Source: Vicinamibacteria bacterium | GTDB lineage: Bacteria > Acidobacteriota > Vicinamibacteria > Vicinamibacterales > JAENWD01 | Assembly (NCBI GenBank): GCA_963818215.1 | Contig: CAWFRL010000001.1 | Coordinates: 163,151 to 227,150 of the forward strand | Direction: 5' to 3' | Length of the DNA: 64,000 nucleotides | Part shown: positions 1 through 64,000 of the stretch, one piece after another | How the letters are laid out: each line of letters starts with the position of its first letter | How positions within the stretch are numbered: position 1 is the stretch's first letter | The notes under the pieces: generated by a model | The model's database searches: none | Told to the model about the DNA's origin: nothing | The model's input: the letters and a program-made list of their open reading frames with translations, nothing else | Made by a program: the position numbers and the translations under genes

Positions 1-215
1 CGATCAATCTGTCCCTCCACCTCGACGACGTAGTACGTGCCGTCGTCGACCAGCCCGGTGTCGACGCCAAAGACGTACTTGACGGCGGCCTCGATCTGCT
101 CGGGCGTGTAGAAGCCCACGCTCAAGGCGCGGGCCGAGGCGGCAATCAGATTGTTCAGCGCCGGCACGTCCGCCCGGGTCGCGGCGCGCACGACCAGCGG
201 GAGCGCAAGGCTCAT
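1..215 (-). CDS. GNAT-family N-acetyltransferase, N-terminal part only (gene continues past the left window edge)
   Basis: Own minus-strand translation from ATG 215-213: MSLALPLVVRAATRADVPALNNLIAASARALSVGFYTPEQIEAAVKYVFGVDTGLVDDGTYYVVEVEGQI, a typical GNAT N-terminus. Start overlaps the stop of the upstream gene (ATGA at 212-215). Not in the ORF track because it is truncated. Confidence 0.5.
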   Translation of the reverse strand, partial: MSLALPLVVRAATRADVPALNNLIAASARALSVGFYTPEQIEAAVKYVFGVDTGLVDDGTYYVVEVEGQID

Positions 216-916
216 GGGAGCCGATATCGGAAGAGCCGGCTGTGGTCGTCTTCCGGCAGCAGGTAGAGTGAGCCGCCTCGGACCGTCATGCCTTCGTTCG
301 TGTACGGCACGCCACGGTCCGTCGCGCCGGTGACGATGCGTCTGGTGACTTGGAGCGTCGTGGGATCGACCCAGTCGATCGCGCCTTTGTCGGGCCCGCC
401 AAGCCCTGAAGCGACCAGCTGGCCGTCGACGATCTTGATGTCCTGGTACTTCGTGCCGGTCGGATTCGCGCGCTTGTCGATCGGCGTGCCGTCAGAACGC
501 CAGCGGTACAGATGCGTGCTGTCCCAGTTGCCGCCCCAGACCACGCCGTCTGCGGCCGCCACGCAGCCGATGTGATCGGCGACCTCGAACTGCGCGACCA
601 GCGCGAGCGTCGCCTTGTCTCGCTGTTGAATCCAGGTGCTGGAGGCCCGCCGGTACTCGGCCACCGGCACCCAGACAGAGTCGCCGTCAATCTGGATGCC
701 GCCCGGGTGAAATCGCTCGCCGTCGTGCACTTCGACGCTCGCCAACCGCCGCCCGGATGCCAGATCGTAGCGAGCGAGGAAGCCCGCACGTGTCGCGCGA
801 TCCACCGACGTCACCCAGAGGACGCCGCCTTCGACGTCGATGCCCTGCACATGGTGCGACGGCGGCTCGACCAGCGTGACGCCGAGCAGCGTAAGCGTCG
901 CCAGCAGGATCGTCAT
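212..916 (-). CDS. exported hypothetical protein with beta-propeller-like repeats (resembles DUF6454-type proteins; family name from memory only)
   Basis: ORF 212..1177 trimmed to the internal ATG at 916, giving a signal-like MTILLATLTLLGVTLV. Repeated strand motifs GVLWVTSVD, DSVWVPVAEY, DGVVWGGNWD, GSLYLLPED. Frame uninterrupted. Confidence 0.45.
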   Translation of the reverse strand: MTILLATLTLLGVTLVEPPSHHVQGIDVEGGVLWVTSVDRATRAGFLARYDLASGRRLASVEVHDGERFHPGGIQIDGDSVWVPVAEYRRASSTWIQQRDKATLALVAQFEVADHIGCVAAADGVVWGGNWDSTHLYRWRSDGTPIDKRANPTGTKYQDIKIVDGQLVASGLGGPDKGAIDWVDPTTLQVTRRIVTGATDRGVPYTNEGMTVRGGSLYLLPEDDHSRLFRYRLP

Positions 917-921
917 CGGCG

Positions 922-1520
922 CTACTTGGACGGCCGTGGCGGGCTGATCATGATGTGCGCCGTGGGGGTTCCGGGAAACATCAGCCAGGGCCCGCCCGGC
1001 ACCGGCCGGATCGGAAGACCCGTGGTCTCCGGGGTCGCAAACGGCGTGTAGATCACCCACCGGATGTAGGCGTCGGCGATCGTGCCGGTGGCCGGATCGA
1101 ATCCGCTCCCGCTGAGCACGTGGAGCGTCCGAGGCTCGCGCGACATCTTGATCGCGCCCGACTCGATCTCCTTCCACCGCGTCTCTTCCCGTTCCTTGCC
1201 CTTGACGCCCTTGGCAGCCAGCTCGCGGCCGCGCGCCATGAAGGGCTCCAGGTCCTTGTGGTAGCAGGCGACGCTGAATGCCGCCTCCTTCGGATCGTCG
1301 GCCAGGCAGACGATGTCGTTCACGCCGGCGCGCAACGTCACGACCGCGCCAGCGGCGTCGTACCCCAGAACGGTGGCCCCCGTCCGCCGATCCTCGGGCG
1401 CGGCCTGCACCGCGGCCGCGATCTGGTTTTCAGGCGGCGGCACCACCGGGCCGCCGCAGCCGGCGCAGCCGGCGCCTGTCCTGTCAGCCCAGCCACCAAC
1501 ACAGCCGCGAGCATCATCAT
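922..1520 (-). CDS. exported hypothetical protein (frame broken near 1450)
   Basis: ORF 922..1446 (CLADDPKEAAFSVACYHKDLEPFMARGRELAAKG) joined to a signal-like MMMLAAVLVAGLTGQAP read in another frame from ATG 1520, which is preceded by AGGAG. No family recognised. Confidence 0.4.
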
Positions 1521-1535
1521 GAGATCTCCTGTCTG

Positions 1536-1564
1536 TTCGCGCGCCTTCGCGCCTTCGTGATGGC
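1536..1564. repeat. 8-nt tandem array, CGCCTTCG family, ending TCGTGATG
   Basis: ttcgcgcgccttcgcgccttcgtgatgg, in the 47-nt gap between two minus-strand genes. Confidence 0.8.
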
Positions 1565-1567
1565 GGG

Positions 1568-2910
1568 TCAGCGCTTGTAAACCACGCCGCCCTTCATCAC
1601 GAAGCTCACGCGTTCGAGCTCGGTGACGTCCTTGAGCGGATCGCCTTTCACCGCGATCACGTCGGCGAACTTGCCCGCTTCGATCGACCCGATCCGGTCG
1701 CGCCACCCAAGCAGCTCGGCCGCGTCGACGGTCGCCGCCTTGATGGCCTGGATCGGGGTCATGCCCCACTCGACCATCTTGGCGAACTGCTTGCCGTTCC
1801 AGCCGTGCGGGTACACGCCGGCGTCCGAGCCAAAGGCCATCTTCGCGCCCGCCTGCACCGCCTTCTTGAAGTTCTCCCGCTGCGTGCGGCCCACCAGCCG
1901 CTCCTTCTCGATGATCTTCTGCGGATATCCCTTCTTGGCGAACTCCGCGACGATGTAGTCGTCGTTGTAGATGTCCATCACCAGCCAGGTGCCCTTCTCC
2001 TTGGCCAGCCGGATCCCTTCCTCGTCGATGAACGAGGCGTGCTCGACAGAGGTCACACCGGCCTTGATCGCGCGCTTGATGCCTTCGGTGCCGTGCGCGT
2101 GGGCCGCCACGCGCTTCTCCCACATGTGCGCCTCCTCGACCAGCGCGTTGAGCTCCTCTTGCGAGAACTGGGGAGCGCCGACCGACTCTTCCTCGGACAG
2201 CACGCCCGCGGTCGCCGCGACCTTGATCACGTCGGCGCCGTACTTGACCTCGGTCCGGATCAGCTTGCGGATCTCGTCCACGCCGTCGGCGATGTTGTTC
2301 AGCCCCTTGATCGTCAGGTACGGCGGAGAACCCGGACATGTCGCCGTGCCCGCCGGTCGCGCTCACCGCGAGCGTGGCCACCTGCATGCGCGGACCGGCC
2401 ATCTCGCCGCGGTTGATGGCGTTTCGCATCGCGACGTCGATCGAGCTCGCCGGCGCCGACATCGCGGACGGCGGTGAAGCCGGCCTCGAGCGTGCGCCGC
2501 GCATAGACGTGAGCGACCATGGCGCCGTCGATGGGGCTCTTGCGGAACATGTCGTCGTAGTAGTTCTCGCCGGGCTGGCCCGTGAGGTGGGTGTGGCAGT
2601 CAATCAGGCCCGGCAGCAGCGTGGCGCCGCCGAGGTCGATGACCTCAGCGCCGGCCGGCACCGGCAGGCCCGCGCCGACTCGCGTGATGCGGTCGTCTTC
2701 GACGACGACGACCGGATTGGCCATGGGAGCGCCGCCTTGCCCGTCGATCAGCCGCGCGGCCTTGATCACGGTGACCTTCTTCGGCGCTGCCGGCTGCGGC
2801 GTCTGGGCGGCAATCGTGATCGCCAGCGCGGCCACGGCGGCGCTGCCGACCAGCAACCGACCTGCCCAACCTGACCCGCCTACGCTCGACGCCAACCTGA
2901 CCCGACCCAA
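1568..2910 (-). CDS. metal-dependent amidohydrolase (imidazolonepropionase / Xaa-Pro dipeptidase-like), frame broken near 2450 and 2330
   Basis: Three frame pieces: 2910 to ~2450 (signal-like N-terminus, LLPGLIDCHTHL metal motif), ~2450 to ~2330 (AINRGEMAGPRM, ATGGHGD), and 2281 to 1568 (VAAHAHGTEGI, MAFGSDAGV, GSIEAGKFADVIAV). The first ~20 codons lie inside a tandem array; an alternative TTG start is at 2856. Confidence 0.8.
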
Positions 2911-2926
2911 CCTGACCCAACCCGTC
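2853..2926. repeat. tandem array, CCAACCTGAC / CCCGACCCAA family
   Basis: gcaaccgacctgcccaacctgacccgcc...gccaacctgacccgacccaacctgacccaacccgtc. Overlaps the annotated 5' end of the amidohydrolase ORF. Confidence 0.75.
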
Positions 2927-2953
2927 AGCGCGTGTCATCAAGGTCCTCGTCGT

Positions 2954-4547
2954 CTATCGCGATTTGTAGATGATGGCGCCGCGCACGAGCACCGTCGTGC
3001 CGGTCGACCGCTTGTCGGCGGCGCCGGTGGTAGCCAGTCGCACGGTGTGCGTGCCCGGCGCGAGGCCGTAGATGTGCCACAGCGCGTTGTCGGTCGTGCG
3101 CTGCGGAATCCACGCGTTGATCGCCTGGGCAGGCTTGCCGTCGAGGGTCACCTCCGCGCGCCCGCCGTCGGCCGCGTAGCGGCCCGTGATCGTCACGGCC
3201 GTTCCGGTGAACGTGAGCGTCGCCTCGGCGCCCTTCGTCGCTGGCCACGCGCCCACGCTCCGGACGTCCGTCGCGTCCCGGCTGGCGGCGTCTGCCACGG
3301 GCCCGGCCCACTGCCACGCAGGCGTCGTCGACCTCGACGATCCGATCCGGGATGCCCATGTCCCACTGTTCGAGCATCGGCGGAACCGGGGCCTGCGGCG
3401 GAATCGTCAGCCGGTCGGCGGTCACCTGCCCTCCCGACTGGCGCACGACCAGCTCCGCGCGCTTGAGCGTCGAGGCGACGATGTCGTCGAACGAGTAGTT
3501 CGTGTAGGCGAACTTGCGTCCGGCCAGCGCCGGAATCCCGGACTTCCACTCGTCGGGAATCTTCGAGTAGCCGAGCATCACGCCGAGGATGCCGACGGCG
3601 TTCGAGGGGTTGCAGTCGGAATCCTGGCCAGCGCGCGTCGTGATGTCCAGCGTGCGCGCGAAGTCGCCGTTGCCGTACAGCAACCCCAGCGCGATGTAGG
3701 CGCCGTTGAGCCGCGCGTCGATGTTGAAGGGCCGCAGCGAGCCGTCGGGACACGAATCCTCGGTGTCCCACTTGTCCTGAATCCGCTGCCACGTGCGGCG
3801 CCAGTCCGCCGGATCCTCGCGGTGCCACGCGAGCACGTCGCGGATGATCGCGGCGTACGTGCTGCCTGCCGGCATCAGCGCCAGGCCTGCTTCGACCACG
3901 CGCCTCACGTCACGTTCGAAGAACGCGGCCGCGTACATGCCGGTCACGAACAGGCCGCCGTAGAGCCCGTCGCCGAAATTCATCACCTGTCCGACCCGGA
4001 TGCTGTAGTCCCGCGCGGCGTTGGGCAGGCCCGGCGCCATCAGGCCGATGAAATCGGCCTCGATCTGGAAGTCGATGTCGTTGGCGTGGACGTTGTACTT
4101 CGGATGGCCCGACCACGGCGCCTTGATGCCGGTCTCGAGCAGCCGTCGCGCGCCGGCGTTGGCGTGCCAGAGGTTGTACTTGCTCGTGCGGAACGCCTCG
4201 CCGTACTCCTCGGTCGTCGCGTCGAGGCCCAGCCGGTCCATCACCTCGGCAAAGGTCATCTCGACGTACAGGTCGTCCTGGTCGATGGCGTTGGACACAT
4301 TGCCCGGGGTCCACCGCGGCAGGTCGCCCTCGATGATCTTGCCGTTGGACTTGAATTCGGTGGGCGCGCCAAACGACACGCCGATCATCTGGCCCGCCCA
4401 GCCCCCGCGCACGCGGTCGTCGAGCTCGGCCCGCGAGATCGTCCGCGCGCCGGCCGGGGCCGCGTCCTGCCCCCGCAGCGCCAGCACACCTGCCGCCACG
4501 AGGACAGACGCCACGACGAGAAACGATCGCGACGATCCGTCGATCAT
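2954..4547 (-). CDS. ADP-ribosylglycohydrolase-family protein with C-terminal beta-rich extension, frame broken near 3300
   Basis: ATG 4547 gives MIDGSSRSFLVVASVLVAAGVLA (signal/anchor), then GGWAGQMIGVSFGAPTEF, DQDDLYVEMTF, GQDSDCNPSNAVGILG. The C-terminus continues in ORF 2954..3298 (TLTFTGTAVTITGRYAADGG). Confidence 0.6.
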
Positions 4548-4613
4548 GGCGGGCACAGTATTCCCCCCGCGCAGATGTGTCAACCGGCGGAAACAACGTG
4601 AAACACGATCGGT

Positions 4614-4629
4614 GCGAAATCGTTTGCGG
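4614..4629. promoter_or_regulatory. weak candidate LacI-family operator
   Basis: GCGAAATCGTTTGCGG resembles the GCGAAACG|CGTTTCGC type of LacI/RbsR/PurR operator, but only 5 of 8 positions pair around the central CG. Lies in the divergent region upstream of the LacI-family gene. Confidence 0.25.
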
Positions 4630-4658
4630 TGCAAATTCATTCCTGTAACACGAGAGAA

Positions 4659-4688
4659 TTGACCGGCACGGCCGGGAGCGTCTAGGAT
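4659..4688 (+). promoter_or_regulatory. candidate sigma70-type promoter for the LacI-family gene
   Basis: TTGACC (4659-4664), 18-nt spacer, TAGGAT (4683-4688), about 50 nt upstream of the GTG start at 4739. Confidence 0.3.
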
Positions 4689-4738
4689 TTGCCCAGACGT
4701 GGACGACCAGAACCGACCGGGATCCCCCGCCCGGCCTC

Positions 4739-5764
4739 GTGACGCCCAGACGCCCACCGACGATTCGTCAGGTGGCGGCGCTGGCCGGCGTGTCGACCGC
4801 GACGGTGTCCCGCGTGCTGGCGCGGTCCGGACGCGTCAGCCCCGACCTGGAAGAGCGCGTCCGCGGCGCGGCCCAACAGCTGAACTACCAGCCCAATCGC
4901 GCGGCGCGAAACCTGCGGGCACGCCAGGGCTCCACCGTCGGCGTCCTGATTCCCGACATCCAGAACCTGTTCTTCACCGCCATCGTCCGGGGCATCGACG
5001 ACGAGGTGACCAAGTTCGGCTACACGCTGCTGCTCGCCAACTCCGACGGGTCGGCCGACCGCGAGCGCGTCTACCTCGACACCTTCCGGGCCGAAGGCGT
5101 CGCCGGGCTGCTCGCGATCCCTTCGCAGAACGACGAGCGAGGATTCCGCCAGTTCCTCGAAACCGGCGTGCCGCTGGTCATTCTCGACCGCACGGTCCAT
5201 CTGCCCAACGTCGACATCGTCACGGTGACCAATCGCGAGGGCGCCGCGCATGCGGTGCAGCACCTGGTGGCGCTGGGCCACACGGCGCATCGCGATGATG
5301 GCCGGGCTCGAAACCCACAACGTCGGCAGCGAGCGGCGCGCGGGATTCTTTGCCGCGATCGAGGCCGCCGGGCTGCGAGCCGACCCGGCGCTGATCAAGG
5401 ACGGCGCGCTTCGAGCGCGAGGCGGCGCGCACGGCCACCTTCGAGCTGCTCGATCTGCCCGAGCCCCCCACGGCCATCTTCAGCGCCAACAACACCATGT
5501 CGCTCGGCGTGCTGCAGGCGCTGCACGAGCGCGGTCTCAACGCGCCCGACGATGTCTCGATCGTCGGCTTCGACGACATGCCGTGGCAGGTGGCGATGCA
5601 GCCGCCGCTGACGTGCATCGCGCAGCCGACCTACGACATCGGCGCCACCGCGGCGCGCCTGCTGCTCGAGCGCATCGCCGAGCCCAGCCGCCCCGTGCGG
5701 CGCGTCGTCCTCGAGACGGCGCTCGTGATTCGCGCCTCCTCGGGCCCTCCCGCGCCAGGGCTAG
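4739..5764 (+). CDS. LacI-family transcriptional regulator, frame broken near 5290 and 5400; 3' end uncertain
   Basis: HTH TIRQVAALAGVSTATVSRVLAR and NYQPNRAARNLR. The sugar-binding core continues in other frames (IAMMAGLETHNVGSERRAGFFAAIEAAGL; MSLGVLQALHERGLNAPDDVSIVGFDDMPW; VVLETALVIRASS). Confidence 0.85.
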
Positions 5765-5768
5765 TCGC

Positions 5769-6707
5769 ATGCGCCGCCGGCTGGTCCCGTTGTGTCTTGC
5801 CGCGCTGGCCGCGGCCTGCACCGCGCGCGAGGCCACGCCGGCGCGTCCTGTCGTCGCGCTGGTGATGAAGTCGCTGGCCAACGAGTTCTTCAAGACCATG
5901 GAAGACGGCGCGCGGCGGCATCAGGCCGCCAACCAGTCGCAGTACGAACTGGTCGCCACCGGGATCAAGGACGAGCAGGACGTCTCGCGCCAGATCAGCC
6001 TGGTCGAGCAGATGGTCGCACGGCGCGTGCAGGCGATCGTGCTGGCGCCGGCCGACTCCAAGGCGCTGGTCGGCGTCACCCGGCGCGCGGTGGATGCCGG
6101 GAATCGTCGTCGTCAACATCGACAATCGTCTGGACCGCGACGCGATGGCCGAGCGCCAGCTCAGCGTGCCGTTTGTGGGCCCCGACAATCGCGCCGGCGC
6201 CCTCGCCGTCGGCCGCGTCGTCGCGTCGCGCCTCAAGGCGGGCGACCCGATCGCCATCCTCGAGGGCGCGCCCAACGCGTTCAACGGCATCGAGCGCACA
6301 CGCGGATTCCAGGACGCGGCGCGCGAGGCCGGCCTGACCGATCGTCCGATCGCAGACCGCCAACTGGGAAACGGCGCGAGCCAGCCAGGTCGTCTCGGCG
6401 CTGGTGACCGAACAGCCCGGCGTGAAGGCCATCCTGTGCGGCAACGACAGCATGGCGCTTGGCGCCGTCGCCGCGCTGAAGGCCGCCGGCCGCCAGGGCA
6501 CGCGTGCTCGTGGCCGGCTTCGACAACATCTCGGCGGTGCACGCGCTGCTGATGTCCGGCGAGATCGTCGCCACCGCCGATCAGCACGGCGACCAGCTCG
6601 CGGTCTACGGCATCGAGTACGCGCTGCAGCACCTCAAGACGCCCGGCGCTTCCCTGCCGGATCGCGAAACGACGGTCGACGTCATCACCGACGATCGCGT
6701 GCGATGA
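5769..6707 (+). CDS. sugar ABC transporter periplasmic binding protein (RbsB-like), frame broken near 6095, 6380 and 6500
   Basis: Lipoprotein-like MRRRLVPLCLAALAAACTA, then VVALVMKSLANEFFKTMEDGARRH, IVVVNIDNRLD, ILCGNDSMALGAVAALKAAG, VAGFDNISAV, ending DVITDDRVR. Pieces come from ORFs 5250.., 6094.., 6404.. and 6504..6707. Confidence 0.8.
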
Positions 6708-7641
6708 CCCCGCGGCGCGAGTGGCTCGGGCTCGCGGCGGCGCTGGTGCTGCTGGTGACCGGCTTCTCGCTGGCCACCGACCACTTCTTCTCGTGGACCA
6801 CGCTGGTGGCGCTGGCCAATCAGGCGCCCGAGGCCTTGCTGCTCGCGACAGGGATGACGCTGGTCGTGCTGACCGGCGGCATCGACCTCTCGGTGGGATC
6901 GGTGCTCGCCTTGAGCGCCGCGACGTTCGGGACCGCGGTCGGGTCGGGACAGATGGGTCTGCCGGCCGCCGCCGGCGCGGCGCTGCTGGTTGGCGCGACG
7001 TGCGGTGTCGCCAACGGCTGGATGTCGTCGCGCTGGCAGATTCCGTCCTTCATCGTGACGCTCGCGATGCTCGAGATCGCGCGCGGCGCGACGTATCTCG
7101 TCACCGAGTCGCAGACCCGCTACCTTGGCGCACGCGTCGATGCGATCACGACCGACGTGTTCGGCGGCCTGCGCGCGCCCGTGCTGGTTGCCGTGGCGGT
7201 GGTCGTCGTCGGCGCAGTGGGCGTTGACACACACCGTGATCGGACGCCACATCGTCGCCGTCGGCGCCAATGACGAAGCGGCGCGCCTGGCGGGCATCGA
7301 CCCGCGGCGCGTGCGCACGGTGGCCTTCACGCTGTGCGGCGCGCTGGCGGGGTTGGCGGCGGTCGCGCAGACCGGACGCCTGGCCGCCGCCGATCCCAAC
7401 GCCGGCATCGGCCTCGAGCTGGAAGCCATCGCGGCCGTCGTGATCGGCGGCACCAGCCTGGCAGGTGGACGCGGGGCCGTCGGGACATCTGCCCTCGGGC
7501 GCGATGGTCATGGCCGTGCTCGGCGCCGGGCTCGCGCAAATGGGCGTGCAAGAGCCCACCCGCCGGCTGACGACCGGCGCCGTCATCGTCGCGGCCGCGG
7601 CTGCCGACGTGTGGCGCCGACGCCGAACCCGTGAACCGTAG
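6704..7641 (+). CDS. sugar ABC transporter permease (RbsC-like), frame broken near 7230 and 7490
   Basis: ATG 6704 overlaps the binding-protein stop (ATGA). Motifs LVVLTGGIDLSVGSVLALSA, IVAVGANDEAARLAGI, EAIAAVVIGGTSLAGGRG. The last codons run into a tandem array. Confidence 0.8.
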
Positions 7642-7673
7642 AACCTGATGAACCCGTGAACCCGTGAACCCGA
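7623..7673. repeat. tandem array of about 6 units, GAACCCGT (GTGAACC) family
   Basis: ccgaacccgtgaaccgtagaacctgatgaacccgtgaacccgtgaacccgaa. Spans the permease stop and supplies the ribokinase GTG start. Confidence 0.85.
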
Positions 7674-8601
7674 ATATCGTCGTCGTCGGCAGCCTGAATG
7701 CGGACCTCGTCGTGCGCGTGGACCGTTTCCCCGCGTCCGGGCGAGACGCTGCGCGGCCGGCGATTCGACGTATTTGCCGGCGGCAAGGGCGGCAACCAGG
7801 CCGCCGCGGCCGCGCGTCTGGGCGGACACGTCGCGATGGTCGGCCAGGTCGGCGGCGACGCGTACGGCGCGTGGCTGCGCGCGTCGCTCGAGAGCGCTGG
7901 CGTCGACGTGCGCTGCGTCAGCACCGACGACGCGCGTGTCGAGCGGCGTGGCGCTCATCACCACCGACGCCGCAGGTCAGAACGACGATCGTCGTCGTGG
8001 CCGGCGCCAACGGCACATTCGCGCCCGAACGCCTCGCGCCGGCAGTGACGGTGTTGCGGCAGGCGTCTGTCGTGCTGCTGCAGCTCGAGGTCCCGATGGC
8101 AACCGTCGAGCGTGCCGCCGCCGAGGCTCGCGCCGCCGGCGCCATGCTGCTGCTCGATCCCGCGCCGGCCGCCGACGTCCCGGATCAGCTGCTGGCGCTG
8201 GCCTCGCTGGTGACGCCGAACGAATCCGAGCTCGCCGCGCTCGCCGCGCGCCCGTGCTCGATGGGCCAACGCCACGACGATGAGATCGACAGGCGCGCCG
8301 AGCGCCTGCTGGCCCGTGGGGCCGGCGCCGTCCTGGTGAAACTGGGCGCGCGGGGCGCGAGGCTCGTGACGCCGTCGCGGCGCGTCGCCTGGCCCGCCTT
8401 TCCCGTCGAAGTCGTCGACACGACCGCGGCGGGCGACGCCTTCAACGGCGCGCTCGCGGTGGCGCTGGCCGGAGCGCGCCGACGCTCGATGATGCGATAC
8501 GCTTCGCATGCGCGGCCGGCGCGCTGTCGGTCACTCGCGCCGGCGCGCAACCGTCGATGCCCACGCGGGACGAAGTCGAACGTCTCGTTGCGGACTCGTA
8601 G
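7664..8601 (+). CDS. rbsK: ribokinase, at least 4 frame breaks
   Basis: GTG 7664: [70 protein letters not shown]-terminus [24 protein letters not shown] from my own translation, stop TAG 8599-8601. Confidence 0.85.
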
Positions 8602-8679
8602 ATTCACAGGTTCACAGGTTCCAGCTCAAGCGTTCTCAGGTTCACATCCGTGTTCCGTCAGGTTCGTAAGTCCGTTCAG
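8602..8679. repeat. degenerate tandem array, (A/T)CAGGTTC (GGTTCAC) family; reverse complement of the 7623 array
   Basis: attcacaggttcacaggttccagctcaagcgttctcaggttcacatccgtgttccgtcaggttcgtaag, immediately after the ribokinase stop. Confidence 0.8.
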
Positions 8680-8691
8680 TCTCGACGACAT

Positions 8692-9790
8692 ATGCCCATC
8701 AGAGTCGCCCTCATCGGCACCGGCAAGATCGCCGTGGCCAATCACATCCCCGGCATCGGGTTTTGCCGTGATGCCGAAGTCGTCGCGCTGAGCGATCCCA
8801 ATCCGGCGGCGCTGGCCGAGGCCTCGGCGGTGACCGGCGTGACACGCACGTACGCCGACCCGTTTGCGCTGCTGAAGGACGCGCCGGTTGACGCCGTGAT
8901 TGTCGCGACGCCCAATCGATTTCACCGCGATCTCGCCGTGGCCGCCGCCGACAGCGGCCGCCACGTGCTGTGCGAGAAGCCGCTGGCGCTGTCCGTGGCC
9001 GAGGCCGAGGAGATGGTCGGCTGCCGCCGAGCGCGCCGGCGTGCGGCACATGACGGCGTTCACCTATCGCTTCGTTCCGGCGATGCAGTACATGCATCAC
9101 CTCGTCACCAGCGGCGCCATCGGCACGCCCTGGCACTTTCGCGCGCAGCGCTTCCAGGACTGGGAGCGGCGCGCCATCGGCTGGCGGCAGCGGCTGTCGG
9201 AGGCCGGCTCGGGCGAGATCGGCGACATGCTCTCGCATCGCCTGGACTTCGCGCACTTCCTCGTCGGGCCGATGCGCCGCGTGACCGCGCTGACCTCGCA
9301 GATCTGGCCGACACGCGTCGACGAGGCCGGCGTCGAGCACGCCTCGGACACCGAGGACTGGGTGGGCTGCCTGGCCGAGTTCGCCAGCGGCGTCACCGGC
9401 GTGTTCGAGAGCGTGAAGACCGCCACCGGCTATGCCGGCGGCGTCACCAGCCGCGACTTCTGCGAGGTCAACGGCAGCGACGGCGCGGTGATCTACGAGT
9501 TGTCGCATCCGCTTCGCGTGCTTCGCGCGGGCAAGGGCGGCAACTACGTGGAGGAGGCCGTGCCGGCCGAGTTCCGGAAGATCGCCGGCTCGCCCAGGGA
9601 CAGCGAAGCCGACGCGTGGCAGGGCTTCCGGTACGACCAGGACTTCGAGTTCATCGAGGCCATTCACGGGCAGCGCGCGTGCCGTCCGTCGTTCATCGAC
9701 GGCCTGCGCGTGCAGGAAGTGATGGCGGCGATCCAGACGTCGGCCGCCGAGCATCGCGCGGTCGGCCTCGAAGGGCATGCCCGTGTCTGA
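8692..9790 (+). CDS. Gfo/Idh/MocA-family oxidoreductase, frame broken near 9030
   Basis: MPIRVALIGTGKIAVANHIPG (Rossmann motif) and HVLCEKPLALSVAEAEEM, then ORF 8900..9790 carries the C-terminal dimerisation domain (HMTAFTYRFVPAMQYM). Confidence 0.8.
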
Positions 9791-11408
9791 CCGCGGTGAC
9801 CGACGGGAGCCGCCGACGACGGCGGCGCCCTGGCCGGGGTCGCACCGCATGCCGCGGTGGGACCTGGGCACGCTGCCGTCGGCGCCGCGCTTCGGGATGG
9901 CGGCGCTGGCGGCGATGCTCGGGCCCGGCCTGATCCTGGCGGGCTCCTCCATCGGCGGCGGCGAGTGGCTGCTGGGGCCGGCCGTGGCGGCCCAGTACGG
10001 CGGCGCGCTTGCTGTGGGTCGCGACGCTGAGCATCCTGAGCCAGTTCGTCTACAACATCGAAGCCAGCCGGTACGCCCTGTTCACCGGCGAGCCCATCAT
10101 GACCGGCAAGTTCCGGACGCTGCCCGGGCCCGGCGTCTGGCTGGCGATCTACATGGTGCTCGACCTGGGCGCGCTGCTGCCCTACCAGATTGGCAGCGTG
10201 GCCACGCCGCTGCTGGCGTTGTGGCTGGGCGAATTGCCCAAGGCCGGCGCGGTCGACACCAGCGTGCTGCGCTGGCTCTCGTACGGGCTGCTGGCCTTCG
10301 CCCTGCTGCCGCTGGTGTTCGGCGGCAAGGTCTACAACTCGCTCAAGACCGTGATGACGATCAAGATCGTCGTGGTCTTCGGCTTTCTGCTGTTCCTGGC
10401 CTTCGGGTACTCGACCGCCGGCACCTGGCGCGAGATCGGCCTGGGCCTGCTGCGCTTCGGCGAGATCCCGCTGGGCGACGGCAAGACGGCCAACGTGCGT
10501 CGGCGCGCTGGCCAGCGGCGCAGCCGCTGTCGCGGCCGGATCACAACGCGATGCTGTTGATGACGGCGTTTGCGGCCATCGCCGGCGTCGGCGGGCTGGC
10601 GCAGACCAGCATCAGCAACTACACGCGGGACCAGGGCTGGGGCATGGGCGCGCGCGTGGGCGCGATTCCCAGCTTCGTCGGCGGCCACGCCTTCCAGCTG
10701 TCGCACGTCGGGATGGTGTTCCGCCCGACGGTCGACGGCGCTGCGGGAATGGAAAGGCTGGATGCGCAGGTGCTGCGCGACCAGGCGATCGTGTGGGTGC
10801 CGGCCTCGTTTATCGGCCTGGCCTTGCCGGCGATGCTCTCGGTGGAGTTCCTGCCGCGCGGGACCGTCGCCGACACGTGGAGCCTGGCCGGCCTGACGGC
10901 CGGCGGCGTCCAGGCGCGCGTCGGCGGGCGCTCGGGCGACTTCGCGTGGGTGATGGTGCTGCTGTGCGCGCTGCTGGTGATCGTGCCCAACACGACGTCG
11001 GCGGCCGATGCCTTCATCCGCCGCTGGGTCGAGGTCTCGTGGACCGGCGTGCGCGCGCTGCAGCGCTGGGACCCGCACCGCATCCGCACGCTCTACTTCG
11101 CGGTCCTGGGCGGCTACTTCCTGGTCGGGATCTTCTTTCTGTCGATCGCCCGGCCGCTCTGGCTGATCGTCGCCTACGGCAACCTGGGCAACTTCGTGCT
11201 CGGCGTGAGCTGCTGGCACGTCCTGTACGTGAACCTGACGCTGCTGCCGCCGGAAGTGCGGCCGGGCTGGCCGTCACGAATCGGCTTGTTCCTGGGAGGA
11301 CTCTATTTCCTCAGCCTGGCTGTGCTGACGCTGATCGTGATGCTGGTGGCTGGCTCTGACCAGCGGCTTCGGCCTTCGCGGCCCTTCGTGGTTGTACGAG
11401 TCACTTGA
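9777..11408 (+). CDS. Nramp-like polytopic membrane transporter, frame broken near 10010 and 10500
   Basis: [21 protein letters not shown] followed by many hydrophobic segments across ORFs 9777.., 10009..10560 and back to the 9777 frame. Start could instead be the internal MPRWD at 9849. Confidence 0.6.
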
Positions 11409-12164
11409 ATTTCGCGCGCAACGCATCGCGTGGCGTTCTTCAACACCCCGATGTCGCTGCCCACCGCGACGTACTGAAAGCCCATCTCGAGGTACGCCCT
11501 GGCGTCGGCTTCGACAGGCGCGAGGATGCCGATGGGCGTGCCGATCGGCGCGGGCGCGACGGCACGCCTCGGTGATGAGCGCGCGCACCTCGGGATGCGC
11601 GTTGTTGCCAAGGTGCCCCAGGCTGGCGGCAAGATCCGACGGCCCGATGAACAGGCCGTCGACGCCTTCCACGCGCCCGATCTCTTCGAGCCGCGCCACG
11701 GCCTCGCCCGTCTCGAGCTGCACCAGCACGCAGATCTCGTCGTTGGCGCGCGCGTGGTAGTCCGCCGTGCGGCCGTACCGGTTGGCTCGGATCGTGGCCG
11801 CCACCCCGCGCGTGCCCGCCGGCGGATACCGCGCCGACGACACGGCGCGCCGCGCTTCCTCGGCGGTCTGCACGTACGGGACCAGCAGCGTCTGCGCGCC
11901 GGTGTCGAGCACGCGCTTGAGGATCACCGGGTCGTTCCACGCCGGGCGCACGATCGCGGGCGTGCCCGTCGGCTCGATCACCCGCAGCTGGTCGACGATC
12001 GTCGGCACCTCCAGCGGCGCATGTTCGCCGTCGATCAGCAGCCAGTCGAAGCCCGCGTCGGCCACGACTTCCGAGATCGCCGCGTGCCCCGACTGCGCCC
12101 ACAGCCCAATCAGCGTGCGGCCTGCCTTCAGCCCCTGCTTGAAACGGTTCGTCGGTATCTCCAT
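11401..12164 (-). CDS. HpcH/HpaI-family 2-keto-3-deoxy-acid aldolase, frame broken near 11570
   Basis: ATG 12164: [75 protein letters not shown]-terminus [15 protein letters not shown]...DALRAKFK from my own translation, stop at 11401-11403. Confidence 0.8.
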
Positions 12165-12175
12165 CCGTCCAGGTT

Positions 12176-12213
12176 CCTTCGCGCCTTCGCGCCTTCGCGC
12201 CCTCGTGATCGCC
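12176..12213. repeat. 8-nt tandem array, CGCCTTCG family, ending TCGTGATC
   Basis: ccttcgcgccttcgcgccttcgcgccctcgtgatcgcc, filling the dehydratase-aldolase gap. Confidence 0.85.
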
Positions 12214-12216
12214 GCG

Positions 12217-13938
12217 TCAGTGAATCTCCGGCTCCGGGATCTCTCCCCCGCCTGCAGGAAGTCGAAGTCGCAGCCCTGGTCCGCCTGCAGCACGTGCTGC
12301 GCGTGCAGCTTGCCGTAGCCGCGAGGGTACTGCACGGCCGGCGCCGTCCAGCCCACGCGCCGCTCGGCCAGCTCGGCCTCGCTCACGTTCAGCGTGAGCC
12401 GGCGCTCGGGGACGTTGAGCTCGATCAGATCGCCGTCGCGCACGAAGGCCAGCGGCCCGCCGACAAACGACTCGGGCGCCACGTGGAGCACGCACGTGCC
12501 GTACGCGGTGCCGCTCATCCGCGCATCCGAGATGCGGACCATGTCGCGAACGCCGGCCTGCAACAGCTTCTTCGGAATCGGCAGCATGCCCCACTCGGGC
12601 ATCCCCGGCCCGCCAAGCGGACCCGCGTGCTGCAGCACGAGCACCGAGTCGGCCGTCACCGGCAGGTCGGGATCGTCGATGCGCGCCGACAGGTCGTTGT
12701 AGTCGCGAAACACCACGGCCGGCCCCGTGTGCACCAGCAGCGACGGGGTCGCCGCCGTCTGCTTGATCACGGCGCCGCGCGGCGCCAGGTTCCCCCGCAG
12801 CACGGCGACACCGCCTTCGACCGACGCCGGGTTGCTCCGCACGCGAATGACCTCGTCGTTGGATATCACGCGCCTCGTCGAGGCCGTGCCCCAGGGTCTG
12901 GCCGCTCACGGTCGCGCACTCGAGGTGCAGCAGGTCGCGCAACCGGGCCATCAGCCCGCGCAGCCCGCCGGCGTAGTAGAAGTCTTCCATCAGGAATCGG
13001 CCCGACGGGCGGATGTCGCCGATGACCGGCGTCCGGCGCGACAGCGCATCGAACCGATCGAGATCCAGAGCGACGCCGGCGCGCCGCGCCATCGCAATCA
13101 GGTGGACGACCGCATTGGTCGAGCCGCCGATGGCCATGGTCACGGTCACCGCGTTGTCGAACGCGTCGGCCGTCATGATCGTCTTCGGCGTGACGTCGTC
13201 CCAGACCAGCTCGACGATCCGGCGGCCGGCCGCCGCCGCCATGCGCGGATGCGCGGAATCGGCCGCGGGAATCGACGAGGCGCCAGGCAGCGTCATCCCC
13301 AGCGCCTCGGCCGCGGCGGCCATCGTCGAGGCCGTGCCCATCGTCATGCACGTGCCATAGGAGCGCGCGATGCCGTCCTCCAGCTCGCGCCACGTGCAGT
13401 CGTCGATGGCGCCCGCGCGCTTCTCGGCCCAGTACTTCCAGACGTCGCTGCCGCTGCCCAGCGTCTGGCCCCGCCAATGGCCGCGGAGCATCGGCCCGGC
13501 GGGCACGAAGATCGCCGGCAGGTTCATCGAGGTCGCGCCCATCAGCATCGCGGGCACCGTCTTGTCGCACCCGCCGAGCATCACGACGCCGTCCACGGGA
13601 TTGGACCGCAGCAGCTCCTCGGTCTCCATCGCCAGCAGGTTGCGATAGAGCATCGTCGTCGGCTTCATGAACGTCTCGCCGAGCGAGACGGCCGGCACCT
13701 CGACCGGGAAGCCCCCGGCCTGCCACACGCCGCGCTTGACGTCGTCGGCGCGCTGGCGGAAATGCGCGTGGCAGGGATTGAGATCGCTCCAGGTGTTCAG
13801 GATGGCGATGACCGGTTTGCCTGCGTAGTCCTCGCTGGCAAACCCCATCTGCTTGGTGCGCGAGCGGTGGCCGAACGCGCGCAGGTCGTCGACGCCGAAC
13901 CAGCGATGGGAGCGAAGGTCTTCGGGGCGTTTACGCAT
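12217..13938 (-). CDS. IlvD/Edd-family sugar-acid dehydratase, frame broken near 12865 and 12245
   Basis: ATG 13938: MRKRPEDLRSHRWFG, KPVIAILNTWSDLNPCHAHF, MLGGCDKTVPAMLMGA, SYGTCMTMGTASTM, AIGGSTNAVVHLIAMA. The C-terminal domain continues in ORF 11274..12869. Confidence 0.85.
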   Translation of the reverse strand: MRKRPEDLRSHRWFGVDDLRAFGHRSRTKQMGFASEDYAGKPVIAILNTWSDLNPCHAHFRQRADDVKRGVWQAGGFPVEVPAVSLGETFMKPTTMLYRNLLAMETEELLRSNPVDGVVMLGGCDKTVPAMLMGATSMNLPAIFVPAGPMLRGHWRGQTLGSGSDVWKYWAEKRAGAIDDCTWRELEDGIARSYGTCMTMGTASTMAAAAEALGMTLPGASSIPAADSAHPRMAAAAGRRIVELVWDDVTPKTIMTADAFDNAVTVTMAIGGSTNAVVHLIAMARRAGVALDLDRFDALSRRTPVIGDIRPSGRFLMEDFYYAGGLRGLMARLRDLLHLECATVSGQTLGHGLDEARDIQRRGHSRAEQPGVGRRRCRRAAGEPGAARRRDQADGGDPVAAGAHGAGRGVSRLQRPVGAHRRSRPAGDGRLGARAAARGSAWRAGDARVGHAADSEEAVAGRRSRHGPHLGCADERHRVRHVRAPRGARVVCRRAAGLRARRRSDRAQRPRAPAHAERERGRAGRAARGLDGAGRAVPSRLRQAARAARAAGGPGLRLRLPAGGGEIPEPEIH

Positions 13939-14071
13939 TGCCGTTACCTCGGCCCGGTAGAATGAGCGGGCCGATGTCCGACACGCCGAAGGTGAAGATA
14001 CCTCAACCGGGCGCTCACAGGTCATTTGACTGGCTGGTGGCTGGCTGGCTATCTGGCCGTCGCGTCTCGTC

Positions 14072-16169
14072 TTGCTGTGGCCGTTGCCGCTCAGGCTGAC
14101 CACGCACATGATCGGCGACCCGTTCGGGGACCCGCTGCTGAACGCGTGGATTCTCGGCTGGGATGCCGAGCGCCTGCGGCACGGCCTGCAGGGGCTGTGG
14201 CAGGCGCCGCTGTTCTACCCGGCCCCCGACACCCTGGCGTGGTCCGAGCACTTGCTGGGCATCGCAGTCTTCGTCGCGCCGGTCTACTGGCTCACCGGCA
14301 ACATCGTGCTCGTCTACAACGTCGCGCTGCTCGGCTCGATCGTGCTGGCCGGCTTCGGGATGTACCTGCTTGCACGAGAGCTGACAGGCCGCCGCGACGC
14401 GGCATGGCTTGCAGGGCTGCTCTTTGCATGCCTGCCTTACCGCGTCGCACAGATCTGCCCATCTGCAGGTGCTCTACGCCGGCTGGATGCCGCTGGCGCT
14501 GCTCGGGCTGCACCGGTACTTCAGGACCGGCTCCTTGCGAGCGCTGGCTGGCTTTGTCGCCGCCTACGTCCTGACGGCCCTGTCCAACGGCTACTACCTC
14601 TTTTTCCTCGCCGTGCCAGTCGTCATCGTTGCCGGATGGCACCTCGCGATACGGACGTTCGCGTCGAAGCGGCGGCCGGACCGTCGCCGGCCAGCTCGCT
14701 CTGGCGGCCTTGGCCATCGTCCTGGCGCTGGCGCCGGTCATCAGCGTCGTATCTGCGCGTACGCGAGACGCAGGGCTTCGCGCAGAACACGCGGAGAGAT
14801 GATCCATTATTCGGCGACGCCAGCCGCCTATGGTTCTGTCGCCTCGACCGTAAAGCGTCTGGAACGGCTGGCTGCCCGAGCGGCGGCGGTGGAAGCGGCG
14901 TTGTTTCCTGGCCTGACACTGTCGCTGCTCGCGGCGCTTGGTGTCTGTGCCGGATGGCGGCGCGAAGACGTGCGACTCTACGGCCGTCGTGGCCGTTGGC
15001 GCGTTCGTCCTGACGCTGGGCCCGCGCCCCGACGTCGGTTTCGGGCGCATGGCGACCGGGCCTTATGACTGGCTGCTGGCAGTGCCCGGCCTGAACGGGC
15101 TTCGGGTGCCCGCGCGCCTGGCGATCGTCGTGTACCTGGGCCTGGCCGTGCGTTGCCGGCGTCGGCGGCCGCCTCGGCTGCTGTCGCAGCCATGCGGCCC
15201 GCGCTCGCCTTAGCGGCGCTCATCGCTGGCGTCGACCGCTGGCGGTTGGCGAGGGGCTGTCCACGCTCGGCGTGATGCGGTTTCCGACGACCGGGATGAG
15301 CGGTGAGCGCGATGCCTACCAGTGGCTGCGATCCACAACCCCGCGGCCCGATGCTCGAACTGCCCGTCGGCGCACACGCAGGAGGCTACGCGCTATCTTA
15401 CCGGCGACGCTCATCCACGGCAACCGCATCGTCAACGGGTACAGCGGCTACGGGTGGGCGCTGCAGGACGTGTTCGGCGGGCCGGCCAGTGCAGATGAGC
15501 CGGAGCAGGCCGACGAGCTGTTGCGCGCGGCGCGCGTCGCTGGGCTTGCGATACGTGCTCGATTCACCGCGCAACTGTTTCGGCGACGAGGCGGATTCGC
15601 GGCGCGCCTGGATCGCGCCTTTCGTGGCAGATCGCGAACAGGTCGAGCGCGTCGTGGAGATCGGCACGACGTCGGTCGTCGTGCTCCGGCCGTTGCCATT
15701 GAACTCATTCAGTGCCGTCAGTCGACCCCACGCTTGCTCGCTCAGTCGATGCAGCCTGTCCGGCGTCGCACAACGCTGGAGCCGTCGGCCGCGCAATCGA
15801 CGGCGACATCGGCAGCCGGTGGCTGATCGGGACGGCCACAGACTGGCGAAACGAGTGGCTGGCCGTGCGCTGCCCTGACACGCCGCGTGCTGACGAGCGT
15901 CGAACTGCTGGTGAACCGGCGCAGCTACAGCGATTACCCGCGGCGCCTGGCCATCGACGTCTCCGCCGACGGCGTCTCGTTCAAGCCGCTCTGGGAGGGC
16001 GCGCGTGGTGGCGGAGCTCGCGGTGAGCCTCGCCCGCAGCGACCGCCCCACGCGATCCGCATCGCCGTGCCGCCGGCGCCGTTCCGCGCCGTGCGCCTCA
16101 GGCAAACGGGCCAGACACCGCGGCGACTGGTTCTGGTCAATCGACGAACTGCAGCTTCGTGGACGCTGA
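14072..16169 (+). CDS. large polytopic membrane protein (glycosyltransferase-C-like N-terminal region) with C-terminal F5/8 type C (discoidin) domain, at least 5 frame breaks
   Basis: N-terminal LWPLPLRLTTHMIGDPFGDPLLNAWILGWD and multiple TM segments (ORFs 14072.., 14409.., 14938..). Middle NGYSGYGWALQDVFGG. C-terminal AIDGDIGSRWL, RRLAIDVSADGVSFKPLW, and FWSIDELQLRGR from my own translation, stop 16167-16169. Confidence 0.5.
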
Positions 16170-16172
16170 CCC

Positions 16173-16607
16173 TCACTTGATGGCCGAGTAGTCCGTCGCC
16201 TTCAAGAACACCGAGTCCACCTTCTCGACCAGCTTGCCGTTCTTTTCGGACTCGTTGCGTGCAGCGGTCCAGGCGGCGTCGTTTCTGAACCCGTCCCACG
16301 ACTTGGTGCGCGCCTCGAGGCTCGGGTACGCCAGGATGTACACCAGCGTGTTGCCCGAGGGCTGCCCGGTCTTTTCGTCCACCGGCACCCAGTAGCCGAC
16401 GTTGGTCATGCCGTGCTTCTCGAACAGCTTCACGGTGTGATTGCGGAAGCGGGCCTGCAGGTCCTCGAGCTTTCCCGGCGCCGCGTAGTACGTCCGCATC
16501 TCGAACACCCGCGAGTCCTTCGCCACCGAGTTGCCTCCCGATTGGGCCATCACCGACGCGGCCACCACACCGCCAATCGCCAACGCACAAGCCGCAAGTC
16601 TCATCAT
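16173..16607 (-). CDS. NIPSNAP-family protein with signal peptide
   Basis: [21 protein letters not shown] then [42 protein letters not shown]. Intact frame. Confidence 0.7.
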
Positions 16608-16673
16608 CGCTCCTTGTCTCAACCTGACCGAACTGCAAGTTCGGCCCGCGTACCGTTGTGCGCACGGTCGCTC

Positions 16674-16703
16674 GCGCCGTCGTGCCGTCGCGCCGTCGTG
16701 CAG
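16674..16703. repeat. 8-nt tandem array, GCCGTCGT family
   Basis: gcgccgtcgtgccgtcgcgccgtcgtgcag, between the GH2 stop and the NIPSNAP start. Confidence 0.75.
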
Positions 16704-16712
16704 TTGTCGGCA

Positions 16713-19513
16713 TCATCTCCGCGCCAGCTCGCTGGCCGGCGCGCACTTGTCGCTCCGCACGTACTCCACCAACCGATGCACCAGGTGGGTGACAAACGGG
16801 TCCTTCCCGTAGGACGCCGTGTCGAACGTCGTGAAGACGACCTTGCCCTTCCCTGCCTTGTACTGCACCGTCGTGGCGTGATTCTGATTGAGCCAACCGT
16901 AGAACACCCCCGACAGCACGTCGCCCTGCCGCCACGCGTCTGCGGCGACGCCGTCGATGAGCGTGCGCGGCGTCGCGGCCGCCGCTTCAAAGCCGGTCAC
17001 CCGCGTCAGGCCAAGCCCGGCAAACAGGGGGCTGCCGGTGTGCAGCCAGGTGAAGTTGGTCACCCAGTTGCCGTCCAGTTCGCCGCGGCGTTCGACGATG
17101 TTCAGGCCCGGCGCCTCGACCACGCCGAACAGCACCTTCGACGCGACGACGACGGCCGTGCCGCCAGCCTCGACGTGCGCTCGCACCTCGGCGTCGAACA
17201 CCGACGAGACAACCGTCGCACCTGGCGCCGGCGCCGCGGCCTTCCACGGCAGGTGGCCGAGCAGCGCGTTGGGATCGTGGAGCACGACGCCGTCCGGCGC
17301 GGCCGACGCCGCCGGGTACACGAACAGGTCGTGCGTGTTGCGCGCGAGGACGGAGCCGTCGGCGGCCTTCAACTCGAGCGTGACCTGCTCCAGCGTCGCG
17401 CGATCCACTTTCGGCGCCGTCAGTTGACCACCGCGAGCGAGTTCCTCCACCGCCGCCGCGCGCCACGGCTTGCACGACCGGCAGCTCGCCCTTCTGCCCG
17501 GAGGTCGTCGTCCACTTGATCGAGCCGCCGTGCGCGTCCTTGGCGCTGTAGCGCGACATCTGCACGTCGAGCTCGATCGTCGTCACCCGACACGACGTTG
17601 CGCGCCGGCGTCGACGGCAGCAGCACGTCCTCCTGCTGGATGGCCGCCAGGCGTTCCGCATAGATCTTCGGCCGCCGCCACATGTCCATCAGGCCGTTGA
17701 CTTCCCAGTTGATGTCGGTGAACTCCGTGATGACGTAGCCCTGAATCGAGCGCGTGCCGGCGCATCGACTCGATCTCGTGCTTCAGGCTGTAGAACTGCC
17801 GCCACTGCGTCTCGCGCGCCAGCGTCGGGTAGTCGTCGAAGACGCGGTCGAAGCCAAGCGCCGTGGAACCGGTCGAACAGGCCCGCCGGCCGCGTGATGG
17901 CGCGGCCGTCGAAGTCGCGCGCGAACCACCAGGGCAGCTCGGCCGGCAGCTCCGGCAGGCCCCAGTTGCCGAACTCCGACACGACCAGCGGCTCCTGCCT
18001 GGTGCGAACGGCGTCGCCGTGCGCGCTGAACGCCCACGCCGGACGCGACGCGAAGTCGGCGACCCACTTGTCCCAGCGATCGGCGTTGTCGGGAATCGAG
18101 TGGTCCTGGTGGTAGTCGTCGATGTCGGTCTTCAGGTGGAAGTTCTCGCAGCACGGGCTGTTGTCCACCAGCAGCCGCCCCAGCGGCTGCAGCCTGGGCC
18201 GCGCCTCCTCGAACCACTTCAGCAGGCCCGGCCCGCTGGTCGGCCTGCTTCATGTCGATGCCCCACGCTTCGTTGATCAGCGTCTGGATGACGATCGACG
18301 GCCGGTTCCAGTCGCGCTGCGTCATGGCGTCGAAGATCGCCTTGCCGCGCGCGACCGACTGCAGGGGTCCACCGCTCCCAGCTTGGCACTTCGTACCACA
18401 CCAGCATGCCCACTTCGTCGGCGGCGGCCAGGTAGTCCGGGTCGCAGACCTTGATGTGGCACCGCAGCACGTTCAGGCCGAGCGCGCGGCCCTTCTGCAT
18501 CATGTCGACCAGGTACGCCTTGCCCGGCGTGCTGTAGATGGTGTCGGGATAGAAGTCCTGGTCGAGCGCTCCGATCATGTAGAACGGCTCGCCGTTGAGG
18601 AAGAACCGGCCGTCGCGCGCGACGAACTCGCGGAAGCCGAAGCGGTCCGTCACCCGATCGCGAGACCGAGCCGGAGAGTGACGCCTCGACGGTATAGAGC
18701 GTCGGGCTGGCCGGCGACCAGAGCTTCGGCGTCGGCACCGTGCCCGTGACGCGTGACCACTCCCGGCGCCGGTCACCGTGGCCGCGGGCAGACTGGCGAC
18801 AACCGCCCCCTGGGCGTCGCGCACGTCGACCTTCAGCGCACGCGCCGCGCTTGGGCGCCGTGCCGACGATGTCGGCGTCGACGTCGATGGCGCCCGACAC
18901 CTTCGACGAGACGCGGACCGCGTCGATGTAGAGCGCCGGGCGGACGTCGAGCCACACGGGCTGCCACAAGCCGCCGTTCTGGATGTACCAGTTCTGCTTG
19001 CCCCTGCGGCAGCTCGTCGTAGTTGAACTGCGGAAACCGCGGGTCGCGGCCGCGGCCCGCCGCCGGCGGGTCGATGACACGGACGACCAGCTCGTTGGTC
19101 CCGGGCTTGACGCGGCTCTGTGACGTCGAGCGTGAAGGGCGTGTACGCGCCCTCGTGACTGCCTGCGGCCTCGCCGTTGACGAACACCTCGGCCTGGTAG
19201 TCGACGGCGCCAAAGCGCAGCAGCACGCGCTGCGGCCGCCTTCGATGCCGCCACGGTGAAGCGCGTGCGATACCAGGCGACGCCGACGTAGTCCCGCAAG
19301 TCCGCAAACTGCGCGTTCCACGACACGCCGACTCTTGCCGGACGCCAACCACCGGCAGGCAGCGACGCGACCTGGAGTGTCGCGCCCGGGTCCGTGATCA
19401 GCTCCCAGCCCGCGTCGAGACGAACGGGTTCGGCCTCGAGCGCAGGCGGAAATGCCGCCAGCGACGGAGAGCACGATCGACACACGGGCAACCAGGGAAG
19501 CGATGTCGGGCAT
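16713..19513 (-). CDS. glycoside hydrolase family 2 enzyme, at least 6 frame breaks
   Basis: Signal MPDIASLVARVSIVLSVAG (start 19513). Sugar-binding domain YVGVAWYRTRFTV. Catalytic region FFLNGEPFYMIGALDQDFYPD, LGLNVLRCHIKVCDPDYLAAADEVGMLVWYEVPSW, IVIQTLINEAWG. C-terminal domains in ORFs 17689.., 16987.. and 16713..17450. Confidence 0.75.
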
Positions 19514-19598
19514 GGCGTCTCTCTGAAGTATGGAGTGCCGGAACTGAAGTCTCGAGCGCTCGGAGACCGAAGGTTCCGGCCTCGTTCGTCACTGGCTG

Positions 19599-21975
19599 CT
19601 ATCGCCGCGTCTGCCGTCCGACGATGCGGATCCTGATCGGCACCGAACTGTGATCCGAGGCAGTGCCGCCGTTGGTCTCTACGCGCGCCGTGACGTACAG
19701 CGTCTGTTCAGCCGGCTCCGCGCGTTCGTCGGCGACGATCTCGAAGCTGCGGCTGGTCTGCTCCTCCGTGATCAGGATGCCGTTGAGGCCGATGTCGGGC
19801 ACCGTGATCCGGAACGGCAGGTTGTTCACCGACAGCGGCACGCGCCCGGCAAAGCCGTTGGCGCGCGCGATCGTGGCCGTCACCTTCGCGCGTGCCGCCT
19901 GGCGTCAGTTCCACCACGTCCGGCGTCACCGACACCACGCGGACATCCGGAGGCAGTCCGGTCGCGATCACGCTCACCTTCTCGTCGGCGCGGGCCTCGC
20001 GTTCGACAGGGCGGCCATCGAGGGTGGCCGCTCCGACAACGCGCAGCGGCGTCACCAGCGAAGACGCCTCGGCGTCGGCGCCGAGCGTCAGGGCGACCGA
20101 GGACTCGCCCGGCAGGATCCGGCCCGTGGTGCCCGTCAGCCCGCCCGGCAGATCCCGGAACGCGACGTCGATCGGCCCGCTGAAGCCGTCGCGGCGCAAC
20201 GCAAACACGGTCACCGGCACGCGTCCGCCGCGCGGCACGTTGGGGTTCGTGGGCGTGACAAACAGGTCGTAGTCCGGCTCGGGCGCCGCGACCGTGAGTC
20301 GATAGGCGTGGTGAGCGCCAGCCGGTGTTGCGCGCGTCGGTCAGGCGGATGAAGTAGGTGCCCGCGGCCGGCGCGGTGAAGGTCACGCGCGAGTCCTTGC
20401 CGTACAGCGGCCCGCCGTCGTCGTTGCGGTACACGAGGTCGAAGGTCGGCAGCCCCGAGGGCGAGACGGTCGCGCCGGGCGGATGCAACTCCACCTTGTA
20501 GACCGGCCGCATCAAGCGCGTGCCCTTCCGGCGTGGTCTCTTCAAACCCCAGGCGCCGGCCGCGGAAGCTGACAAACGACACGTCCTCGTCCGGGCCCTT
20601 GGGCAGTTCCTGGACGCGGATCAGCTCGCGGTCCACATACACGTAGTCGCCCCGCCCAAGCTCGTCCCAGGTGAGCAGGCGCAGACCGGGATCCATCGAG
20701 CCGCGACTGCGCAAGTCGATGGTCGTCTCCCACACGGCGCGCAACCGCGCGCGCGGCACCGGCTGGCCCTTGGCGTCGAGCACTTCCAGCAGCGAGTCGA
20801 GCGACGATCCCAGCCGCTGCGCGGCGACCTGCGCCACCAGCGTCTGGCCCTTTCGCATCGTGACGCGGAACAGATCCGGGTCCGGCGCGCCGGGACTCGA
20901 CGACTGGATTCGGCCGTTCACGGTCACAGGCGCCAGCAGCGGTTGTGCCGTCGCCAGCGTGTTGTTGCCTTCGCGCTCGCGCACCTCGCCGGTACTTGCC
21001 GACGGCCACTTCCAGGCGTGTGACCGGGTCGCGATCGAGGCCCGACACTACGACGGGCGCCAGGTTCGGCCTGTCGGCCACAGGAGCGCCGAGGCGCGCG
21101 CGGGTCGTCGCCTTCAGATTCACGCCTTCAACGGTCACGACACCCGGAGGGCTCGCAGGACGGCCCAGAGGAAACGCGGAGGTCACCACGGGCACGACCC
21201 CGAGCGTCAGGCGGTAGTGGTGCCTGCCGCCGCTGGGATTGGCGTCGGTCACGCGCACCAGCACGTCGCCGTCGGCGGCCGGTCGATACACGGCCAGCGA
21301 GTCGCGCGTGGGGCCGAAGTCGTCGTTGGCGGCGAGCGTCGCGCCGTCGAGTCCGAGGAACGTCACGACCGTGTCGACGTTGGATCCGATCGGCGTGGCG
21401 GTGATCTTGGCGACCAGATCCTCGCCGGCCCGCGCGTGCACGCGAAACACGTCCACGTCCTCGAGCGCGCCGAGCCAGCCGTTGACGGTCACCGGCGAGG
21501 TCACCGCCGTCGCGTCTGCCGGCTCGTCGTTGGGCTCCTGCTCGGAGGTCTCCTGATCCTCGCCAACCCACAACGCGACAAACGACGTCGTCCCGAGCGG
21601 CGTGCGCACGCGGAACCCGTGACGTCCGAGGGGGACGCCCGCCGCGGCAGTGATGGAGAGCGTGAGGCGGCCCTTCTGCGCGCGATCCTGGATGATGGCG
21701 CCGGTCTCGCCGGTCTGGCGCACGCGGATGTCGGCGCCAAGGTCCTCGTACTCGACGATCTCAGCCGACAACCCGGGGTCGGTGAAGATCACCTGGTCGG
21801 CGCCCATCAGGTTCGCGCCGTCGGCGGTGAAAGTTGCGGTGGTGCCCCTTTGAATGCCGTACGGCGTGAGGCTCGTCAGCGCCGCCGGCCGTGTCTGCGT
21901 CTCCGCAGGCACTGGAACCAGCCCGGCGAGTGTCGCCATCGCAGCGAGAACAACCCGGCGTGTCGCTGTCATCAT
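19599..21975 (-). CDS. large secreted protein with repeated pre-peptidase C-terminal (PPC)-type domains, at least 4 frame breaks
   Basis: ATGATG 21975 overlaps the upstream stop. Signal MMTATRRVVLAAMATLAGLV. Two EPND/NN-type PPC signatures (EQEPNDEPADATAVTSPVTVNGWLGALEDVDVFRV; GNNTLATAQPLLAPVTVNGRIQSSSPGAPDPDLFRV). Pieces from ORFs 20542.., 20211.., 19880.., 19708.. and 19599... Confidence 0.6.
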
Positions 21976-23328
21976 CGTCGTGCCACCTTGTCGCTGGCGA
22001 AGGGTTCGAGCACGGACCGGCCCGACATCGTATCGTAGATGCTGACGCTGCCGTCGTAGCGGCCCACGGCCAGCTGCCGGCCGTCCGGACTGAACGCGAG
22101 CGCCTGCGCCCAGTCGCTCTGGGCCGACAGCACCCGGAGCTGCTGGCCGGTTTCGGCGTCCCACAGCTTCACGTCCCTGTCGGTGCCCGTCGAGGCCAGC
22201 GTGCGGCCATCGGCGCTGAACGCGACACGCAGGACCGCGGAACGATGTGCCGGCGCGCTGCGAATCGACCGCGCCGAGCTGTCGCCGACCTCCCAGACGC
22301 GGATGCGCTTGTCTTGTCCCCCGGCAGCCAGCTGTCGCGTGCCTGGCCGAAACGCCAGCGTCAGGACGGCATCAGTCGGCTCGGTGATCGTGTAGAGGCG
22401 CACGCCGTCGTCTACCTTCCAGATCTTCACGGACCGATCAGCGGCGGCCGAGGCCAGCAGCGTTCCGTCGCCGCTGAACGCGACGGCGTACACGGCCTCG
22501 GTGTGCTCCTTGAGCACGCCGACGACCTTGCCGCTGACCGCGTCCCAGACCCGAATGACTTTGTCGTAGCCGCAGCTGGCCAGTCGCGTGCCATCGTGGT
22601 TGAACGCCAGGTGGTAGACGTAGTCGCGATGGCCCTCCAGCCGCGCGCGCTCGGCGCCGGTCGCCGCGTCAAACAACACGATCTCTCCGAACGCGCCGGG
22701 CGTGCCGCCGCCGACCGCTACAACCGAGCCGTCCGGGCTCCACGCGACGGCGCGTACGAGATCGGACAAGCCCGTCAGCGGCGAGACGCCGGCGCCGCCA
22801 GGCATCGCCAGCCGATGCACCTGCTTGTAGCCGGCGACCGCGAGTTGCTGGCCGTCGGGCCGCCAGGCCAGTGAGGTCACCTGCGGCGACACTTGCGCGG
22901 TCTGCGCGAGCGCCGGCACCTTCTCGTCGATCGAAGGGCGCGCGGCCCTGGAGTACGGCGCGCCGGCGGCCACCCACGCGCGCAGCACCGCGATCTCGTC
23001 GGGCTGCAGGTCCTTCTTCGGCGGCATCTTCGGCTTCGCGCGGCTCTCGATCTGCAGGATGAGCGGGCTCTCGTCGGGCTTGCCCGGCACCAGCGGCGAC
23101 CCCGAATCGCCGCCGCGCATCAGATCTTCGTAGCTTTCGAGAAGGAGGCCGCCTTCCACTTTCGCGGAGTTGTGGCAGCGCAGGCAGTTGCTCTCGAGAA
23201 TCGGCACGACGTCGCGCGCGAAGTCCGGCGCTGCCGCCGTCGTTGCCGGCGGCAGGCGGCTGCGCCGACACGGCCGCGACCAGGCCGGCGGCTCCGACAA
23301 GCGAGATGGCAACGCGGCGCACGGTCAC
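21972..23328 (-). CDS. PSCyt1 (planctomycete cytochrome c) domain fused to WD40 repeats, frame broken near 23240
   Basis: GTG 23328 gives signal MTVRRVAISLVGAAGLVAAVSA. Then FARDVVPILESNCLRCHN (CxxCH) and WD40 units (GHRDYVYHLAFNHDGTRLASCGYDKVIRVWD, EHTEAVYAVAFSGDGTLLASAAADRSVKIWK and others). Confidence 0.8.
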
Positions 23329-23331
23329 CGA

Positions 23332-25580
23332 TCAGTGTGCGAAGAGGAACTCGGTCGACGTGAGCACGGCCCACGCGAGGTCCTCGAGACTTCGACGACG
23401 GGCGGCAGGGTCGGCGCTGATCTTCGGCGAGACGCGCGAGAATCCCGGTGCGCTCTCGAGCGCTCGGCGGGCGGCCGAGCGCCGACCAGTAGAGCTCGCT
23501 CAGGACGTCGTCGTTCGAGCGCCCATCGGCCACCCACCTGGCAATCACGCCGGAGTCGGCCATCAGCTTGCTGTTCAGCGTCTCGCCGTTGATGGTGTGC
23601 AGCGCCTGCGGCAGCGTCGGGTCCTGCATGCGCTCGGCCGAGGACGTCAGCACGCGCTCGGGACGCCCGAAGACGCTGAGGAAGTACGAGTCGACGCGCG
23701 TGTCGCGCAGCTGCATGGCCCGGGTCCCGCGCGGGTACCCGCCGAAGTCTTCGGGCACGCCGGTGACCTGCGAAAACGCGTCGAGGATGACTTCGGCCGG
23801 CAGCCGTCGCGTGAGATAGCGCGAGTAGAACCGGTCGTCCTTCTCGTTGCCGGGCGTGGTCTCGGCCGACCTCTGATAGGCAGCCGACATCATGATGGTG
23901 CGCATCAGCGCCCGCAGATCGTAGCCGCCGGCGACGAAGTCCGCGCTCAGCGCGTCGAGCAGCGGCTCGTTGCTGGCCGGGTTCGAGTAGCGCAGGTCGT
24001 CGAACGGGTGCACCAGGCCGCGGCCGAAATAGTTGGCCCAGACGCGATTGACGACGGTGCGGGCGAACTGAGTGTTGGCCGGCGAGGTCAGCCAGGCCGC
24101 GACGTAGGCGCGGCGATCCTCCTGCGAGTGGCTGGCCATGGGCACGCCGTCGAGCGGGCGCGGCGGCATCGCCACTCCCAGTCGCGGATGCAGGATGTCG
24201 CCCTCGGCGGTAGAGACGATGGTCGCCGTGTCGCCCTTGGCGCTGGCGCCGCCGTCTTCTTTCATGGCGACCCGCGCGAAGAGGTTCGCAAACCCGTAGT
24301 AGTCGGTCTGCGTCCACTTCTCCATCGGGTGGTTGTGGCAGCGCGCGCACGTGAGCGTGATGCCGAGAAACGCCTGCGTGTAGTTCTCGGCGATCTCGAT
24401 CGGGTTGCGGTGGATCAGGAAGTAGCTGGCGGCGCCGTTCTCGTCGGTGCGTCCCGCTGGCCGTGGTCAGCTCGTAGACGAAGCGGTTCCAGGGCGTGTT
24501 GGCCGCGACGTTGTCGCGGATCCAGCCGTAGAACGCGCGGACGTTGTTGCGGCTGAGCGACCGGCTCGACACCAGCAGCAAGTCCGACCACTTGTAAGTC
24601 CAGTAGTCCACGAACTCCGGACGCTGCAGCAGGCCGTCCACCAGACGCGCGCGCTTGTCGGCTGCGGTGTCGGACACGAAGGCCTCGACCTCGCCCCGCG
24701 TCGGCAGGATGCCGGCCGCATCCAGGAACGCGCGCCGAATGAACACCGCGTCGCCGGCCAGCCCCGAGGGCGGAATCTGCATCTGGCGGAGCTTGTCGAT
24801 CACCAGGTCGTCGATGCGGTTGTGCCGCGCGGCGGCGGCAAACACCGCCTCGGGCACCGGCGTCGGAAACGGCGAGCGCACACGCGTCATCGCGACGCCG
24901 GTCAGAAAGCTGACGCTGATGGCGGTCTCGCCGGGGCCCTTGATGGTCACCTGGCCGCGCTCGTCCACCTGCGCGACCGTCTCGTCGGCCGACGCAAACC
25001 GCGACCACACCGTGACGTCCTCGGTGGCGCCGTTGGAGAAGGTCGCGCGCACGGCGATCGGCGTGACGCTGCCGGGCGAGAGCGTCGCATCGCCGGGGGT
25101 GACGTCGAGCGAGACAAAGCGAGCGTCGGCGTCCGACGGCGCGGGCATTCCCGACGCCACCCAGCGCGCCAGCACTTCGTAGGCGGGCGAGCCAGGCTCG
25201 AACTTCTTGCCGCCCATGTGGGGCACGACTTCGGTGGGCTTGAGCAGAAGGAGGCTCTTGGCCGGCTCGAGCTTGTTGACGCGGCGGCCGCCGGCCTGCC
25301 GCGTGATGGCGTCGTAGTCGGCGGCCGGGTCGTAGCCGCGCAGCGTGAGGCTGAACCCGTTCTTGCCCGCCGCCGCGCCATGGCAGGCGCCCGAGTTGCA
25401 CCCCATCTTGGTGAGGACGGGGACGACGTGGTTGCGGAACGACACCGGCGCGGCGGTGCTCGGCGCAGGTTCGGGGCCGCCGCGCCGCGAGCACGGCCAC
25501 AAGCGACACCACGCCAGCGACCGCAAGGCCCGAGACACTGCACCGACAACGCCATCGTGCCGTCGTGTCATTCGTGCCAT
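23332..25580 (-). CDS. PSCyt2 / DUF1549 / Big_2 / DUF1553 protein, at least 3 frame breaks; exact start uncertain
   Basis: FRNHVVPVLTKMGCNSGACHGAAAGKNGF, IDDLVIDKLRQMQIPPSGL, RRAFLDAAGILPT, WSDLL, PMEKWTQTDYYGFANLFARV, NRVWANYFGRGLV. C-terminus RRRSLEDLAWAVLTSTEFLFAH from my own translation, stop 23332-23334. Confidence 0.8.
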
Positions 25581-25587
25581 CGTGATT
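25551..25587. repeat. 8-nt tandem array, GCC(A/G)TCGT family, ending TCGTGATT
   Basis: gccatcgtgccgtcgtgtcattcgtgccatcgtgattg, in the DUF1501 / DUF1553 junction. Confidence 0.8.
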
Positions 25588-25608
25588 GTCCGATGGCCGC
25601 GTCGCACG

Positions 25609-26990
25609 CTAGAACAACTCCGCGATCGGCTCGACCCCATGGTCGACCACGCGGATGGGTCGGCTCTGCGGTCCCGGCAGGTCCTTCTCGAGATCGACTC
25701 CCAGCCCGTGCAGGATCGTCGCCGCGACGGCCGCGGCCGGCACCGGCCGGTCCTTCGGGTAGGCGCCCATCTCGTCGGAGGCGCCAATCACCTGCCCGCC
25801 CTTGATGCCGCCGCCGGCCATCGACACCGTCCAGCACTGCGGCCAGTGATCGCGGCCGCCGGCGGGATTGATCTTCGGCGTGCGGCCGAACTCGCCCATC
25901 GCCACGACCATCGTGTTGTCGAGCAGGCCGCGGCTGGTGAGGTCCTCGAGCAGCGACGCGTAGGCGTTGTCGAACATCGGCCCGAGCAGGTCGCGGTACG
26001 CCTCGATGGGGCTGAACGGCGCCGATCCGTGGATGTCCCACGTGATCTCGTTGAACACCGTCTCGAACATGTTCACCGTCACGAACCGCACGCCGGATTC
26101 CACCAGGCGCCGGGCCAGCAGACAGCTCATGCCGAAGCGGTTGCGTCCGTAGCGATCCTTGACGCTGTCGGGCTCCTGCGACAGGTCGAAGGCCGCGCGC
26201 GCCTTCGACGACGAGATCATCGTGTAGGCCTGGTCGAACGACGCGTTGAGCAGCCGCGCGTCGGGGTTGGCCTCGAAGTCCCTCACCGACGCCGTCGACC
26301 AGGTCGCGCAGGTTGCGCCGCTGGTCGGCGCGAATCGCCGTGAGGTAGTCCGGCGGCAGCAGGTCGGGCACCTGGAACGCCGGGTCGGCCGGGTCGGCGC
26401 CGAGCACGAACGGGTCGTGGAGCTTGCCCAGGAACCCCGCCGTCTGCCCGTGCGGCATGTTGCCGCCGGTGTTGCCGATGGGTCGCGGCAGCAGGACGTG
26501 CGGCGGGATGTCGCCCTTGGGCCCTTTGAGGTAGCCCAGGATCGACCCGACGTGCGGCGACTCGGTGCCGGCCTGGAACAGCCGTCCGGTCTGCATCACC
26601 TGGTGTCCCGCGTCGTGCACGGCGACGCCGGCGTAGTGCACCGACCGGATCAGCGCGAACTTGTCGGCGTGCTGCGCCATCCGCGGGAAGATCTCGCTGA
26701 TCTGGATGCCCGGCGACGTTGGTCTTGATGGCCTTGTACGGCCCGCGGATCTCGGAAGGCGCATCCGGCTTCATGTCCCACGTGTCGAGCTGGCTGGGCG
26801 CGCCGACCAGGAACAGGCAGATGCAGTTGACGTCGTTGGCCGGATTGACTGCGCCAGCCGCCTTGAGCGCGAAAAGATCGCTCAGGCTCAGGCCCAGGCC
26901 GGCCATCCCCAGGGCGCCGGCATGCAGGAAATCACGGCGCGACAGCCCGTCGCAGAAGTGAACCGGCTTGTGCGCGTCCAGCTTGATCAA
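25609..26990 (-). CDS. DUF1501 (sulfatase-like fold) protein with twin-arginine signal, frame broken near 26700 and 26290
   Basis: LSRRDFLHAGALGMAGLG (Tat-like), CLFLVGAPSQLDTWDMKPDAP, FALIRSVHY, NTMVVAMGEFGRTPKINPAGGRDHWP, across ORFs 26283.., 25568.. and 25609... Confidence 0.8.
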
Positions 26991-27035
26991 TGGCGGTTCT
27001 CCATCGGGATCGAGCCCATCATACCGCTCGGCAGC

Positions 27036-28595
27036 TCACCCTTTGCAGGTGAAATTCGCGGCGTCGTCGGTGCTTCCGGTGCCGTTGTAGACCGCCCGCT
27101 GGGGGTGCGGGCACAGCGGACGCGTCCGTGTCGGCGTGCCGTCGGCGCCGCGCTTGGTGGCGATGAGGCGGTCGGGCGCGGCGCCCTTCTCGGTCCACGC
27201 CGCAATGGCGTCAATCCACTCCACCGAGTCGGGCCCCGAGCCCCCGACGCAGTGGAGCACCCCGGGCATCAGGAAGAGGCGCGCGTAGTCGGGCGCCTGC
27301 GGGTCGGCCGCCTTGAGCCGCTCGTAGTAGTTGATCGTGCTCTGGGCATTGAGGGCCGGGTCGGCCCAGCCGTGCCAGAGCAGCAGCTTGCCCTTGCGCT
27401 GCTTGAACGCCGCCAGGTCCACGCTGTCGGCGTTGAGGACGTGGCCGCGACCCGTGTGTCGGCCGCCCAGGTCGTCGACGTCAAACCGCCTGTAGTCCCA
27501 CGACGCGTCGCCGAAGACGAAGTACTTGAAGAACTCCGTGCCGAAGCCGTGGCGCAGGCTCGGCACCCGCCCGCCGGTGCCCGCCGAGCAATCGCGGGTC
27601 CACCCCCGTGATCCACGCCTGCCAGCCGCCCGGGTCGGCTTCGCCGCCCACCGGCTGGCCCGGGTAGATCTCTCCCGACGGCCCGACAATCGGCGCGTAG
27701 ATGCGCGAAAGCGCCGCGCGGCTCGTCGCCGTGAGGCAGTCGGCCGCCGCGACGTCGTTCGGACAGGCCTTCACGCGATCGAGCGAGAACCGACAGGACG
27801 TCGGCTGGTCGATCACCGCGTCCTTGACGCCGTCGGCGGCGTCGCAGCTGTTCGATCGCCGCTGCGGCGACCAGCGCGAGGTCGCTCGGAGAGACGGTAG
27901 ACGTCTTGAGGTTGGCCGGATCGGGAAACGTCGCCTTCGCGTGCGTGACAAACGACGCCGCGATCCGCGTGAAGTCGTAGGCCGGCGCGCCGGAGACGAT
28001 GCCGTCGAAGTCGGCGGGATACCGCTGCGCCTCCATCAGCGCCTGGCGCCCGCCGTTGGAGCAGCCCAGGAAGTAGGCGTAGGCGCTGTCGCTGCCGTAG
28101 TACGCGCGCACGATCGCCTTGGCGACCTCCGCGGTCCGGTGCACGCCCAGGTACCCGTAGTTGACCTGCCGCTCGGGGTTGTCGAGCGCCCAGCCGGCCT
28201 GCAGTCCGTCGGCCTGGTGGCCGGTGTCGGTGCCTGCCGTGGCATAGCCGCGATTGACGACGTCCACGACCTGGTTCTGGACGCTGCCCACGAAGCCGCC
28301 GCCGCCGCCCATCGCGAAGCGACGGTTCCAGGTGTCGGGCAACAACACCTCGAAGCGGATCTCCGTGCCGATGACGCCGGTGACCTTGCAGTGCGGGACC
28401 TTGACACGTCCTTTGTCGGCTGCTGCGGGCGCCTTCGCTTCGGCACTGGGATCGCGACGTCCGGCAACCGCAGCGCGCCCAGCGCCGCGCACTCGGTGGC
28501 CGCGTTCTTCGTCACCGGCGCGTCATCGGCAAACACCGGCATCGGAACCGAACATCGCGAGCATCGCCACCGCGAGCTGAAATGGTCGTTCGCAT
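27036..28595 (-). CDS. tannase / feruloyl esterase-family alpha/beta hydrolase, at least 3 frame breaks
   Basis: ATG 28595 preceded by GGAGGA. RFAMGGGGGFVGS, nucleophile motif FLGCSNGGRQALMEAQRYP, LLLWHGWADPAL, FLMPGVLHCVGG, C-terminal PLCPHPQRAVYNGTGS. Confidence 0.75.
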
Positions 28596-28618
28596 GTCCG
28601 TTCCTCCGACCCTGCAGA

Positions 28619-28656
28619 CCTTCGTGCCATCGTGCCGTCGTAGCCTCGTGATTGCG
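28619..28656. repeat. 8-nt tandem array, CCTTCGTG / GCCGTCGT family, ending TCGTGATT
   Basis: ccttcgtgccatcgtgccgtcgtagcctcgtgattgcg, between the DUF5916 stop and the esterase start. Confidence 0.8.
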
Positions 28657-28680
28657 TCAGCGTGCCGGCGTCAGCGTCCG

Positions 28681-31310
28681 ATCCAGTAGCTGACCTTCAC
28701 CAGAAACACATCATCCGGGCTCGGCGCCCCAGAGGTCCGAGACGTCGCGCCCGAACCGGAAATCGCCCGGATTCGACCGGTCGTTGCCAAACCGCGTCCA
28801 GACGAGAAAGAGCGTGGACCCGGGCCGGAACTCCCATCGGCCGACCGCGTTCACGCGCAGCGACTTGATGTTGAAGTCCGGCTGCGAGATCCGGAAGCTC
28901 CGCGCGGGCCCGGCCGCATCCGGATCGATCTCGAGCAACGAGGTGCCCGGCACGGGCGCGATGGTCCCCAGGTCGCGGCCGTACTCGCCGAAGTCGTACG
29001 TGCGCGGACGCGCGAACTCCGTGATGGCCCCATAGTCGCCGACCGACACCAGCGGCTGCATGTAGACCTGCAGGCCCAGCCGCGGCGACAGCGTGACGTT
29101 CACGCGCGTCGGCATCGACACTTCGGTCTGCGCCAGGTCGCCGAACACGTAGCGCGAGCCGTACGTCTCGGTCTGCAGCGGATCGACGACCGTGGCCAGG
29201 TATTGCGCCTGCGACTGCGACCGCAGCACCTGCGGTCCCATCGAGACCGACACGGCATCGGACGGCTGGTACGTGATGCGCGCTGCTGAAGGTGTGCGAC
29301 CAGCCGTTGAAGTTGCGCTCCGACAGCGCCCCGGTCATCGTCAGGAAGAACCGCTTCCGGGTGTCGCTGACGACCGACGTGTTGACCGACTTGATGCCCG
29401 GGCGAATCGTCGTCGGTCCCCCGCGCGTGAGCCGGTCGTCCCACGTGTCCTTCGACCAGCCGAGCGTCAGGTTGTAGCGCCAGTAGTTCAGAAACTGCAG
29501 GTTGGTCACGGCCTGCACGCCGTCTCCCTGCGAATCGCCGCCCCAGTTCCACGTCCACCACTTCGCGACCACGAGCTGCCGCGTGCGCGTGAACCGGTCG
29601 GGCGTCAGCTTGCGAAACAACACCTGGCCGTGGCCGCCGCCACGGTCGGCCTGCGTCATGAACCCCGCGTCGTTGGACTCGAAGCCGGGGCTCATGCCCC
29701 ACATCGCCGGCGTTCACCGTGACGTTGCCGCGGTTGCGATTCAGGTTGAGGTTCCCGGTCCAGCCCGACAGCGACGTACGCGTCGGATCGAATCCCAGGT
29801 GCGTGGCGTCGGGCCGCTGCAGGTACCGCTGCGAGGCCACCTGCACTCGCGCGATGGCGGCCTCGGAGCCGTGCAGCGAACTGCCGGCCACGCCTCCGGA
29901 CAAGCACCCAGTCGTGCCTGCCGTCGAGGAAGACGTGCCCGTCAACGCCGCCGACATACGCCTGCCCGACGAGCCGGTTCTCCAGTTCCGGCGAGCCGTC
30001 GGCGCGATGGACCATCGTGGTCAGCAGGCCCAGCGACGCGCGCGAACCCAGCCGCATGCTGGGCACGGCCCACGAAGTAGTTGGTGAGCGGCTCGGCCTG
30101 CACGTCATCGCGTACGGTCAACCCGTCCGAGACCCGCGAGTACTCGGGCCCGGTGACCGCGTCGAGAACGCCGAGCGTCCAGCCTCGCCTGCGTCTTGCC
30201 GGTCAGCTTGGCGGCGCCGAGGATCGTGGTCGTCGTCGGGCGTGTCGACGTGGCGCCCGACGGCGGGCGCCTGCGGCGACGCGGCCGATGCGGCGCGAGT
30301 AGAACAGCTGCGGCTCGAAGAAGAAGTAGCTCCAGGTACTCGCTCGCGCCGCTCTTGCCGAACCGCGACAGGATCTGGCTGCCCTCGGTGAAGAACGGGC
30401 CGCTTCTCTTCGAAGAACGTCTCCGACGCCGATGAGGTTGACGACGGCCGGGTCGACTTCGACCTGCCCGAAGTCGGGGTTCACCGTGGCGTCGAGCGTC
30501 AGGTTGCTGGCGACCCCATACTTCACGTCCAGGCCGGTCCCGGCAAACGCGCGGCTGCCGTCGTTGAAGGGATTGCCGGAATTGACCGGCGCGACGTACT
30601 CGCTGCGCGCGGTCACGTAGGGCAGCAACTCCAGATGGCGCGCCTGCGGGATGCCCGCGAGACCCTCCAGGTGGGGCATCCGCGAGGCCAGGCCGCTCTC
30701 GTTGCTCGGCGTGATCGACACCCACGACTCTTCGCCGCTGCGATGGACGATGCGCTGGGCGTTCACGCCCCACGTGAGCACCTCGGCTTGCGGAAAGCGC
30801 ATCTGCGAGAACGGAATCCGCATCTCGACGACCCACCCGCCGTCGTCGCGGCCCACCGCCGACTCCCACACGGCGTCCCACGTGTCGTCCTGATAGACGT
30901 CGTTGTAGATGACGGCGTCTTTCTGCACGCCGGCCGCGGTCACGCGGAACTCGACGCCGGTCAGATGGTCGTGATGGGGGTCGAAGAAGATCGAGAACCT
31001 GTCGGCATCAGCGACGACATCGCGCCGTGTGAGCCGCCGGACGATGCGCGCCGGCTCGCTGTCGTGCAGCCGCGCGCCGACGTAGATCGCGTCGTCGTCA
31101 TACGCGAGCCGCAGTTCGGTCTGCTGGCGCGCAGGCTGTCCCTCGTCTGGCAGCCGCTGGATGAAGCCGGTGACCACAGTCGCCTGCTGCCAGGCGACGT
31201 CGTCGAGCCGGCCGTCGATGCGGACGGGCGTCGGCGTGCGGCTTGCGTGGACGGGAGGGCGATCCTGGGCGGAGAGTCATGGACGCCCACAGCAAACAGC
31301 ACACAATCAC
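28681..31310 (-). CDS. CBM9-like / DUF5916-type secreted or outer-membrane protein, at least 6 frame breaks
   Basis: GTG 31310 signal-like (M)IVCCLLWASMTL. PVRIDGRLDDVAWQQATVVTGFIQRLPDEGQPA, LRLAYDDDAIYVGARL, GWVVEMRIPFSQMRF. C-terminus DDVFLVKVSYWIGR from my own translation, stop 28681-28683. Confidence 0.65.
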
Positions 31311-31343
31311 GACGGCACGACGGCACGACGGCACGACGAGCAC
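31308..31343. repeat. 8-nt tandem array CACGACGG x4 (opposite orientation to the other members of this family)
   Basis: cacgacggcacgacggcacgacggcacgacgagcac, directly upstream of the DUF5916 start. Confidence 0.85.
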
Positions 31344-31457
31344 AGGATATCGAGGCTGAGCGATGACACGAGCGGCACGAACTGAATTCTGGATCAGGTT
31401 GTGCGCGAACCAGAACTGACGACACGCGGACTCGGTACCTGAACGAGCCAGTTGGTC

Positions 31458-31499
31458 TCGTCCTCGTGCCTTCGTGCCTTCGTGACCTTCGTGATTGCG
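31458..31499. repeat. 8-nt tandem array, CCTTCGTG family, ending TCGTGATT; inverted partner of 31308-31343
   Basis: tcgtcctcgtgccttcgtgccttcgtgaccttcgtgattgcg, downstream of the SDR stop. Confidence 0.85.
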
Positions 31500-31524
31500 A
31501 GAGCGTCGCGGTCGTGGCGTCCGG

Positions 31525-32337
31525 TCACGCTTCCACGCCGCTACTCGCCAGCCATCCCCCATCGACGACGATCGTCTGCCCCGTGATGTAGGCGCCGGCG
31601 TCGGAGGCCAGCAGCACCGCCGCGCCGGCCAGGTCGGCCGGCACGCCGGGCCGGCCCATCGGGATCACGCGCACGGCGGCGTCGTACAGCCGGTCGTCGG
31701 AGAACACGGCATCGGTCATCGTCGTCCAGAATCGGCCGGGCGCGATGGCGTTCACCGTGACGTTGTCCTTGGCCCATTCAAGCGACAGCGACTTGGTCAT
31801 CTGGCGCAGCGCGCCCTTGCTCATCGCGTAGACCCCGACGTTGGGCACGGCGACTTCCTGGGCGATGGAGCCGATCGAGATGATGCGGCCGCGCCCCTGG
31901 TGCCGCAGGACCTGCCCGGCCGACTGCGACAGGAAGAAGGCCGCCTCGAGGTTGATGCGGAGCACGCCGGCGAAGTCCTCGCGCGTGAACGAGGCGGCCG
32001 GCTTGCGCACGTTGATGCCGGCGCCGTTGACGAGGATGTCGAGCCGGCCCAGTTGATCGAGCGCCGCCGCGACCAGCCGCTCGGGGGCCTCGCGTGCGCC
32101 GATGTCGACGGCCACGGTCACCACTCGCCCGCCGAGCGCGCGCAAGGCGCCGGCCGCGCGATCGAGTTCGTCGGCGCCGCGCGCCGCCAGCACCAGGTCG
32201 GCGCCCTGCACGGCCAGCGCGCGGGCGATGCCCAGGCCGAGGCCACGGCTGCCGCCGGTGACAATCGCCACCTGCCCGTCAAGACGGAACGAGGGCATCT
32301 CGAACGAAGAATCAGAAGGTTTCGATCGGGCATTCAT
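31525..32337 (-). CDS. SDR-family oxidoreductase (gluconate 5-dehydrogenase-like)
   Basis: GQVAIVTGGSRGLGLGIA, LVNGAGI, YAMSKGAL, ITGQTIVVDGGW. Intact frame. Start at 32337 or 32298. Confidence 0.85.
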   Translation of the reverse strand: MNARSKPSDSSFEMPSFRLDGQVAIVTGGSRGLGLGIARALAVQGADLVLAARGADELDRAAGALRALGGRVVTVAVDIGAREAPERLVAAALDQLGRLDILVNGAGINVRKPAASFTREDFAGVLRINLEAAFFLSQSAGQVLRHQGRGRIISIGSIAQEVAVPNVGVYAMSKGALRQMTKSLSLEWAKDNVTVNAIAPGRFWTTMTDAVFSDDRLYDAAVRVIPMGRPGVPADLAGAAVLLASDAGAYITGQTIVVDGGWLASSGVEA

Positions 32338-32403
32338 TGCGATGCGATGCTGCAATCTGACGAATGCTGCACGATGCTGCAACGTAGGCGAACTCAGTTC
32401 GCC

Positions 32404-33686
32404 TCAGGCCAGCACACCGGCCAGCAGGTCGGTGGCCGGGTCGAAGTTGCCGGCGTCATCGAATCGCCAGTCGGTGGGCGGCACCAGCACGGTCAGATCG
32501 CTGCGGTCGGCAATCTCCTCGGCATACGCCTCGGACACGACGACGCGATCGAGGGCAAGCGTGTGCCTGATGCGCACGATGCGCGGCGCGGCCGGGTCGG
32601 CGGCGGAGACGCGGAGCGCGGCCCGCAGGCACTCGCGATCGGTCGGAAAGTGAATCGACACACGCGCCGTGCCCGGCGTCATCGCCGACACGGCGTTGGT
32701 GTAGGTCTTGTGCCTGTCCATCGCCTCGACCAGCCGGTCCGAGACGATGTCGGCCATGCCGATGCCGATGGCGTTGCCGTGCGAGGCCGGCGTCAGCCCG
32801 CGCACGTAGATCGCGCTGACCGCCGATCGGCGGTTGGGCATGGGCTGCAGGTCCACGCCGCGGCCGACGATGTTGGTGTCCATGCCCGTGCCGCTGATGT
32901 CCTTGCCAATCTCGTCGACGACGAGCACGTCGACTTCGGGGAACGGCAGCACCGGCATCCAGCGCACGCGCCTTGGCCAGCAGCGCGGGTTCCCGATCGA
33001 AGAACTCGGCGCCGCGCATCGGCTCGATGAGCGCGATGCGATGCGACCCGTCTTCGACCAGACCGACTCCGTACACCCGCGGCAGGTGGCCGAGCACGAC
33101 GCGCGAGACCGCGCGCAGCACCCGTTCGTGCCCGCGGGTGGCGGCCGCCCAGTGGCAGCGAAACGCGCCTTCGGCCTTGCCCAGGCCGATGGCCGACATC
33201 TTGACCAGGCCGCTGCCCGTGACCGCGCTGCCGAAGTCGGTGTGCGGCTTGATGCGGTTGAGCAGCACGACGGCGTCGGCGTTGAGCGCGCGCGCCGACA
33301 CGACGACACGGACGCCCTCGACCTGCTGGCCGACCTCGACGACGTCCATCGACGCGTCGATGGGCGCGTCAACGGCGTGTTCGGTGACGCCGTAGCTGGC
33401 CAGCAGCTCGCGCTGCCCCTCCGGGGTGCCGCCGCCATGGCTGCCCATCGCCGGCATGACGATGGGCTCGGCCCCCTGCTGCCGCAGCCAGCTCACCGTC
33501 GTGCGAGCCATTTCGGCCACGCGGTCGATGCCGCGCGAGCCGACGCCGACCACCACGCGGCGGCCGGCCCAGTCCTCGCGACCGCCACGCCGCGTCGAGC
33601 CGCTGACGCAGCGTGCCGGCCGGGTCGGAGAGCGCGTGGTGCTCGACCCGGGGTTCGATCAGGATTTGGCGCGGCAGCGAAGGCAT
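32404..33686 (-). CDS. LarA-like / DUF2088-type (nickel-pincer isomerase-like) protein, frame broken near 33560 and 32960
   Basis: VVGVGSRGIDRVAEMARTTVSWLRQQGAEPIVMPAMGSHGGGTPEGQRELLASYGVTE, NRIKPHTDF, SGLVKMSAIGLGK, DVLVVDEIGKDISGTGMDTN. Family name recalled, not searched. Confidence 0.5.
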
Positions 33687-33690
33687 TGCA

Positions 33691-34222
33691 CTACTCCACT
33701 TCGACGACCATTTCGATCTCGACCGCCATGTCGCCGGGCAGCGAAGCCATGCCGACGGCCGAGCGTGCGTGCCGGCCGCGATCGCCGAAGACGGCGACCA
33801 TGAGATCGGAGAACCCGTTCATCACTTTGGGCTGATCGGCAAACGCGGGACTCGCATTCACCATGCCCAGCACTTTCACGATGCGCTTGACGCGCGAGAG
33901 GCTGCCGAGCTCCGCCTTGAGCGTCGCCAGCAGACAAATCCCCGTTGCACGGGCAGCCGCCGCGCCCTGCTCGATGGTGAGGTCCGTGCCGACCTTGCCC
34001 TTCTGGCCGGGTTGCAGCTGGCCGCAGGGTCCGTGGCCGGATGTGAACACCAGGTTGCCGGTGCGCACCGACTTGACGTAGTTGGCGATCGGCTTGTCGA
34101 CCGCCGGCAGCGTGATCCCGAGGGCGGCCAGCCTGGCCTCCGGCGTCTGTTCCTGCGCCTGCGCCGCACCGTGTTGCGCAAGCGATCAGGGCCGTCGTGA
34201 GCGCCAATCGTAAGCAATACAT
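33691..34222 (-). CDS. RidA/YjgF-family protein with an N-terminal signal-like extension, frame broken twice near 34080-34160
   Basis: Core ORF 33691..34068 (NLVFTSGHGP, VKVLGMVNA, ARSAVGMASLPGDMAVEIEMVVEV). Upstream pieces TPEARLAALGITLPAVDKPIANYVKSV and MYCLRLALTTALIACAT, starting at ATG 34222. Confidence 0.7.
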
Positions 34223-34275
34223 CAACCTGTCCAACCTGCTCAACCCAATCAACCCGATTAGCCAAATCAACCCGC
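34223..34275. repeat. tandem array, (A/C)TCAACC(T/C/A) family
   Basis: caacctgtccaacctgctcaacccaatcaacccgattagccaaatcaacccgc, between the aquaporin stop and the RidA start. Confidence 0.8.
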
Positions 34276-35025
34276 ATTCGGGTGCCGCTTGCCGATGAAG
34301 GCGTCGTACACGAACCCGCCCAGCGGGCCGCCAATCATCGGCCCGACAATGGGCACCCACCACCAGCCGTTACCTGCATTGAACACCTCGCCGCCCCATC
34401 CGGCAAGCGCGGTGAACAGGCGCGGCCCGAAGTCCCGCGCCGGGTTGATGGCGTAGCCGGCGTTGAGGCCGTACGTCATGCCGATTGCCGCGACCAGCAG
34501 GCCGACGACGATGGGCCCGAGGTTGGACTGCGGGGGCATGTTGCGCGAGTCGGAGAGCGCAAAGATCACCAGTACCAGGGCCGCGGTGCCGACAATCTGA
34601 TCGATCAGCCCTCCCAGCGTCGACAGCCACGGCTGTGGATAGGTCGCCCAGATGCCGGCGGTGCCGAGGGCACCGGTCACCTGCCGCGCGCCGCCGTCGA
34701 AATGCGCGAGTGCGTCGACGTACGTCAGGTAGACGACCGCGGACGCCACAAACGCGCCGGCCATCTGCGCGCCGATGTACGGCCCGACCTTGGACCACGG
34801 AAACCCGCGCCAGGCCGCCAGCGCGACCGTGACAGCCGGATTGAGGTGCGCACCCGACACGCCGGCCGATACATAGACACCCAGGGTGACGGCGAGGCCC
34901 CAGGCCAGGTTGATGGACAGGTACTGGCCGTTGGCGCCGCCGCCGAGCGTGACCTGGGCGACCACGCCCACGCCAAACAGGATCAGCACGAACGTCCCCA
35001 GAAACTCCGCCAGCGCTTCCCGCAT
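34267..35025 (-). CDS. glpF: MIP-family channel, aquaglyceroporin type
   Basis: MREALAEFLGTFVLILFG, GVSGAHLNPAVTVA and AINPARDFGPRL (two NPA boxes; the NPARD form is typical of GlpF-like channels). Intact 252 codons inside ORF 34267..35664. Confidence 0.85.
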   Translation of the reverse strand: MREALAEFLGTFVLILFGVGVVAQVTLGGGANGQYLSINLAWGLAVTLGVYVSAGVSGAHLNPAVTVALAAWRGFPWSKVGPYIGAQMAGAFVASAVVYLTYVDALAHFDGGARQVTGALGTAGIWATYPQPWLSTLGGLIDQIVGTAALVLVIFALSDSRNMPPQSNLGPIVVGLLVAAIGMTYGLNAGYAINPARDFGPRLFTALAGWGGEVFNAGNGWWWVPIVGPMIGGPLGGFVYDAFIGKRHPNAG

Positions 35026-35047
35026 GGTTGACGTCACTTCGGCTCCC

Positions 35048-35651
35048 TCATGGATAGAGCAGTTCGGTCCGCCAACGGTCGCCGTCGCGGATGTAGAGAA
35101 TGCGGTCGTGCAGGCGATACGTGCCGGCACGCCAGAACTCCATGCGCTGAGGCGCCAGGCGGAAGCCGCCCCAGAAGGGCGGCCGCGGGATGCTGCGCCC
35201 TTCGTACTCCGCGTCCACCGCGTGGTAGCGCGCTTCGAGATCGGCCCGCGACGACAGCGCCTCGCTCTGGGCCGAGGCCCAGGCTCCCACCTGGCTTCCG
35301 CGGGGGCGGCCCGCGAAGTACTCGTCGGACTCGTCGAGGGTCGGCGGCGGTGACCGGGCCTTCGATTCGCGCCTGTTCGTCGAGCCACGGCCAGTAGGCG
35401 CAGATCGCGGCGTGCGGGTTCGCCAGCAACTCGCGGCCCTTGCGCGACTGGTAGTTGGTGAAAAAGCCGAAGCCTCTGGCGTCGACTCGCCGCAGCAGGA
35501 CGACGCGCGCCGAGGGGCGACCGTCTGGCGACGCCGTTGCCAGGGTCACGGCAACCGGATCGAATGGCGCGTTGCTCGCGGCGCGGGCAAACAGTTCCTG
35601 AAAACGCGCGATCGGGTCGGCGGGATCCGGCACGGAACGAATGTATATCAC
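35048..35651 (-). CDS. pdxH: pyridoxamine 5'-phosphate oxidase, frame broken near 35340
   Basis: GTG 35651: ADPIARFQELFARA, RVVLLRRVDARGFGFFTNYQSRKGREL, then ORF 35048..35290: RPPFWGGFRLAPQRMEFWRAGTYRLHDRILY. Confidence 0.85.
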
Positions 35652-35727
35652 GGCGGTGCGGCAACCGGTCCAGTGGTCAGATTGGTCGCAGATCTCACTC
35701 GAACGAGCGGCACTACGCGTGACCAGA

Positions 35728-36240
35728 TCACCCCGTGCTGCTGGCCATGTTCTGGCGCTGGCGCGCCAGCATCACGATCAGGGCCACCGGGTAGGTCGCC
35801 ACGCCAAGCAGGATCGCGCCTACGGTCGGCCCGACGATGAACGGCACCACCCATGGGCGCACGAGCCCGAACAGGTGGCGGAGAAACGCCCACGACAACA
35901 CGGACTGGCTGAAGAGCGAGACGAACTCGCCGCGCAGGTCGGCCGGCAGCGGCACGCCGAGCAGCGCGCCGGCTATCGCGGTCGTCGCCGTGTACCACGG
36001 CACCATGATCCACGGCAGGTTGATGCACAGACCTGCCAGGACCAGCAGCTTGTTGAGGCGAAAAACGACCGCCACCAGGAAGGCAACGACGTACTGGACG
36101 ATGAAGAAGGGCGAGAACCCCGCGGTGATGCCCCACGCAAACGCGGCCGCCAGGCGCGGCGGCGTGTCGTCGAGCCGCAGCACCTTGTCCGCCCAGCGAT
36201 AGAGCGTGTCCAGCGTGGCTTCAAACGCCATGACGATCAC
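35728..36240 (-). CDS. DUF2062-family membrane protein
   Basis: PPRLAAAFAWGITAGFSPFFIVQYVVAFLVAVVFRLNKLLVLAGLCINLPWIMVPWY. Intact frame. Confidence 0.6.
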   Translation of the reverse strand: MIVMAFEATLDTLYRWADKVLRLDDTPPRLAAAFAWGITAGFSPFFIVQYVVAFLVAVVFRLNKLLVLAGLCINLPWIMVPWYTATTAIAGALLGVPLPADLRGEFVSLFSQSVLSWAFLRHLFGLVRPWVVPFIVGPTVGAILLGVATYPVALIVMLARQRQNMASSTG

Positions 36241-36287
36241 CAGTATAGAGGACGGCGCCAGGATGACAGACCACTTCGATTCGGGGC

Positions 36288-36316
36288 TTGACAGCCGCCA
36301 ACCTGACCTCTAATCC
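36288..36316 (+). promoter_or_regulatory. candidate sigma70-type promoter, possibly giving a leaderless ATP-grasp mRNA
   Basis: TTGACA (36288-36293), 17-nt spacer, TAATCC (36311-36316). The ATG at 36323 lies 6 nt after the -10 box, where a transcript would be expected to start. Confidence 0.35.
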
Positions 36317-37801
36317 TTGCCCATGGCGGTTGCCCCAGGGGCCGGACCCGGCGCGCTCACCCAACTGGCGCCCTTCCGGACGTACCACCTGGACGCGGCG
36401 CACGACGAGATGTTTGACGGGCACGGCCTGCCCCGTCCGCACTACGCCGCCTTGTTCGAGCGCCTGCTGACGCTCGATCCCCAGGAACTGAAGCAGCGCC
36501 AGAACGCGGCCGACCTCGCCTTTCTGCATCAAGGCATCACCTTCACCGTCTACGGCCAGAAGGACGGCACCGAGCGCATCTTCCCCTACGACTTGATCCC
36601 CCGCATCCTCACGGCGGGCGAATGGGAGGTCATCGAACGCGGGCTGACCCAGCGCCTCACCGCGTTGAACCTGTTCCTGAAGGACATCTACAACGAGGGG
36701 CGGATCCTCGCCGAAGGCGTGGTCCCGCGCGCCATCGTCTACAGCTGCAGGCATTTCCGGCGGGAAATGCAGGGCGTCTCGGTGCGCCGGGACACCTATG
36801 TCTCTGTGGCCGGCACCGACCTGGTGCGGCTGCCCGACGGCGGCTTCGCGGTGCTCGAAGACAACCTGCGCGTGCCAAGCGGCGTGAGCTACATGCTGAC
36901 CAACCGCCAGGTGATCAAGCGGGTGTTCCCGCTGCTCTTCAGCAGCTACGACGTGCGGCCGGTCGATCAATACGGCCAGGCGCTGCTGGCGACGTTGCGC
37001 GCCCTCGCTCCGCCCCACCGCCCCGATCCGACCATCGTGCTGCTCACGCCGGGTGTCTTCAACTCGGCGTACTTCGAGCACACGTTCCTCGCGCGCCAGA
37101 TGGGCATCGAGCTTGTCGAGGGACGCGACCTGTTCGTCCACGACAACATCGTCTACATGCGGACCACCGGCGGCCCGCGGCGCGTGGACGTGATCTACCG
37201 CCGGGTCGACGATGACTTCATCGACCCGCTCGCGTTCCGGCAGGACTCGACGCTCGGCGTGGCGGGGCTGTTCAACGCCTACCGCGCCGGCAACGTCGCC
37301 ATCACCAACGCCATCGGCACCGGCGTGGCCGACGACAAGGCGCTCTACTCGTACGTCCCGGCAATCATCAAGTTCTATCTGGCCGAAGAGCCCATCCTGC
37401 CGAATATCCCGACCTGGCTCCTCGAAAACGACACCGACCGGGCGTTCGTGCTCGAGCATCTCGACGAGGTCGTGGTCAAGGCCGTCGGCGAATCCGGCGG
37501 CTACGGCATGCTCATCGGGCCGCACAGCACCGCGGCCGAGCGCGAGGAGTTCCGCGTCCGCATCCTGGCCGACCCGCGCAACTACATCGCCCAGCCGACG
37601 CTGGCTCTGTCGCGCGCGCCCTGCTTCATGGAGGGGCGAATCGAATCGCGGCACGTGGACCTTCGCCCGTATGTGCTGTTCGGCGACAAGGTCACGATCG
37701 TGCCTGGAGGACTGACGCGCGTCGCCCTGCGAAAGGGCTCGCTGGTCGTCAACTCGTCGCAGGGTGGCGGGAGCAAGGACACGTGGGTACTGAACAGCTG
37801 A
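36317..37801 (+). CDS. circularly permuted type-2 ATP-grasp protein
   Basis: Intact 494-codon [94 protein letters not shown]. Start is the TTG at 36317 or more likely the ATG at 36323. Confidence 0.8.
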
Positions 37802-37930
37802 CGCTGCACAGTGCGGAGTGCCAGGTGCACAGTGCCGGGTGCGGTGCCGAGTGCCGCGTGCCGGGTGCAGCATCCGTACCTAGCACCGTGCATCGCACCA
37901 GGCACTCAGCACGGCACGAGGCACAGGTCC
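37802..37930. repeat. inverted pair of about 7-nt arrays (GTGCC units, then GGCAC units)
   Basis: Left half agtgcggagtgccaggtgcacagtgccgggtgcggtgccgagtgccgcgtgccgggtgcag. Right half gcaccgtgcatcgcaccaggcactcagcacggcacgaggcacagg. Fills the whole ATP-grasp / alpha-E spacer. Confidence 0.8.
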
Positions 37931-37931
37931 C

Positions 37932-38889
37932 ATGCTGTCTAGAGTCGCCGACTCGCTGTACTGGATGAGCCGCTACCTCGAACGCGCGGAGCACACCGCG
38001 CGGCTCGTGAGCGTCAACCTGCACCTGACGCTGGACCGGACGCCGGCCGACTCGGCGCACCACTGGGGCCGGCTGCTGTCCAGTCTTCGGGTGCCCCCGC
38101 CGGCCCCGGACTCGATGACGTCGGCAGAGGACGCCGGCGGCGCGACACTGGACCTCTCCAATCGCGACGCGATTGCCGCCTCCATCGGCGCCGCGCGCGA
38201 GAACGCGCAGGCAGGTACGCGAGCAGATCAGCTCCGAGATGTGGGAGCAGATGAACCGCCTGTTCCTGGCCGTGCGCCGGGACGTGCCCGACGCGAGCTG
38301 GACCAGCCACACACACGAGTTCCTGTCGTCGGTGATGGAGGGCGTGCACCTGTTCCAGGGCATCACCGACGCGACGATGACGCACGGCGAGGGCTGGCAG
38401 TACATCGAGCTGGGCCGCTACATCGAGCGCGCCAGCGCGACGGCCGCGTTGCTCGACGTGCACTATCGCGATTTTCCCGGAGGCCGCGACCAGCCGGCCG
38501 AAGTCGGCGAGTACGTCGAGTGGGTGGCGTTGCTGCGGTCGTGCTGTGCGTTTGAAGCGTACTGCCGTCACTACACCGCGGACCTGCGGTCGATTCGCAT
38601 CGCCGAGTTCCTGATCCTGAACCCCGACTTTCCGCGCTCCATCCGCTTCGGTGCGAGCCGCATTCAGGCCTCGCTCAAGGCCATCGCCGCCCTCACGGGC
38701 CGCGGCGGACGTGCCGAGCGGCTGGCGGGACGCCTCCTGGCCTCGCTCGACTACGGGCAGGTGGACGAGATCGTCGGAGACCAGTTGCCCGGATACCTCG
38801 AGGGCATCGTCAGGCAGTCCAACCAGATCAATGCGGCCGTCTATCAGCAGTACATCGACTACCCCATCGACGCGGCGCTGTCGGCCTGA
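37932..38889 (+). CDS. alpha-E domain protein, frame broken near 38205
   Basis: [25 protein letters not shown], then ORF 38173..38889: [46 protein letters not shown]. Confidence 0.8.
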
Positions 38890-38892
38890 CCC

Positions 38893-39874
38893 ATGACCCA
38901 CTACGCGATCCGGCACGTCACGCGCTTCACCTACACCACCCCGGTCAGCGAGAGCCTGATGGAGGTGCGCATGCAGCCGCGCAGCGAGGGCGCGCAGCGT
39001 TGCCTCCGCTTCGAGCTTGGCGTTCAGCCCCGCGCACGCGTGCTCGGCTATCGCGACTATCTGGGCAACTTCATCCATCACTTCGACGTGCCGGCGCGCC
39101 ACGGCCATCTGACGCTCACGGCCAGCGCGCACGTCCAGATCGATCCGCCGCCCGCGCTCCCGGCGTCGCTGCCGGATGGGGCGTGGACCTCGGTAGATGC
39201 GTGGGCGCAGCTGGGCGAGCACTTCGACTTCCGGCATCCGAGCCGCTTTGCGGTGTGGAACGATCCGCTGCTCGACTACGCGAGGGGCCTGGGCGCGGCC
39301 GCCGAGCGCGCACACGACCCGCTGACGACGGTACGGCAGGTGATGGCGGCGGTGCACAAGGACTTCGAGTACGTGCCCAAGAGCACGCGAGTGGACTCCC
39401 CCATCGACGTCGCGCTGACCGCACGCAAGGGCGTCTGCCAGGATTTCGCTCACGTCATGATCGCCATCGTCCGCCGGCTCGGCCTGCCGGCGCGCTACGT
39501 GAGCGGCTACATCGCCCAGCGCCCCAACGGCGAACGTCCCGGACCTCACGGCGAGCGCGACGCATGCCTGGGTCGAGGTGTTGTTTCCGGAGGTGGGCTG
39601 GGTAGGGTTCGACCCGACCAACAACAGCGAGGCCGAAAGCCGCCATGTCCGCGTCGCCATCGGCCGCGACTACGCCGACGTGCCGCCCACGCGCGGCGTC
39701 TTCAAGGGCAATTCCGCCAGCCAGCTCGCCGTGTCGGTGGAGGTCACGCCCACCGCCGCGCCGGCGGCTTTCGAGCCGATGATGCCGAATCCACAGTGGG
39801 CGACCGAAGAGCTCGCGCCTCCGATGGATCCCGACTACGAGAAGCAACTGCAGTCGCAGCAGCAGCAGCAGTAA
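38893..39874 (+). CDS. transglutaminase-like cysteine peptidase-fold protein, frame broken near 39545
   Basis: MTHYAIRHVTRFTYTTPVSESLMEVRMQPR, RKGVCQDFAHVMIAIVRRLGLPARYVSGY (catalytic Cys context), then ORF 39578..39874: FPEVGWVGFDPTN. Ends in a short poly-Q. Confidence 0.8.
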
Positions 39875-39887
39875 CTGCGTACCGCAC

Positions 39888-41516
39888 CTACTCCTTCGAG
39901 GCGAGGCGCACTTCGGCGAGTGCCGGGCGGCCGGGCGTGTCGGCCTTCTTGCAGATGTCGAGCAGGCGCCGGCCGTAGCGCGCTGCAACGTCGGGCTGGC
40001 CGGCCAGAGCCGCGGCGCGACGGGCGCCATCCAGGCCACGGAAACGATTCGGCTCTTTCGCGATCGAGGCCTCATACGCCTCGAGCGCCTCGGCAGGGCG
40101 CTTCGAGGCGAGCAGCATGTCGCCCAACTGCTCGCGGGCCGGAGTGAGCGGCCCTGGCGACACCGAGCTCTTTTCGGTCGTGTCCTCGAGGTCCGCCGCG
40201 GCGCGCATGGCGGTCAATGCCTGGTCGACCTTGCCTTCCGCAAACGCAATCCACGCCTCGGCAGCGCGCCGCTGAATGTCGACCTGCTGGGCCCAATACG
40301 CATCGTTTTTCTGCAGCAACCCTTCGCGCAGCGCCGTGAGGCGCGCCACATCTTCGGTGGCTGCCGCGGGACGTCCGGCGCGCGCGGCCCCGATGGCCCG
40401 CGCAAAGTACGTCAGCGAGTCAGGGTACAGAAACGCCGTCGAGATGGGCGTCAGGGCCGCCGCTTCATCCCAGGCACCGCGCTCGAGCGCATAGCGCGCA
40501 GGAATGGCGGCGAGCGCGTAGTAACCTGCGACCGGCGGCGCCGCGTTCACCGGCGCAGCCGCGATCCGTGACGCGAGCGCGGGCACCTTCTCGACGACCT
40601 CGCGGGCGGCCCGATCCTGCCCGGTCTGCAGGTACGCGTACACCTGGTAGTCGAACGCGTGCAGCTCCTCGGCGACCGCCTTGTCGCGGCGCGCGGCCTC
40701 GGCCGAGGCCAGGTTGGTGTCGATCGAGTCCTGCCAGTACCCGACGCGCGTGAACGTGTGCGAGGGCATGTGCAGCGCATGCGGCGCCGACGGCGCGATC
40801 TTCGCGTAGCGCGTGGCGGCGTCGAGCGCCTTGGGGGCCAGCGCGGGGACGTCGTAGCTGTGAATCAGGTAGTGGGCCAGGCCCGGATGATCCGGCTGCG
40901 CCTTGAAGAGCGGCTCGAGGATCGCGCCGGCGGCCAGCTGGTTCTTGTACGTCTTGTCGCTGGGCAACGCCGTCTGGGCCAGCGCCAGCGCGTAGAACAT
41001 GGCCGCTTCGGTGTCCCCGGGGTTGGCGCGGGTCACCGCTTCCATCTGCTTTGCGTACGCGAGCGCGCGCGTGCGCTGATCGATCGTTTCGTAGTCGCGA
41101 AAGAGCTCGGCCACGGCGGTCACGTATCCCCGCTCCCGGGGTGACAGCCGGCTGGCAGCCAGGCCCTTTGCCGACGCCTCGCGGCCCGCCGCCAGCGCCT
41201 GCGGCGAGCGGAAGCCGGCAAACGGGTTGCCCCAATGGCTGAGCGCGATCCCCCAGTAGGCGATCCCGCAGCCCGCGTCCTTCCTGGTCACGTCCGTGAA
41301 CGCCTCGACGGCGGCGTGGAACCAGAACGAATGCAGCAGCGCGACGGCGCGGTCGAACGACCCGCGCACTTCGGGGGCACAGGACGTCTCGAAGTGGACC
41401 GTCCCGAGCCGCTCGGGTGGCGCGCCGGCATGTTCGTGCTGGGGCGGCGTCTGCGCGGCGCCGGGGAGCGCGGCAGACATGAGGAGCACCGCAATCAGCG
41501 GGACCATCGAACGCAT
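39888..41516 (-). CDS. secreted hypothetical protein with helical, TPR-like C-terminal repeats
   Basis: ATG 41516 preceded by GGAGG. Signal MRSMVPLIAVLLMSAALPGAAQ. Conserved-looking HYLIHSYD and HALHMPSHTF. Intact frame. No family name recalled. Confidence 0.45.
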   Translation of the reverse strand: MRSMVPLIAVLLMSAALPGAAQTPPQHEHAGAPPERLGTVHFETSCAPEVRGSFDRAVALLHSFWFHAAVEAFTDVTRKDAGCGIAYWGIALSHWGNPFAGFRSPQALAAGREASAKGLAASRLSPRERGYVTAVAELFRDYETIDQRTRALAYAKQMEAVTRANPGDTEAAMFYALALAQTALPSDKTYKNQLAAGAILEPLFKAQPDHPGLAHYLIHSYDVPALAPKALDAATRYAKIAPSAPHALHMPSHTFTRVGYWQDSIDTNLASAEAARRDKAVAEELHAFDYQVYAYLQTGQDRAAREVVEKVPALASRIAAAPVNAAPPVAGYYALAAIPARYALERGAWDEAAALTPISTAFLYPDSLTYFARAIGAARAGRPAAATEDVARLTALREGLLQKNDAYWAQQVDIQRRAAEAWIAFAEGKVDQALTAMRAAADLEDTTEKSSVSPGPLTPAREQLGDMLLASKRPAEALEAYEASIAKEPNRFRGLDGARRAAALAGQPDVAARYGRRLLDICKKADTPGRPALAEVRLASKE

Positions 41517-41547
41517 GATGCCTCCGTTTGTCGATTGGACGCGGCCG

Positions 41548-43634
41548 CTACGAGACGACCTTGAAGGCCACCAGCTGCTTGGCCTCCCCGCCCTGTCCCG
41601 TCGCGCGAAGATCGAGCAGATACTCACCGGGCGCAACGCCCGACAACGGCAGGTCCACCTGCGCGAGCCCGGTCGCATGGTCGAGCGTCACCGGCAGATC
41701 CTGCATGGCCGTGCCGATGCGATTGAGCAGCTTGGCGGTCACGGCGGGCACTTCCGTGCCGGGTCCGTAGGACTGCGTCCTGACGATGAGCCGTTCGGTC
41801 CGGCGGAATTCCCGCACGACCACCGGGACCGCGTCGGGGTCCTTCAGGATCGTCTGCGCTTCAGCGGCGGTGCGCGCGCGGAGCACACCCGGCGTGCTCA
41901 GGCCCACTTGCGGCGCCGCCAGATCCGGGATGCTGAACTCGCGGATGTCGGTGTCGAGCGTGGTCTCGGTGGCGTCGCGAATCGCGTACTTCACCTGGAC
42001 CCGGCCCGGCGGCACCTCGAAGGTCAGGCGCTGCGGGCCGCGCGCGGCCGGATTGGCGCTGGCCGATTCCGGCGTCGTCCCCCGGAAGTACGGCGAGCCG
42101 TCGACCCCGACGACGGTCAGCTGCACCTGCGCGGGCAGCTCGCCGCGGCCGCGGGCGCTGGCCACCGGCTCCCAGACGAAGGTCACCTTCGTCTTGCCGT
42201 TCTGCCCGCGCGACAGGCCAATCCAGCTGCTGATGTATTGGCCCCGCGGCGCGGTCTGCAGCGCGCCAAGCGCGGTGTCGACGTCCTTGGGCACGATGGG
42301 CTTTGGCGGCGCAAGCGCGCGCGCCGTCTCGTCAGGCGTGAGCGCCCAGTACCCTTTGCGATGACGCACCTCGACGCCCGGCCGCTTCACGCGCACCTTG
42401 ATCTGGTGGAACTTGCCGTCGCTCGGCGCCTTCTTCGAGTTGTAGCCGACCAGATAGTAGGCGCTCGAATCGCGGATGATCTGCCGCATGCCGGCGGCGA
42501 GATCGTTGCGGTTGACGATGGCCCGCCCGTCGGTTTCGTCCGCCAGCACGCGAATCGAGTCCATCGTCAGCTTCAGCATGTTGGCGTCCATCGTGAGCGG
42601 GACGGCCTCGTTGACGTCGTGCTCGAACACGGCCAGCCCGCGCGGGTCCAGCGCGTAGATGGAGACGTTGTTCTTGTTGGCCAGGTCGTAGACGTCCTTC
42701 AGATCCGAGAGCATCTCGGCCTGGCTGAAGAAGCGCTCGCGCTGCTCGGCCATGTTGTCGCCGTATCCCTCGTTGCCGGCGATGGGGTTGCCGACGCCGG
42801 GCATCGACGCGTTGGGGCTGCGGAGCTGCGCGGGCAGATAGTTCGTGTAGCCCTCGCTGACCAGGATGAGCGCCTTGCGTCCCTCGCGCAGGCCGCCCAG
42901 CTTGATGATCAGCGCCTTGATGGCGCCAAGCGATATCTGGTTGCGGATCTGCTCGACGATGCTGGCCGGGTAGTTCGCGTACTGCTCCTCGAACTGGTTC
43001 CGCGGGACGTAGTCGTACTTGCGGCCGTCGAACTGCTCGAGCGCCCGGGCAAGCGCCTCGTGGTTGCGGCCCATCACGACGCTCGCGGTGGGCGTGAGCG
43101 GGTACATCATGCCCACCATGTCCTGAGGCGCGATGGCGCGGCGGACGAAATCGGCCAGGTCGACCCGCGAGCGCATGGCGTTGCCCCGGCGCACGTGATA
43201 GTCGTCGAGGAAGAACGCGAACAGCCGCACGTCGGGCCGTTGCGCTTCCGACTCCTCGTCGTACAGGCTCCGAATGGGCCGCGCCGGCGTCGTCTCGGCG
43301 ATTTCGTCGACGCGGAACAGCTTGAAGGACTCGACGTCCTGGCGGTCTCCGTCCTCGAAGACCTCGACCTCCTCCGGCTTGAGATCGACGACCGGCTCGC
43401 CTTTCTTGTTGGTGACGATCACGTCGACGCGGACAAAGTCGATGCCGGCCTTGAACGTCGGCCGCGCCGGCTGGTCGGGGGGCGGCTGGTCGGTCGCCGG
43501 TGGCGGCTCGGCGTCTGGTCGGCGGCGTTGCGCTGTTGCTGGCGGCAGGGCTTCAGCCCTGCTCGTGAGCCTCGGCTCCGCCGATCGGGACGGCCAGCGA
43601 GAGCAGGAGGGCCACGAAGCGAGAGTCGGCGCAT
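41548..43634 (-). CDS. VWFA-related acidobacterial-domain protein, frame broken near the N-terminus (about 43560-43600)
   Basis: TFKAGIDFVRVDVIVTNKKGEPVVDLKPEEVEVFEDG, LFAFFLDDYHV, ILVSEGY, NVSIYALDPRGL, GRAIVNRNDL, YYLVGY. Signal-like SRFVALLLSLAVPIGGAEA from my own translation, ATG at 43634. Confidence 0.75.
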
Positions 43635-43846
43635 AGGTCCGCGTCTGAAGTCCGGAATCCGAGGGATCCGAAGTCCAGATCTTAGCACCCGCGCAGACGG
43701 GCACCTTCGTTTCGTTAGGACGGCCCGGCCGGGCCGAGCGCGGCCGGCCTCCAGCGTCAGTCCGGGGCGTCGAGGCACTCGATCGGCGACGATCCGGCGA
43801 CCCAGTGGCCGCATGTTTGGGCGACCCCTTTGATAGGATCGCGCGC

Positions 43847-45000
43847 ATGTCTGCGCTCACGCTGCTGTCTGACGACGAGTCGCTCTTCCACTCGAGCGTG
43901 CTCGAGTTCGCCCGCGGCGAAATCGCCCCTCACGTGCGGGAGATGGACGAGACCGCGCGCATACAGCCCGGCCTGATCGAAAAGCTGTTCGCCCTGGGCG
44001 TGATGGGCATCGAGATCCCCGAATCGCTCGGCGGCGGCGGCGCGACCTTCTTCCACTCGGTCCTGGCCGTCGAGGCGCTGGCCCGCGTGGACGCGTCGGT
44101 GGGCGTGCTGGTCGACGTCCAGAACACCCTGGTCATCAACGCGCTGGCACGCTGGGGCAGCGACGACGTCACCAGGCGGTACCTGCCCAGGCTCGCGACG
44201 AGCACCGTGGGCGCGTACGCGCTGTCGGAAGCAGGATCGGGCAGCGACGCCTTCGCGCTGGCCACGCGCGCGTCGGCGACGTCGGACGGCTTTTCGCTCA
44301 CCGGCCGCAAGCTCTGGATCACCAACGCCAACGAAGCCGACCTGTTCATCGTCTTTGCCACGGTCAACCCCGACGCCGGCTACAAGGGAATCACGGCGTT
44401 CCTGGTCGAGCGCGGCACGCCTGGCTTTTCGGTCGGCAAGAAGGAAGACAAGCTCGGCATCCGCGCCAGCTCAACTTGCGAGCTGCTGTTCGAGGACGTC
44501 CGCGTGCCGCACGCCAACGTGCTTGGCGAGGTCGGCAAGGGCTACAAGGTCGCCATCGAGACGCTGAACGAAGGCCGCATCGGCATCGGCGCGCAGATGC
44601 TGGGCATCGCGCAGGCGGCACTGGACCACGCGGTGCGCTACACGAAGGAGCGCAAGCAGTTCGGCAAGGCGATCGCCGACTTCCAGGGCGTGCAGTTTCA
44701 ACTGGCCCGTGCGGCCACCGATGTCGAGGCCGCGCGCCTGCTCGTCTACAACGCCGCGCGGTTGCGCGATGCGGGCCGCCCGTTCCTCACCGAGGCGGCG
44801 ATGTGCAAGCTGCACGCGTCGGAAGCCGCCGAGCGCGTGGCCAGCCTGGCGGTGAACCTGTTCGGGGGCTACGGCTTCGTGAAGGACTACCCGGTCGAGA
44901 AACTGTACCGCGACGCCAAGATCGGCCAGATTTACGAGGGCACCTCGAACCTGCAGCTGCAGACGATCGCCAGGCAGATCCTGAGCTATCGCCAGCCAGG
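43847..45000 (+). CDS. acyl-CoA dehydrogenase; 3' end uncertain (no in-frame stop until 45301)
   Basis: MSALTLLSDDESLFHSSVLEFARGEIAP, GAYALSEAGSGSDAF, KLWITNA, FGKAIADFQGVQFQLA, YRDAKIGQIYEGTSNLQLQTIARQIL. The homologous region ends near 44985. Confidence 0.85.
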
Positions 45001-45127
45001 CGCTGTCGCAGTGAATGCGACTGCTATCGCGCGCTCGGCGCGGTCGTACGTAGCCAGATCGCCTGGAAGCTGCGTGACGCGGTCGACGACGACGCGGTCG
45101 GTTGCAGTCGAGACGGTGTCGAGTCCG

Positions 45128-46271
45128 TCAGTCGGCAAGGGCTGCCGCGGCGATGATCATGCGCTGCACTTCAGACGTGCCCTGGTAGATCTCGGTGGCG
45201 CGTACGTCGCGGAACAGCCGTTCGACCGTCGATCCGCGCCGGTAGCCGGCCGAGGCCAGCACCTGCATCGCCTTGTCGGCGGCCTTGTGCGCGGCCTCTG
45301 ACGCTGCCAGCTTGGCCATCGCGGCCTGGGCGCCGAAGTCGGCGCCCGCATCGGCGGTAGCCGCGGCCTTGAGCGTCAGCATGCGCGCCGCTGCCAGCTC
45401 GGTGGCCATGTCGGCCAGGAACCACTGAATCGCCTGGTATTGCGCGATGGGGCGGCCAAACGTGTGCCGCGTCTGCGCGTGCTTGAGCGCCTCATCGAGC
45501 GCGGCCTGCCCGACACCCAGCGCCTGGGCGGCAATCGCGATGCGTCCGGCCTCGAGCGCGCGCCTGGCGACGGCGAACCCCTGGTTCTCTTCGCCGATAC
45601 GCTCGTCCTCGCGCACCGCGACCTGGTCGAAGATCAGATCCACGCAGCCGAGGCCACGCACGCCCAGGGAGTCGACGCCGGGCTCCGTGCGGATGCCCGG
45701 CCGATCGAGCGGCACGACGAAGGCCGAGACGCCCCGGCCGCGGGCGCCCGGAGTGGTCGCGGCAAACACGATCGCGACGCCGGCGACTTCGCCGTTGGCG
45801 ACCCACACCTTCCTGCCGGTGAGCGTGTAGCCCTGTCGCGCTGCGTGTCGCGGCTGTCTGCTGGTTGGCCGCATCGGTGCCCGCCTCCGCCTCCGACAGG
45901 GCAAACGCTCCGACGACCTCGCCCGTGACCAGGCGCGGCAGCCACGCCGCCTGTTGCGCGCCGGTTCCCGACGACACGAGCGTGTCGCACACCAGCGAGT
46001 TGTGCACCGCGAGAATCACCGCCATCGTGGCGCTGGCGCGCGCGACGGCCTCGATCGCCAGGACGTAGGCGACATGGTCGAGGCCACGGCCCCCCAGCGC
46101 CGCCGGCGCGCGCATCCCGAGATAGCCGTGCGAGGCGGCACGGTGGACAAGGTCGAGCGGAAACGCGCCGGTCTCGTCGATTCCAGCGGCCGCCGGCGCC
46201 ACGTGATCGCGCGCGAACGCTTCGACTTCGGCGGCAAAGGCAGCCTGCGACGCTGTCAGTTCGAGATCCAT
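45128..46271 (-). CDS. acyl-CoA dehydrogenase, frame broken near 45860
   Basis: MDLELTASQAAFAAEVEAFARDHVAP, GAFALSEAEAGTDA, then ORF 45128..45904: KVWVANG, FGRPIAQYQAIQWFLADM, FRDVRATEIYQGTSEVQRMIIA. Confidence 0.85.
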
Positions 46272-46317
46272 TGGCGGGTTGGGCGATTGTGACACAACCC
46301 AACAGGAGTTCAGGAGA

Positions 46318-47100
46318 TCACAATGGCTTGATGAGCACCAGCCGCGTGTAGAGCAGCGAAAAGCCCTGGCGCATCGCGTTGGCCATCGACTTCGAGCCGG
46401 GTTGGGTCGTCACGACTGCCAGGTCGCAGCCGGCCTGCCGAGCCTCGGACAGGCGCAATCGAAGAAGCGCTGCCTGGATGCCTCGGCGCCGGAATTGCGG
46501 CAGGGTCGCCGCCCCGCACAACTGCGCGAGGCCGTCGTCGATTCGCAGGCTGGCGGCCCCGGCGGGCTCGTCGTCCACGCAGAGCAGGTAGCGTTGAAAC
46601 CCGGGCGTCGCCGCGAAGTCGACGAAGAGGGACTCGAGCAACTCGCGCGGGTACGATTCCTCGCCGGGGGCGCTGCCGTCGGGCGTGCCAAAGCCATCAA
46701 GCGCCACACCCAGCCACGTACGCCATTCCTCTTGCGGCAGCGCGGTGATGGACATGCCATTCAGATCGGGCGCGCGGTCCTCCGCCGTGACCGCCCGGCC
46801 AAGGACATTCTCGAACCCGGTGACGCGGTAGCCGCGCGAGGTGAGAGTGGGCGCCAGCGATGGGTCGGCCAGGATCGACAACTCGAAGCGCATGGGCTCG
46901 TTCCGCTCGGCCCAGGCCTGCTCGATCGCCGCAAGCCGGGATTCGTCGATCGTCTCGCCGAAGCCGATGCCAATGGCCTTGTTGGCTGGAGAGCCGGTCC
47001 CCGCAAAGACCGCCTGGCCGCCGGCGATGGGACTGACGAGGGCGCGCGCGTCGGGCGTGCGCGCGGCGACGGTATCGGCGACCGACATCGACAGGCGCAT
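46318..47100 (-). CDS. GNAT-family N-acetyltransferase
   Basis: LAQLCGAATLPQFRRRGIQAALLRLRLSEARQAGCDLAVVTTQPGSKSMANAMRQGF (acetyl-CoA binding motif). Intact frame. Confidence 0.65.
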   Translation of the reverse strand: MRLSMSVADTVAARTPDARALVSPIAGGQAVFAGTGSPANKAIGIGFGETIDESRLAAIEQAWAERNEPMRFELSILADPSLAPTLTSRGYRVTGFENVLGRAVTAEDRAPDLNGMSITALPQEEWRTWLGVALDGFGTPDGSAPGEESYPRELLESLFVDFAATPGFQRYLLCVDDEPAGAASLRIDDGLAQLCGAATLPQFRRRGIQAALLRLRLSEARQAGCDLAVVTTQPGSKSMANAMRQGFSLLYTRLVLIKPL

Positions 47101-47154
47101 CTCTGCGCGGTCGATGCGGGTGGCAAGCGCGAGGAGGCAAACATGATCGGAGGA

Positions 47155-47691
47155 TCACGATCGCCATGGCGCAATGGCGCGGATGTGGTCTAGCACCTGT
47201 CCGCAGGCCAGTCTCTCGAAGACCGGACGCAGCCGCTCGACGCTTGCGGGAACTTCCTCGGGCAGCACGCGGACGTTGCCGACGACGGACATGAAATTGG
47301 TGTCGCCCGTCCACCTGGGGACCACGTGCACGTGGAGATGGTCGGCGATGCCTGCGCCGGCGGCCTTGCCGAGATTGACGCCGATGTTGAGGCCCTGCGG
47401 GCGGTAGACCTCGGTCACCGCCGCTTCGGCGCGCGCCGTGAAGTCCATCACTTCGGCGCGCTCCTCCGCCGACAACTCCGCCAGGCTGGCGACGTGCCGG
47501 TTGGGCACGATCATCAGGTGGCCGGTGTTGTAGGGATAGAGGTTCAGGATGACAAACGCCGACCGGCCACGCGCGACGACCAGCGGGTCGACGGCGTCGG
47601 CCACCGCTGCGTTGCAGAAAATGCAGCCGGCCACCGGTTCAGACGCCGTGGTCACGTAAGACAGACGCCAGGGGGAGTAGAGACGGTCCAT
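47155..47691 (-). CDS. HIT-family (histidine triad) nucleotide hydrolase/transferase
   Basis: CIFCN, FVILNLYPYNTGHLMIVPNRH, GAGIADHLHVHVVPRW. Intact frame. Confidence 0.85.
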   Translation of the reverse strand: MDRLYSPWRLSYVTTASEPVAGCIFCNAAVADAVDPLVVARGRSAFVILNLYPYNTGHLMIVPNRHVASLAELSAEERAEVMDFTARAEAAVTEVYRPQGLNIGVNLGKAAGAGIADHLHVHVVPRWTGDTNFMSVVGNVRVLPEEVPASVERLRPVFERLACGQVLDHIRAIAPWRS

Positions 47692-47693
47692 GG

Positions 47694-47780
47694 GAATTGC
47701 GGATTGCAGATTGACGATTGCAGATTGAGAATCTCGCAGATTTCGTCAATCTGCAATCTGCAATCTGCAATCTGCAATTC
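47694..47780. repeat. inverted pair of 7-nt arrays (GATTGCA units, then TGCAATC units) forming a hairpin of about 36 bp
   Basis: gaattgcggattgcagattgacgattgcagattga ... tcaatctgcaatctgcaatctgcaatctgcaattc. By hand alignment about 34 of 38 positions are complementary. Sits between the ihfB stop and the HIT-gene start. Confidence 0.85.
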
Positions 47781-48112
47781 TAGAGAAGTTCCGGCGGCGC
47801 CTCAGAGGGCTCGGCGCCGGCTCCCGTCACCACGCCGTCCTTGTTGATCAGTTCCTTGAGTTCCTTGCCGGGCTTGAAGTACGGGACCTTCTTCGGCGGC
47901 ACATCCACCTTGTCGCCCGTCTTGGGGTTGCGGCCCTTGCGGGGCTCGCGCTGGCGCAGGCGGAAGCTGCCGAAGCCGCGCAGCTCGATCTTCTCTCCGC
48001 GGTTGAGCGCGTCGATGATGCTCTGGAAGACCGTGTCGACGATGAGTTCCGAGTGCTTCTTGGTGAGATCCGAGACCCGCGAGACTTCCTCGACAAGCTC
48101 CGCCTTGGTCAT
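47780..48112 (-). CDS. ihfB: integration host factor beta / HU-family DNA-binding protein
   Basis: ATG 48112: MTKAELVEEV, IELRGFGSFRLRQREPRKGRNPKTGDKVDVPPKKVPYFKPGKELKELIN, very close to enterobacterial IHF-beta as I recall it. Sits directly downstream of rpsA, as in many bacteria. Confidence 0.8.
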   Translation of the reverse strand: MTKAELVEEVSRVSDLTKKHSELIVDTVFQSIIDALNRGEKIELRGFGSFRLRQREPRKGRNPKTGDKVDVPPKKVPYFKPGKELKELINKDGVVTGAGAEPSEAPPELL

Positions 48113-48126
48113 AGATACCCTCAAAC

Positions 48127-48235
48127 GGTTTGGGTCAGGTTGGCCGGGTCTGGTCACGTTGGGCCAGGTTGGCGTCGTGCCCAACCCGCTTCAACCTGAC
48201 CGAGCCCGACCCAACCCGACCCAACGCGATCAACC
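48127..48235. repeat. inverted arrays of the CCAACC(T/C)GAC family
   Basis: ggtttgggtcaggttggccgggtctggtcacgttgggccaggttgg cgtcgtg cccaacccgcttcaacctgaccgagcccgacccaacccgacccaacgcgatcaacc, between the rpsA stop and the ihfB start. Confidence 0.8.
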
Positions 48236-48245
48236 GCCGTCCGCT

Positions 48246-50022
48246 CTAGCTCTTGAAGCGGATGTGATCGCCCAGCGTGGCTTCGCCGGTGCCACTGCTC
48301 TCCTGGTACTGCTTCCCAGTCCGTCCGGAACTCGTCGGACTTCAACGCCCGGATGCTGAGCCCGATCTTCCGCTCGGCGGGACTCAGCTTGATGATCTTC
48401 ATCTGGTAGGTCTGATCCACCTGCAGGTCGACCTTCTCCTGCCCGTGGCTGTCGTCGAACTCCGACACGTGGATCAGCCCCTCGATGCCTTCGTCGAGCT
48501 CGACGAACGCGCCGAAGTTGGTCATGCGCACGACCTTGCCTTCAATCGTGCTGCCGACGTGATGCCGCGAGAAGAAGTCGTCCCAGATGTCGGTGGCCAG
48601 CTGCTTGAGGCCCAGCGACAGGCGCTGGTTCTCGGCGTCGATGTTGAGGACCATCGCCTCGACCACATCGCCCTTCTTCAGCACCTCCGACGGGTGCTTC
48701 ACGCGCTTGCTCCACGACATGTCCGAGATGTGGATGAGCCCGTCGATGTCCTCTTCCACTTCGACGAAGGCGCCAAACTCGGTGAGGTTGCGCACCTTGC
48801 CCTTGATCTTGGTCCCGACCGGGTACTTCTCGGCCAGGTCGTGCCAGGGATTCTGCTCGACCTGCTTGAGGCCCAGCGAGATCCGCCGCGCGGTCGCGTC
48901 CACGCCGAGCACCATCGCCTCGACGTTGTCGCCGACGTTGAGGATCTTCGACGGGTGCTTGACGCGCTTGCTCCACGACATCTCGCTCACGTGGATCAGC
49001 CCCTCGACGCCCGGCTCCAGCTCGATGAAGGCGCCGTAGTCGGTGAGGCTGACGACCTTGCCGCTCACGCGCATGCCCGCCGGATACCGCTCGGCGACCG
49101 CCGACCACGGATCGGCGACCAGCTGCTTGTGTCCCAGCGAGACGCGCTCGGTGGCCGGGTCGTACTTGAGGACGATGACGTCGATGTCGTCGTTGACCTT
49201 GAGGACTTCCGACGGGTGACCGACGCGGCCCCACGACATGTCCGTGATGTGCAGCAGCCCGTCGATGCCGCCCAGGTCGATGAAGGCGCCGTAGTCGGTG
49301 ATGTTCTTCACCTGGCCGCGCAGCACTTTGCCCTCGGCCAGCGTCTCGAGCGTGTGCTTCTTCCGCTCGGCGTTTTCCTCTTCGAGCAGCACCTTGCGCG
49401 AGAGCACGATGTTGCCGCGCTTCTTGTTGACCTTGATGACGCGCATCCGGAGCTCCTGCCCCTTGAGCGCGTCCAGGTTGCGCACCGGGCGCACGTCGAT
49501 CTGGCTGCCGGGCAGAAACGCGCGGACGCCGATATCGACGGCCAGCCCGCCCTTGATCCGCTCGATGACGCGTCCGATGACGACCTTCTTGTCGGCGTAG
49601 GCCTTCTCGACCTCGTCCCAGATCTTCATCTTCTCCGCTTTTTCGCGGGACAAGACGACGTAGCCTTCGCGGTCTTCCGTGCGTTCCAGCAGGACGTCGA
49701 CGACGTCGCCGACCTGCACCGTCACCTGGCGGTTCTCGTCGAGGAACTCGTCGACGGCAATGATGCCCTCCGACTTGAATCCGACGTCGACGACGACCTC
49801 CGTTTCCGTGACCTTGAGCACCGTGCCCTTGACGACCTCGCCTTCCGCGATGTGGCGGAAGCTGTTATCGTAAAGGTCCAGCAGCCGCGCGTACTCCTGC
49901 GGGTCGCCTTGGTACTCGTCGTAACCGGTCACCTTGATGGTGTCTTTCGCGCCGGCCGCCGGGCGTCCGGCGTCGGGGGTTTCGGCCACAGGGGTCTGCG
50001 GCTCGTGTTCAACATTCGCCAT
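48246..50022 (-). CDS. rpsA: 30S ribosomal protein S1, single frame break near 48315
   Basis: Six S1 domains (GEVVKGTV, IGRVIERIKGGLAVDIG, GQVKNITDYGAFIDLG, GKVVSLTDYGAFIEL, GKVRNLTEFGAFVEV, GKVVRMTNFGAFVEL). C-terminus QYQESSGTGEATLGDHIRFKS from my own translation, stop 48246-48248. Confidence 0.95.
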
Positions 50023-50149
50023 GCCGTGCAAGTCCTCCTCGATCGATCGATTGCCGGGCTTGGGTCAGGGGCCGGCGCCCTTGGTATTGCTTTCCGCAGG
50101 CAGGAGACGCACGCCTAGGCGAGCGCACCTGATTTCAGATAAGCACTAG

Positions 50150-50179
50150 AGGATACGATACTTATCGACACGCTGTCAA
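50150..50179 (-). promoter_or_regulatory. candidate sigma70-type promoter for rpsA
   Basis: Minus-strand TTGACA (50179-50174), 18-nt spacer, TATCCT (50155-50150), in the only AT-richer patch of the rpsA upstream region. Implies a 5' leader of roughly 120 nt. Confidence 0.35.
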
Positions 50180-50236
50180 ACAGCCGCACGACATCCGACC
50201 GCCTCATCCATGAGGGGCGGGCACACGAGGAGCGTC

Positions 50237-51030
50237 ATGGCCAAGGCGAAGGCGAAACGGGCGAAAGGCCGGCGGGCCGCGGGCCCCAGGCGGGCTGCCA
50301 GCCCGGCGAAGTCGAGAAAGTCGAAGAAATCGGCCAAGACACGGGCAAAGACCGCCCGAAAGGCCAGGCGGCGACCGGCCCCGAAAGCCGCGTCGCGCCG
50401 TCGGGTTGCGCGCTCGCCGGCGTCGCCTCGCGCCAAGGCGAAGCGCACGCGGAAGGCGGCCAAGCCGGTCGACGAAGGCCGCACGGACGGTCAAGAAGGT
50501 TGCCAGGCCCGCCAGGCGGGCCGTCAAGGTCGCCGCCAGCAAGCCAGCCGTCACGCGCCCGATGGCTCGGAAGGCGGTGGCCATGGCTCCGTCGGTCCGG
50601 GCGGCACGGCAAGTCGCCGGCGCCTGTTCACGGAAAGCCGCCCGCCCTCGATCGCGAGCGGCGGAGACTGCCGGAAGCCGATGTGGTGCCGTCGCCGCCC
50701 TCTTCGCTCGACCTGAACCGCACGCCATCGGCCGCGCGCAGCGGACAGGCCGAGATCGCAGAGCACCTGGCCGACCACACCGAGACCGGACCCGAGATCA
50801 CCGGAGGCGATGTCGACGCGAGCTGGGAGTCGGCCTACAGCACCGGCGATGAAGCACCCGGCGGCGACAACCCCACGCCCGACCAGGACGTGGTCGATGA
50901 CATCGGTCGAAGCCTCGGCCTGGTCTACGAGGACACGGAAGAGTTGAAGGGCGCCGACAAGATCGCCGAGCGCGACAAGCACCGGTGGGAACTGGATCCG
51001 GCGTCAGCGGAAGACTTCGAGGAACGCTGA
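50237..51030 (+). CDS. hypothetical protein: Lys/Ala/Arg-rich histone-H1-like N-terminal half plus conserved acidic C-terminal domain, frame broken near 50470 and 50630
   Basis: ATG 50237 with GAGGAG 5 nt upstream. MAKAKAKRAKGRRAAGPRRAASPAKSRKSKKSAKTRAKTARKA, then KKVARPARRAVKVAASKPAV, then ITGGDVDASWESAYSTGDEAPGGDNPTPDQDVVDDIGRSLGLVYEDTEELKGADKIAERDKHRWELDPASAEDFEER. Confidence 0.5.
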
Positions 51031-51058
51031 CGCTCGTCAATCGACGACTGCAGATGAC

Positions 51059-51079
51059 GGGCGCGCGCGGCGCGCGCCC
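51059..51079. terminator. GC-rich hairpin between convergent genes (candidate bidirectional terminator)
   Basis: GGGCGCGCG-CGG-CGCGCGCCC: perfect 9-bp stem with a 3-nt loop, between the plus-strand stop at 51030 and the cmk stop at 51080. No flanking U-tract. Confidence 0.4.
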
Positions 51080-51797
51080 CTACGGATCGGCGGGACCCGC
51101 GCCGCGTTCACAATCGTCCAGCACCCGAGCGACGACGTCGTCGATAGGCAAGCCCGTGGTGTCGACGACGCACCGCGTCGGGCGCAACGGTCAGCGGCGA
51201 GGCGGCGCGCGTCTGATCCGACTGGTCGCGCGCGGCCAGGGCCGTCGCGACTTCGGCCAGCGCCTTGGCCGAACCGCCGTGTGCCGGGTCGGCGGCGCGC
51301 CGGCGCGCGCGTTCGTCGGGCGACGCGTCGAGGTAGATCTTCACATCCGCGTCGGGAAAGACCACCGTCCCGATATCCCGCCCTTCCATGACGACGCCAC
51401 CCGGCCGCCCCAGAGCGCGCTGGCGTTCGACCAGCACCGCGCGCACGCGCGGCATTCGCGCGACCGACGCGGCGGCCTGGTCCATCTCGGGAGTGCGGAT
51501 CGCCTGCGTCGCGTCCACGCCGTCGACGATGACGGCGCCGTGCGCCATCGACATCTCGATGCGGGCGGCCAGATCGGCAACCGCCGTTTCGTTGTCGAGT
51601 GACAGGCCCAGCTCCCGCGCCTTCCACGCGACGGCGCGGTACATCGCGCCGGTGTCGATGTGGCGATAGCCGAGGGCCTCGGCCAGCGCGCGAGAGACGG
51701 TGCCCTTGCCAACGCCCGAGGGGCCGTCGATGGCGAGGATCAAGGGGCGGGGCGTTCGTGTGTTCTCCAAACCGCCAGTGTAACATTCTGCCCGCAT
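51080..51797 (-). CDS. cmk: cytidylate kinase, frame broken near 51190; start uncertain
   Basis: LILAIDGPSGVGKGTVSRALAEALGYRHIDTGAMYRAVA, VMEGRDIGTVVFPDADVKIYLDASPDERARRR. C-terminus VVDTTGLPIDDVVARVLD from my own translation, stop 51080-51082. Confidence 0.9.
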
Positions 51798-52986
51798 GCG
51801 ACTCTTTCGGCGCGGACTGCTCGCGCTGGCGCTGGTGGTGGCGGGCGCGGCGGTCATCTGGGGGCCCAGTTACGCGCGGGGGCTGTCGCTGGTGGTCCGC
51901 GCCGCGCACCTGGACGGCTGGTTGAAAACAGCAGCCGACGCGGAGGCCCGCCGATGGACGGCAGGCCCGGCGACGACCATCCCCACGCGCCACGGCGCGA
52001 TTCCCGCCCGCCTCTATCGGCCCGAAGGCCGCATCCGCCGCGCCGCGATCCTGACGCCGGGCGTGCATGCGATGGGCATCGACGAGCCGCGCCTGCGCGG
52101 CCTGGCCGGCGACCTGGCGGCCAGCGGCGTCGCGATACTCACCATCGCGCTGCCCGATCTGGTGCGCTATCGCTTCTCGACTGCAGCGGTCGATCAGATC
52201 GAGGACGCAGGCCTGTGGCTCTCGCGCCAGCCGGACCTGGCGCCCGATGGCCGCGTCGGGCTGATGGGCATCAGCTTTGCCGGCGGCTTATCGGTGGTCG
52301 CCGCGGGGCGCCCCTCGGTGCGCGACAAGGTCGCGTACGTGTTCTCCTTTGGCGGTCACGGCGATCTCGCGCGCGTGCTCCGCTACCTTTGCACGGGCCT
52401 CGAGCCGCGCGCGCCCGACGTCCCGGCGGGGGCCGCGCCGCGCTTCCGCGCGCCGCACGATTACGGCGTCGCCGTCATCCTTCTCGGACTCGCGGATCGC
52501 ATCGTGCCGCCCGATCAGGTGGCGCCACTCCGAAAGGGCCTCGAGACGTTCCTCACGGCGTCACAACTCACCCTCGTCGACATGAACCAGGCGACAGCCA
52601 CCTTCAAGCAAAGCCAGGCCATCGCGGCGACGCTGCCAGAACCCTCGAGCACGCTGATGCGCTACGTCAACGAGCGGAACACCAGGGCGCTGGGCGCCGA
52701 GTTGTTGCCGGTGCTCGATCGCATCGGCGCCGAGGAGTACCCGCCTGCGCTCTCGGCTGAGCAATCGCCGCCGCCGACATCTCCGGTCTACCTCCTGCAC
52801 GGCGTCGACGACACGGTGATCCCGGCCGTCGAGACACGTCTGCTGGCCGATTCGCTGCGATCGCGCGGCGCCACCGTGCATCCGCTGCTGAGCGGGCTCA
52901 TCACGCATGCCGAGGTCGACAAGAGCGCGGCGGCCGGTGAGGTGCTCGCGCTTGTCAGATTCTGGTCGGGACTGCTGGGGGAATAG
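51796..52986 (+). CDS. alpha/beta-fold hydrolase with N-terminal membrane anchor or signal
   Basis: MRLFRRGLLALALVVAGAAVIWG, nucleophile elbow GLMGISFAGGLS, LLHGVDDTVIP. Intact 396 codons. Confidence 0.6.
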   Translation: MRLFRRGLLALALVVAGAAVIWGPSYARGLSLVVRAAHLDGWLKTAADAEARRWTAGPATTIPTRHGAIPARLYRPEGRIRRAAILTPGVHAMGIDEPRLRGLAGDLAASGVAILTIALPDLVRYRFSTAAVDQIEDAGLWLSRQPDLAPDGRVGLMGISFAGGLSVVAAGRPSVRDKVAYVFSFGGHGDLARVLRYLCTGLEPRAPDVPAGAAPRFRAPHDYGVAVILLGLADRIVPPDQVAPLRKGLETFLTASQLTLVDMNQATATFKQSQAIAATLPEPSSTLMRYVNERNTRALGAELLPVLDRIGAEEYPPALSAEQSPPPTSPVYLLHGVDDTVIPAVETRLLADSLRSRGATVHPLLSGLITHAEVDKSAAAGEVLALVRFWSGLLGE

Positions 52987-52990
52987 TGCT

Positions 52991-53056
52991 CGGGTTCACG
53001 GGTTCACGGTTCACGGTTCACGGGTTCACAGGTTCATCGGGTTCTTCAGGTTCCAG
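52991..53056. repeat. 7/8-nt tandem array, GGTTCAC family
   Basis: cgggttcacgggttcacggttcacggttcacgggttcacaggttcatcgggttcttcaggttccagg, between convergent stops. Overlaps the mobA 3' end. Confidence 0.85.
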
Positions 53057-53643
53057 GCCGAGAGTCCTGCGTGCGACAGCGCGGCCTGATAGTGTTCCGG
53101 CGTGTCGCAATCCCGGAAACTGAGAAGTTCGGGATCCAGATCGCGCAGGGCATCGGCGCTCACCCACCGCACCGACACGTCGTCGAGCAGCGCGCGCAGC
53201 GAACGCTTCCCGGCGGCAAGGTGCGACTGCGCACGCGACTGCACATGCGTCGCATAGACGGCGCAGGTCGTCATCGGCATCCCGTCCACCAGCGGCACGC
53301 AGGCGTCGGCGTCGCCGGCCAGTTCCAGCAGCCGCTGCAGCACCGCCGGCACCAGCAGCGGCATGTCGCACGCCAACAGCAGCGAACGCCCGGCGCCGAC
53401 CGACGCCAGGCCGGTTGCCAGGGCGGCGAGCGGGCCGAGCCCTGGTACCGGGTCGCGCACGACCCGCACACCCACGGGCAGCGACTGTGACGTATCGCCG
53501 ACGACCACGACCTCGCCACTCACTGCCTGCGCCGCCTGCACGACTCGCGTGAGGAGCGTGTCGGGGCCAAATGGAAGCGCGGCCTTGTCGCGACCCATCC
53601 GCGACGATTCTCCACCGCACAGGACGATTGCCGAGTCAGTCAT
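53026..53643 (-). CDS. mobA: molybdenum cofactor guanylyltransferase
   Basis: ATG 53643: MTDSAIVLCGGESSRMGRDKAALPF, LLLACDMPLL, within ORF 53026..54234. The last ~12 codons lie in a GGTTCAC tandem array. Confidence 0.8.
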   Translation of the reverse strand: MTDSAIVLCGGESSRMGRDKAALPFGPDTLLTRVVQAAQAVSGEVVVVGDTSQSLPVGVRVVRDPVPGLGPLAALATGLASVGAGRSLLLACDMPLLVPAVLQRLLELAGDADACVPLVDGMPMTTCAVYATHVQSRAQSHLAAGKRSLRALLDDVSVRWVSADALRDLDPELLSFRDCDTPEHYQAALSHAGLSAWNLKNPMNL

Positions 53644-56239
53644 CGGAGGCCTGCGCCTCGAGCGGCAACGAGACATACGCTGACGCGCCGCCACCGGCCG
53701 CGTTGGCTGCCCACGCACGGCCCCCGTGGGCTCCGACGATTGTCCGCGACGATCGGCAGCCCCATCCCCATGCCGGAGGGTTTGGTGGTGAAAAATGGCT
53801 CGAACAAGGCCTCGGGCTCTTCGCCAACGCCGTGTCCGGTGTCGTGTACCACCACGAGCGCCGCCTCGTACGCGGATTCCGTGGTGATGGTCACCACACG
53901 GTGAGGCGGCTCGACCGCTGCCACGGCATCCATGGCGTTTGCGATGAGGTTCAGCAGCGCCTGTGCCAGCTGCACGCGGTCGCCAATCACGACGAGCGGC
54001 GTGCTCGTCAGGTGCGTGGTGAGTTGAATGCTTCGCACTCACCGCGTCGCTGTGCACCAGGTTCACGACGTCCCGCACGATGGCGTTGACGTCGACGCGC
54101 ACCTGCTCGGCCGGGCCCTTGCGAAGCAGCTCGCGAAGCCGCTGAATCACATCGCCTACGCGACGGTCGTCCTCGACGATGGCGCGAAGGATGCCGGAGA
54201 GGGCCTGCAGGTCGACATCGGGTGACGCCACCATGCGCTGCGGCCTCCTGGGCGTTGGCTCAGAATGCCGGTGAGCGGCTGGCTGACCTGGTGCGCGAGC
54301 GAGGCCGCGAATTCTCCCATGGCCGCCACTCGCGTGACCTGCGCCAGCTCCTCGCGGCTGCGCTGCGCGGAGCGTTCGGCGCGACGGCGCTGGGTGATCT
54401 CGGTGTGGGTCACGACGGCGCCGCCGTCGGCCCCGCCAAGCGGCACGACGGTCACGCGTGAACCAGCGATCGAGCGCGAGCGGACGCGCGCAGTACTCGA
54501 CCGGTCACGCCGGGGCTCGGTCCGGCCAGCACCACGTCCACGCCGTCGATGACGGCGCGGGCCTGAGACAGCCCTGCCCGCTCGACGGCGCGACAGTGCT
54601 CCGAGGTAGGAGCTCGACATCGGACCGGCCAGGGTGAGCGAGACTGCGATCGGCGCCAGCCCGCTCCCACTGCTGGTTGACGGCGACGACCTCGCCGCGC
54701 CGGTCGAGCACCGCCACCGCATTGGGCAAGGCGGCGAGGATGCCCGACTTCATCGCCTCGCTCTCGCGCAGCGCGCCGTCGGTCTGCTTTCTCGCAAGCG
54801 CGTTGCCGAAGACGTCGGCAGCCTGCCGCAGACGGTCGAGGACCTCCTGATCGCGCTGCCAGCCATCGGCCATCGCGAGACAGACCAGCCCGCCGATGAC
54901 CAGTCCGCCGACGACCAGCGGCATCGCCAGCGCGCGCGCACCGCGTGCTTCCAGCGTTCGACGGTCCGACGCCGCCTCGGCGGCAGTTCGTCCAGCGGCC
55001 ATGGCGACGTCTCGCTCGCCGAGCAACTGCGCCATCGACCACGGGCAGGACTCGCCCAGCGAGGTCATCCACGGCCTGGTGCGCTCGAGCGCGGTCCACG
55101 TCGCGACGGTCTGCGCGCGCCGCCGCCGGGCCGGAAACTCGAGCAGGACGAGGCCATCGAGGCCGATGAACCGGCCGAGGCGTTCAAGCGACGCCTCGAA
55201 GGCGCCAGGGATGTCGGCGGTTGGCACGTGCACGAAGCTCGCCGACACGCGCGCCAGCACCGCCTCGAACTCCAGCCGGTCGGCCAGGTCGACTCTGGCG
55301 CGGTAGCGCTCCTCGACCAGCGCGGCCAGGCACAGCAGCGGGATGGCGAGCATGATCAGAAACGCCTGCAGCGTCAGGACAGAGGCCTCTGCGGCGGCCG
55401 GGCTCGGTGTAGGCCGCATGGGCGATCGCGCTGTAGCACCGCCGACAATGCGGTCACGCAGCAGGGACAGGCTCGCGCCGGCAGTGCCGAACCTGACAGC
55501 GGCCCACAACAGGAACGGCAGCACGAGGACGAGCGGGGTGTGCACGGTGACCGGCAACCCGCCGACACGCACGACCAGGGGCGAGACGGCGAACTGGGCT
55601 GCCGTCGACCACGAGGCCGTCAGCGCTCCGGCTTCGAGCCAGCGACGCGGATGCGTCTGGCGGATCCATCGCGGAAGGTGCAGCCACAACACGAGCATCG
55701 CCGGCAGCAGCGCCAGCGTGGTCATGACGTTGGAGGCCACCCGCCGGCGCACGACGAGCGCGAAGGGCTCGCCCTGGAGCCAGTTCACCGCGCGGCGTCG
55801 GGAAACGACGACAGCAGCGGCGCGCCGACCGCCACGACGACGATGAACAGAGTCATGTGGCGCAGCGAGTCGATGCGGGGAGGCGTGCCACCAGCCAGCG
55901 GAAGGCACCGGCGCCAGCAATGGCCTCGAGGGAGTTGGTCGCGAAGAACGCGACGATGAGAAGCGGCGGCCAACCCGTGGCCGCCCTGAACGGCAAAGTG
56001 CGCCGACAGCGCCGCGGCAAGGCACCACGCCCACCGGCGCGGTGGGCGTCAGCATCAGCGCCAGCGTGAGGATGATGTTGGGCGGCCACATCACCGACGT
56101 CGTCGCCGGCGGAATGCGAAGGGCGAGGCCGACGCGCGACGCGATGTAGTACGCCGCGCACACGCCCACCATCAGCAGCGCCAGCCTGGTGGGGCCGGCG
56201 ATTCGGGAGGGTCGGCGTGCGCGCAGAGCTCAGTGCCAC
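53636..56239 (-). CDS. sensor histidine kinase (MASE1-like membrane domain, GAF/PAS region, HisKA, HATPase_c), at least 6 frame breaks; start 56172-56239
   Basis: YYIASRVGLALRIPPATTSVMWPPNIIL (MASE1-like). ESEAMKSGILAALPNAVAVLDRRGEVVAVNQQW (PAS). MGEFAASLAHQVSQPL (H-box). LLNLIANAMDA, DTGHGV, FEPFFTTKPSGMGMGLPIVRTIV. Stop 53636-53638 lies inside the mobA start region. Confidence 0.8.
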
Positions 56240-56251
56240 CGCGTCCGCCAG

Positions 56252-57908
56252 TCAGGGAGACGGTGAGAGACTCCGATCGATTCCCAGCAGGCGCCACCCG
56301 TCACCGCGGCGCCTGAAGTAGACGTCGACGGGGCGCGCGCCGTCGGAACCGGTCGCGGCGATCGTGATCTTCACGATGGCTCCGTCCTCCACTGGCAACG
56401 GCGACGGCGGCTCGAGCGATCCCGATCCGCGTGATGCGCCGAGAGGCTGAGTGGCATCGGTCCCGTTCTCATAGCGGAACCACCGTGCCTCGAAGCCGGC
56501 TTCGGGCGTGGCCACGCCTGCCGCCACCGCTTCATCGACAAACGTGAGGCGGCCAGCGCCGTCGAGCGCAAAGCGCGAGAGCGAGCTGACCTGGCGCAGG
56601 TAGGCGCGCGCAATCTTGTCGCGTCGTTTGATCAAGACGTCGCCAAGCAGCCGCTCGGCCGCAGGGTCTTCGTACTCACCCTGCTTGACCGCGGCGCGTA
56701 TCAGTTCGTCAGAGAAGGCCGCGACACGCAGCGCCGCCCAGAACGTATCGGCGGCATCCGCGCGCACGAAGGCGGCGGTGGGCACGCGGGGGCGCCACGC
56801 AGCCGGATCGAACCGGTCGCCCTCGAAGCGCCCGACCTCCGGCAGCTCCTGATACGGGATCGTCTGCCAGGGCCGCACGAAAAACCCGAAGCTCACGAGC
56901 CGCTTCCACATCGGCGTGCCTTCGTACAGATACTCGTAGCCCTCGTCCCACTCGCGCGGCCCGAGGGCGCCGGCGCCAAAGGTCGATCCGACGTCCTGCA
57001 GATAGTGCCGCACGATGCCACGGCCCTCGGCGCTGATGACGGTATCGAGCGTGTTGCCGGCCTTCATGTCGACCAGGTTGGTCCACGCGCCAAAGACTTT
57101 CAGCGCGCGCAGCTCGCGGCGGTGCTCGTGGGCGACCACGTCGTTGGGGTCGTCGGCGCGGGTGCCGTAGTACTTGAAAGGTCCGATCACCTTGCCCGGC
57201 ACCAGCAAACCTGCCGTCGCGCGATAGGTGCCGTCGGCGTCACGTGCCGCCCGCGCCAGCACGTCGTCGACATCGCCAGGCCGCATCGGGCGCTTGTGCT
57301 CCGCCCGCGTTTCGATGGTGGCGCCCTCGTCGATGGTGAGGTCGTCGCGTCGCAGGCGCAGCAGATGGGTTTCGATCTGGTTGTAGCCGAGCGCCCAGAA
57401 CAGCCGCACGGCCACGGCGACTGCGCTCGTCGCGGCACGCGGATGCCCGGCGGTATCGAACTGCACGAACCAGCGCACACCGCGGCTGTCGCGTGCCGTG
57501 AAGCCCGGCGACACGCCGCTGGTCTTGGCGCTCACGATGGTCCAGCGGCCCGGATGCCGGCGGCGGCGAGGCATTCGGACCCCGGGCGATCTCGTCGACG
57601 CTGACCGGCCGGGCGTAGATGCGGTTGGTGAACCAGCCCGAATCGGGAACCTCGTCGACGGTGTTCACGTTGACGGCCCGGACGTTGGCCGCGATGTCGC
57701 CCGGCCGGGTGAACAGGTTCAAGAGCAGGTCGGGCGCCAGCTCGATGTCCCTGTACTTCGCGCCGGACGCATCCTGGGTCTCGGGCTCGCGCGACAGCGG
57801 GTCGTCGGAGAAAAATCGCGGCTGCGCCGGGCCCTGCGCGCCAGCCAGGACGCTGCCGGCCAGCAGCAGGACCGAAAGGACCAACCAACGGGAAGAAGGC
57901 GCCGCCAT
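56252..57908 (-). CDS. secreted hypothetical protein with protein-kinase-like catalytic-loop motifs, frame broken near 57560
   Basis: ATG 57908 gives signal MAAPSSRWLVLSVLLLAGSVLAGAQG. SGWFTNRIY. WTNLVDMKAGNTLD (D-x-K-x-x-N) followed 25 residues later by YLQDVGSTFG (DxG). No family name recalled. Confidence 0.4.
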
Positions 57909-59095
57909 CAGAACGCCGCGCTCGACGAGAACACCGTGTTCCACCCCTCACTGCCCTTGGCCAGCTCGATCCGGATCACCGTGAGGCTCGGGCCGTGCAG
58001 GCGCAGGCCGATGCCGGCGTTGTGTTCGAGACCGGAGAAGCTCAGGTCGGCGCGGCGCGACGTCACCTTGCCGGTGTCGTAGAACAGCGCCATGTCCATG
58101 CCGAGGCGATTGGGAATCCAGCGAAACTCGCCGGAAGCCAGCAGGCTGTGCCGATCGCGGAAGCGCCGGCTGTTGAACGCGCGCAAGGTGCTGCTGCTGC
58201 CCAGTGACGGCATCAGGAAGTACGGCACGACATCGTCGTCGTCAACCGTCGTCTGCATGCGCGCGCGCAGCGACACGACCCAGGTTTCCCGAAGCAGCGG
58301 GATGTGCTGGACGCCCTCGACGTCGACCAGGTTGAAGCTGTAGGTGTGGTCGGGATCGATGTAGCTCACCAGTCCGGTCCCCAGGTAGCTGCCGACGCGC
58401 GAGTAGCCCGGCGTCGTCCTGGTATCGAATCCGACCCGCAGGTCCGTGTGCAGGAACGACGGGCTGTCGCCGAGCCCGGGGGCGGTCGCAGGCGTGTAGG
58501 CGTCGGTCACCGACTGCCGGTCGCCGGTCGGGTCTTTCAGCGAGTAATCCTCGAACCCTGCGGCAGCGCTTGCCCGAAACCAGGACGACGGCCGCCACAT
58601 GCCGGTAACCTGCGCGAAGGCCTGCTGGAACCTGAAGTCGGCGCGGTCGGAGACGTCCGTGTCCATGCCGAGGCCGTAGTAGCCGACCCGCGTGGCGTCA
58701 CGCCATCCCACGGTGGCGCCAAAGGTGACACGCTCCTTGGGATGCACGCTGGACACCACGTCGAACTCGATCAGCTTGTACCGCTTGGTGGAATACAACC
58801 CGCGGACGATCCAGAGCGAGTGGTCCGCGAATGCCCGCCGGTACCCGGCGCCGAGCGTGAAGCCGCCACCGCCGTAGACGCTGTCGAAGTACGGGATGAA
58901 GCCGCTGGGGCGTTCGGTGAGCAGCCGCTGCTGGATCCAGTCGGTCACCAGCTCGGCCTTGGACAGTACCTGCGGGGCGTTTGCCGCGGCCTTGGCCGCC
59001 TGTTGCGCTGCAATCAATCCGGCGCGCGTTTCCTGCGCGTGCGAGGACGGTGCCAGCGCCAGCAGGAGCGACGTGATGACGAGTGGTCGAACCAC
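57908..59095 (-). CDS. Omp85/surface-antigen-type outer-membrane beta-barrel protein
   Basis: Signal MVRPLVITSLLLALAPSSHAQ, alternating beta-strand pattern, GEFRWIP, GIGLRL, terminal aromatic residue (SSSAAF). Intact 395 codons. Stop overlaps the next start (ATGA at 57908). Confidence 0.55.
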   Translation of the reverse strand: MVRPLVITSLLLALAPSSHAQETRAGLIAAQQAAKAAANAPQVLSKAELVTDWIQQRLLTERPSGFIPYFDSVYGGGGFTLGAGYRRAFADHSLWIVRGLYSTKRYKLIEFDVVSSVHPKERVTFGATVGWRDATRVGYYGLGMDTDVSDRADFRFQQAFAQVTGMWRPSSWFRASAAAGFEDYSLKDPTGDRQSVTDAYTPATAPGLGDSPSFLHTDLRVGFDTRTTPGYSRVGSYLGTGLVSYIDPDHTYSFNLVDVEGVQHIPLLRETWVVSLRARMQTTVDDDDVVPYFLMPSLGSSSTLRAFNSRRFRDRHSLLASGEFRWIPNRLGMDMALFYDTGKVTSRRADLSFSGLEHNAGIGLRLHGPSLTVIRIELAKGSEGWNTVFSSSAAF

Positions 59096-59115
59096 GCCGA
59101 CATTCTAAGCGGCAA

Positions 59116-59868
59116 TTATCTTCGTCGGAGTCGAGACTTTTCGCTCACGGCCTTCTTGAGGGATTGAATCTCGGCCGCGGTCAGGTCGCGCACCTGACCC
59201 GGACGCATGCGGTCGTCTCGCAGCGGGCCAATGCGCACACGTGTGAGGCGCTGGACCGGGTGCCCCACCGCCTCGCACATCCGCCGCACCTGGCGGTTGC
59301 GTCCCTCGCGTATGGTGAGCATCAGCACCGCCGACTGCGCCGCGACGTCGCGGTCGGCCGGCGCGACGCGCACGACCGCCGGCGCCGTGCGCCGCCCGTC
59401 GAGCACGACCCCGCGCGCCAGGCGGTCCAGCGCGCGGGTGTCGGGGACGCCGGCGACCTGCGCGCGATACTCGCGCTCGACCTCGTGGCTCGGGTGCGTC
59501 AAGGCGGCCGCGAGATCGCCGTCATTGGTCACCAGCAGCAAGCCCTCCGAGTCGTAGTCCAGGCGGCCGACGGGATAGACGTACTCGCGGACGCTGCCAA
59601 GCAGGTCCATCACGGTCTTGCGCTTTTGCGGGTCGTTCCGCGTCGTGACGTACCCGCGGGGCTTGTAGACCAGCAGGTAGCGCAGCGTCTGCACCGGCTT
59701 GATGCGGCGGCCGTCCACGCGAATCTCGTCGGCGGCAGGATCGGCCTTCGTGCCCAGCGCGGTGACCGTGGCGCCGTTCACTGACACGCGGCCCTGCTGG
59801 ATCAGCTCCTCGGCCGTGCGTCGGGAGGCCACGCCCGCCGCCGACAACACCTTCTGCAGTCGTTCCAT
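59116..59868 (-). CDS. rluB: 23S rRNA pseudouridine synthase (RluB/RsuA family) with S4 domain
   Basis: MERLQKVLSAAGVASRRTAEELIQQGRVSVNG, YLLVYKPRGYVTT, VGRLDYDSEGLLLVTNDG, REGRNRQVRRM. Intact frame. Confidence 0.85.
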   Translation of the reverse strand: MERLQKVLSAAGVASRRTAEELIQQGRVSVNGATVTALGTKADPAADEIRVDGRRIKPVQTLRYLLVYKPRGYVTTRNDPQKRKTVMDLLGSVREYVYPVGRLDYDSEGLLLVTNDGDLAAALTHPSHEVEREYRAQVAGVPDTRALDRLARGVVLDGRRTAPAVVRVAPADRDVAAQSAVLMLTIREGRNRQVRRMCEAVGHPVQRLTRVRIGPLRDDRMRPGQVRDLTAAEIQSLKKAVSEKSRLRRR

Positions 59869-59869
59869 G

Positions 59870-60679
59870 TCAGCGGTGCGCCTCGAGGCGCTCGGCAATG
59901 GCTTGCCTTCTCGGGTCCACCGGCTCGTCGAGCGGATCGACCGCGCCTTCGCCGGTGATCACCGCGCGGTCTTCTTCGGTGGCGGGCTCGTCGGGTGTGG
60001 AAGCGTCGCCTGCTCGGCCAGTCCCACCGGCGGCTCGAAGCCCAGCGCGTCGGCCATGTCTTCGACCTTCGGCAGGTCGGTGAGGTCCTTCAGGCCGAAC
60101 CGATCCAGGAATTCGCGCGTCGTCCCGTAGAGGAACGGACGGCCGACCACCTGCTTGCGGCCCGTGATCTTCACCAGGCCGCGCTCGAGCAGCGTGCCGA
60201 CGACGCCGGTCGTGTTGACGCCGCGGATCTCGGTGACTTCCATCGCCGTGATCGGCTGCTTGTAGGCGATGACGGCCAGCGTCTCGAGTGCCTGCACCGA
60301 CAGCTTCTGCGACGTGCGCTCGTGGAACAACCGGCGGACCCACTCGTGCAGCTCCGGCCTGGTGACGATCTGATAGCCGCCGGCGACCTCGACACACTGC
60401 AGCCCGCCGGAATGCGAGTAGCGCCGCGCCAGCTCGGCCAGGGCCGCCACGCACGTCCTCTTTCGGCTCGGTGTCGAGCACCTTGCACAGCTGCTTCAGC
60501 GTGATCGGATCCGGCGAGGCGAAGACGAGCGCTTCGACGATCCCCACCAGCCCGAGGCATCCGCGGTCGCCGGCTCGTCGTCTGCGCGCCGGCGCGGTGA
60601 TCAACGAGTCGACGGAGACGCCTCGCCCTGCTGCCAGCCGTCGCTCGTCAGATTCTGGGATGTGCGTCTCGTCGCTCAC
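59870..60679 (-). CDS. scpB: SMC-ScpAB complex subunit ScpB, frame broken near 60460 and 59990
   Basis: GTG 60679 overlaps the scpA stop (GTGA). IVEALVFASPDPITLKQL, GGYQIVTRPE, LSVQALETLAVIAYKQPITAMEVTEIRGV, GRPFLYGTTREFLDRFGL. Confidence 0.85.
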   Translation of the reverse strand: MSDETHIPESDERRLAAGRGVSVDSLITAPARRRRAGDRGCLGLVGIVEALVFASPDPITLKQLCKVLDTEPKEDVRGGPGRAGAALLAFRRAAVCRGRRRLSDRHQAGAARVGPPVVPRAHVAEAVGAGTRDAGRHRLQAADHGDGSHRDPRRQHDRRRRHAARARPGEDHGPQAGGRPSVPLRDDARIPGSVRPEGPHRPAEGRRHGRRAGLRAAGGTGRAGDASTPDEPATEEDRAVITGEGAVDPLDEPVDPRRQAIAERLEAHR

Positions 60680-61528
60680 GACTCGGTCTCCGGCTTCTTG
60701 GGGTGGTGCGCGTCGTACACCGCTTCGGGATCCATGATCGGATGCGGCGCATCCTGCGGCCGCGCGCGCTTGTACACGCGAATCGGCCCGAACGACCCGG
60801 CCTGGAACACGCGTATCAGCTTCAGCCGAATCATCTCGAGCAGCGCGAGGAACGTCACGATGAGCGCCGGGCGCGAGTTGGCATCCGCAAACAGCTCTTC
60901 GAAGCCGCACCGCCTCGGTTTCCGACAGCCGCTCGAGCAGCTGCTCGATGCGCTGCTCGATCGACATCTGCTCGGGCGGCAGCAGCATCTGCGGCCGTGC
61001 CTTGGCCCGCTCGAGCACGCCGCGGAACGCCGCCAGCAGGCTGAACAGGTCCACTTCGAGCTCGGGCTCGTAGTCGTCGCCCGCCACGTCGGCCACGGCG
61101 CGCGTCGGGCCGGTGCTACTGCGCGGCGCGCAGCGTCTGGCGCTCGTGCAGCAGCTCGGCGGCCGCCTTGAACTTCTGGTGCTCGAGCAGCCGGCGGACC
61201 AGCGCCTCGCGCGGGTCCTCTTCGTCTTCTTCGCCGGGGATGTCCGCGGTCGGCCGGGGAATCAGCAGCCGCGACTTGATGTGGATCAGCGTCGCGGCCA
61301 TGACGATGAACTCGCCGGCGACATCGAGGTTCAGCTCCTGCATCAGCGGCGAGGTACTGCAGGTACTGCTCGGTGATGAGGGCGATCGGGATGTCGTAGA
61401 TGTTCACCTCGCTGCGTCTTGATGAGGTGAATCAGGAGGTCGAGCGGCCCCTCGAAGCTGTCGAGCTTGACGGGATACGCCTCGAGGGCGGACTCGAACT
61501 CTCGCGGCGGCTGCTCGGGCTGGCGCAT
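60676..61528 (-). CDS. scpA: segregation and condensation protein ScpA, about 4 frame breaks
   Basis: ATG 61528: [104 protein letters not shown]. Confidence 0.85.
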
Positions 61529-61533
61529 CGCAT

Positions 61534-62545
61534 CTACGTAGGTACCTTGCAGCTTCATCGCGTCTCTGACGCGCTCCATCGTCGCCGCGGCTTCCGCGCG
61601 CGCCTTCTTCGATCCCTCGAACAGCACGTCGCGCAATAGCCAGGCCGCGCCAGCGCCGCCGGCGCGCCGCTCGCGCATCGGATCGAGCATCGCGTTGACG
61701 GCGGTCGCCAGCTTCGTCTTGACCTCCACGTCACCCACTTTGCCAAGACGATAGCGCGTCTTCAAGTCCTCGACCTCGTCGAGGTTGGGGTTGAAGGCGT
61801 CGTGGTAGAGGAACACGGGGTTGCCTTCGACCGTGCCCGGGATATCGGCGCGGATCCGCTTTGGATCCGTGTACATCTGCCGCACCTTCTTCTGCACCGT
61901 CACCGCATCGTCAGACAGGTCGATGGTGTTGCCGTAGCTCTTGCTCATCTTCCGGTTGTCGAGCCCGGGCAGCCGCGGCACCGGCGTGAGCAAGGCCTGC
62001 GGCTCGGGGAACACCTCGCCGTAGAAGTTGTTGAACCGGCGCACGATCTCGCGCGACAGCTCCAGGTGCGGCACCTGGTCGTCGCCAACCGGCACGAAGT
62101 TGGCGTGGTAGACGATCACGTCGGCCGTTTGCAGCAGCGGATAGCCGAGGAAGCCAAACGAGGACAGGTCGCGCTCGGTGAGCTGCTCGATCTGCTCCTT
62201 GTAGGTGGGCACACGCTCGAGCCACGGAATCGGCGTGATCATCCCGAGCAGCAACGCCAGCTCGGCATGCTCGGGCACCAGCGACTGGATGAAGAGCGTC
62301 GAGCGCTCGGGGTCCAGCCCGGCGGCGATCCAGTCGGCGGCGTTGTCGAGGGCGCTGTCGACAATCTCGCCGGTATCGGCGTAGTGGCTCGTCAGGGCGT
62401 GCCAGTCGGCCACGAAGTAGTAGCACCGGTAGGTCTCCTGCAGGGCGACCCAGTTCTTGAGGGCGCCCACCAGATGTCCGAGGTGCAATTTGCCGGTTGG
62501 GCGCATGCCCGAGACGACACGACGACGGTTAGCGGGTTCGGTCAC
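61534..62545 (-). CDS. trpS: tryptophan--tRNA ligase; the stop codon is not in frame in this assembly, so the ORF runs on into scpA
   Basis: GTG 62545: [18 protein letters not shown] (HIGH-type), [34 protein letters not shown] (KMSKS). Homology ends at [10 protein letters not shown] one-base change near 61545 would expose TAG at 61534-61536. Confidence 0.9.
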
Positions 62546-62573
62546 GATGCAAACGTGTAGCGTACGACGAACG

Positions 62574-62588
62574 TTGCGACTGTCGCAA
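62574..62588. promoter_or_regulatory. perfect 7-1-7 palindrome upstream of trpS (operator or 5' hairpin candidate)
   Basis: TTGCGAC-T-GTCGCAA at 62574-62588, 29-43 nt upstream of the trpS GTG. On the minus strand TTGCGA, an 18-nt spacer and TACGCT could also be read as a weak promoter. Confidence 0.3.
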
Positions 62589-62597
62589 GAAATTAGT

Positions 62598-62657
62598 GGG
62601 ATTTGATTGGATTGCGCAGGCCAATCATCCGCAGATTTCGCAGATTTCGCAGATGCT
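62598..62657. repeat. short arrays GATTG x3 and GCAGATTTC x3
   Basis: gggatttgattggattgcgcaggccaatcatccgcagatttcgcagatttcgcagatg, upstream of trpS. This is the last normal-looking sequence before the compositional break. Confidence 0.75.
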
Positions 62658-62738
62658 GCCTGGGTGATTAGACGACTAGCGCCGGCGGGAGGTCGGCTGT
62701 TTGTGGAGAAGGGTGATGATTAGATACTATGGTTGCGC

Positions 62739-62991
62739 TTTGATGGGTGGTTGGTGGGTTGTGTTTGTTGGGTGGGGGGTGTGTGTGTAGTTGTTGTGGT
62801 TTTGTGTGTGATGTGTGTGTGGTGTGTTGTGTGTGTTTGGTGTGTGGTTTGGTAGTTGTGTTATGTTTTTGGTAGTGTGTAGGTTTGTTTATGGTTGGGG
62901 TGGAGATTGTGTTTTGGATAGTAGAGTTTTGGTGGTGTTGTTGTAGAGGGTTGTTGTGTTTGGTGGTGTTGGTTTGTATGATTGTGGTGGG
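62739..62991. other. 253-nt tract with no cytosine on the plus strand (about 93% G+T)
   Basis: Hand count: the last C before the tract is at 62738 and the next is at 62992; about 18 A in between. Low-complexity GT/GGT/GTT runs with no clear period. Confidence 0.9.
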
Positions 62992-64000
62992 CGTGTTGAG
63001 AGTCGGCATGAGAGGAGCTGAGAGAAGTGTACGACGGCAGATGCCGGTAGATTCAGAGTCGATTCAGCTGAGGCCCGGCCGACCTGGTCGCACTGGGTAG
63101 CTAGGCTCGAAAGGTGTGAGTGATGAAGTGTTGTGTATTTGTGTGTGGAGATATATGTATTATAATAGGTTATAGTGTATATGTGCTAGTCCGCGCGTGC
63201 TGGGACGCCGGACTCGGAACGAGGAAAGATATATCGTGCGGCATTCTCTACATCGGGTGCGTCGCTAAGCCGTGCAGTCGGAGCTGGAGTAATAGCGGTT
63301 AGATCCAACTATCAGCACGCTCTAGACAGGTCGTGAGAGGATGACACTGAAAGACAAGCGGAGATTATGGTAGAAGATGAGAGAGATGGAACTGCAATAA
63401 GCGACAGAAGTCGTAGAGTCTAGAAGCGTGTCGAAGCGGAAATTTGCGAGCCGCTGAGAGACGCGCGTGTGGGATAGCGATAGAGTTTTCGACGACGCGG
63501 CGTTGCGTGGTCTGGCGCGAAGAGTGACGCCGCGGAGTGCCGAGAGGCCGATAGTGAGAAACGAGATATGAGCCGAGCCAGTAGAGACGTGACGTTCGTG
63601 ACATGGGGATTTGAGGGTGTGAGAGTAGACGATCAGCTTGTGCGGCGACGCTGAGAATGTGCGAACTGCTTGCGTTCTGCTGTGTTCAGCAGAAGAGGTA
63701 GGCTGGACACTACGCGATTCGGCGCATCACGTGTGCCGGTGTTAGTGTGGAGTGAAGACGTACGGGCGGAAAGAACCTGCAGGCGCTTGCAGGCGAGTTC
63801 GCGTGAACACGCGGGCCGATAATCGTCAGATGATTTGGCGAGGTATTCGAATGGAGCAATGACGCGCTCAGGGTCGAGAGTTCGAGACCCCTGCCGGCTT
63901 CATAAACAGAACGGAAGGTGGCTGAGCGTGAAAAAAGCTGGAACGCCGGCGCGAGAAAAGGCGAGCGTCGCGGTGAGCGCGTGAGGCCTACGGCGCGATA
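62992..64000. other. ORF-poor, purine-skewed, lower-GC sequence of unknown nature running to the window edge
   Basis: In the lines I counted, GC is about 43-55% and A+G about 62-72% on the plus strand. A second C-free patch lies at 63109-63185 (A/T/G only). No ORF of 60 aa or more on either strand after 63604, whereas the rest of the window is saturated with ORFs. Confidence 0.8.

Follow-up and report, generated by a model that had tools for sequence, protein, structure and literature searches.

Tandem octamer arrays behind stop codons in an acidobacterial genome keep their place among relatives while their unit often differs

Introduction

Cyanobacterial STRR and prokaryotic long-unit SSRs were reportedly described by Mazel in 1990 and Mrazek in 2007. 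For prokaryote "satellites", authors have appealed to slippage and to "transposition" of an unknown kind (PMC6749651). The dispersed heptamers GGGAATC of Xanthomonas and GGGGAYT of Nostoc described by Rehm et al. in 2015 are ~90% intergenic, and in 90% of cases two species have them between the same genes, with variable length and sequence; their function is unknown (PMC4692102). TAACTGA direct repeats occur in marine Beggiatoaceae, some Cyanobacteria and Bacteroidetes, and a post-transcriptional role was proposed for them but not demonstrated (MacGregor 2015, PMC4679880). In Geobacter metallireducens, Aklujkar et al. reported in 2009 paired sites with the units GTTGCTYN, TCTCCGTS and MTYCTGA (PMC2700814). 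Here we analyse arrays in the genome of a Vicinamibacteria bacterium, in a window (the whole stretch of DNA studied) of 64,000 nt, where an earlier note made from the sequence alone had pointed out octamer repeats in six gaps between minus-strand genes.

Results

TRF finds period-8 arrays at all six loci, with 2.2-4.1 copies and 77-100% matches (Table 1). Their unit is NGGCRCGA, led by (CA)ATCACGA; we call these arrays family (i). As the earlier note had observed, five of the six share a TCGTGAT end: only the array at 16669 is without the ATCACGA head and has TGCACGA in its place. The arrays are real and non-random: at up to two mismatches, CRCGANGGCRCGANGG has 39 matches against 19.7 +/- 4.2 in shuffled sequence, a count reached by 0 of 100 shuffles, and at up to one mismatch 18 of its 20 matches lie inside seven arrays. 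ATCACGANGG occurs six times against 0.76 expected, five times as an array head. Two arrays had been overlooked and join the six: 31304-31339, on the plus strand, and the degenerate 11365-11395. The latter is also an exception to the rule that the arrays lie outside gene bodies.

That family (i) consists of dispersed long-unit simple-sequence repeats, in which the 8-nt NGGCRCGA follows a fixed head, (CA)CAATCACGA, is well supported. From the differing units, the earlier note had concluded that the loci are not copies of one mobile element; they nonetheless form one family, since the head CACAATCACGA is common to them, and copying between loci is compatible with units that differ.

Besides family (i), the window contains at least four array families whose periods range from 7 to 10 nt: family (ii), with the unit GTGAACCC, at 7625, 8601 and 52990, as well as GGTCAGGTTGG arrays and 7-, 9- and 10-mers. 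Because the arrays at 7625 and 8601 are opposite in orientation, the ribokinase gene is flanked by outward-pointing arrays. It is well supported that at least five such families together fill most spacers 3' of genes in this genome. CRISPR, which the earlier note had also dismissed, and known Rfam RNAs were tested and found unsupported.

Table 1 Arrays and related features of the window. Distances past stop codons are for the minus-strand reading in family (i) arrays.
Feature	Coordinates	Strand	TRF period-8 array	Sequence or structure	Setting
A1, family (i)	1536..1561	-	1540-1557	ATCACGA AGGCGCGA AGGCGCGC GAA	6 nt past stop 1568-1570; 15 nt ahead of ATG 1518-1520; upstream gene amidohydrolase-like (identity from syntenic gene calls)
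Family (iii), G-rich	2860..2950	-		GGTCAGGTTGG-like	directly past stop
Family (ii)	7625..7673	+		(GAACCCGT)n	contains sugar ABC permease stop and ribokinase GTG start
Family (ii)	8601..8643	-		orientation opposite to 7625 array	directly past ribokinase stop
A8, family (i), degenerate, newly added	11365..11395	-		ACAACCACGA AGGGCCGCGA AGGCCGA AGCC	5 nt past HpcH aldolase stop 11401-11403; overlaps last ~14 codons of convergent + ORF
A2, family (i)	12176..12209	-	12176-12205	ATCACGA GGGCGCGA (AGGCGCGA)2 AGG	7 nt past IlvD-like dehydratase stop 12217-12219; takes up most of the 52-nt spacer to HpcH start 12162-12164
A3, family (i)	16669..16702	-	16672-16698	TGCACGA CGGCGCGA CGGCACGA CGGCGCGA GCG	10 nt past stop 16713-16715; NIPSNAP-like gene next
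A4, family (i)	25551..25588	-	25551-25584	CAATCACGA TGGCACGA ATGACACGA CGGCACGA TGGC, then GTTGTC (right-terminus remnant)	20 nt past DUF1501 gene stop 25609-25611
A5, family (i)	28619..28654	-	28622-28650	CAATCACGA GGCTACGA CGGCACGA TGGCACGA AGG	16 nt past stop 28671-28673; 23 nt ahead of ATG 28593-28595
A7, family (i), newly added	31304..31339	+		CAATCACGA (CGGCACGA)3 CGA; right arm, inverted relative to A6	head towards DUF5916-like gene start (31278-31280, minus strand)
Single-copy core between A6 and A7	31340..31457	-		conserved blocks TTCGAGTAC, CTGATCMAGAAT, TCGTGC	
A6, family (i)	31458..31497	-	31464-31493	left, stop-proximal arm of inverted-repeat element	27 nt past SDR gene stop 31525-31527
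Heptamer inverted pair	37800..37930	+		(AGTGCCG-like)n ... (CGGCAC-like)n	directly past stop
Heptamer inverted pair	47696..47778	-		(ATTGCAG)4 ... (CAATCTG)4	entire spacer, TAG stop to next ATG
Array related to family (iii)	~48110-48229				
Family (ii)	52990..53053	-		~7 copies	between two convergent genes

Family (i) arrays lie 5-27 nt past a stop codon, and their G-rich strand is the coding strand. All six solo arrays in the window, plus two in the relative L124, are in sense orientation; in this clade, orientation follows transcription. The gaps had further been said to consist almost entirely of array; this is true of 1536 and 12176 only, since the next start is 61 nt on at 16669 and 177 nt on at 31458. 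By our reading, co-directional gaps of 40 nt or more contain an array in 14 of 19 cases and convergent gaps in three of five, and none of the five divergent gaps examined contains one. Over ~0.9 Mb of loci, array periods cluster at 7-9 nt. For other phyla, where ~12 coding chance matches were removed by eye, solo arrays between co-directional genes show a weak sense bias (~24 sense against 16 antisense).

The inverted pair at 31304-31497 forms a long stem, mismatched once in every 8 nt (z = -3.9 for the fold against shuffles), and the folds of solo arrays are not significant (z -0.7 to +0.4). The pair occurs in the same SDR gap in five genomes, where the head CACAATCACGA and the termini CACAAT...ATTGTG are invariant and the flanks have diverged. 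Within one genome, the purine of the unit tends to agree between the two arms. Across nearby inverted pairs at all loci, the G-rich arm comes first in 25 and second in 2. It is well supported that solo arrays correspond to the stop-proximal half of an inverted-pair element. Hairpins are equally stable on both strands (among 10 co-directional cases, the transcribed strand folds better in 4, and the mean difference is 0.4 kcal/mol), so there is no RNA-specific G-U signature. Canonical terminators were not supported; no U-tract terminator coincides with the arrays. The core of the pair is single copy, nhmmer matching it nowhere but at the orthologous site of L124-L127, and a MITE with a multicopy core was not supported.

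The arrays might be selfish, non-autonomous mobile DNA of a REPIN- or MITE-like kind, in which head and array form a transposase-binding end moved in trans, pairs being complete elements and solo arrays half elements. The heads are invariably outward-facing, the family is dispersed, the same array families are found at different gaps in related genomes, and in Geobacter, as at REP sequences, the distance between IS elements and comparable paired octamers is fixed (PMC2700814). We nevertheless consider this improbable: what lies between the arms occurs as a single copy, no target-site duplications were seen at pairs inspected by eye, and where inverted arrays are far apart, the genes between them are ordinary metabolic ones and not transposases. 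Arrays are also retained at orthologous places at 79-91% identity, clean filled and empty sites are absent, and the 25.5 kb gap, which holds both arms in L125 and L126, has a version with one unit per arm in L127.

Seven independently assembled relatives (syntenic contigs) have arrays at the same gaps. Arrays are also present in short-read JGI contigs, as well as in genomes of isolates and in complete ones, among them Streptomyces, Sorangium and Oligosphaera. The earlier note had regarded absence from independently sequenced relatives as the mark of an assembly artefact. The window does contain many frameshifts of the homopolymer type, which make naive ORF lists misleading and could point to error-prone long-read assembly, but the presence of arrays at the same gaps in relatives, Illumina assemblies included, rules such an artefact out.

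By sequence comparison, the place of an array is conserved across relatives and its sequence not, the unit often being a different one. The gap from IlvD to HpcH carries GGCGCGAA, GGACCCYG or GGGTTGTG depending on the genome, a family (i) array in L138 and a plain GC hairpin in L134. Past the HpcH stop, the orthologues of A8 are CACGAAGGT in 3.9 copies (L121) and CACAATCGCGAAGGCGCGAAGGCGCGAA (L133). The 16.7 kb gap is filled by a solo array, by a complete inverted hairpin pair (L121) or by a plain GC hairpin (L122 and L123). At the place of the 7625 array there are ~11 copies in L121 and none in L122 and L123, and the gaps orthologous to that at 8601 hold the 7-mers GTGACGA and AGTTACG. Units and copy numbers change fast among relatives at 79-91% identity, and some orthologous gaps have no array.

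A translation-level signal, in which GAAGG/GAGG tracts or S1, Csp or CsrA sites hold or load ribosomes between cistrons, would suit the sense arrays between stop and start at 1536 and 12176. Across genomes, GAAGG outnumbers the other variants (71 arrays, as opposed to 17 for GACGG), and a comparable proposal exists for the TAACTGA repeats (PMC4679880). The purine-rich ribosome-loading tract suggested in the earlier note is a poor fit, however: the Shine-Dalgarno-like motif depends on the variable position, which also gives GACGG and GATGG, and orthologous gaps have unrelated units (GGGTTGTG, GGACCCTG, AGTGCCG), the other families at the same gaps not being purine-rich. Arrays also lie between convergent genes, antisense arms stand beside starts (one hairpin has an array as its antisense arm), and separate real AGGAG/GGAGG sites follow A1, A3 and A5. 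Moreover, the unit is found in Bacteroidota too, which largely do without Shine-Dalgarno sequences. In our view this reading is very unlikely; Shine-Dalgarno tracts were not supported, and we do not take the arrays to be sequence-specific signals of this kind.

Ribbon-helix-helix proteins bind comparable sites: MetJ 8-bp metboxes, omega WATCACW heptads and ParG 8-bp spaced boxes. The arrays could be operator- or centromere-like 7-8-bp sites on which a small dimeric protein of this sort assembles cooperatively, as the period is confined to 7-9 nt, direct and inverted arrangements are both present, stability is symmetric between strands, and the head AATCACG resembles the omega heptad WATCACW. 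The Geobacter study labelled its arrays as predicted binding sites of global regulators (PMC2700814). However, with unrelated units at orthologous gaps the binder would need replacing gap by gap, and the arrays, which follow stop codons, are missing from the divergent promoter gaps examined; we give this reading only a slim chance.

Discussion

Of the roles raised in the earlier note, RNA processing or stability and protein binding are possible. Our preferred explanation, held tentatively and with a probability of roughly 0.4, is that the arrays are slippage-driven long-unit repeats which act as sequence-independent gene-boundary hairpins or spacers. Loops of 7-10 nt evade mismatch repair, and units of this length would grow and shrink through replication slippage. 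Template switching, from one hairpin arm to the other and among dispersed copies, would keep arms and family members alike and would also allow one unit to be replaced by another; together, the two processes could explain why the place is kept but the unit is not. The weakest step concerns the role, which may be REP-like: that of a gene boundary that works regardless of sequence and lies in intercistronic RNA or in the 3' UTR of transcripts. Paired arrays would form a stable hairpin and so curb 3' exonucleolytic decay or read-through, and a solo array would be a decayed half or an unstructured spacer. Slippage alone leaves the invariant head, the presence of one unit at eight loci and the G-rich arm coming first unaccounted for.

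The arrays could instead be a neutral by-product, slippage-prone long-unit microsatellites without function that pile up in harmless short 3'-side spacers. This would agree with the rapid turnover of units and copies at 79-91% identity, the empty orthologous gaps, the hairpin stability without strand asymmetry, the literature's attribution of the 7-nt unit preference to polymerase slippage, and the Xanthomonas and Nostoc analogues, for which no function was found (PMC4692102). Most relatives nevertheless occupy the same gaps despite unit swaps, head and terminus are invariant in five genomes whose flanks have diverged, the arm order is strict (25 against 2), and the same unit and head at eight loci in 64 kb go beyond local slippage. 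We regard a neutral origin as unlikely, though a serious candidate.

Comparison with known systems

The earlier note knew of no description of such arrays, but dispersed intergenic tandem repeats have been described before, and the arrays are members of this class, which the Xanthomonas and Nostoc (PMC4692102), TAACTGA (PMC4679880) and Geobacter metallireducens (PMC2700814) repeats exemplify. As with the Xanthomonas and Nostoc heptamers, short units stand head to tail at many dispersed intergenic loci, the G-rich strand begins beside an ORF, and arrays are solo or in convergent inverted pairs and rare between divergent genes. Unlike those, the unit here has 8 nt and is only GG-rich, with no three-G tract for a strong quadruplex; the fixed non-repeat head stands ahead of the units; one genome has several unrelated unit families, with entirely different units at orthologous gaps; and the host is acidobacterial.

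The TAACTGA repeats (PMC4679880) are likewise abundant intergenic short direct repeats (7 nt, 2-6 copies per set), and there, too, distant phyla share one unit and no mechanism of transfer is evident. They lie a few nt upstream of starts and are nearly all direct, with a single indirect one, whereas the arrays here follow stops and include inverted pairs. The Geobacter sites (PMC2700814) resemble ours in their three to five tandem 7-8-nt units, mostly in opposite-strand pairs at variable distance, with tens per genome in several classes; they differ in being annotated as regulator binding sites and in that some are IS-associated at a fixed distance, an association not seen here.

REP, BIME and REPIN sequences are also dispersed and extragenic, occur in 3' UTRs and intercistronic spacers singly or as inverted hairpin doublets, and have a mode of action like the role proposed for the arrays. 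REPs, however, are RAYT-mobilised imperfect palindromes of 20-40 nt with a GTAG or CGTC tag, whereas a single arm here is a non-folding tandem array without a tag. Ribbon-helix-helix arrays (MetJ, omega, ParG) have similar contiguous 7-8-bp units, direct or inverted, but are sequence-specific and sit in the promoters of their own operons or in centromeres; the sites here follow stops, and their units are interchangeable between relatives. With STRR, long-unit SSRs and satellites the arrays share tandem 6-8-nt units scattered in species-specific families. Those surveys are descriptive and do not report stop-proximal polarity or the replacement of units at orthologous sites.

Array anatomy in the window

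The window is bacterial in appearance, with a G+C content of about 69%, and no tRNA genes or tmRNA were found in it. The earlier note had reported octamer arrays in six gaps between genes (1536, 12176, 16674, 25551, 28619 and 31458). TRF returns period-8 arrays at all six coordinates, with 2.2-4.4 copies for period 8. In each, read on the minus strand, 2-4 NGGCRCGA units follow a head that is (C)AATCACGA or G/CATCACGA; we refer to these as family (i). Allowing up to two mismatches, the motif CRCGANGGCRCGANGG is found 39 times in the window, against 19.7 +/- 4.2 in shuffles; of its 20 matches with no more than one mismatch, 18 are inside seven arrays. ATCACGANGG has six occurrences where 0.76 are expected, and five of the six are array heads. 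Motif counts above shuffles and the TRF calls thus bear out the arrays at the six gaps. The finding holds, and its extent is somewhat greater than first described: family (i) has eight loci within the 64-kb window. The description of the gaps as made almost wholly of array stands, under our frame-HMM gene models, for 1536 and 12176 but not for the other four.

Tandem arrays located in the window
Array	Coordinates	Strand	Remark
Family (i), period 8 (TRF)	1540-1557	minus-strand reading	
Family (i), period 8 (TRF)	12176-12205	minus-strand reading	
Family (i), period 8 (TRF)	16672-16698	minus-strand reading	
Family (i), period 8 (TRF)	25551-25584	minus-strand reading	
Family (i), period 8 (TRF)	28622-28650	minus-strand reading	
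Family (i), period 8 (TRF)	31464-31493	minus-strand reading	
Family (i), seventh array	31304-31339	+	inverted partner of 31458-31497
Family (i), eighth array, degenerate	11365-11395		5 nt past HpcH stop codon
Family (ii), GTGAACCC	7625-7673		
Family (ii), GTGAACCC	8601-8643		
Family (ii), GTGAACCC	52990-53053		
GGTCAGGTTGG-like	~2860-2950		
GGTCAGGTTGG-like	~48110-48229		
Heptamer inverted pair	37800-37930		
Heptamer inverted pair	47696-47778		spans entire spacer, TAG stop to next ATG
9-/10-mer array	~34200-34274		
9-/10-mer array	~32330-32381		
9-/10-mer array	62626-62656		

The further families in the window share the architecture of family (i), and both family (ii) arrays flanking the ribokinase gene point away from it. 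The array at 7625-7673 provides the stop codon of a sugar ABC permease gene and the GTG start of the ribokinase; arrays of this kind can supply stop and start codons and can mislead gene callers and assemblers. Two relatives (L122 and L123) are without this array, and their junction reads GAACCGGTGACC, a proto-repeat or else what is left of a contracted array. A palindrome, GGGTTGTGTCACAATCGCCCAACCC, at 46215-46260 (minus strand) has the CACAAT head motif without an octamer array.

Gene models and array position

Because many genes are frameshifted, a frame HMM, combined with the gene calls of syntenic contigs, was used in place of naive ORF/GC3 calling. The IlvD-like dehydratase changes frame near 12870 and returns at a G5 run near 12250. 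Further internal frame changes, often at homopolymers, are found at 26287 and 26706 in a DUF1501 gene (DUF1501/PSCyt genes are among the gene content of the window) and in the region 16719-19239, and gene calls are broken up likewise in the related ERZ250395xx contigs. These frame changes look like indel error of an error-prone long-read assembly, not true pseudogenes. The 1.5 kb at 14630-16175 has a weak coding signal and is probably a heavily frameshifted gene, since the corresponding gene of L122 and L123 encodes 722 aa and has a weak match to F5/8 type C. The last 1.5 kb of the window (62474-64000) is without coding signal, with G+C down to about 56% and a stretch (62700-63000) almost C-free on the plus strand, G/T-rich and with TGTG-like runs; it could be contig-end junk or an unusual element.

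All eight family (i) arrays lie outside gene bodies. Under the frame-HMM models the six arrays start 6, 7, 10, 20, 16 and 27 nt past stop codons, and in the minus-strand reading heads fall 5-27 nt past stop codons when the degenerate array is included; at 31304-31339, some 20 nt separate the right-arm head from the next start codon. With all families counted, co-directional gaps of 40 nt or more contain an array in 14 of 19 cases and convergent gaps in 3 of 5, and the five divergent gaps looked at are free of arrays; the numbers are small and rest on our own reading of the gene models. Orientation is not random with respect to transcription, as the solo arrays (single arms) of this clade are all sense-oriented, six in the window and two in L124. 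In other phyla the sense bias is weak, at about 24 sense against 16 antisense in an ORF-based test that is noisy in high-GC DNA.

Orthologous gaps in relatives

Seven syntenic contigs (L121-L127), 78-91% identical to the window at the DNA level, were reached through homologues of two proteins, the HpcH aldolase and the SDR beside array 31458. The seven contigs have arrays at the same gaps, often with a different unit.

Contents of orthologous gaps in the window and its relatives
Gap	Window	L121	L122	L123	Other relatives
IlvD to HpcH	(GGCGCGAA)3	(GGACCCYG)n	(GGGTTGTG)5	(GGGTTGTR)9	
1536	(GGCGCGAA)2		(AGTGCCG)4		
Ribokinase 3' gap	family (ii)-type octamers				GTGACGA or AGTTACG heptamers in relatives
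16.7 kb	solo array	complete inverted pair	plain GC hairpin	plain GC hairpin	
25.5 kb	left arm and GTTGTC remnant				L125, L126: both arms; L124: left arm and GTTGTC remnant; L127: about one unit per arm

Short-read JGI contigs agree: L138 has a family (i) array in the gap from IlvD to HpcH, L133 has CACAATCGCGA(AGGCGCGA)2 past the HpcH stop, and L134 has a plain hairpin between IlvD and HpcH. In L136 a ten-copy GCACTTCR octamer array (~1850-1960) fills the gap between stop codons; HpcH and IlvD are convergent there, not in tandem as in the window. Arrays at the same gaps in independently sequenced relatives, short-read contigs among them, exclude an assembly artefact. Three observations place the window in Acidobacteriota: its DUF1501/PSCyt genes, similar heads in Vicinamibacteria MAGs (L052), and a protein of 61% identity that bears the name Acidobacteria. 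The same head is found in L111, which is labelled Actinomycetota.

Different units at orthologous gaps mean that the position of the array is conserved while its unit and copy number are not. A site that is kept, a unit that is swapped and an occasional plain hairpin in its place argue that selection, if any, acts on structure or position and not on a specific sequence. A Shine-Dalgarno or ribosome-loading role, one of those the earlier note had offered, fits poorly: unrelated units occupy the same gap, separate AGGAG/GGAGG sites lie past several arrays, and the variable position of the unit is the one that forms the motif. The window adds a lineage, probably acidobacterial, in which such arrays occupy most 3'-side gene spacers, and its close relatives provide a clean comparison and concrete orthologous sets for experiments.

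Paired elements and solo arms

The gap from the SDR to DUF5916 holds the same element in all five genomes that cover it: CACAATCACGA(NGGCRCGA)2-4, a core of 110-130 nt and (TCGYGCCN)3 TCGTGATTGTG, with invariant termini and diverging flanks. The pair in the window (31304-31497) folds with z = -3.9 into a stem of 7 base pairs plus one mismatch per octamer, and the purine of the unit tends to agree between both arms within one genome. In 4 of 10 cases (7 of 9 in a first, smaller sample) the hairpin is more stable on the transcribed strand than on the other, the mean difference being 0.4 kcal/mol, and this lack of strand asymmetry led us to reject RNA-specific selection on them. Among all loci listed, the G-rich arm comes first in 25 nearby inverted pairs and the order is reversed in two.

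Solo arrays look like the stop-proximal halves of such paired elements, because the gap at 25.5 kb exists with both arms, with a left arm and a remnant, and with about one unit per arm. Folded against shuffles, solo arrays have no structure beyond that of the shuffles. A REP, BIME or REPIN is by comparison a self-folding imperfect palindrome of 20-40 nt, and the head here is CACAATCACGA, not a GTAG/CGTC tag.

That the arrays are selfish mobile elements is a live explanation. The termini CACAAT...ATTGTG and the inverted arrays together make terminal inverted repeats, as in a MITE; the core is single copy and found only at the orthologous locus, so the element is not a multicopy MITE. No target-site duplication was seen in the small sample of pairs inspected by eye (window, L121, L125 and L126). 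Distant inverted arrays enclose genes for an acyl-CoA dehydrogenase, a PLP enzyme and a dioxygenase, and no transposase was found between them in the loci retrieved.

Other candidate classes

The earlier note's view that the arrays are not CRISPRs is upheld by their anatomy, as they are spacerless 8-nt units and CRISPR repeats are 23-55 nt long with unique spacers. An intrinsic terminator was rejected, as no terminator-like or U-tract site was found at the arrays within 24-33 kb; at hairpins in other genomes, a T tract precedes the stem and an A tract comes after it. An Rfam search of the window at gathering score gave 0 matches, and a known RNA family was set aside. Likenesses to 16S rRNA, parS, sigma-54 and pause sites were partial matches only and were dropped. 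Protein binding is another live explanation: the arrays share with ribbon-helix-helix operators contiguous 7-8-bp units, direct or inverted; their place is past stop codons and not in promoters.

Distribution beyond the clade

Scanning species-representative genomes for ACGANGGCRCGANGGCRCGA returned at least 120 loci. Among the matches listed, about 10 are chance matches in coding sequence (a DDGTMAR motif), and all others are true arrays, for the most part (GGCACGAA)n. In these matches, (GGCACGAA)n-type arrays come from at least 10 phyla and from genomes of 31-74% G+C, isolate and complete genomes included; in many of the array-bearing genomes there are several copies, inverted pairs are frequent and many further 7-9-nt arrays are present at the same loci. 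A viral-contig control gave few matches, four for the unit and one for the reversed unit. With only about 4,100 octamer classes in total and many array-rich genomes, recurrence of (GGCACGAA)n across phyla by chance is plausible, and as the search pattern is also degenerate, it is not strong evidence of a shared partner.

A second unit found in more than one phylum is the 9-mer CGCAGATTT / AATCTGCGK, present in the window (62626-62656), a Phycisphaerales MAG, Oligosphaera and one close relative (L033 ~501, L118 2047 and 2309, L124 5480). The Acidobacteriota MAG MFD05567.bin.1.264 (L003, L063, L067 and L089) has a conserved leader, TTGCGCTTCGCGCCG, ahead of (CACGACGG)n arrays; it contains a small GCGC-TTC-GCGC hairpin and differs from the head of the window's clade. 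In a Flavobacterium MAG of 46% G+C (L041, 2175-2442), a 124-bp unit is present as three tandem copies, each containing a (ACGAAGGC)3 array and a second, GCTTACRG-like octamer array, so that short arrays make up a composite repeat. Arrays may also follow RNA genes, as an inverted (CRCGAAGG) pair in a Chthoniobacteraceae MAG (L065, ~1850-1950) lies, by eye, directly past the 3' end of a putative tRNA.

Possible origin and role

Beyond the anatomy, polarity, positional conservation and turnover that are observed directly, we infer, as our preferred reading, that slippage of 7-10-nt units would account for the origin and turnover of the arrays, and that template switching between arms and between copies may add to this turnover. 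The most tentative step is a sequence-independent role at gene boundaries, in which the array, located in transcribed 3' or intercistronic sequence, would be a hairpin or a spacer. The arrays may also have no role and be a neutral by-product, a further live explanation.

We assign a probability of roughly one in eight to the reading that the arrays are one of two things: a gene-boundary signal that depends on register (7-9 nt) and not on sequence, or a new form of mobile DNA, spreading as nothing more than tandem arrays and a short head. Were the boundary signal true, position would be conserved with sequence left free, and a conserved machinery would read or make the signal at gene ends in at least 10 phyla. 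Were either true, finding (GGCACGAA)n in hosts that range from Cytophagales (31% GC) to Streptomyces (74% GC) would carry meaning and not be due to chance.

Comparison with known repeat families

Dispersed tandem 7-8-nt repeats were first known from the cyanobacterial STRR sequences (1990), and long-unit SSRs were reportedly treated by Mrazek. Literature searches for the literal array sequence gave no match. The earlier note knew of no description of such arrays, a statement that has to be withdrawn for the kind, which has been described in Xanthomonas, Nostoc, Beggiatoaceae and Geobacter (PMC4692102, PMC4679880, PMC2700814). Xanthomonas GGGAATC and Nostoc GGGGAYT are dispersed heptamer repeats, intergenic in 89-93% of cases in two Xanthomonas species and 68% in Nostoc; their inverted pairs are convergent, few of the repeats separate divergent ORFs, 90% have the same gene neighbours in two species but widely varied length and sequence, and no function has been found for them (PMC4692102). 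TAACTGA repeats are present in Beggiatoaceae, Cyanobacteria and Bacteroidetes (PMC4679880), Geobacter metallireducens has paired tandem octa- and heptanucleotide sites (PMC2700814), and prokaryote 'satellites' have been derived from 6-8-nt units (PMC6749651).

The arrays of the window belong to this already known kind of dispersed intergenic long-unit SSRs. Like the Xanthomonas and Nostoc type, they consist of a head-to-tail unit of 5-11 nt in 2 to more than 10 copies (here 8 nt and 2.2-4.4), with one unit at many dispersed loci (eight in 64 kb); they are biased to intergenic positions and rare between divergent genes (0 of 5, small numbers), and the G-rich strand has its 5' end no more than about 50 nt away from an ORF (5-27 nt). 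They are likewise solo or in convergent inverted pairs (25 convergent against 2 divergent among the loci listed) and sit between the same gene pairs in related species with varying length and sequence. Unlike those heptamers, the family here has a fixed head and an 8-nt unit without G-triplets, one genome contains several families side by side, and units are replaced at orthologous sites.

Follow-up and report, generated by a model that had tools for sequence, protein, structure and literature searches.

Low-complexity junk reads, glitches and chimeras are standard defects in the long-read benchmark literature, as modelled by Badread-type tools (PMC6966772). The DNA considered here is the right-hand end of a 64,000-nt window, the whole stretch analysed, from a contig assigned to the Vicinamibacteria. 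Like those artefacts it has biased, low-complexity sequence without a homolog in the collections searched and a sudden onset after good sequence; the contig around it is rich in indels, and another contig of the lineage ends at the same place. It differs from them in being long (at least 1.3 kb), in being of low complexity in part only and in a junction at which no adapter was found. The Nanopore SV caller Svirlpool filters 'ONT-specific artifacts', which are short GT-rich or AT-rich subsequences (bioRxiv 10.1101/2025.11.03.686231). A 253-nt G/T tract and a 77-nt A/T-rich patch in the window have both of the named compositions, but the filtered artefacts are short and occur per read, whereas here the sequence is in a consensus and inside a longer skewed stretch of at least 1.3 kb.

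The other described counterpart is hypermutation, whether by bisulfite or by deaminases (APOBEC, DddA/SsdA-like toxins, fungal RIP). It shares with the tract total loss of C from one strand and enrichment in T. From the comparisons set out below, the segment from 62687 to at least 64000 is most probably junk or mis-basecalled long-read sequence, kept by the assembly in a thinly covered stretch or at a contig tip; the G/T tract and the 1.3 kb that follow probably do not reflect the biology of this genome.

Composition of the right-hand end

Over 62701-64000 GC is 0.53 and the purine fraction of the plus strand is 0.59, compared with 0.69 and 0.49 over 1-62700. A sequence-only reading of the window had described about 70% GC left of the break, with GC near 50% and a plus-strand purine excess beyond it, and all of this is borne out. 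From 62687 to 64000 the composition departs from anything seen in the other 62.5 kb. It has two C-free runs, at 62739-62991 (253 nt) and 63109-63185 (77 nt). Both had been given the same coordinates earlier, and the G+T content of about 93% then ascribed to the first is measured at 92.9%. The six longest C-free runs of the 64-kb window are all within 62587-63629; outside that interval every C-free run is shorter than 27 nt, and the longest G-free run is 19 nt.

On the plus strand the stretch opens with a C-poor segment at 62687-62738, where similarity to the related contig L082 (see below) is gone and the 50-nt bin 62701-62750 holds 3 C. The C-free G/T tract that follows (62739-62991) has A.071, G.447 and T.482. 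It is irregular: TRF finds degenerate periods of 2-25 with 70-80% matches and no clean tandem repeat. An island of mixed composition, 117 nt long (62992-63108; A.21, C.22, G.38, T.19), separates it from the second C-free patch (63109-63185; A.27, G.325, T.40), in which dinucleotides alternate strongly. The remainder, 63186-64000, is purine-rich, C-depleted and ORF-poor up to the window edge, with GC skew 0.27, purine fraction 0.61 and GC 0.57. In 815-nt windows taken from 1-62500 the absolute skew does not exceed 0.156, the purine fraction is 0.416-0.580 and GC is at least 0.607, and 63186-64000 is beyond all three.

The near-absence of ORFs that had been remarked on at this edge is also found on recount, the ORFs being short. 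The longest, of 113 aa, is on the minus strand of the tract and owes its length to the lack of G in that complement, which leaves TAA as the sole possible stop.

The break upstream of trpS and the condition of the contig

The last normal gene before the break is a genuine trpS (61343-62545, minus strand), as judged by TrpS identity and by tblastn to the proteins of the loci L003 and L081. Its product is 82-84% identical to TrpS from MAGs of the Vicinamibacterales (Acidobacteriota), many of which were assembled from soil with Nanopore reads only, and it adjoins scpA, scpB and rluB, all on the minus strand. The intergenic DNA upstream of trpS (62546-62686) is genuine too. An inverted-repeat end of a MITE-like element lies within it, and it is homologous to L081 as far as 62632 and to L082 as far as 62686.

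The first of these, L081, is a 7.4-kb sister contig (ENA ERZ25039469 contig_115068), obtained by exact-protein look-up with RluB and 96-97% identical to window 56214-62632. It ends about 160 nt upstream of trpS, and its first 30 nt are the final codons of uvrC with the stop (...YFAG*, one indel); this stop and the start of trpS are 130 nt apart. Since L081 ends at the same spot, an independent contig has an assembly breakpoint here. The second, L082, is a metagenome contig of 1791 bp, the one found with a conserved 27-mer from the trpS leader. It is 88% identical to the window, aligns with 62484-62686 and then stops. Over the 150 nt before 62687 identity to it is 87% in plain bases and 97% in R/Y recoding. 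After 62686 identity to its continuation is at chance in every alphabet: 0.20 in plain bases where 0.23 is expected, and chance values of 0.48 in R/Y and 0.36 in C-to-T recoding. Judged from this alignment, the break is abrupt and total, at 62686/62687. The abrupt switch reported near 62,700 therefore stands as to its suddenness but not its location; comparison with the relative moves it from 62700 or 62739 to 62686/62687.

What had been called a lineage-type repeat array upstream of trpS turns out to be CGCAGATTT, present in 2.8 copies at 62630-62654, which is the terminal inverted repeat of a hairpin-rich MITE-like element of about 270 nt. Beyond the position of the break L082 continues with a GC-rich palindrome, more hairpins, an inverted copy of the CGCAGATTT-containing repeat and the 3′ end of uvrC. 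The element thus lies between uvrC and trpS in L082 (1402-1657). At least its trpS-proximal end is in the window (62620-62686), and the 96.5%-identical sister contig L081 is without it. Among related loci uvrC is beside trpS in 70 of 80 and an M50 peptidase gene is likewise found there in 68 of 80; neither is detectable anywhere in the window. The end of homology, the layout of L082 and L081 and the loss of uvrC together indicate that the anomalous sequence fills the place of the remainder of the repeat element and of uvrC. [An ORF at L082:140-1357 combines a response-regulator receiver domain with the HhH-bearing C-terminus of UvrC, which suggests that the uvrC region of that contig may itself be rearranged or mis-assembled.]

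The variability of the locus, with the MITE-like element in L082 and the window and not in L081, is one of the points in favour of a real strain-specific insertion, in which foreign, strand-asymmetric non-coding DNA, 1.3 kb or longer and forming one end of a mobile element or island, would have entered the MITE-like element that separates uvrC from trpS. Insertions are known to target hairpin or REP-like elements, and this too counts for an insertion. The searches described in the next section weigh on the other side.

The contig itself is error-prone. Compared with the L003 and L081 proteins there are at least nine frame changes in four conserved genes: four in the 870 nt of scpA, two in scpB and one or two in each of two downstream genes. 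They cluster at window 59900-61420 and 56700-57900 and spare trpS, rluB and an outer-membrane gene of 395 aa. Alignment with L081 shows 34 gap events in 6.4 kb, again clustered, with 8 of them, for instance, within 61504-61550. An error-prone assembly with widespread indels, as had been suspected, is thereby confirmed. The final 630 nt before the break have no gaps compared with the sister strain L081, so there is no gradual fall in quality. On the strength of these frame and gap counts the window is clearly an uncorrected long-read consensus, and the contig a low-accuracy long-read metagenome contig, probably Nanopore with Flye. Related MAGs are Nanopore-only assemblies made with Flye and one round of Medaka, and are said to keep indels; the name of L081, in an ENA assembly, is Flye-style.

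Two features of the neighbouring genes may be recorded here. In the window (61343-62545, minus strand) and in L081:161-1972 trpS runs through into the frameshifted scpA, and the read-through is called as one protein of 603 aa with tRNA-synt_1b and SMC_ScpA domains, while in L003 trpS and scpA are separate with a 4-nt overlap. The read-through is either a real fusion in the species or a shared systematic indel error. In addition, L081:2735-3529, about 790 nt between scpB and rluB, is missing from the window; it has three small ORFs, one with faint ankyrin matches.

Searches for relatives and the biological readings

No DNA relative of the anomalous stretch was found in 80-82 related loci or in the remaining window in any of five alphabets, and neither strand of 1-62500 matches it as a fold-back or duplicate of its own contig would. 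Plasmids and phages gave nothing past chance matches of 30-40 nt. Exact words from the stretch are absent from metagenome and viral collections, and a 28-mer from 62992-63108 is unmatched in the metagenome collection. At the protein level no ORF of the stretch has a Pfam match, and the concatenated six-frame translation of 62992-64000 has no relative in 5.8 billion clusters. Exact-protein look-ups with two ORFs inside the anomaly found no record of either. The homology searches thus covered related loci, plasmids, phages, metagenome and viral collections, Pfam and protein clusters.

Another reading is that the trpS upstream region was joined, by a mis-join or a chimeric read, to genuine non-coding DNA of another organism, such as microsatellite-like DNA of a eukaryote rich in (TG)n and (GA)n, which would still be an assembly artefact. 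Chimeric reads are a documented long-read problem (PMC6966772), the break is sudden after clean sequence, and in the right part a GC of 0.57 with GT/GA/TA alternation recalls eukaryotic low-complexity DNA. Against it, no DNA or protein relative turned up in the collections searched, though eukaryotic genomes were not among them; strand asymmetry over 1.3 kb with two C-free patches is unusual even in eukaryotic intergenic DNA; and the pipeline of the related MAGs discards eukaryotic contigs. Such a join is an unlikely origin.

For the real insertion, the same searches bear directly. No transposase, integrase or other element gene was detected in the stretch by the Pfam, six-frame protein and phage/plasmid searches, nor any other ORF, homolog or RNA family that would speak for one. 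In the 1.3 Mb of related loci no run free of C or of G is as long as 60 nt. Two points on the opposite side involve tRNA-Thr. One is the occurrence of natural G-rich non-coding arms next to tRNA-Thr in the related genomes L065 and L066, and the other a weak tRNA-Thr-like stretch in the window itself.

The arms are at L065:250-1030 and L066:300-904, in chromosome-scale Vicinamibacterales MAGs. They are about 500-650 nt of non-coding, G-rich and C-poor DNA with GC skew 0.40-0.57, and for L065:250-900 and L066:300-800 G is.52-.54, C.18-.20 and GC 70-76%. The two cannot be aligned with one another. Both are immediately 3′ of tRNA-Thr(CGT), about 1 kb from uvrA, and are followed by short direct repeats (TGCCAGCCGT, three copies; ATGCACCCTA, two copies); each resembles one arm of an integrated, iteron-bearing element. 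They resemble the anomalous stretch in being non-coding, strongly skewed towards G over C, several hundred nt long and of the same lineage. Unlike it, they have normal GC, 18-20% C and C-free runs that all stay below 60 nt, and in sequence they are not similar to it. They are also 3′ of an intact tRNA, and the orientation of their skew relative to that tRNA is opposite to the window's. A third skewed region, G/T-rich, at L078:2340-2690 in another related genome, is a coding 15-nt tandem repeat of GATGTCCGGGTTGGT in about 23 copies. As counterparts of the window's tract all three were set aside: none resembles it, and in L078 the skew is that of a coding repeat.

The weak resemblance, to the full length of tRNA-Thr(CGT) as found in relatives, is at 63836-63903 on the plus strand, with a local score of 18, and serves as a lead only. 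As a corrupted tRNA-Thr the alignment is persuasive by eye but has many gaps, and it is called neither by ARAGORN nor by Rfam. A score of at least 18 was reached by 5 of 300 shuffles and by 4 of 94 ordinary window chunks (p about 0.02-0.04). The candidate was rejected, and the likeness is not significant as an argument for insertion. More generally, ARAGORN finds no tRNA or tmRNA in the stretch, and the Rfam scan has no tRNA at E<=1. Taken with the base-level statistics given in the last section, these results make a real insertion a rather doubtful explanation.

A large structured non-coding RNA locus, whose transcript would be C-less (from the plus strand) or G-less (from the minus strand), would suit a region so poor in ORFs. 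When 63186-64000 was folded and compared with 20 shuffles, the plus strand had z=-2.1, and a few perfect short hairpins are present there. On the minus strand z=-1.0, however, and the hairpin count is not above that in shuffles (p~0.1). With E<=1 Rfam returned SAM-SAH only, at E=0.38 and a chance-level 19.7 bits, far below the gathering score, which is 40. With no relative in the 82 loci or the searched collections there is, in turn, no conservation or covariation to argue for an RNA, and this origin is barely credible. The suggestion of a foreign insertion or large RNA locus had been made from the sequence alone; neither an Rfam family nor a conserved relative nor a six-frame protein match backs it, and the folding z is weak.

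The remaining biological reading is strand-specific, near-complete C-to-T conversion of native GC-rich DNA, with or without A-to-G changes, by a deaminase or by chemical damage. Two observations fit it. At 0.518 the tract's purine fraction agrees with that of the genome (0.49 +/- 0.03), which is what transitions alone would leave, and in the 40 nt before the break several of the differences from L082 remove a C. The base composition does not fit. Conversion had been expected to yield roughly G 35/T 50/A 15, and the tract has too much G and too little A for this: its G of 0.447 is higher than in every 253-nt window among some 124,000 on both strands (maximum 0.439), and its A of 0.071 is in the lowest 0.3% of genome windows. 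The purine excess of the right-hand 815 nt is also beyond what transitions can produce.

Recoding of the sequence led to the same result. Matches in C-to-T and R/Y recoding to 80 loci (uvrC included), to the rest of the window and to L082 are at shuffle level, against 159-447 for trpS controls; the R/Y recoding would absorb A-to-G changes as well. When BLAST was run against 80-82 loci and the rest of the window with C-to-T, R/Y, K/M and C-to-A recodings, nothing rose above shuffles, the trpS controls being at 127-695. [The K/M recoding relates to another idea, dropout in a two-colour or two-amplitude detector that would confuse G/T with A/C, and that idea was dropped on its negative outcome.] Period-3 is absent from the tract (p=0.77), while an in-silico converted trpS control of the same length keeps its signal (1e-5). 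Base and R/Y patterns were both tested, and the test bears on deamination only if the source DNA was coding. The sequence-only reading had named as grounds for giving up the conversion idea that the reverted sequence should show neither a homolog nor coding-like periodicity. After recoding, identity is at chance and there is no period-3, and on that ground the idea falls. From known hypermutation by APOBEC, DddA/SsdA-type enzymes or RIP the tract differs accordingly in its high G, its low A and its lack of residual homology or periodicity, and the adjoining 815 nt differ in a purine excess that transitions could not attain. Conversion is an extremely improbable origin, and even taken together conversion and an RNA locus have very little probability.

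Noise-like statistics and the source of the stretch

At the level of single steps the anomalous sequence behaves differently from the genome around it. In 63186-64000 the same base follows itself with a frequency of 0.18, against 0.27 expected from composition, so that homopolymer steps are few. Lag-2 identity is 0.31 where 0.27 is expected; in the genome the relation is the opposite, 0.24 versus 0.29. The lag-3 signal of coding DNA that the genome carries is gone from this segment. In the second C-free patch (63109-63185) the departures are larger, lag-2 identity being 0.52 and lag-1 identity 0.16, each against 0.34 expected, and alternating GT/GA/TA steps are frequent in the stretch as a whole. 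Not one of 6578 815-nt windows from the 82 related loci has a lag-2 excess of 0.04 or more without a lag-3 excess. The output statistics are noise-like and basecaller-like. The combination of homopolymer deficit and lag-2 excess, found in no 815-nt window of related genomes, also counts against a real insertion.

The likeliest source of the stretch is a degraded and wrongly basecalled segment ('junk' or 'glitch') from one or a few reads, perhaps at a chimeric joint or at the tip of a contig, and the assembler may have kept it because good reads at the site were too few for polishing to override it. At the level of reads the mechanism would be a chimera, or a signal that degraded within one read. 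A basecalling or assembly artefact, or a chimeric contig end, was one of three origins that had been listed without ranking. It fits the indel-ridden contig, the break at the site of the sister's uvrC, the lack of a homolog in the searched collections and the noise statistics. The ranking can now be supplied in so far as the artefact is supported, conversion fails, and an RNA locus or foreign insertion gains no positive support.

Several findings count against an artefact. The 630 nt before the break are gapless, the length is at least 1.3 kb, and the plus strand has the folding z=-2.1 given above. At the junction no adapter alignment scored above shuffled-adapter controls; junk or glitch segments need not carry adapters. 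Natural non-coding DNA with a strong skew towards G is also present in two related genomes, where C makes up 18-20%.

It is highly unlikely that the tract is real, that is, that a non-coding element of at least 1.3 kb, with 253 bp in which every G:C pair has its G on the same strand, was inserted into the hairpin element between uvrC and trpS. We know of no precedent for a perfectly strand-segregated 253-bp G/T tract in a bacterium of 70% GC. If real, the tract would have arisen by a strand-specific mutational or synthetic process of an unknown kind, or it would be a template from which a C-less or G-less transcript is made. An example of such a process would be non-templated or telomerase-like addition of G and T, with the G/T strand running 5′ to 3′ away from trpS. 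A real tract would in this way point to a mutational or synthetic process as yet unknown. If, as is likely, it is an artefact, it marks a spot in a public-style long-read MAG that needs trimming or re-polishing, and similar spots could be screened for by base-free runs of more than 60 nt, by lag-2 excess with loss of lag-3 and by a break of synteny with a sister strain.
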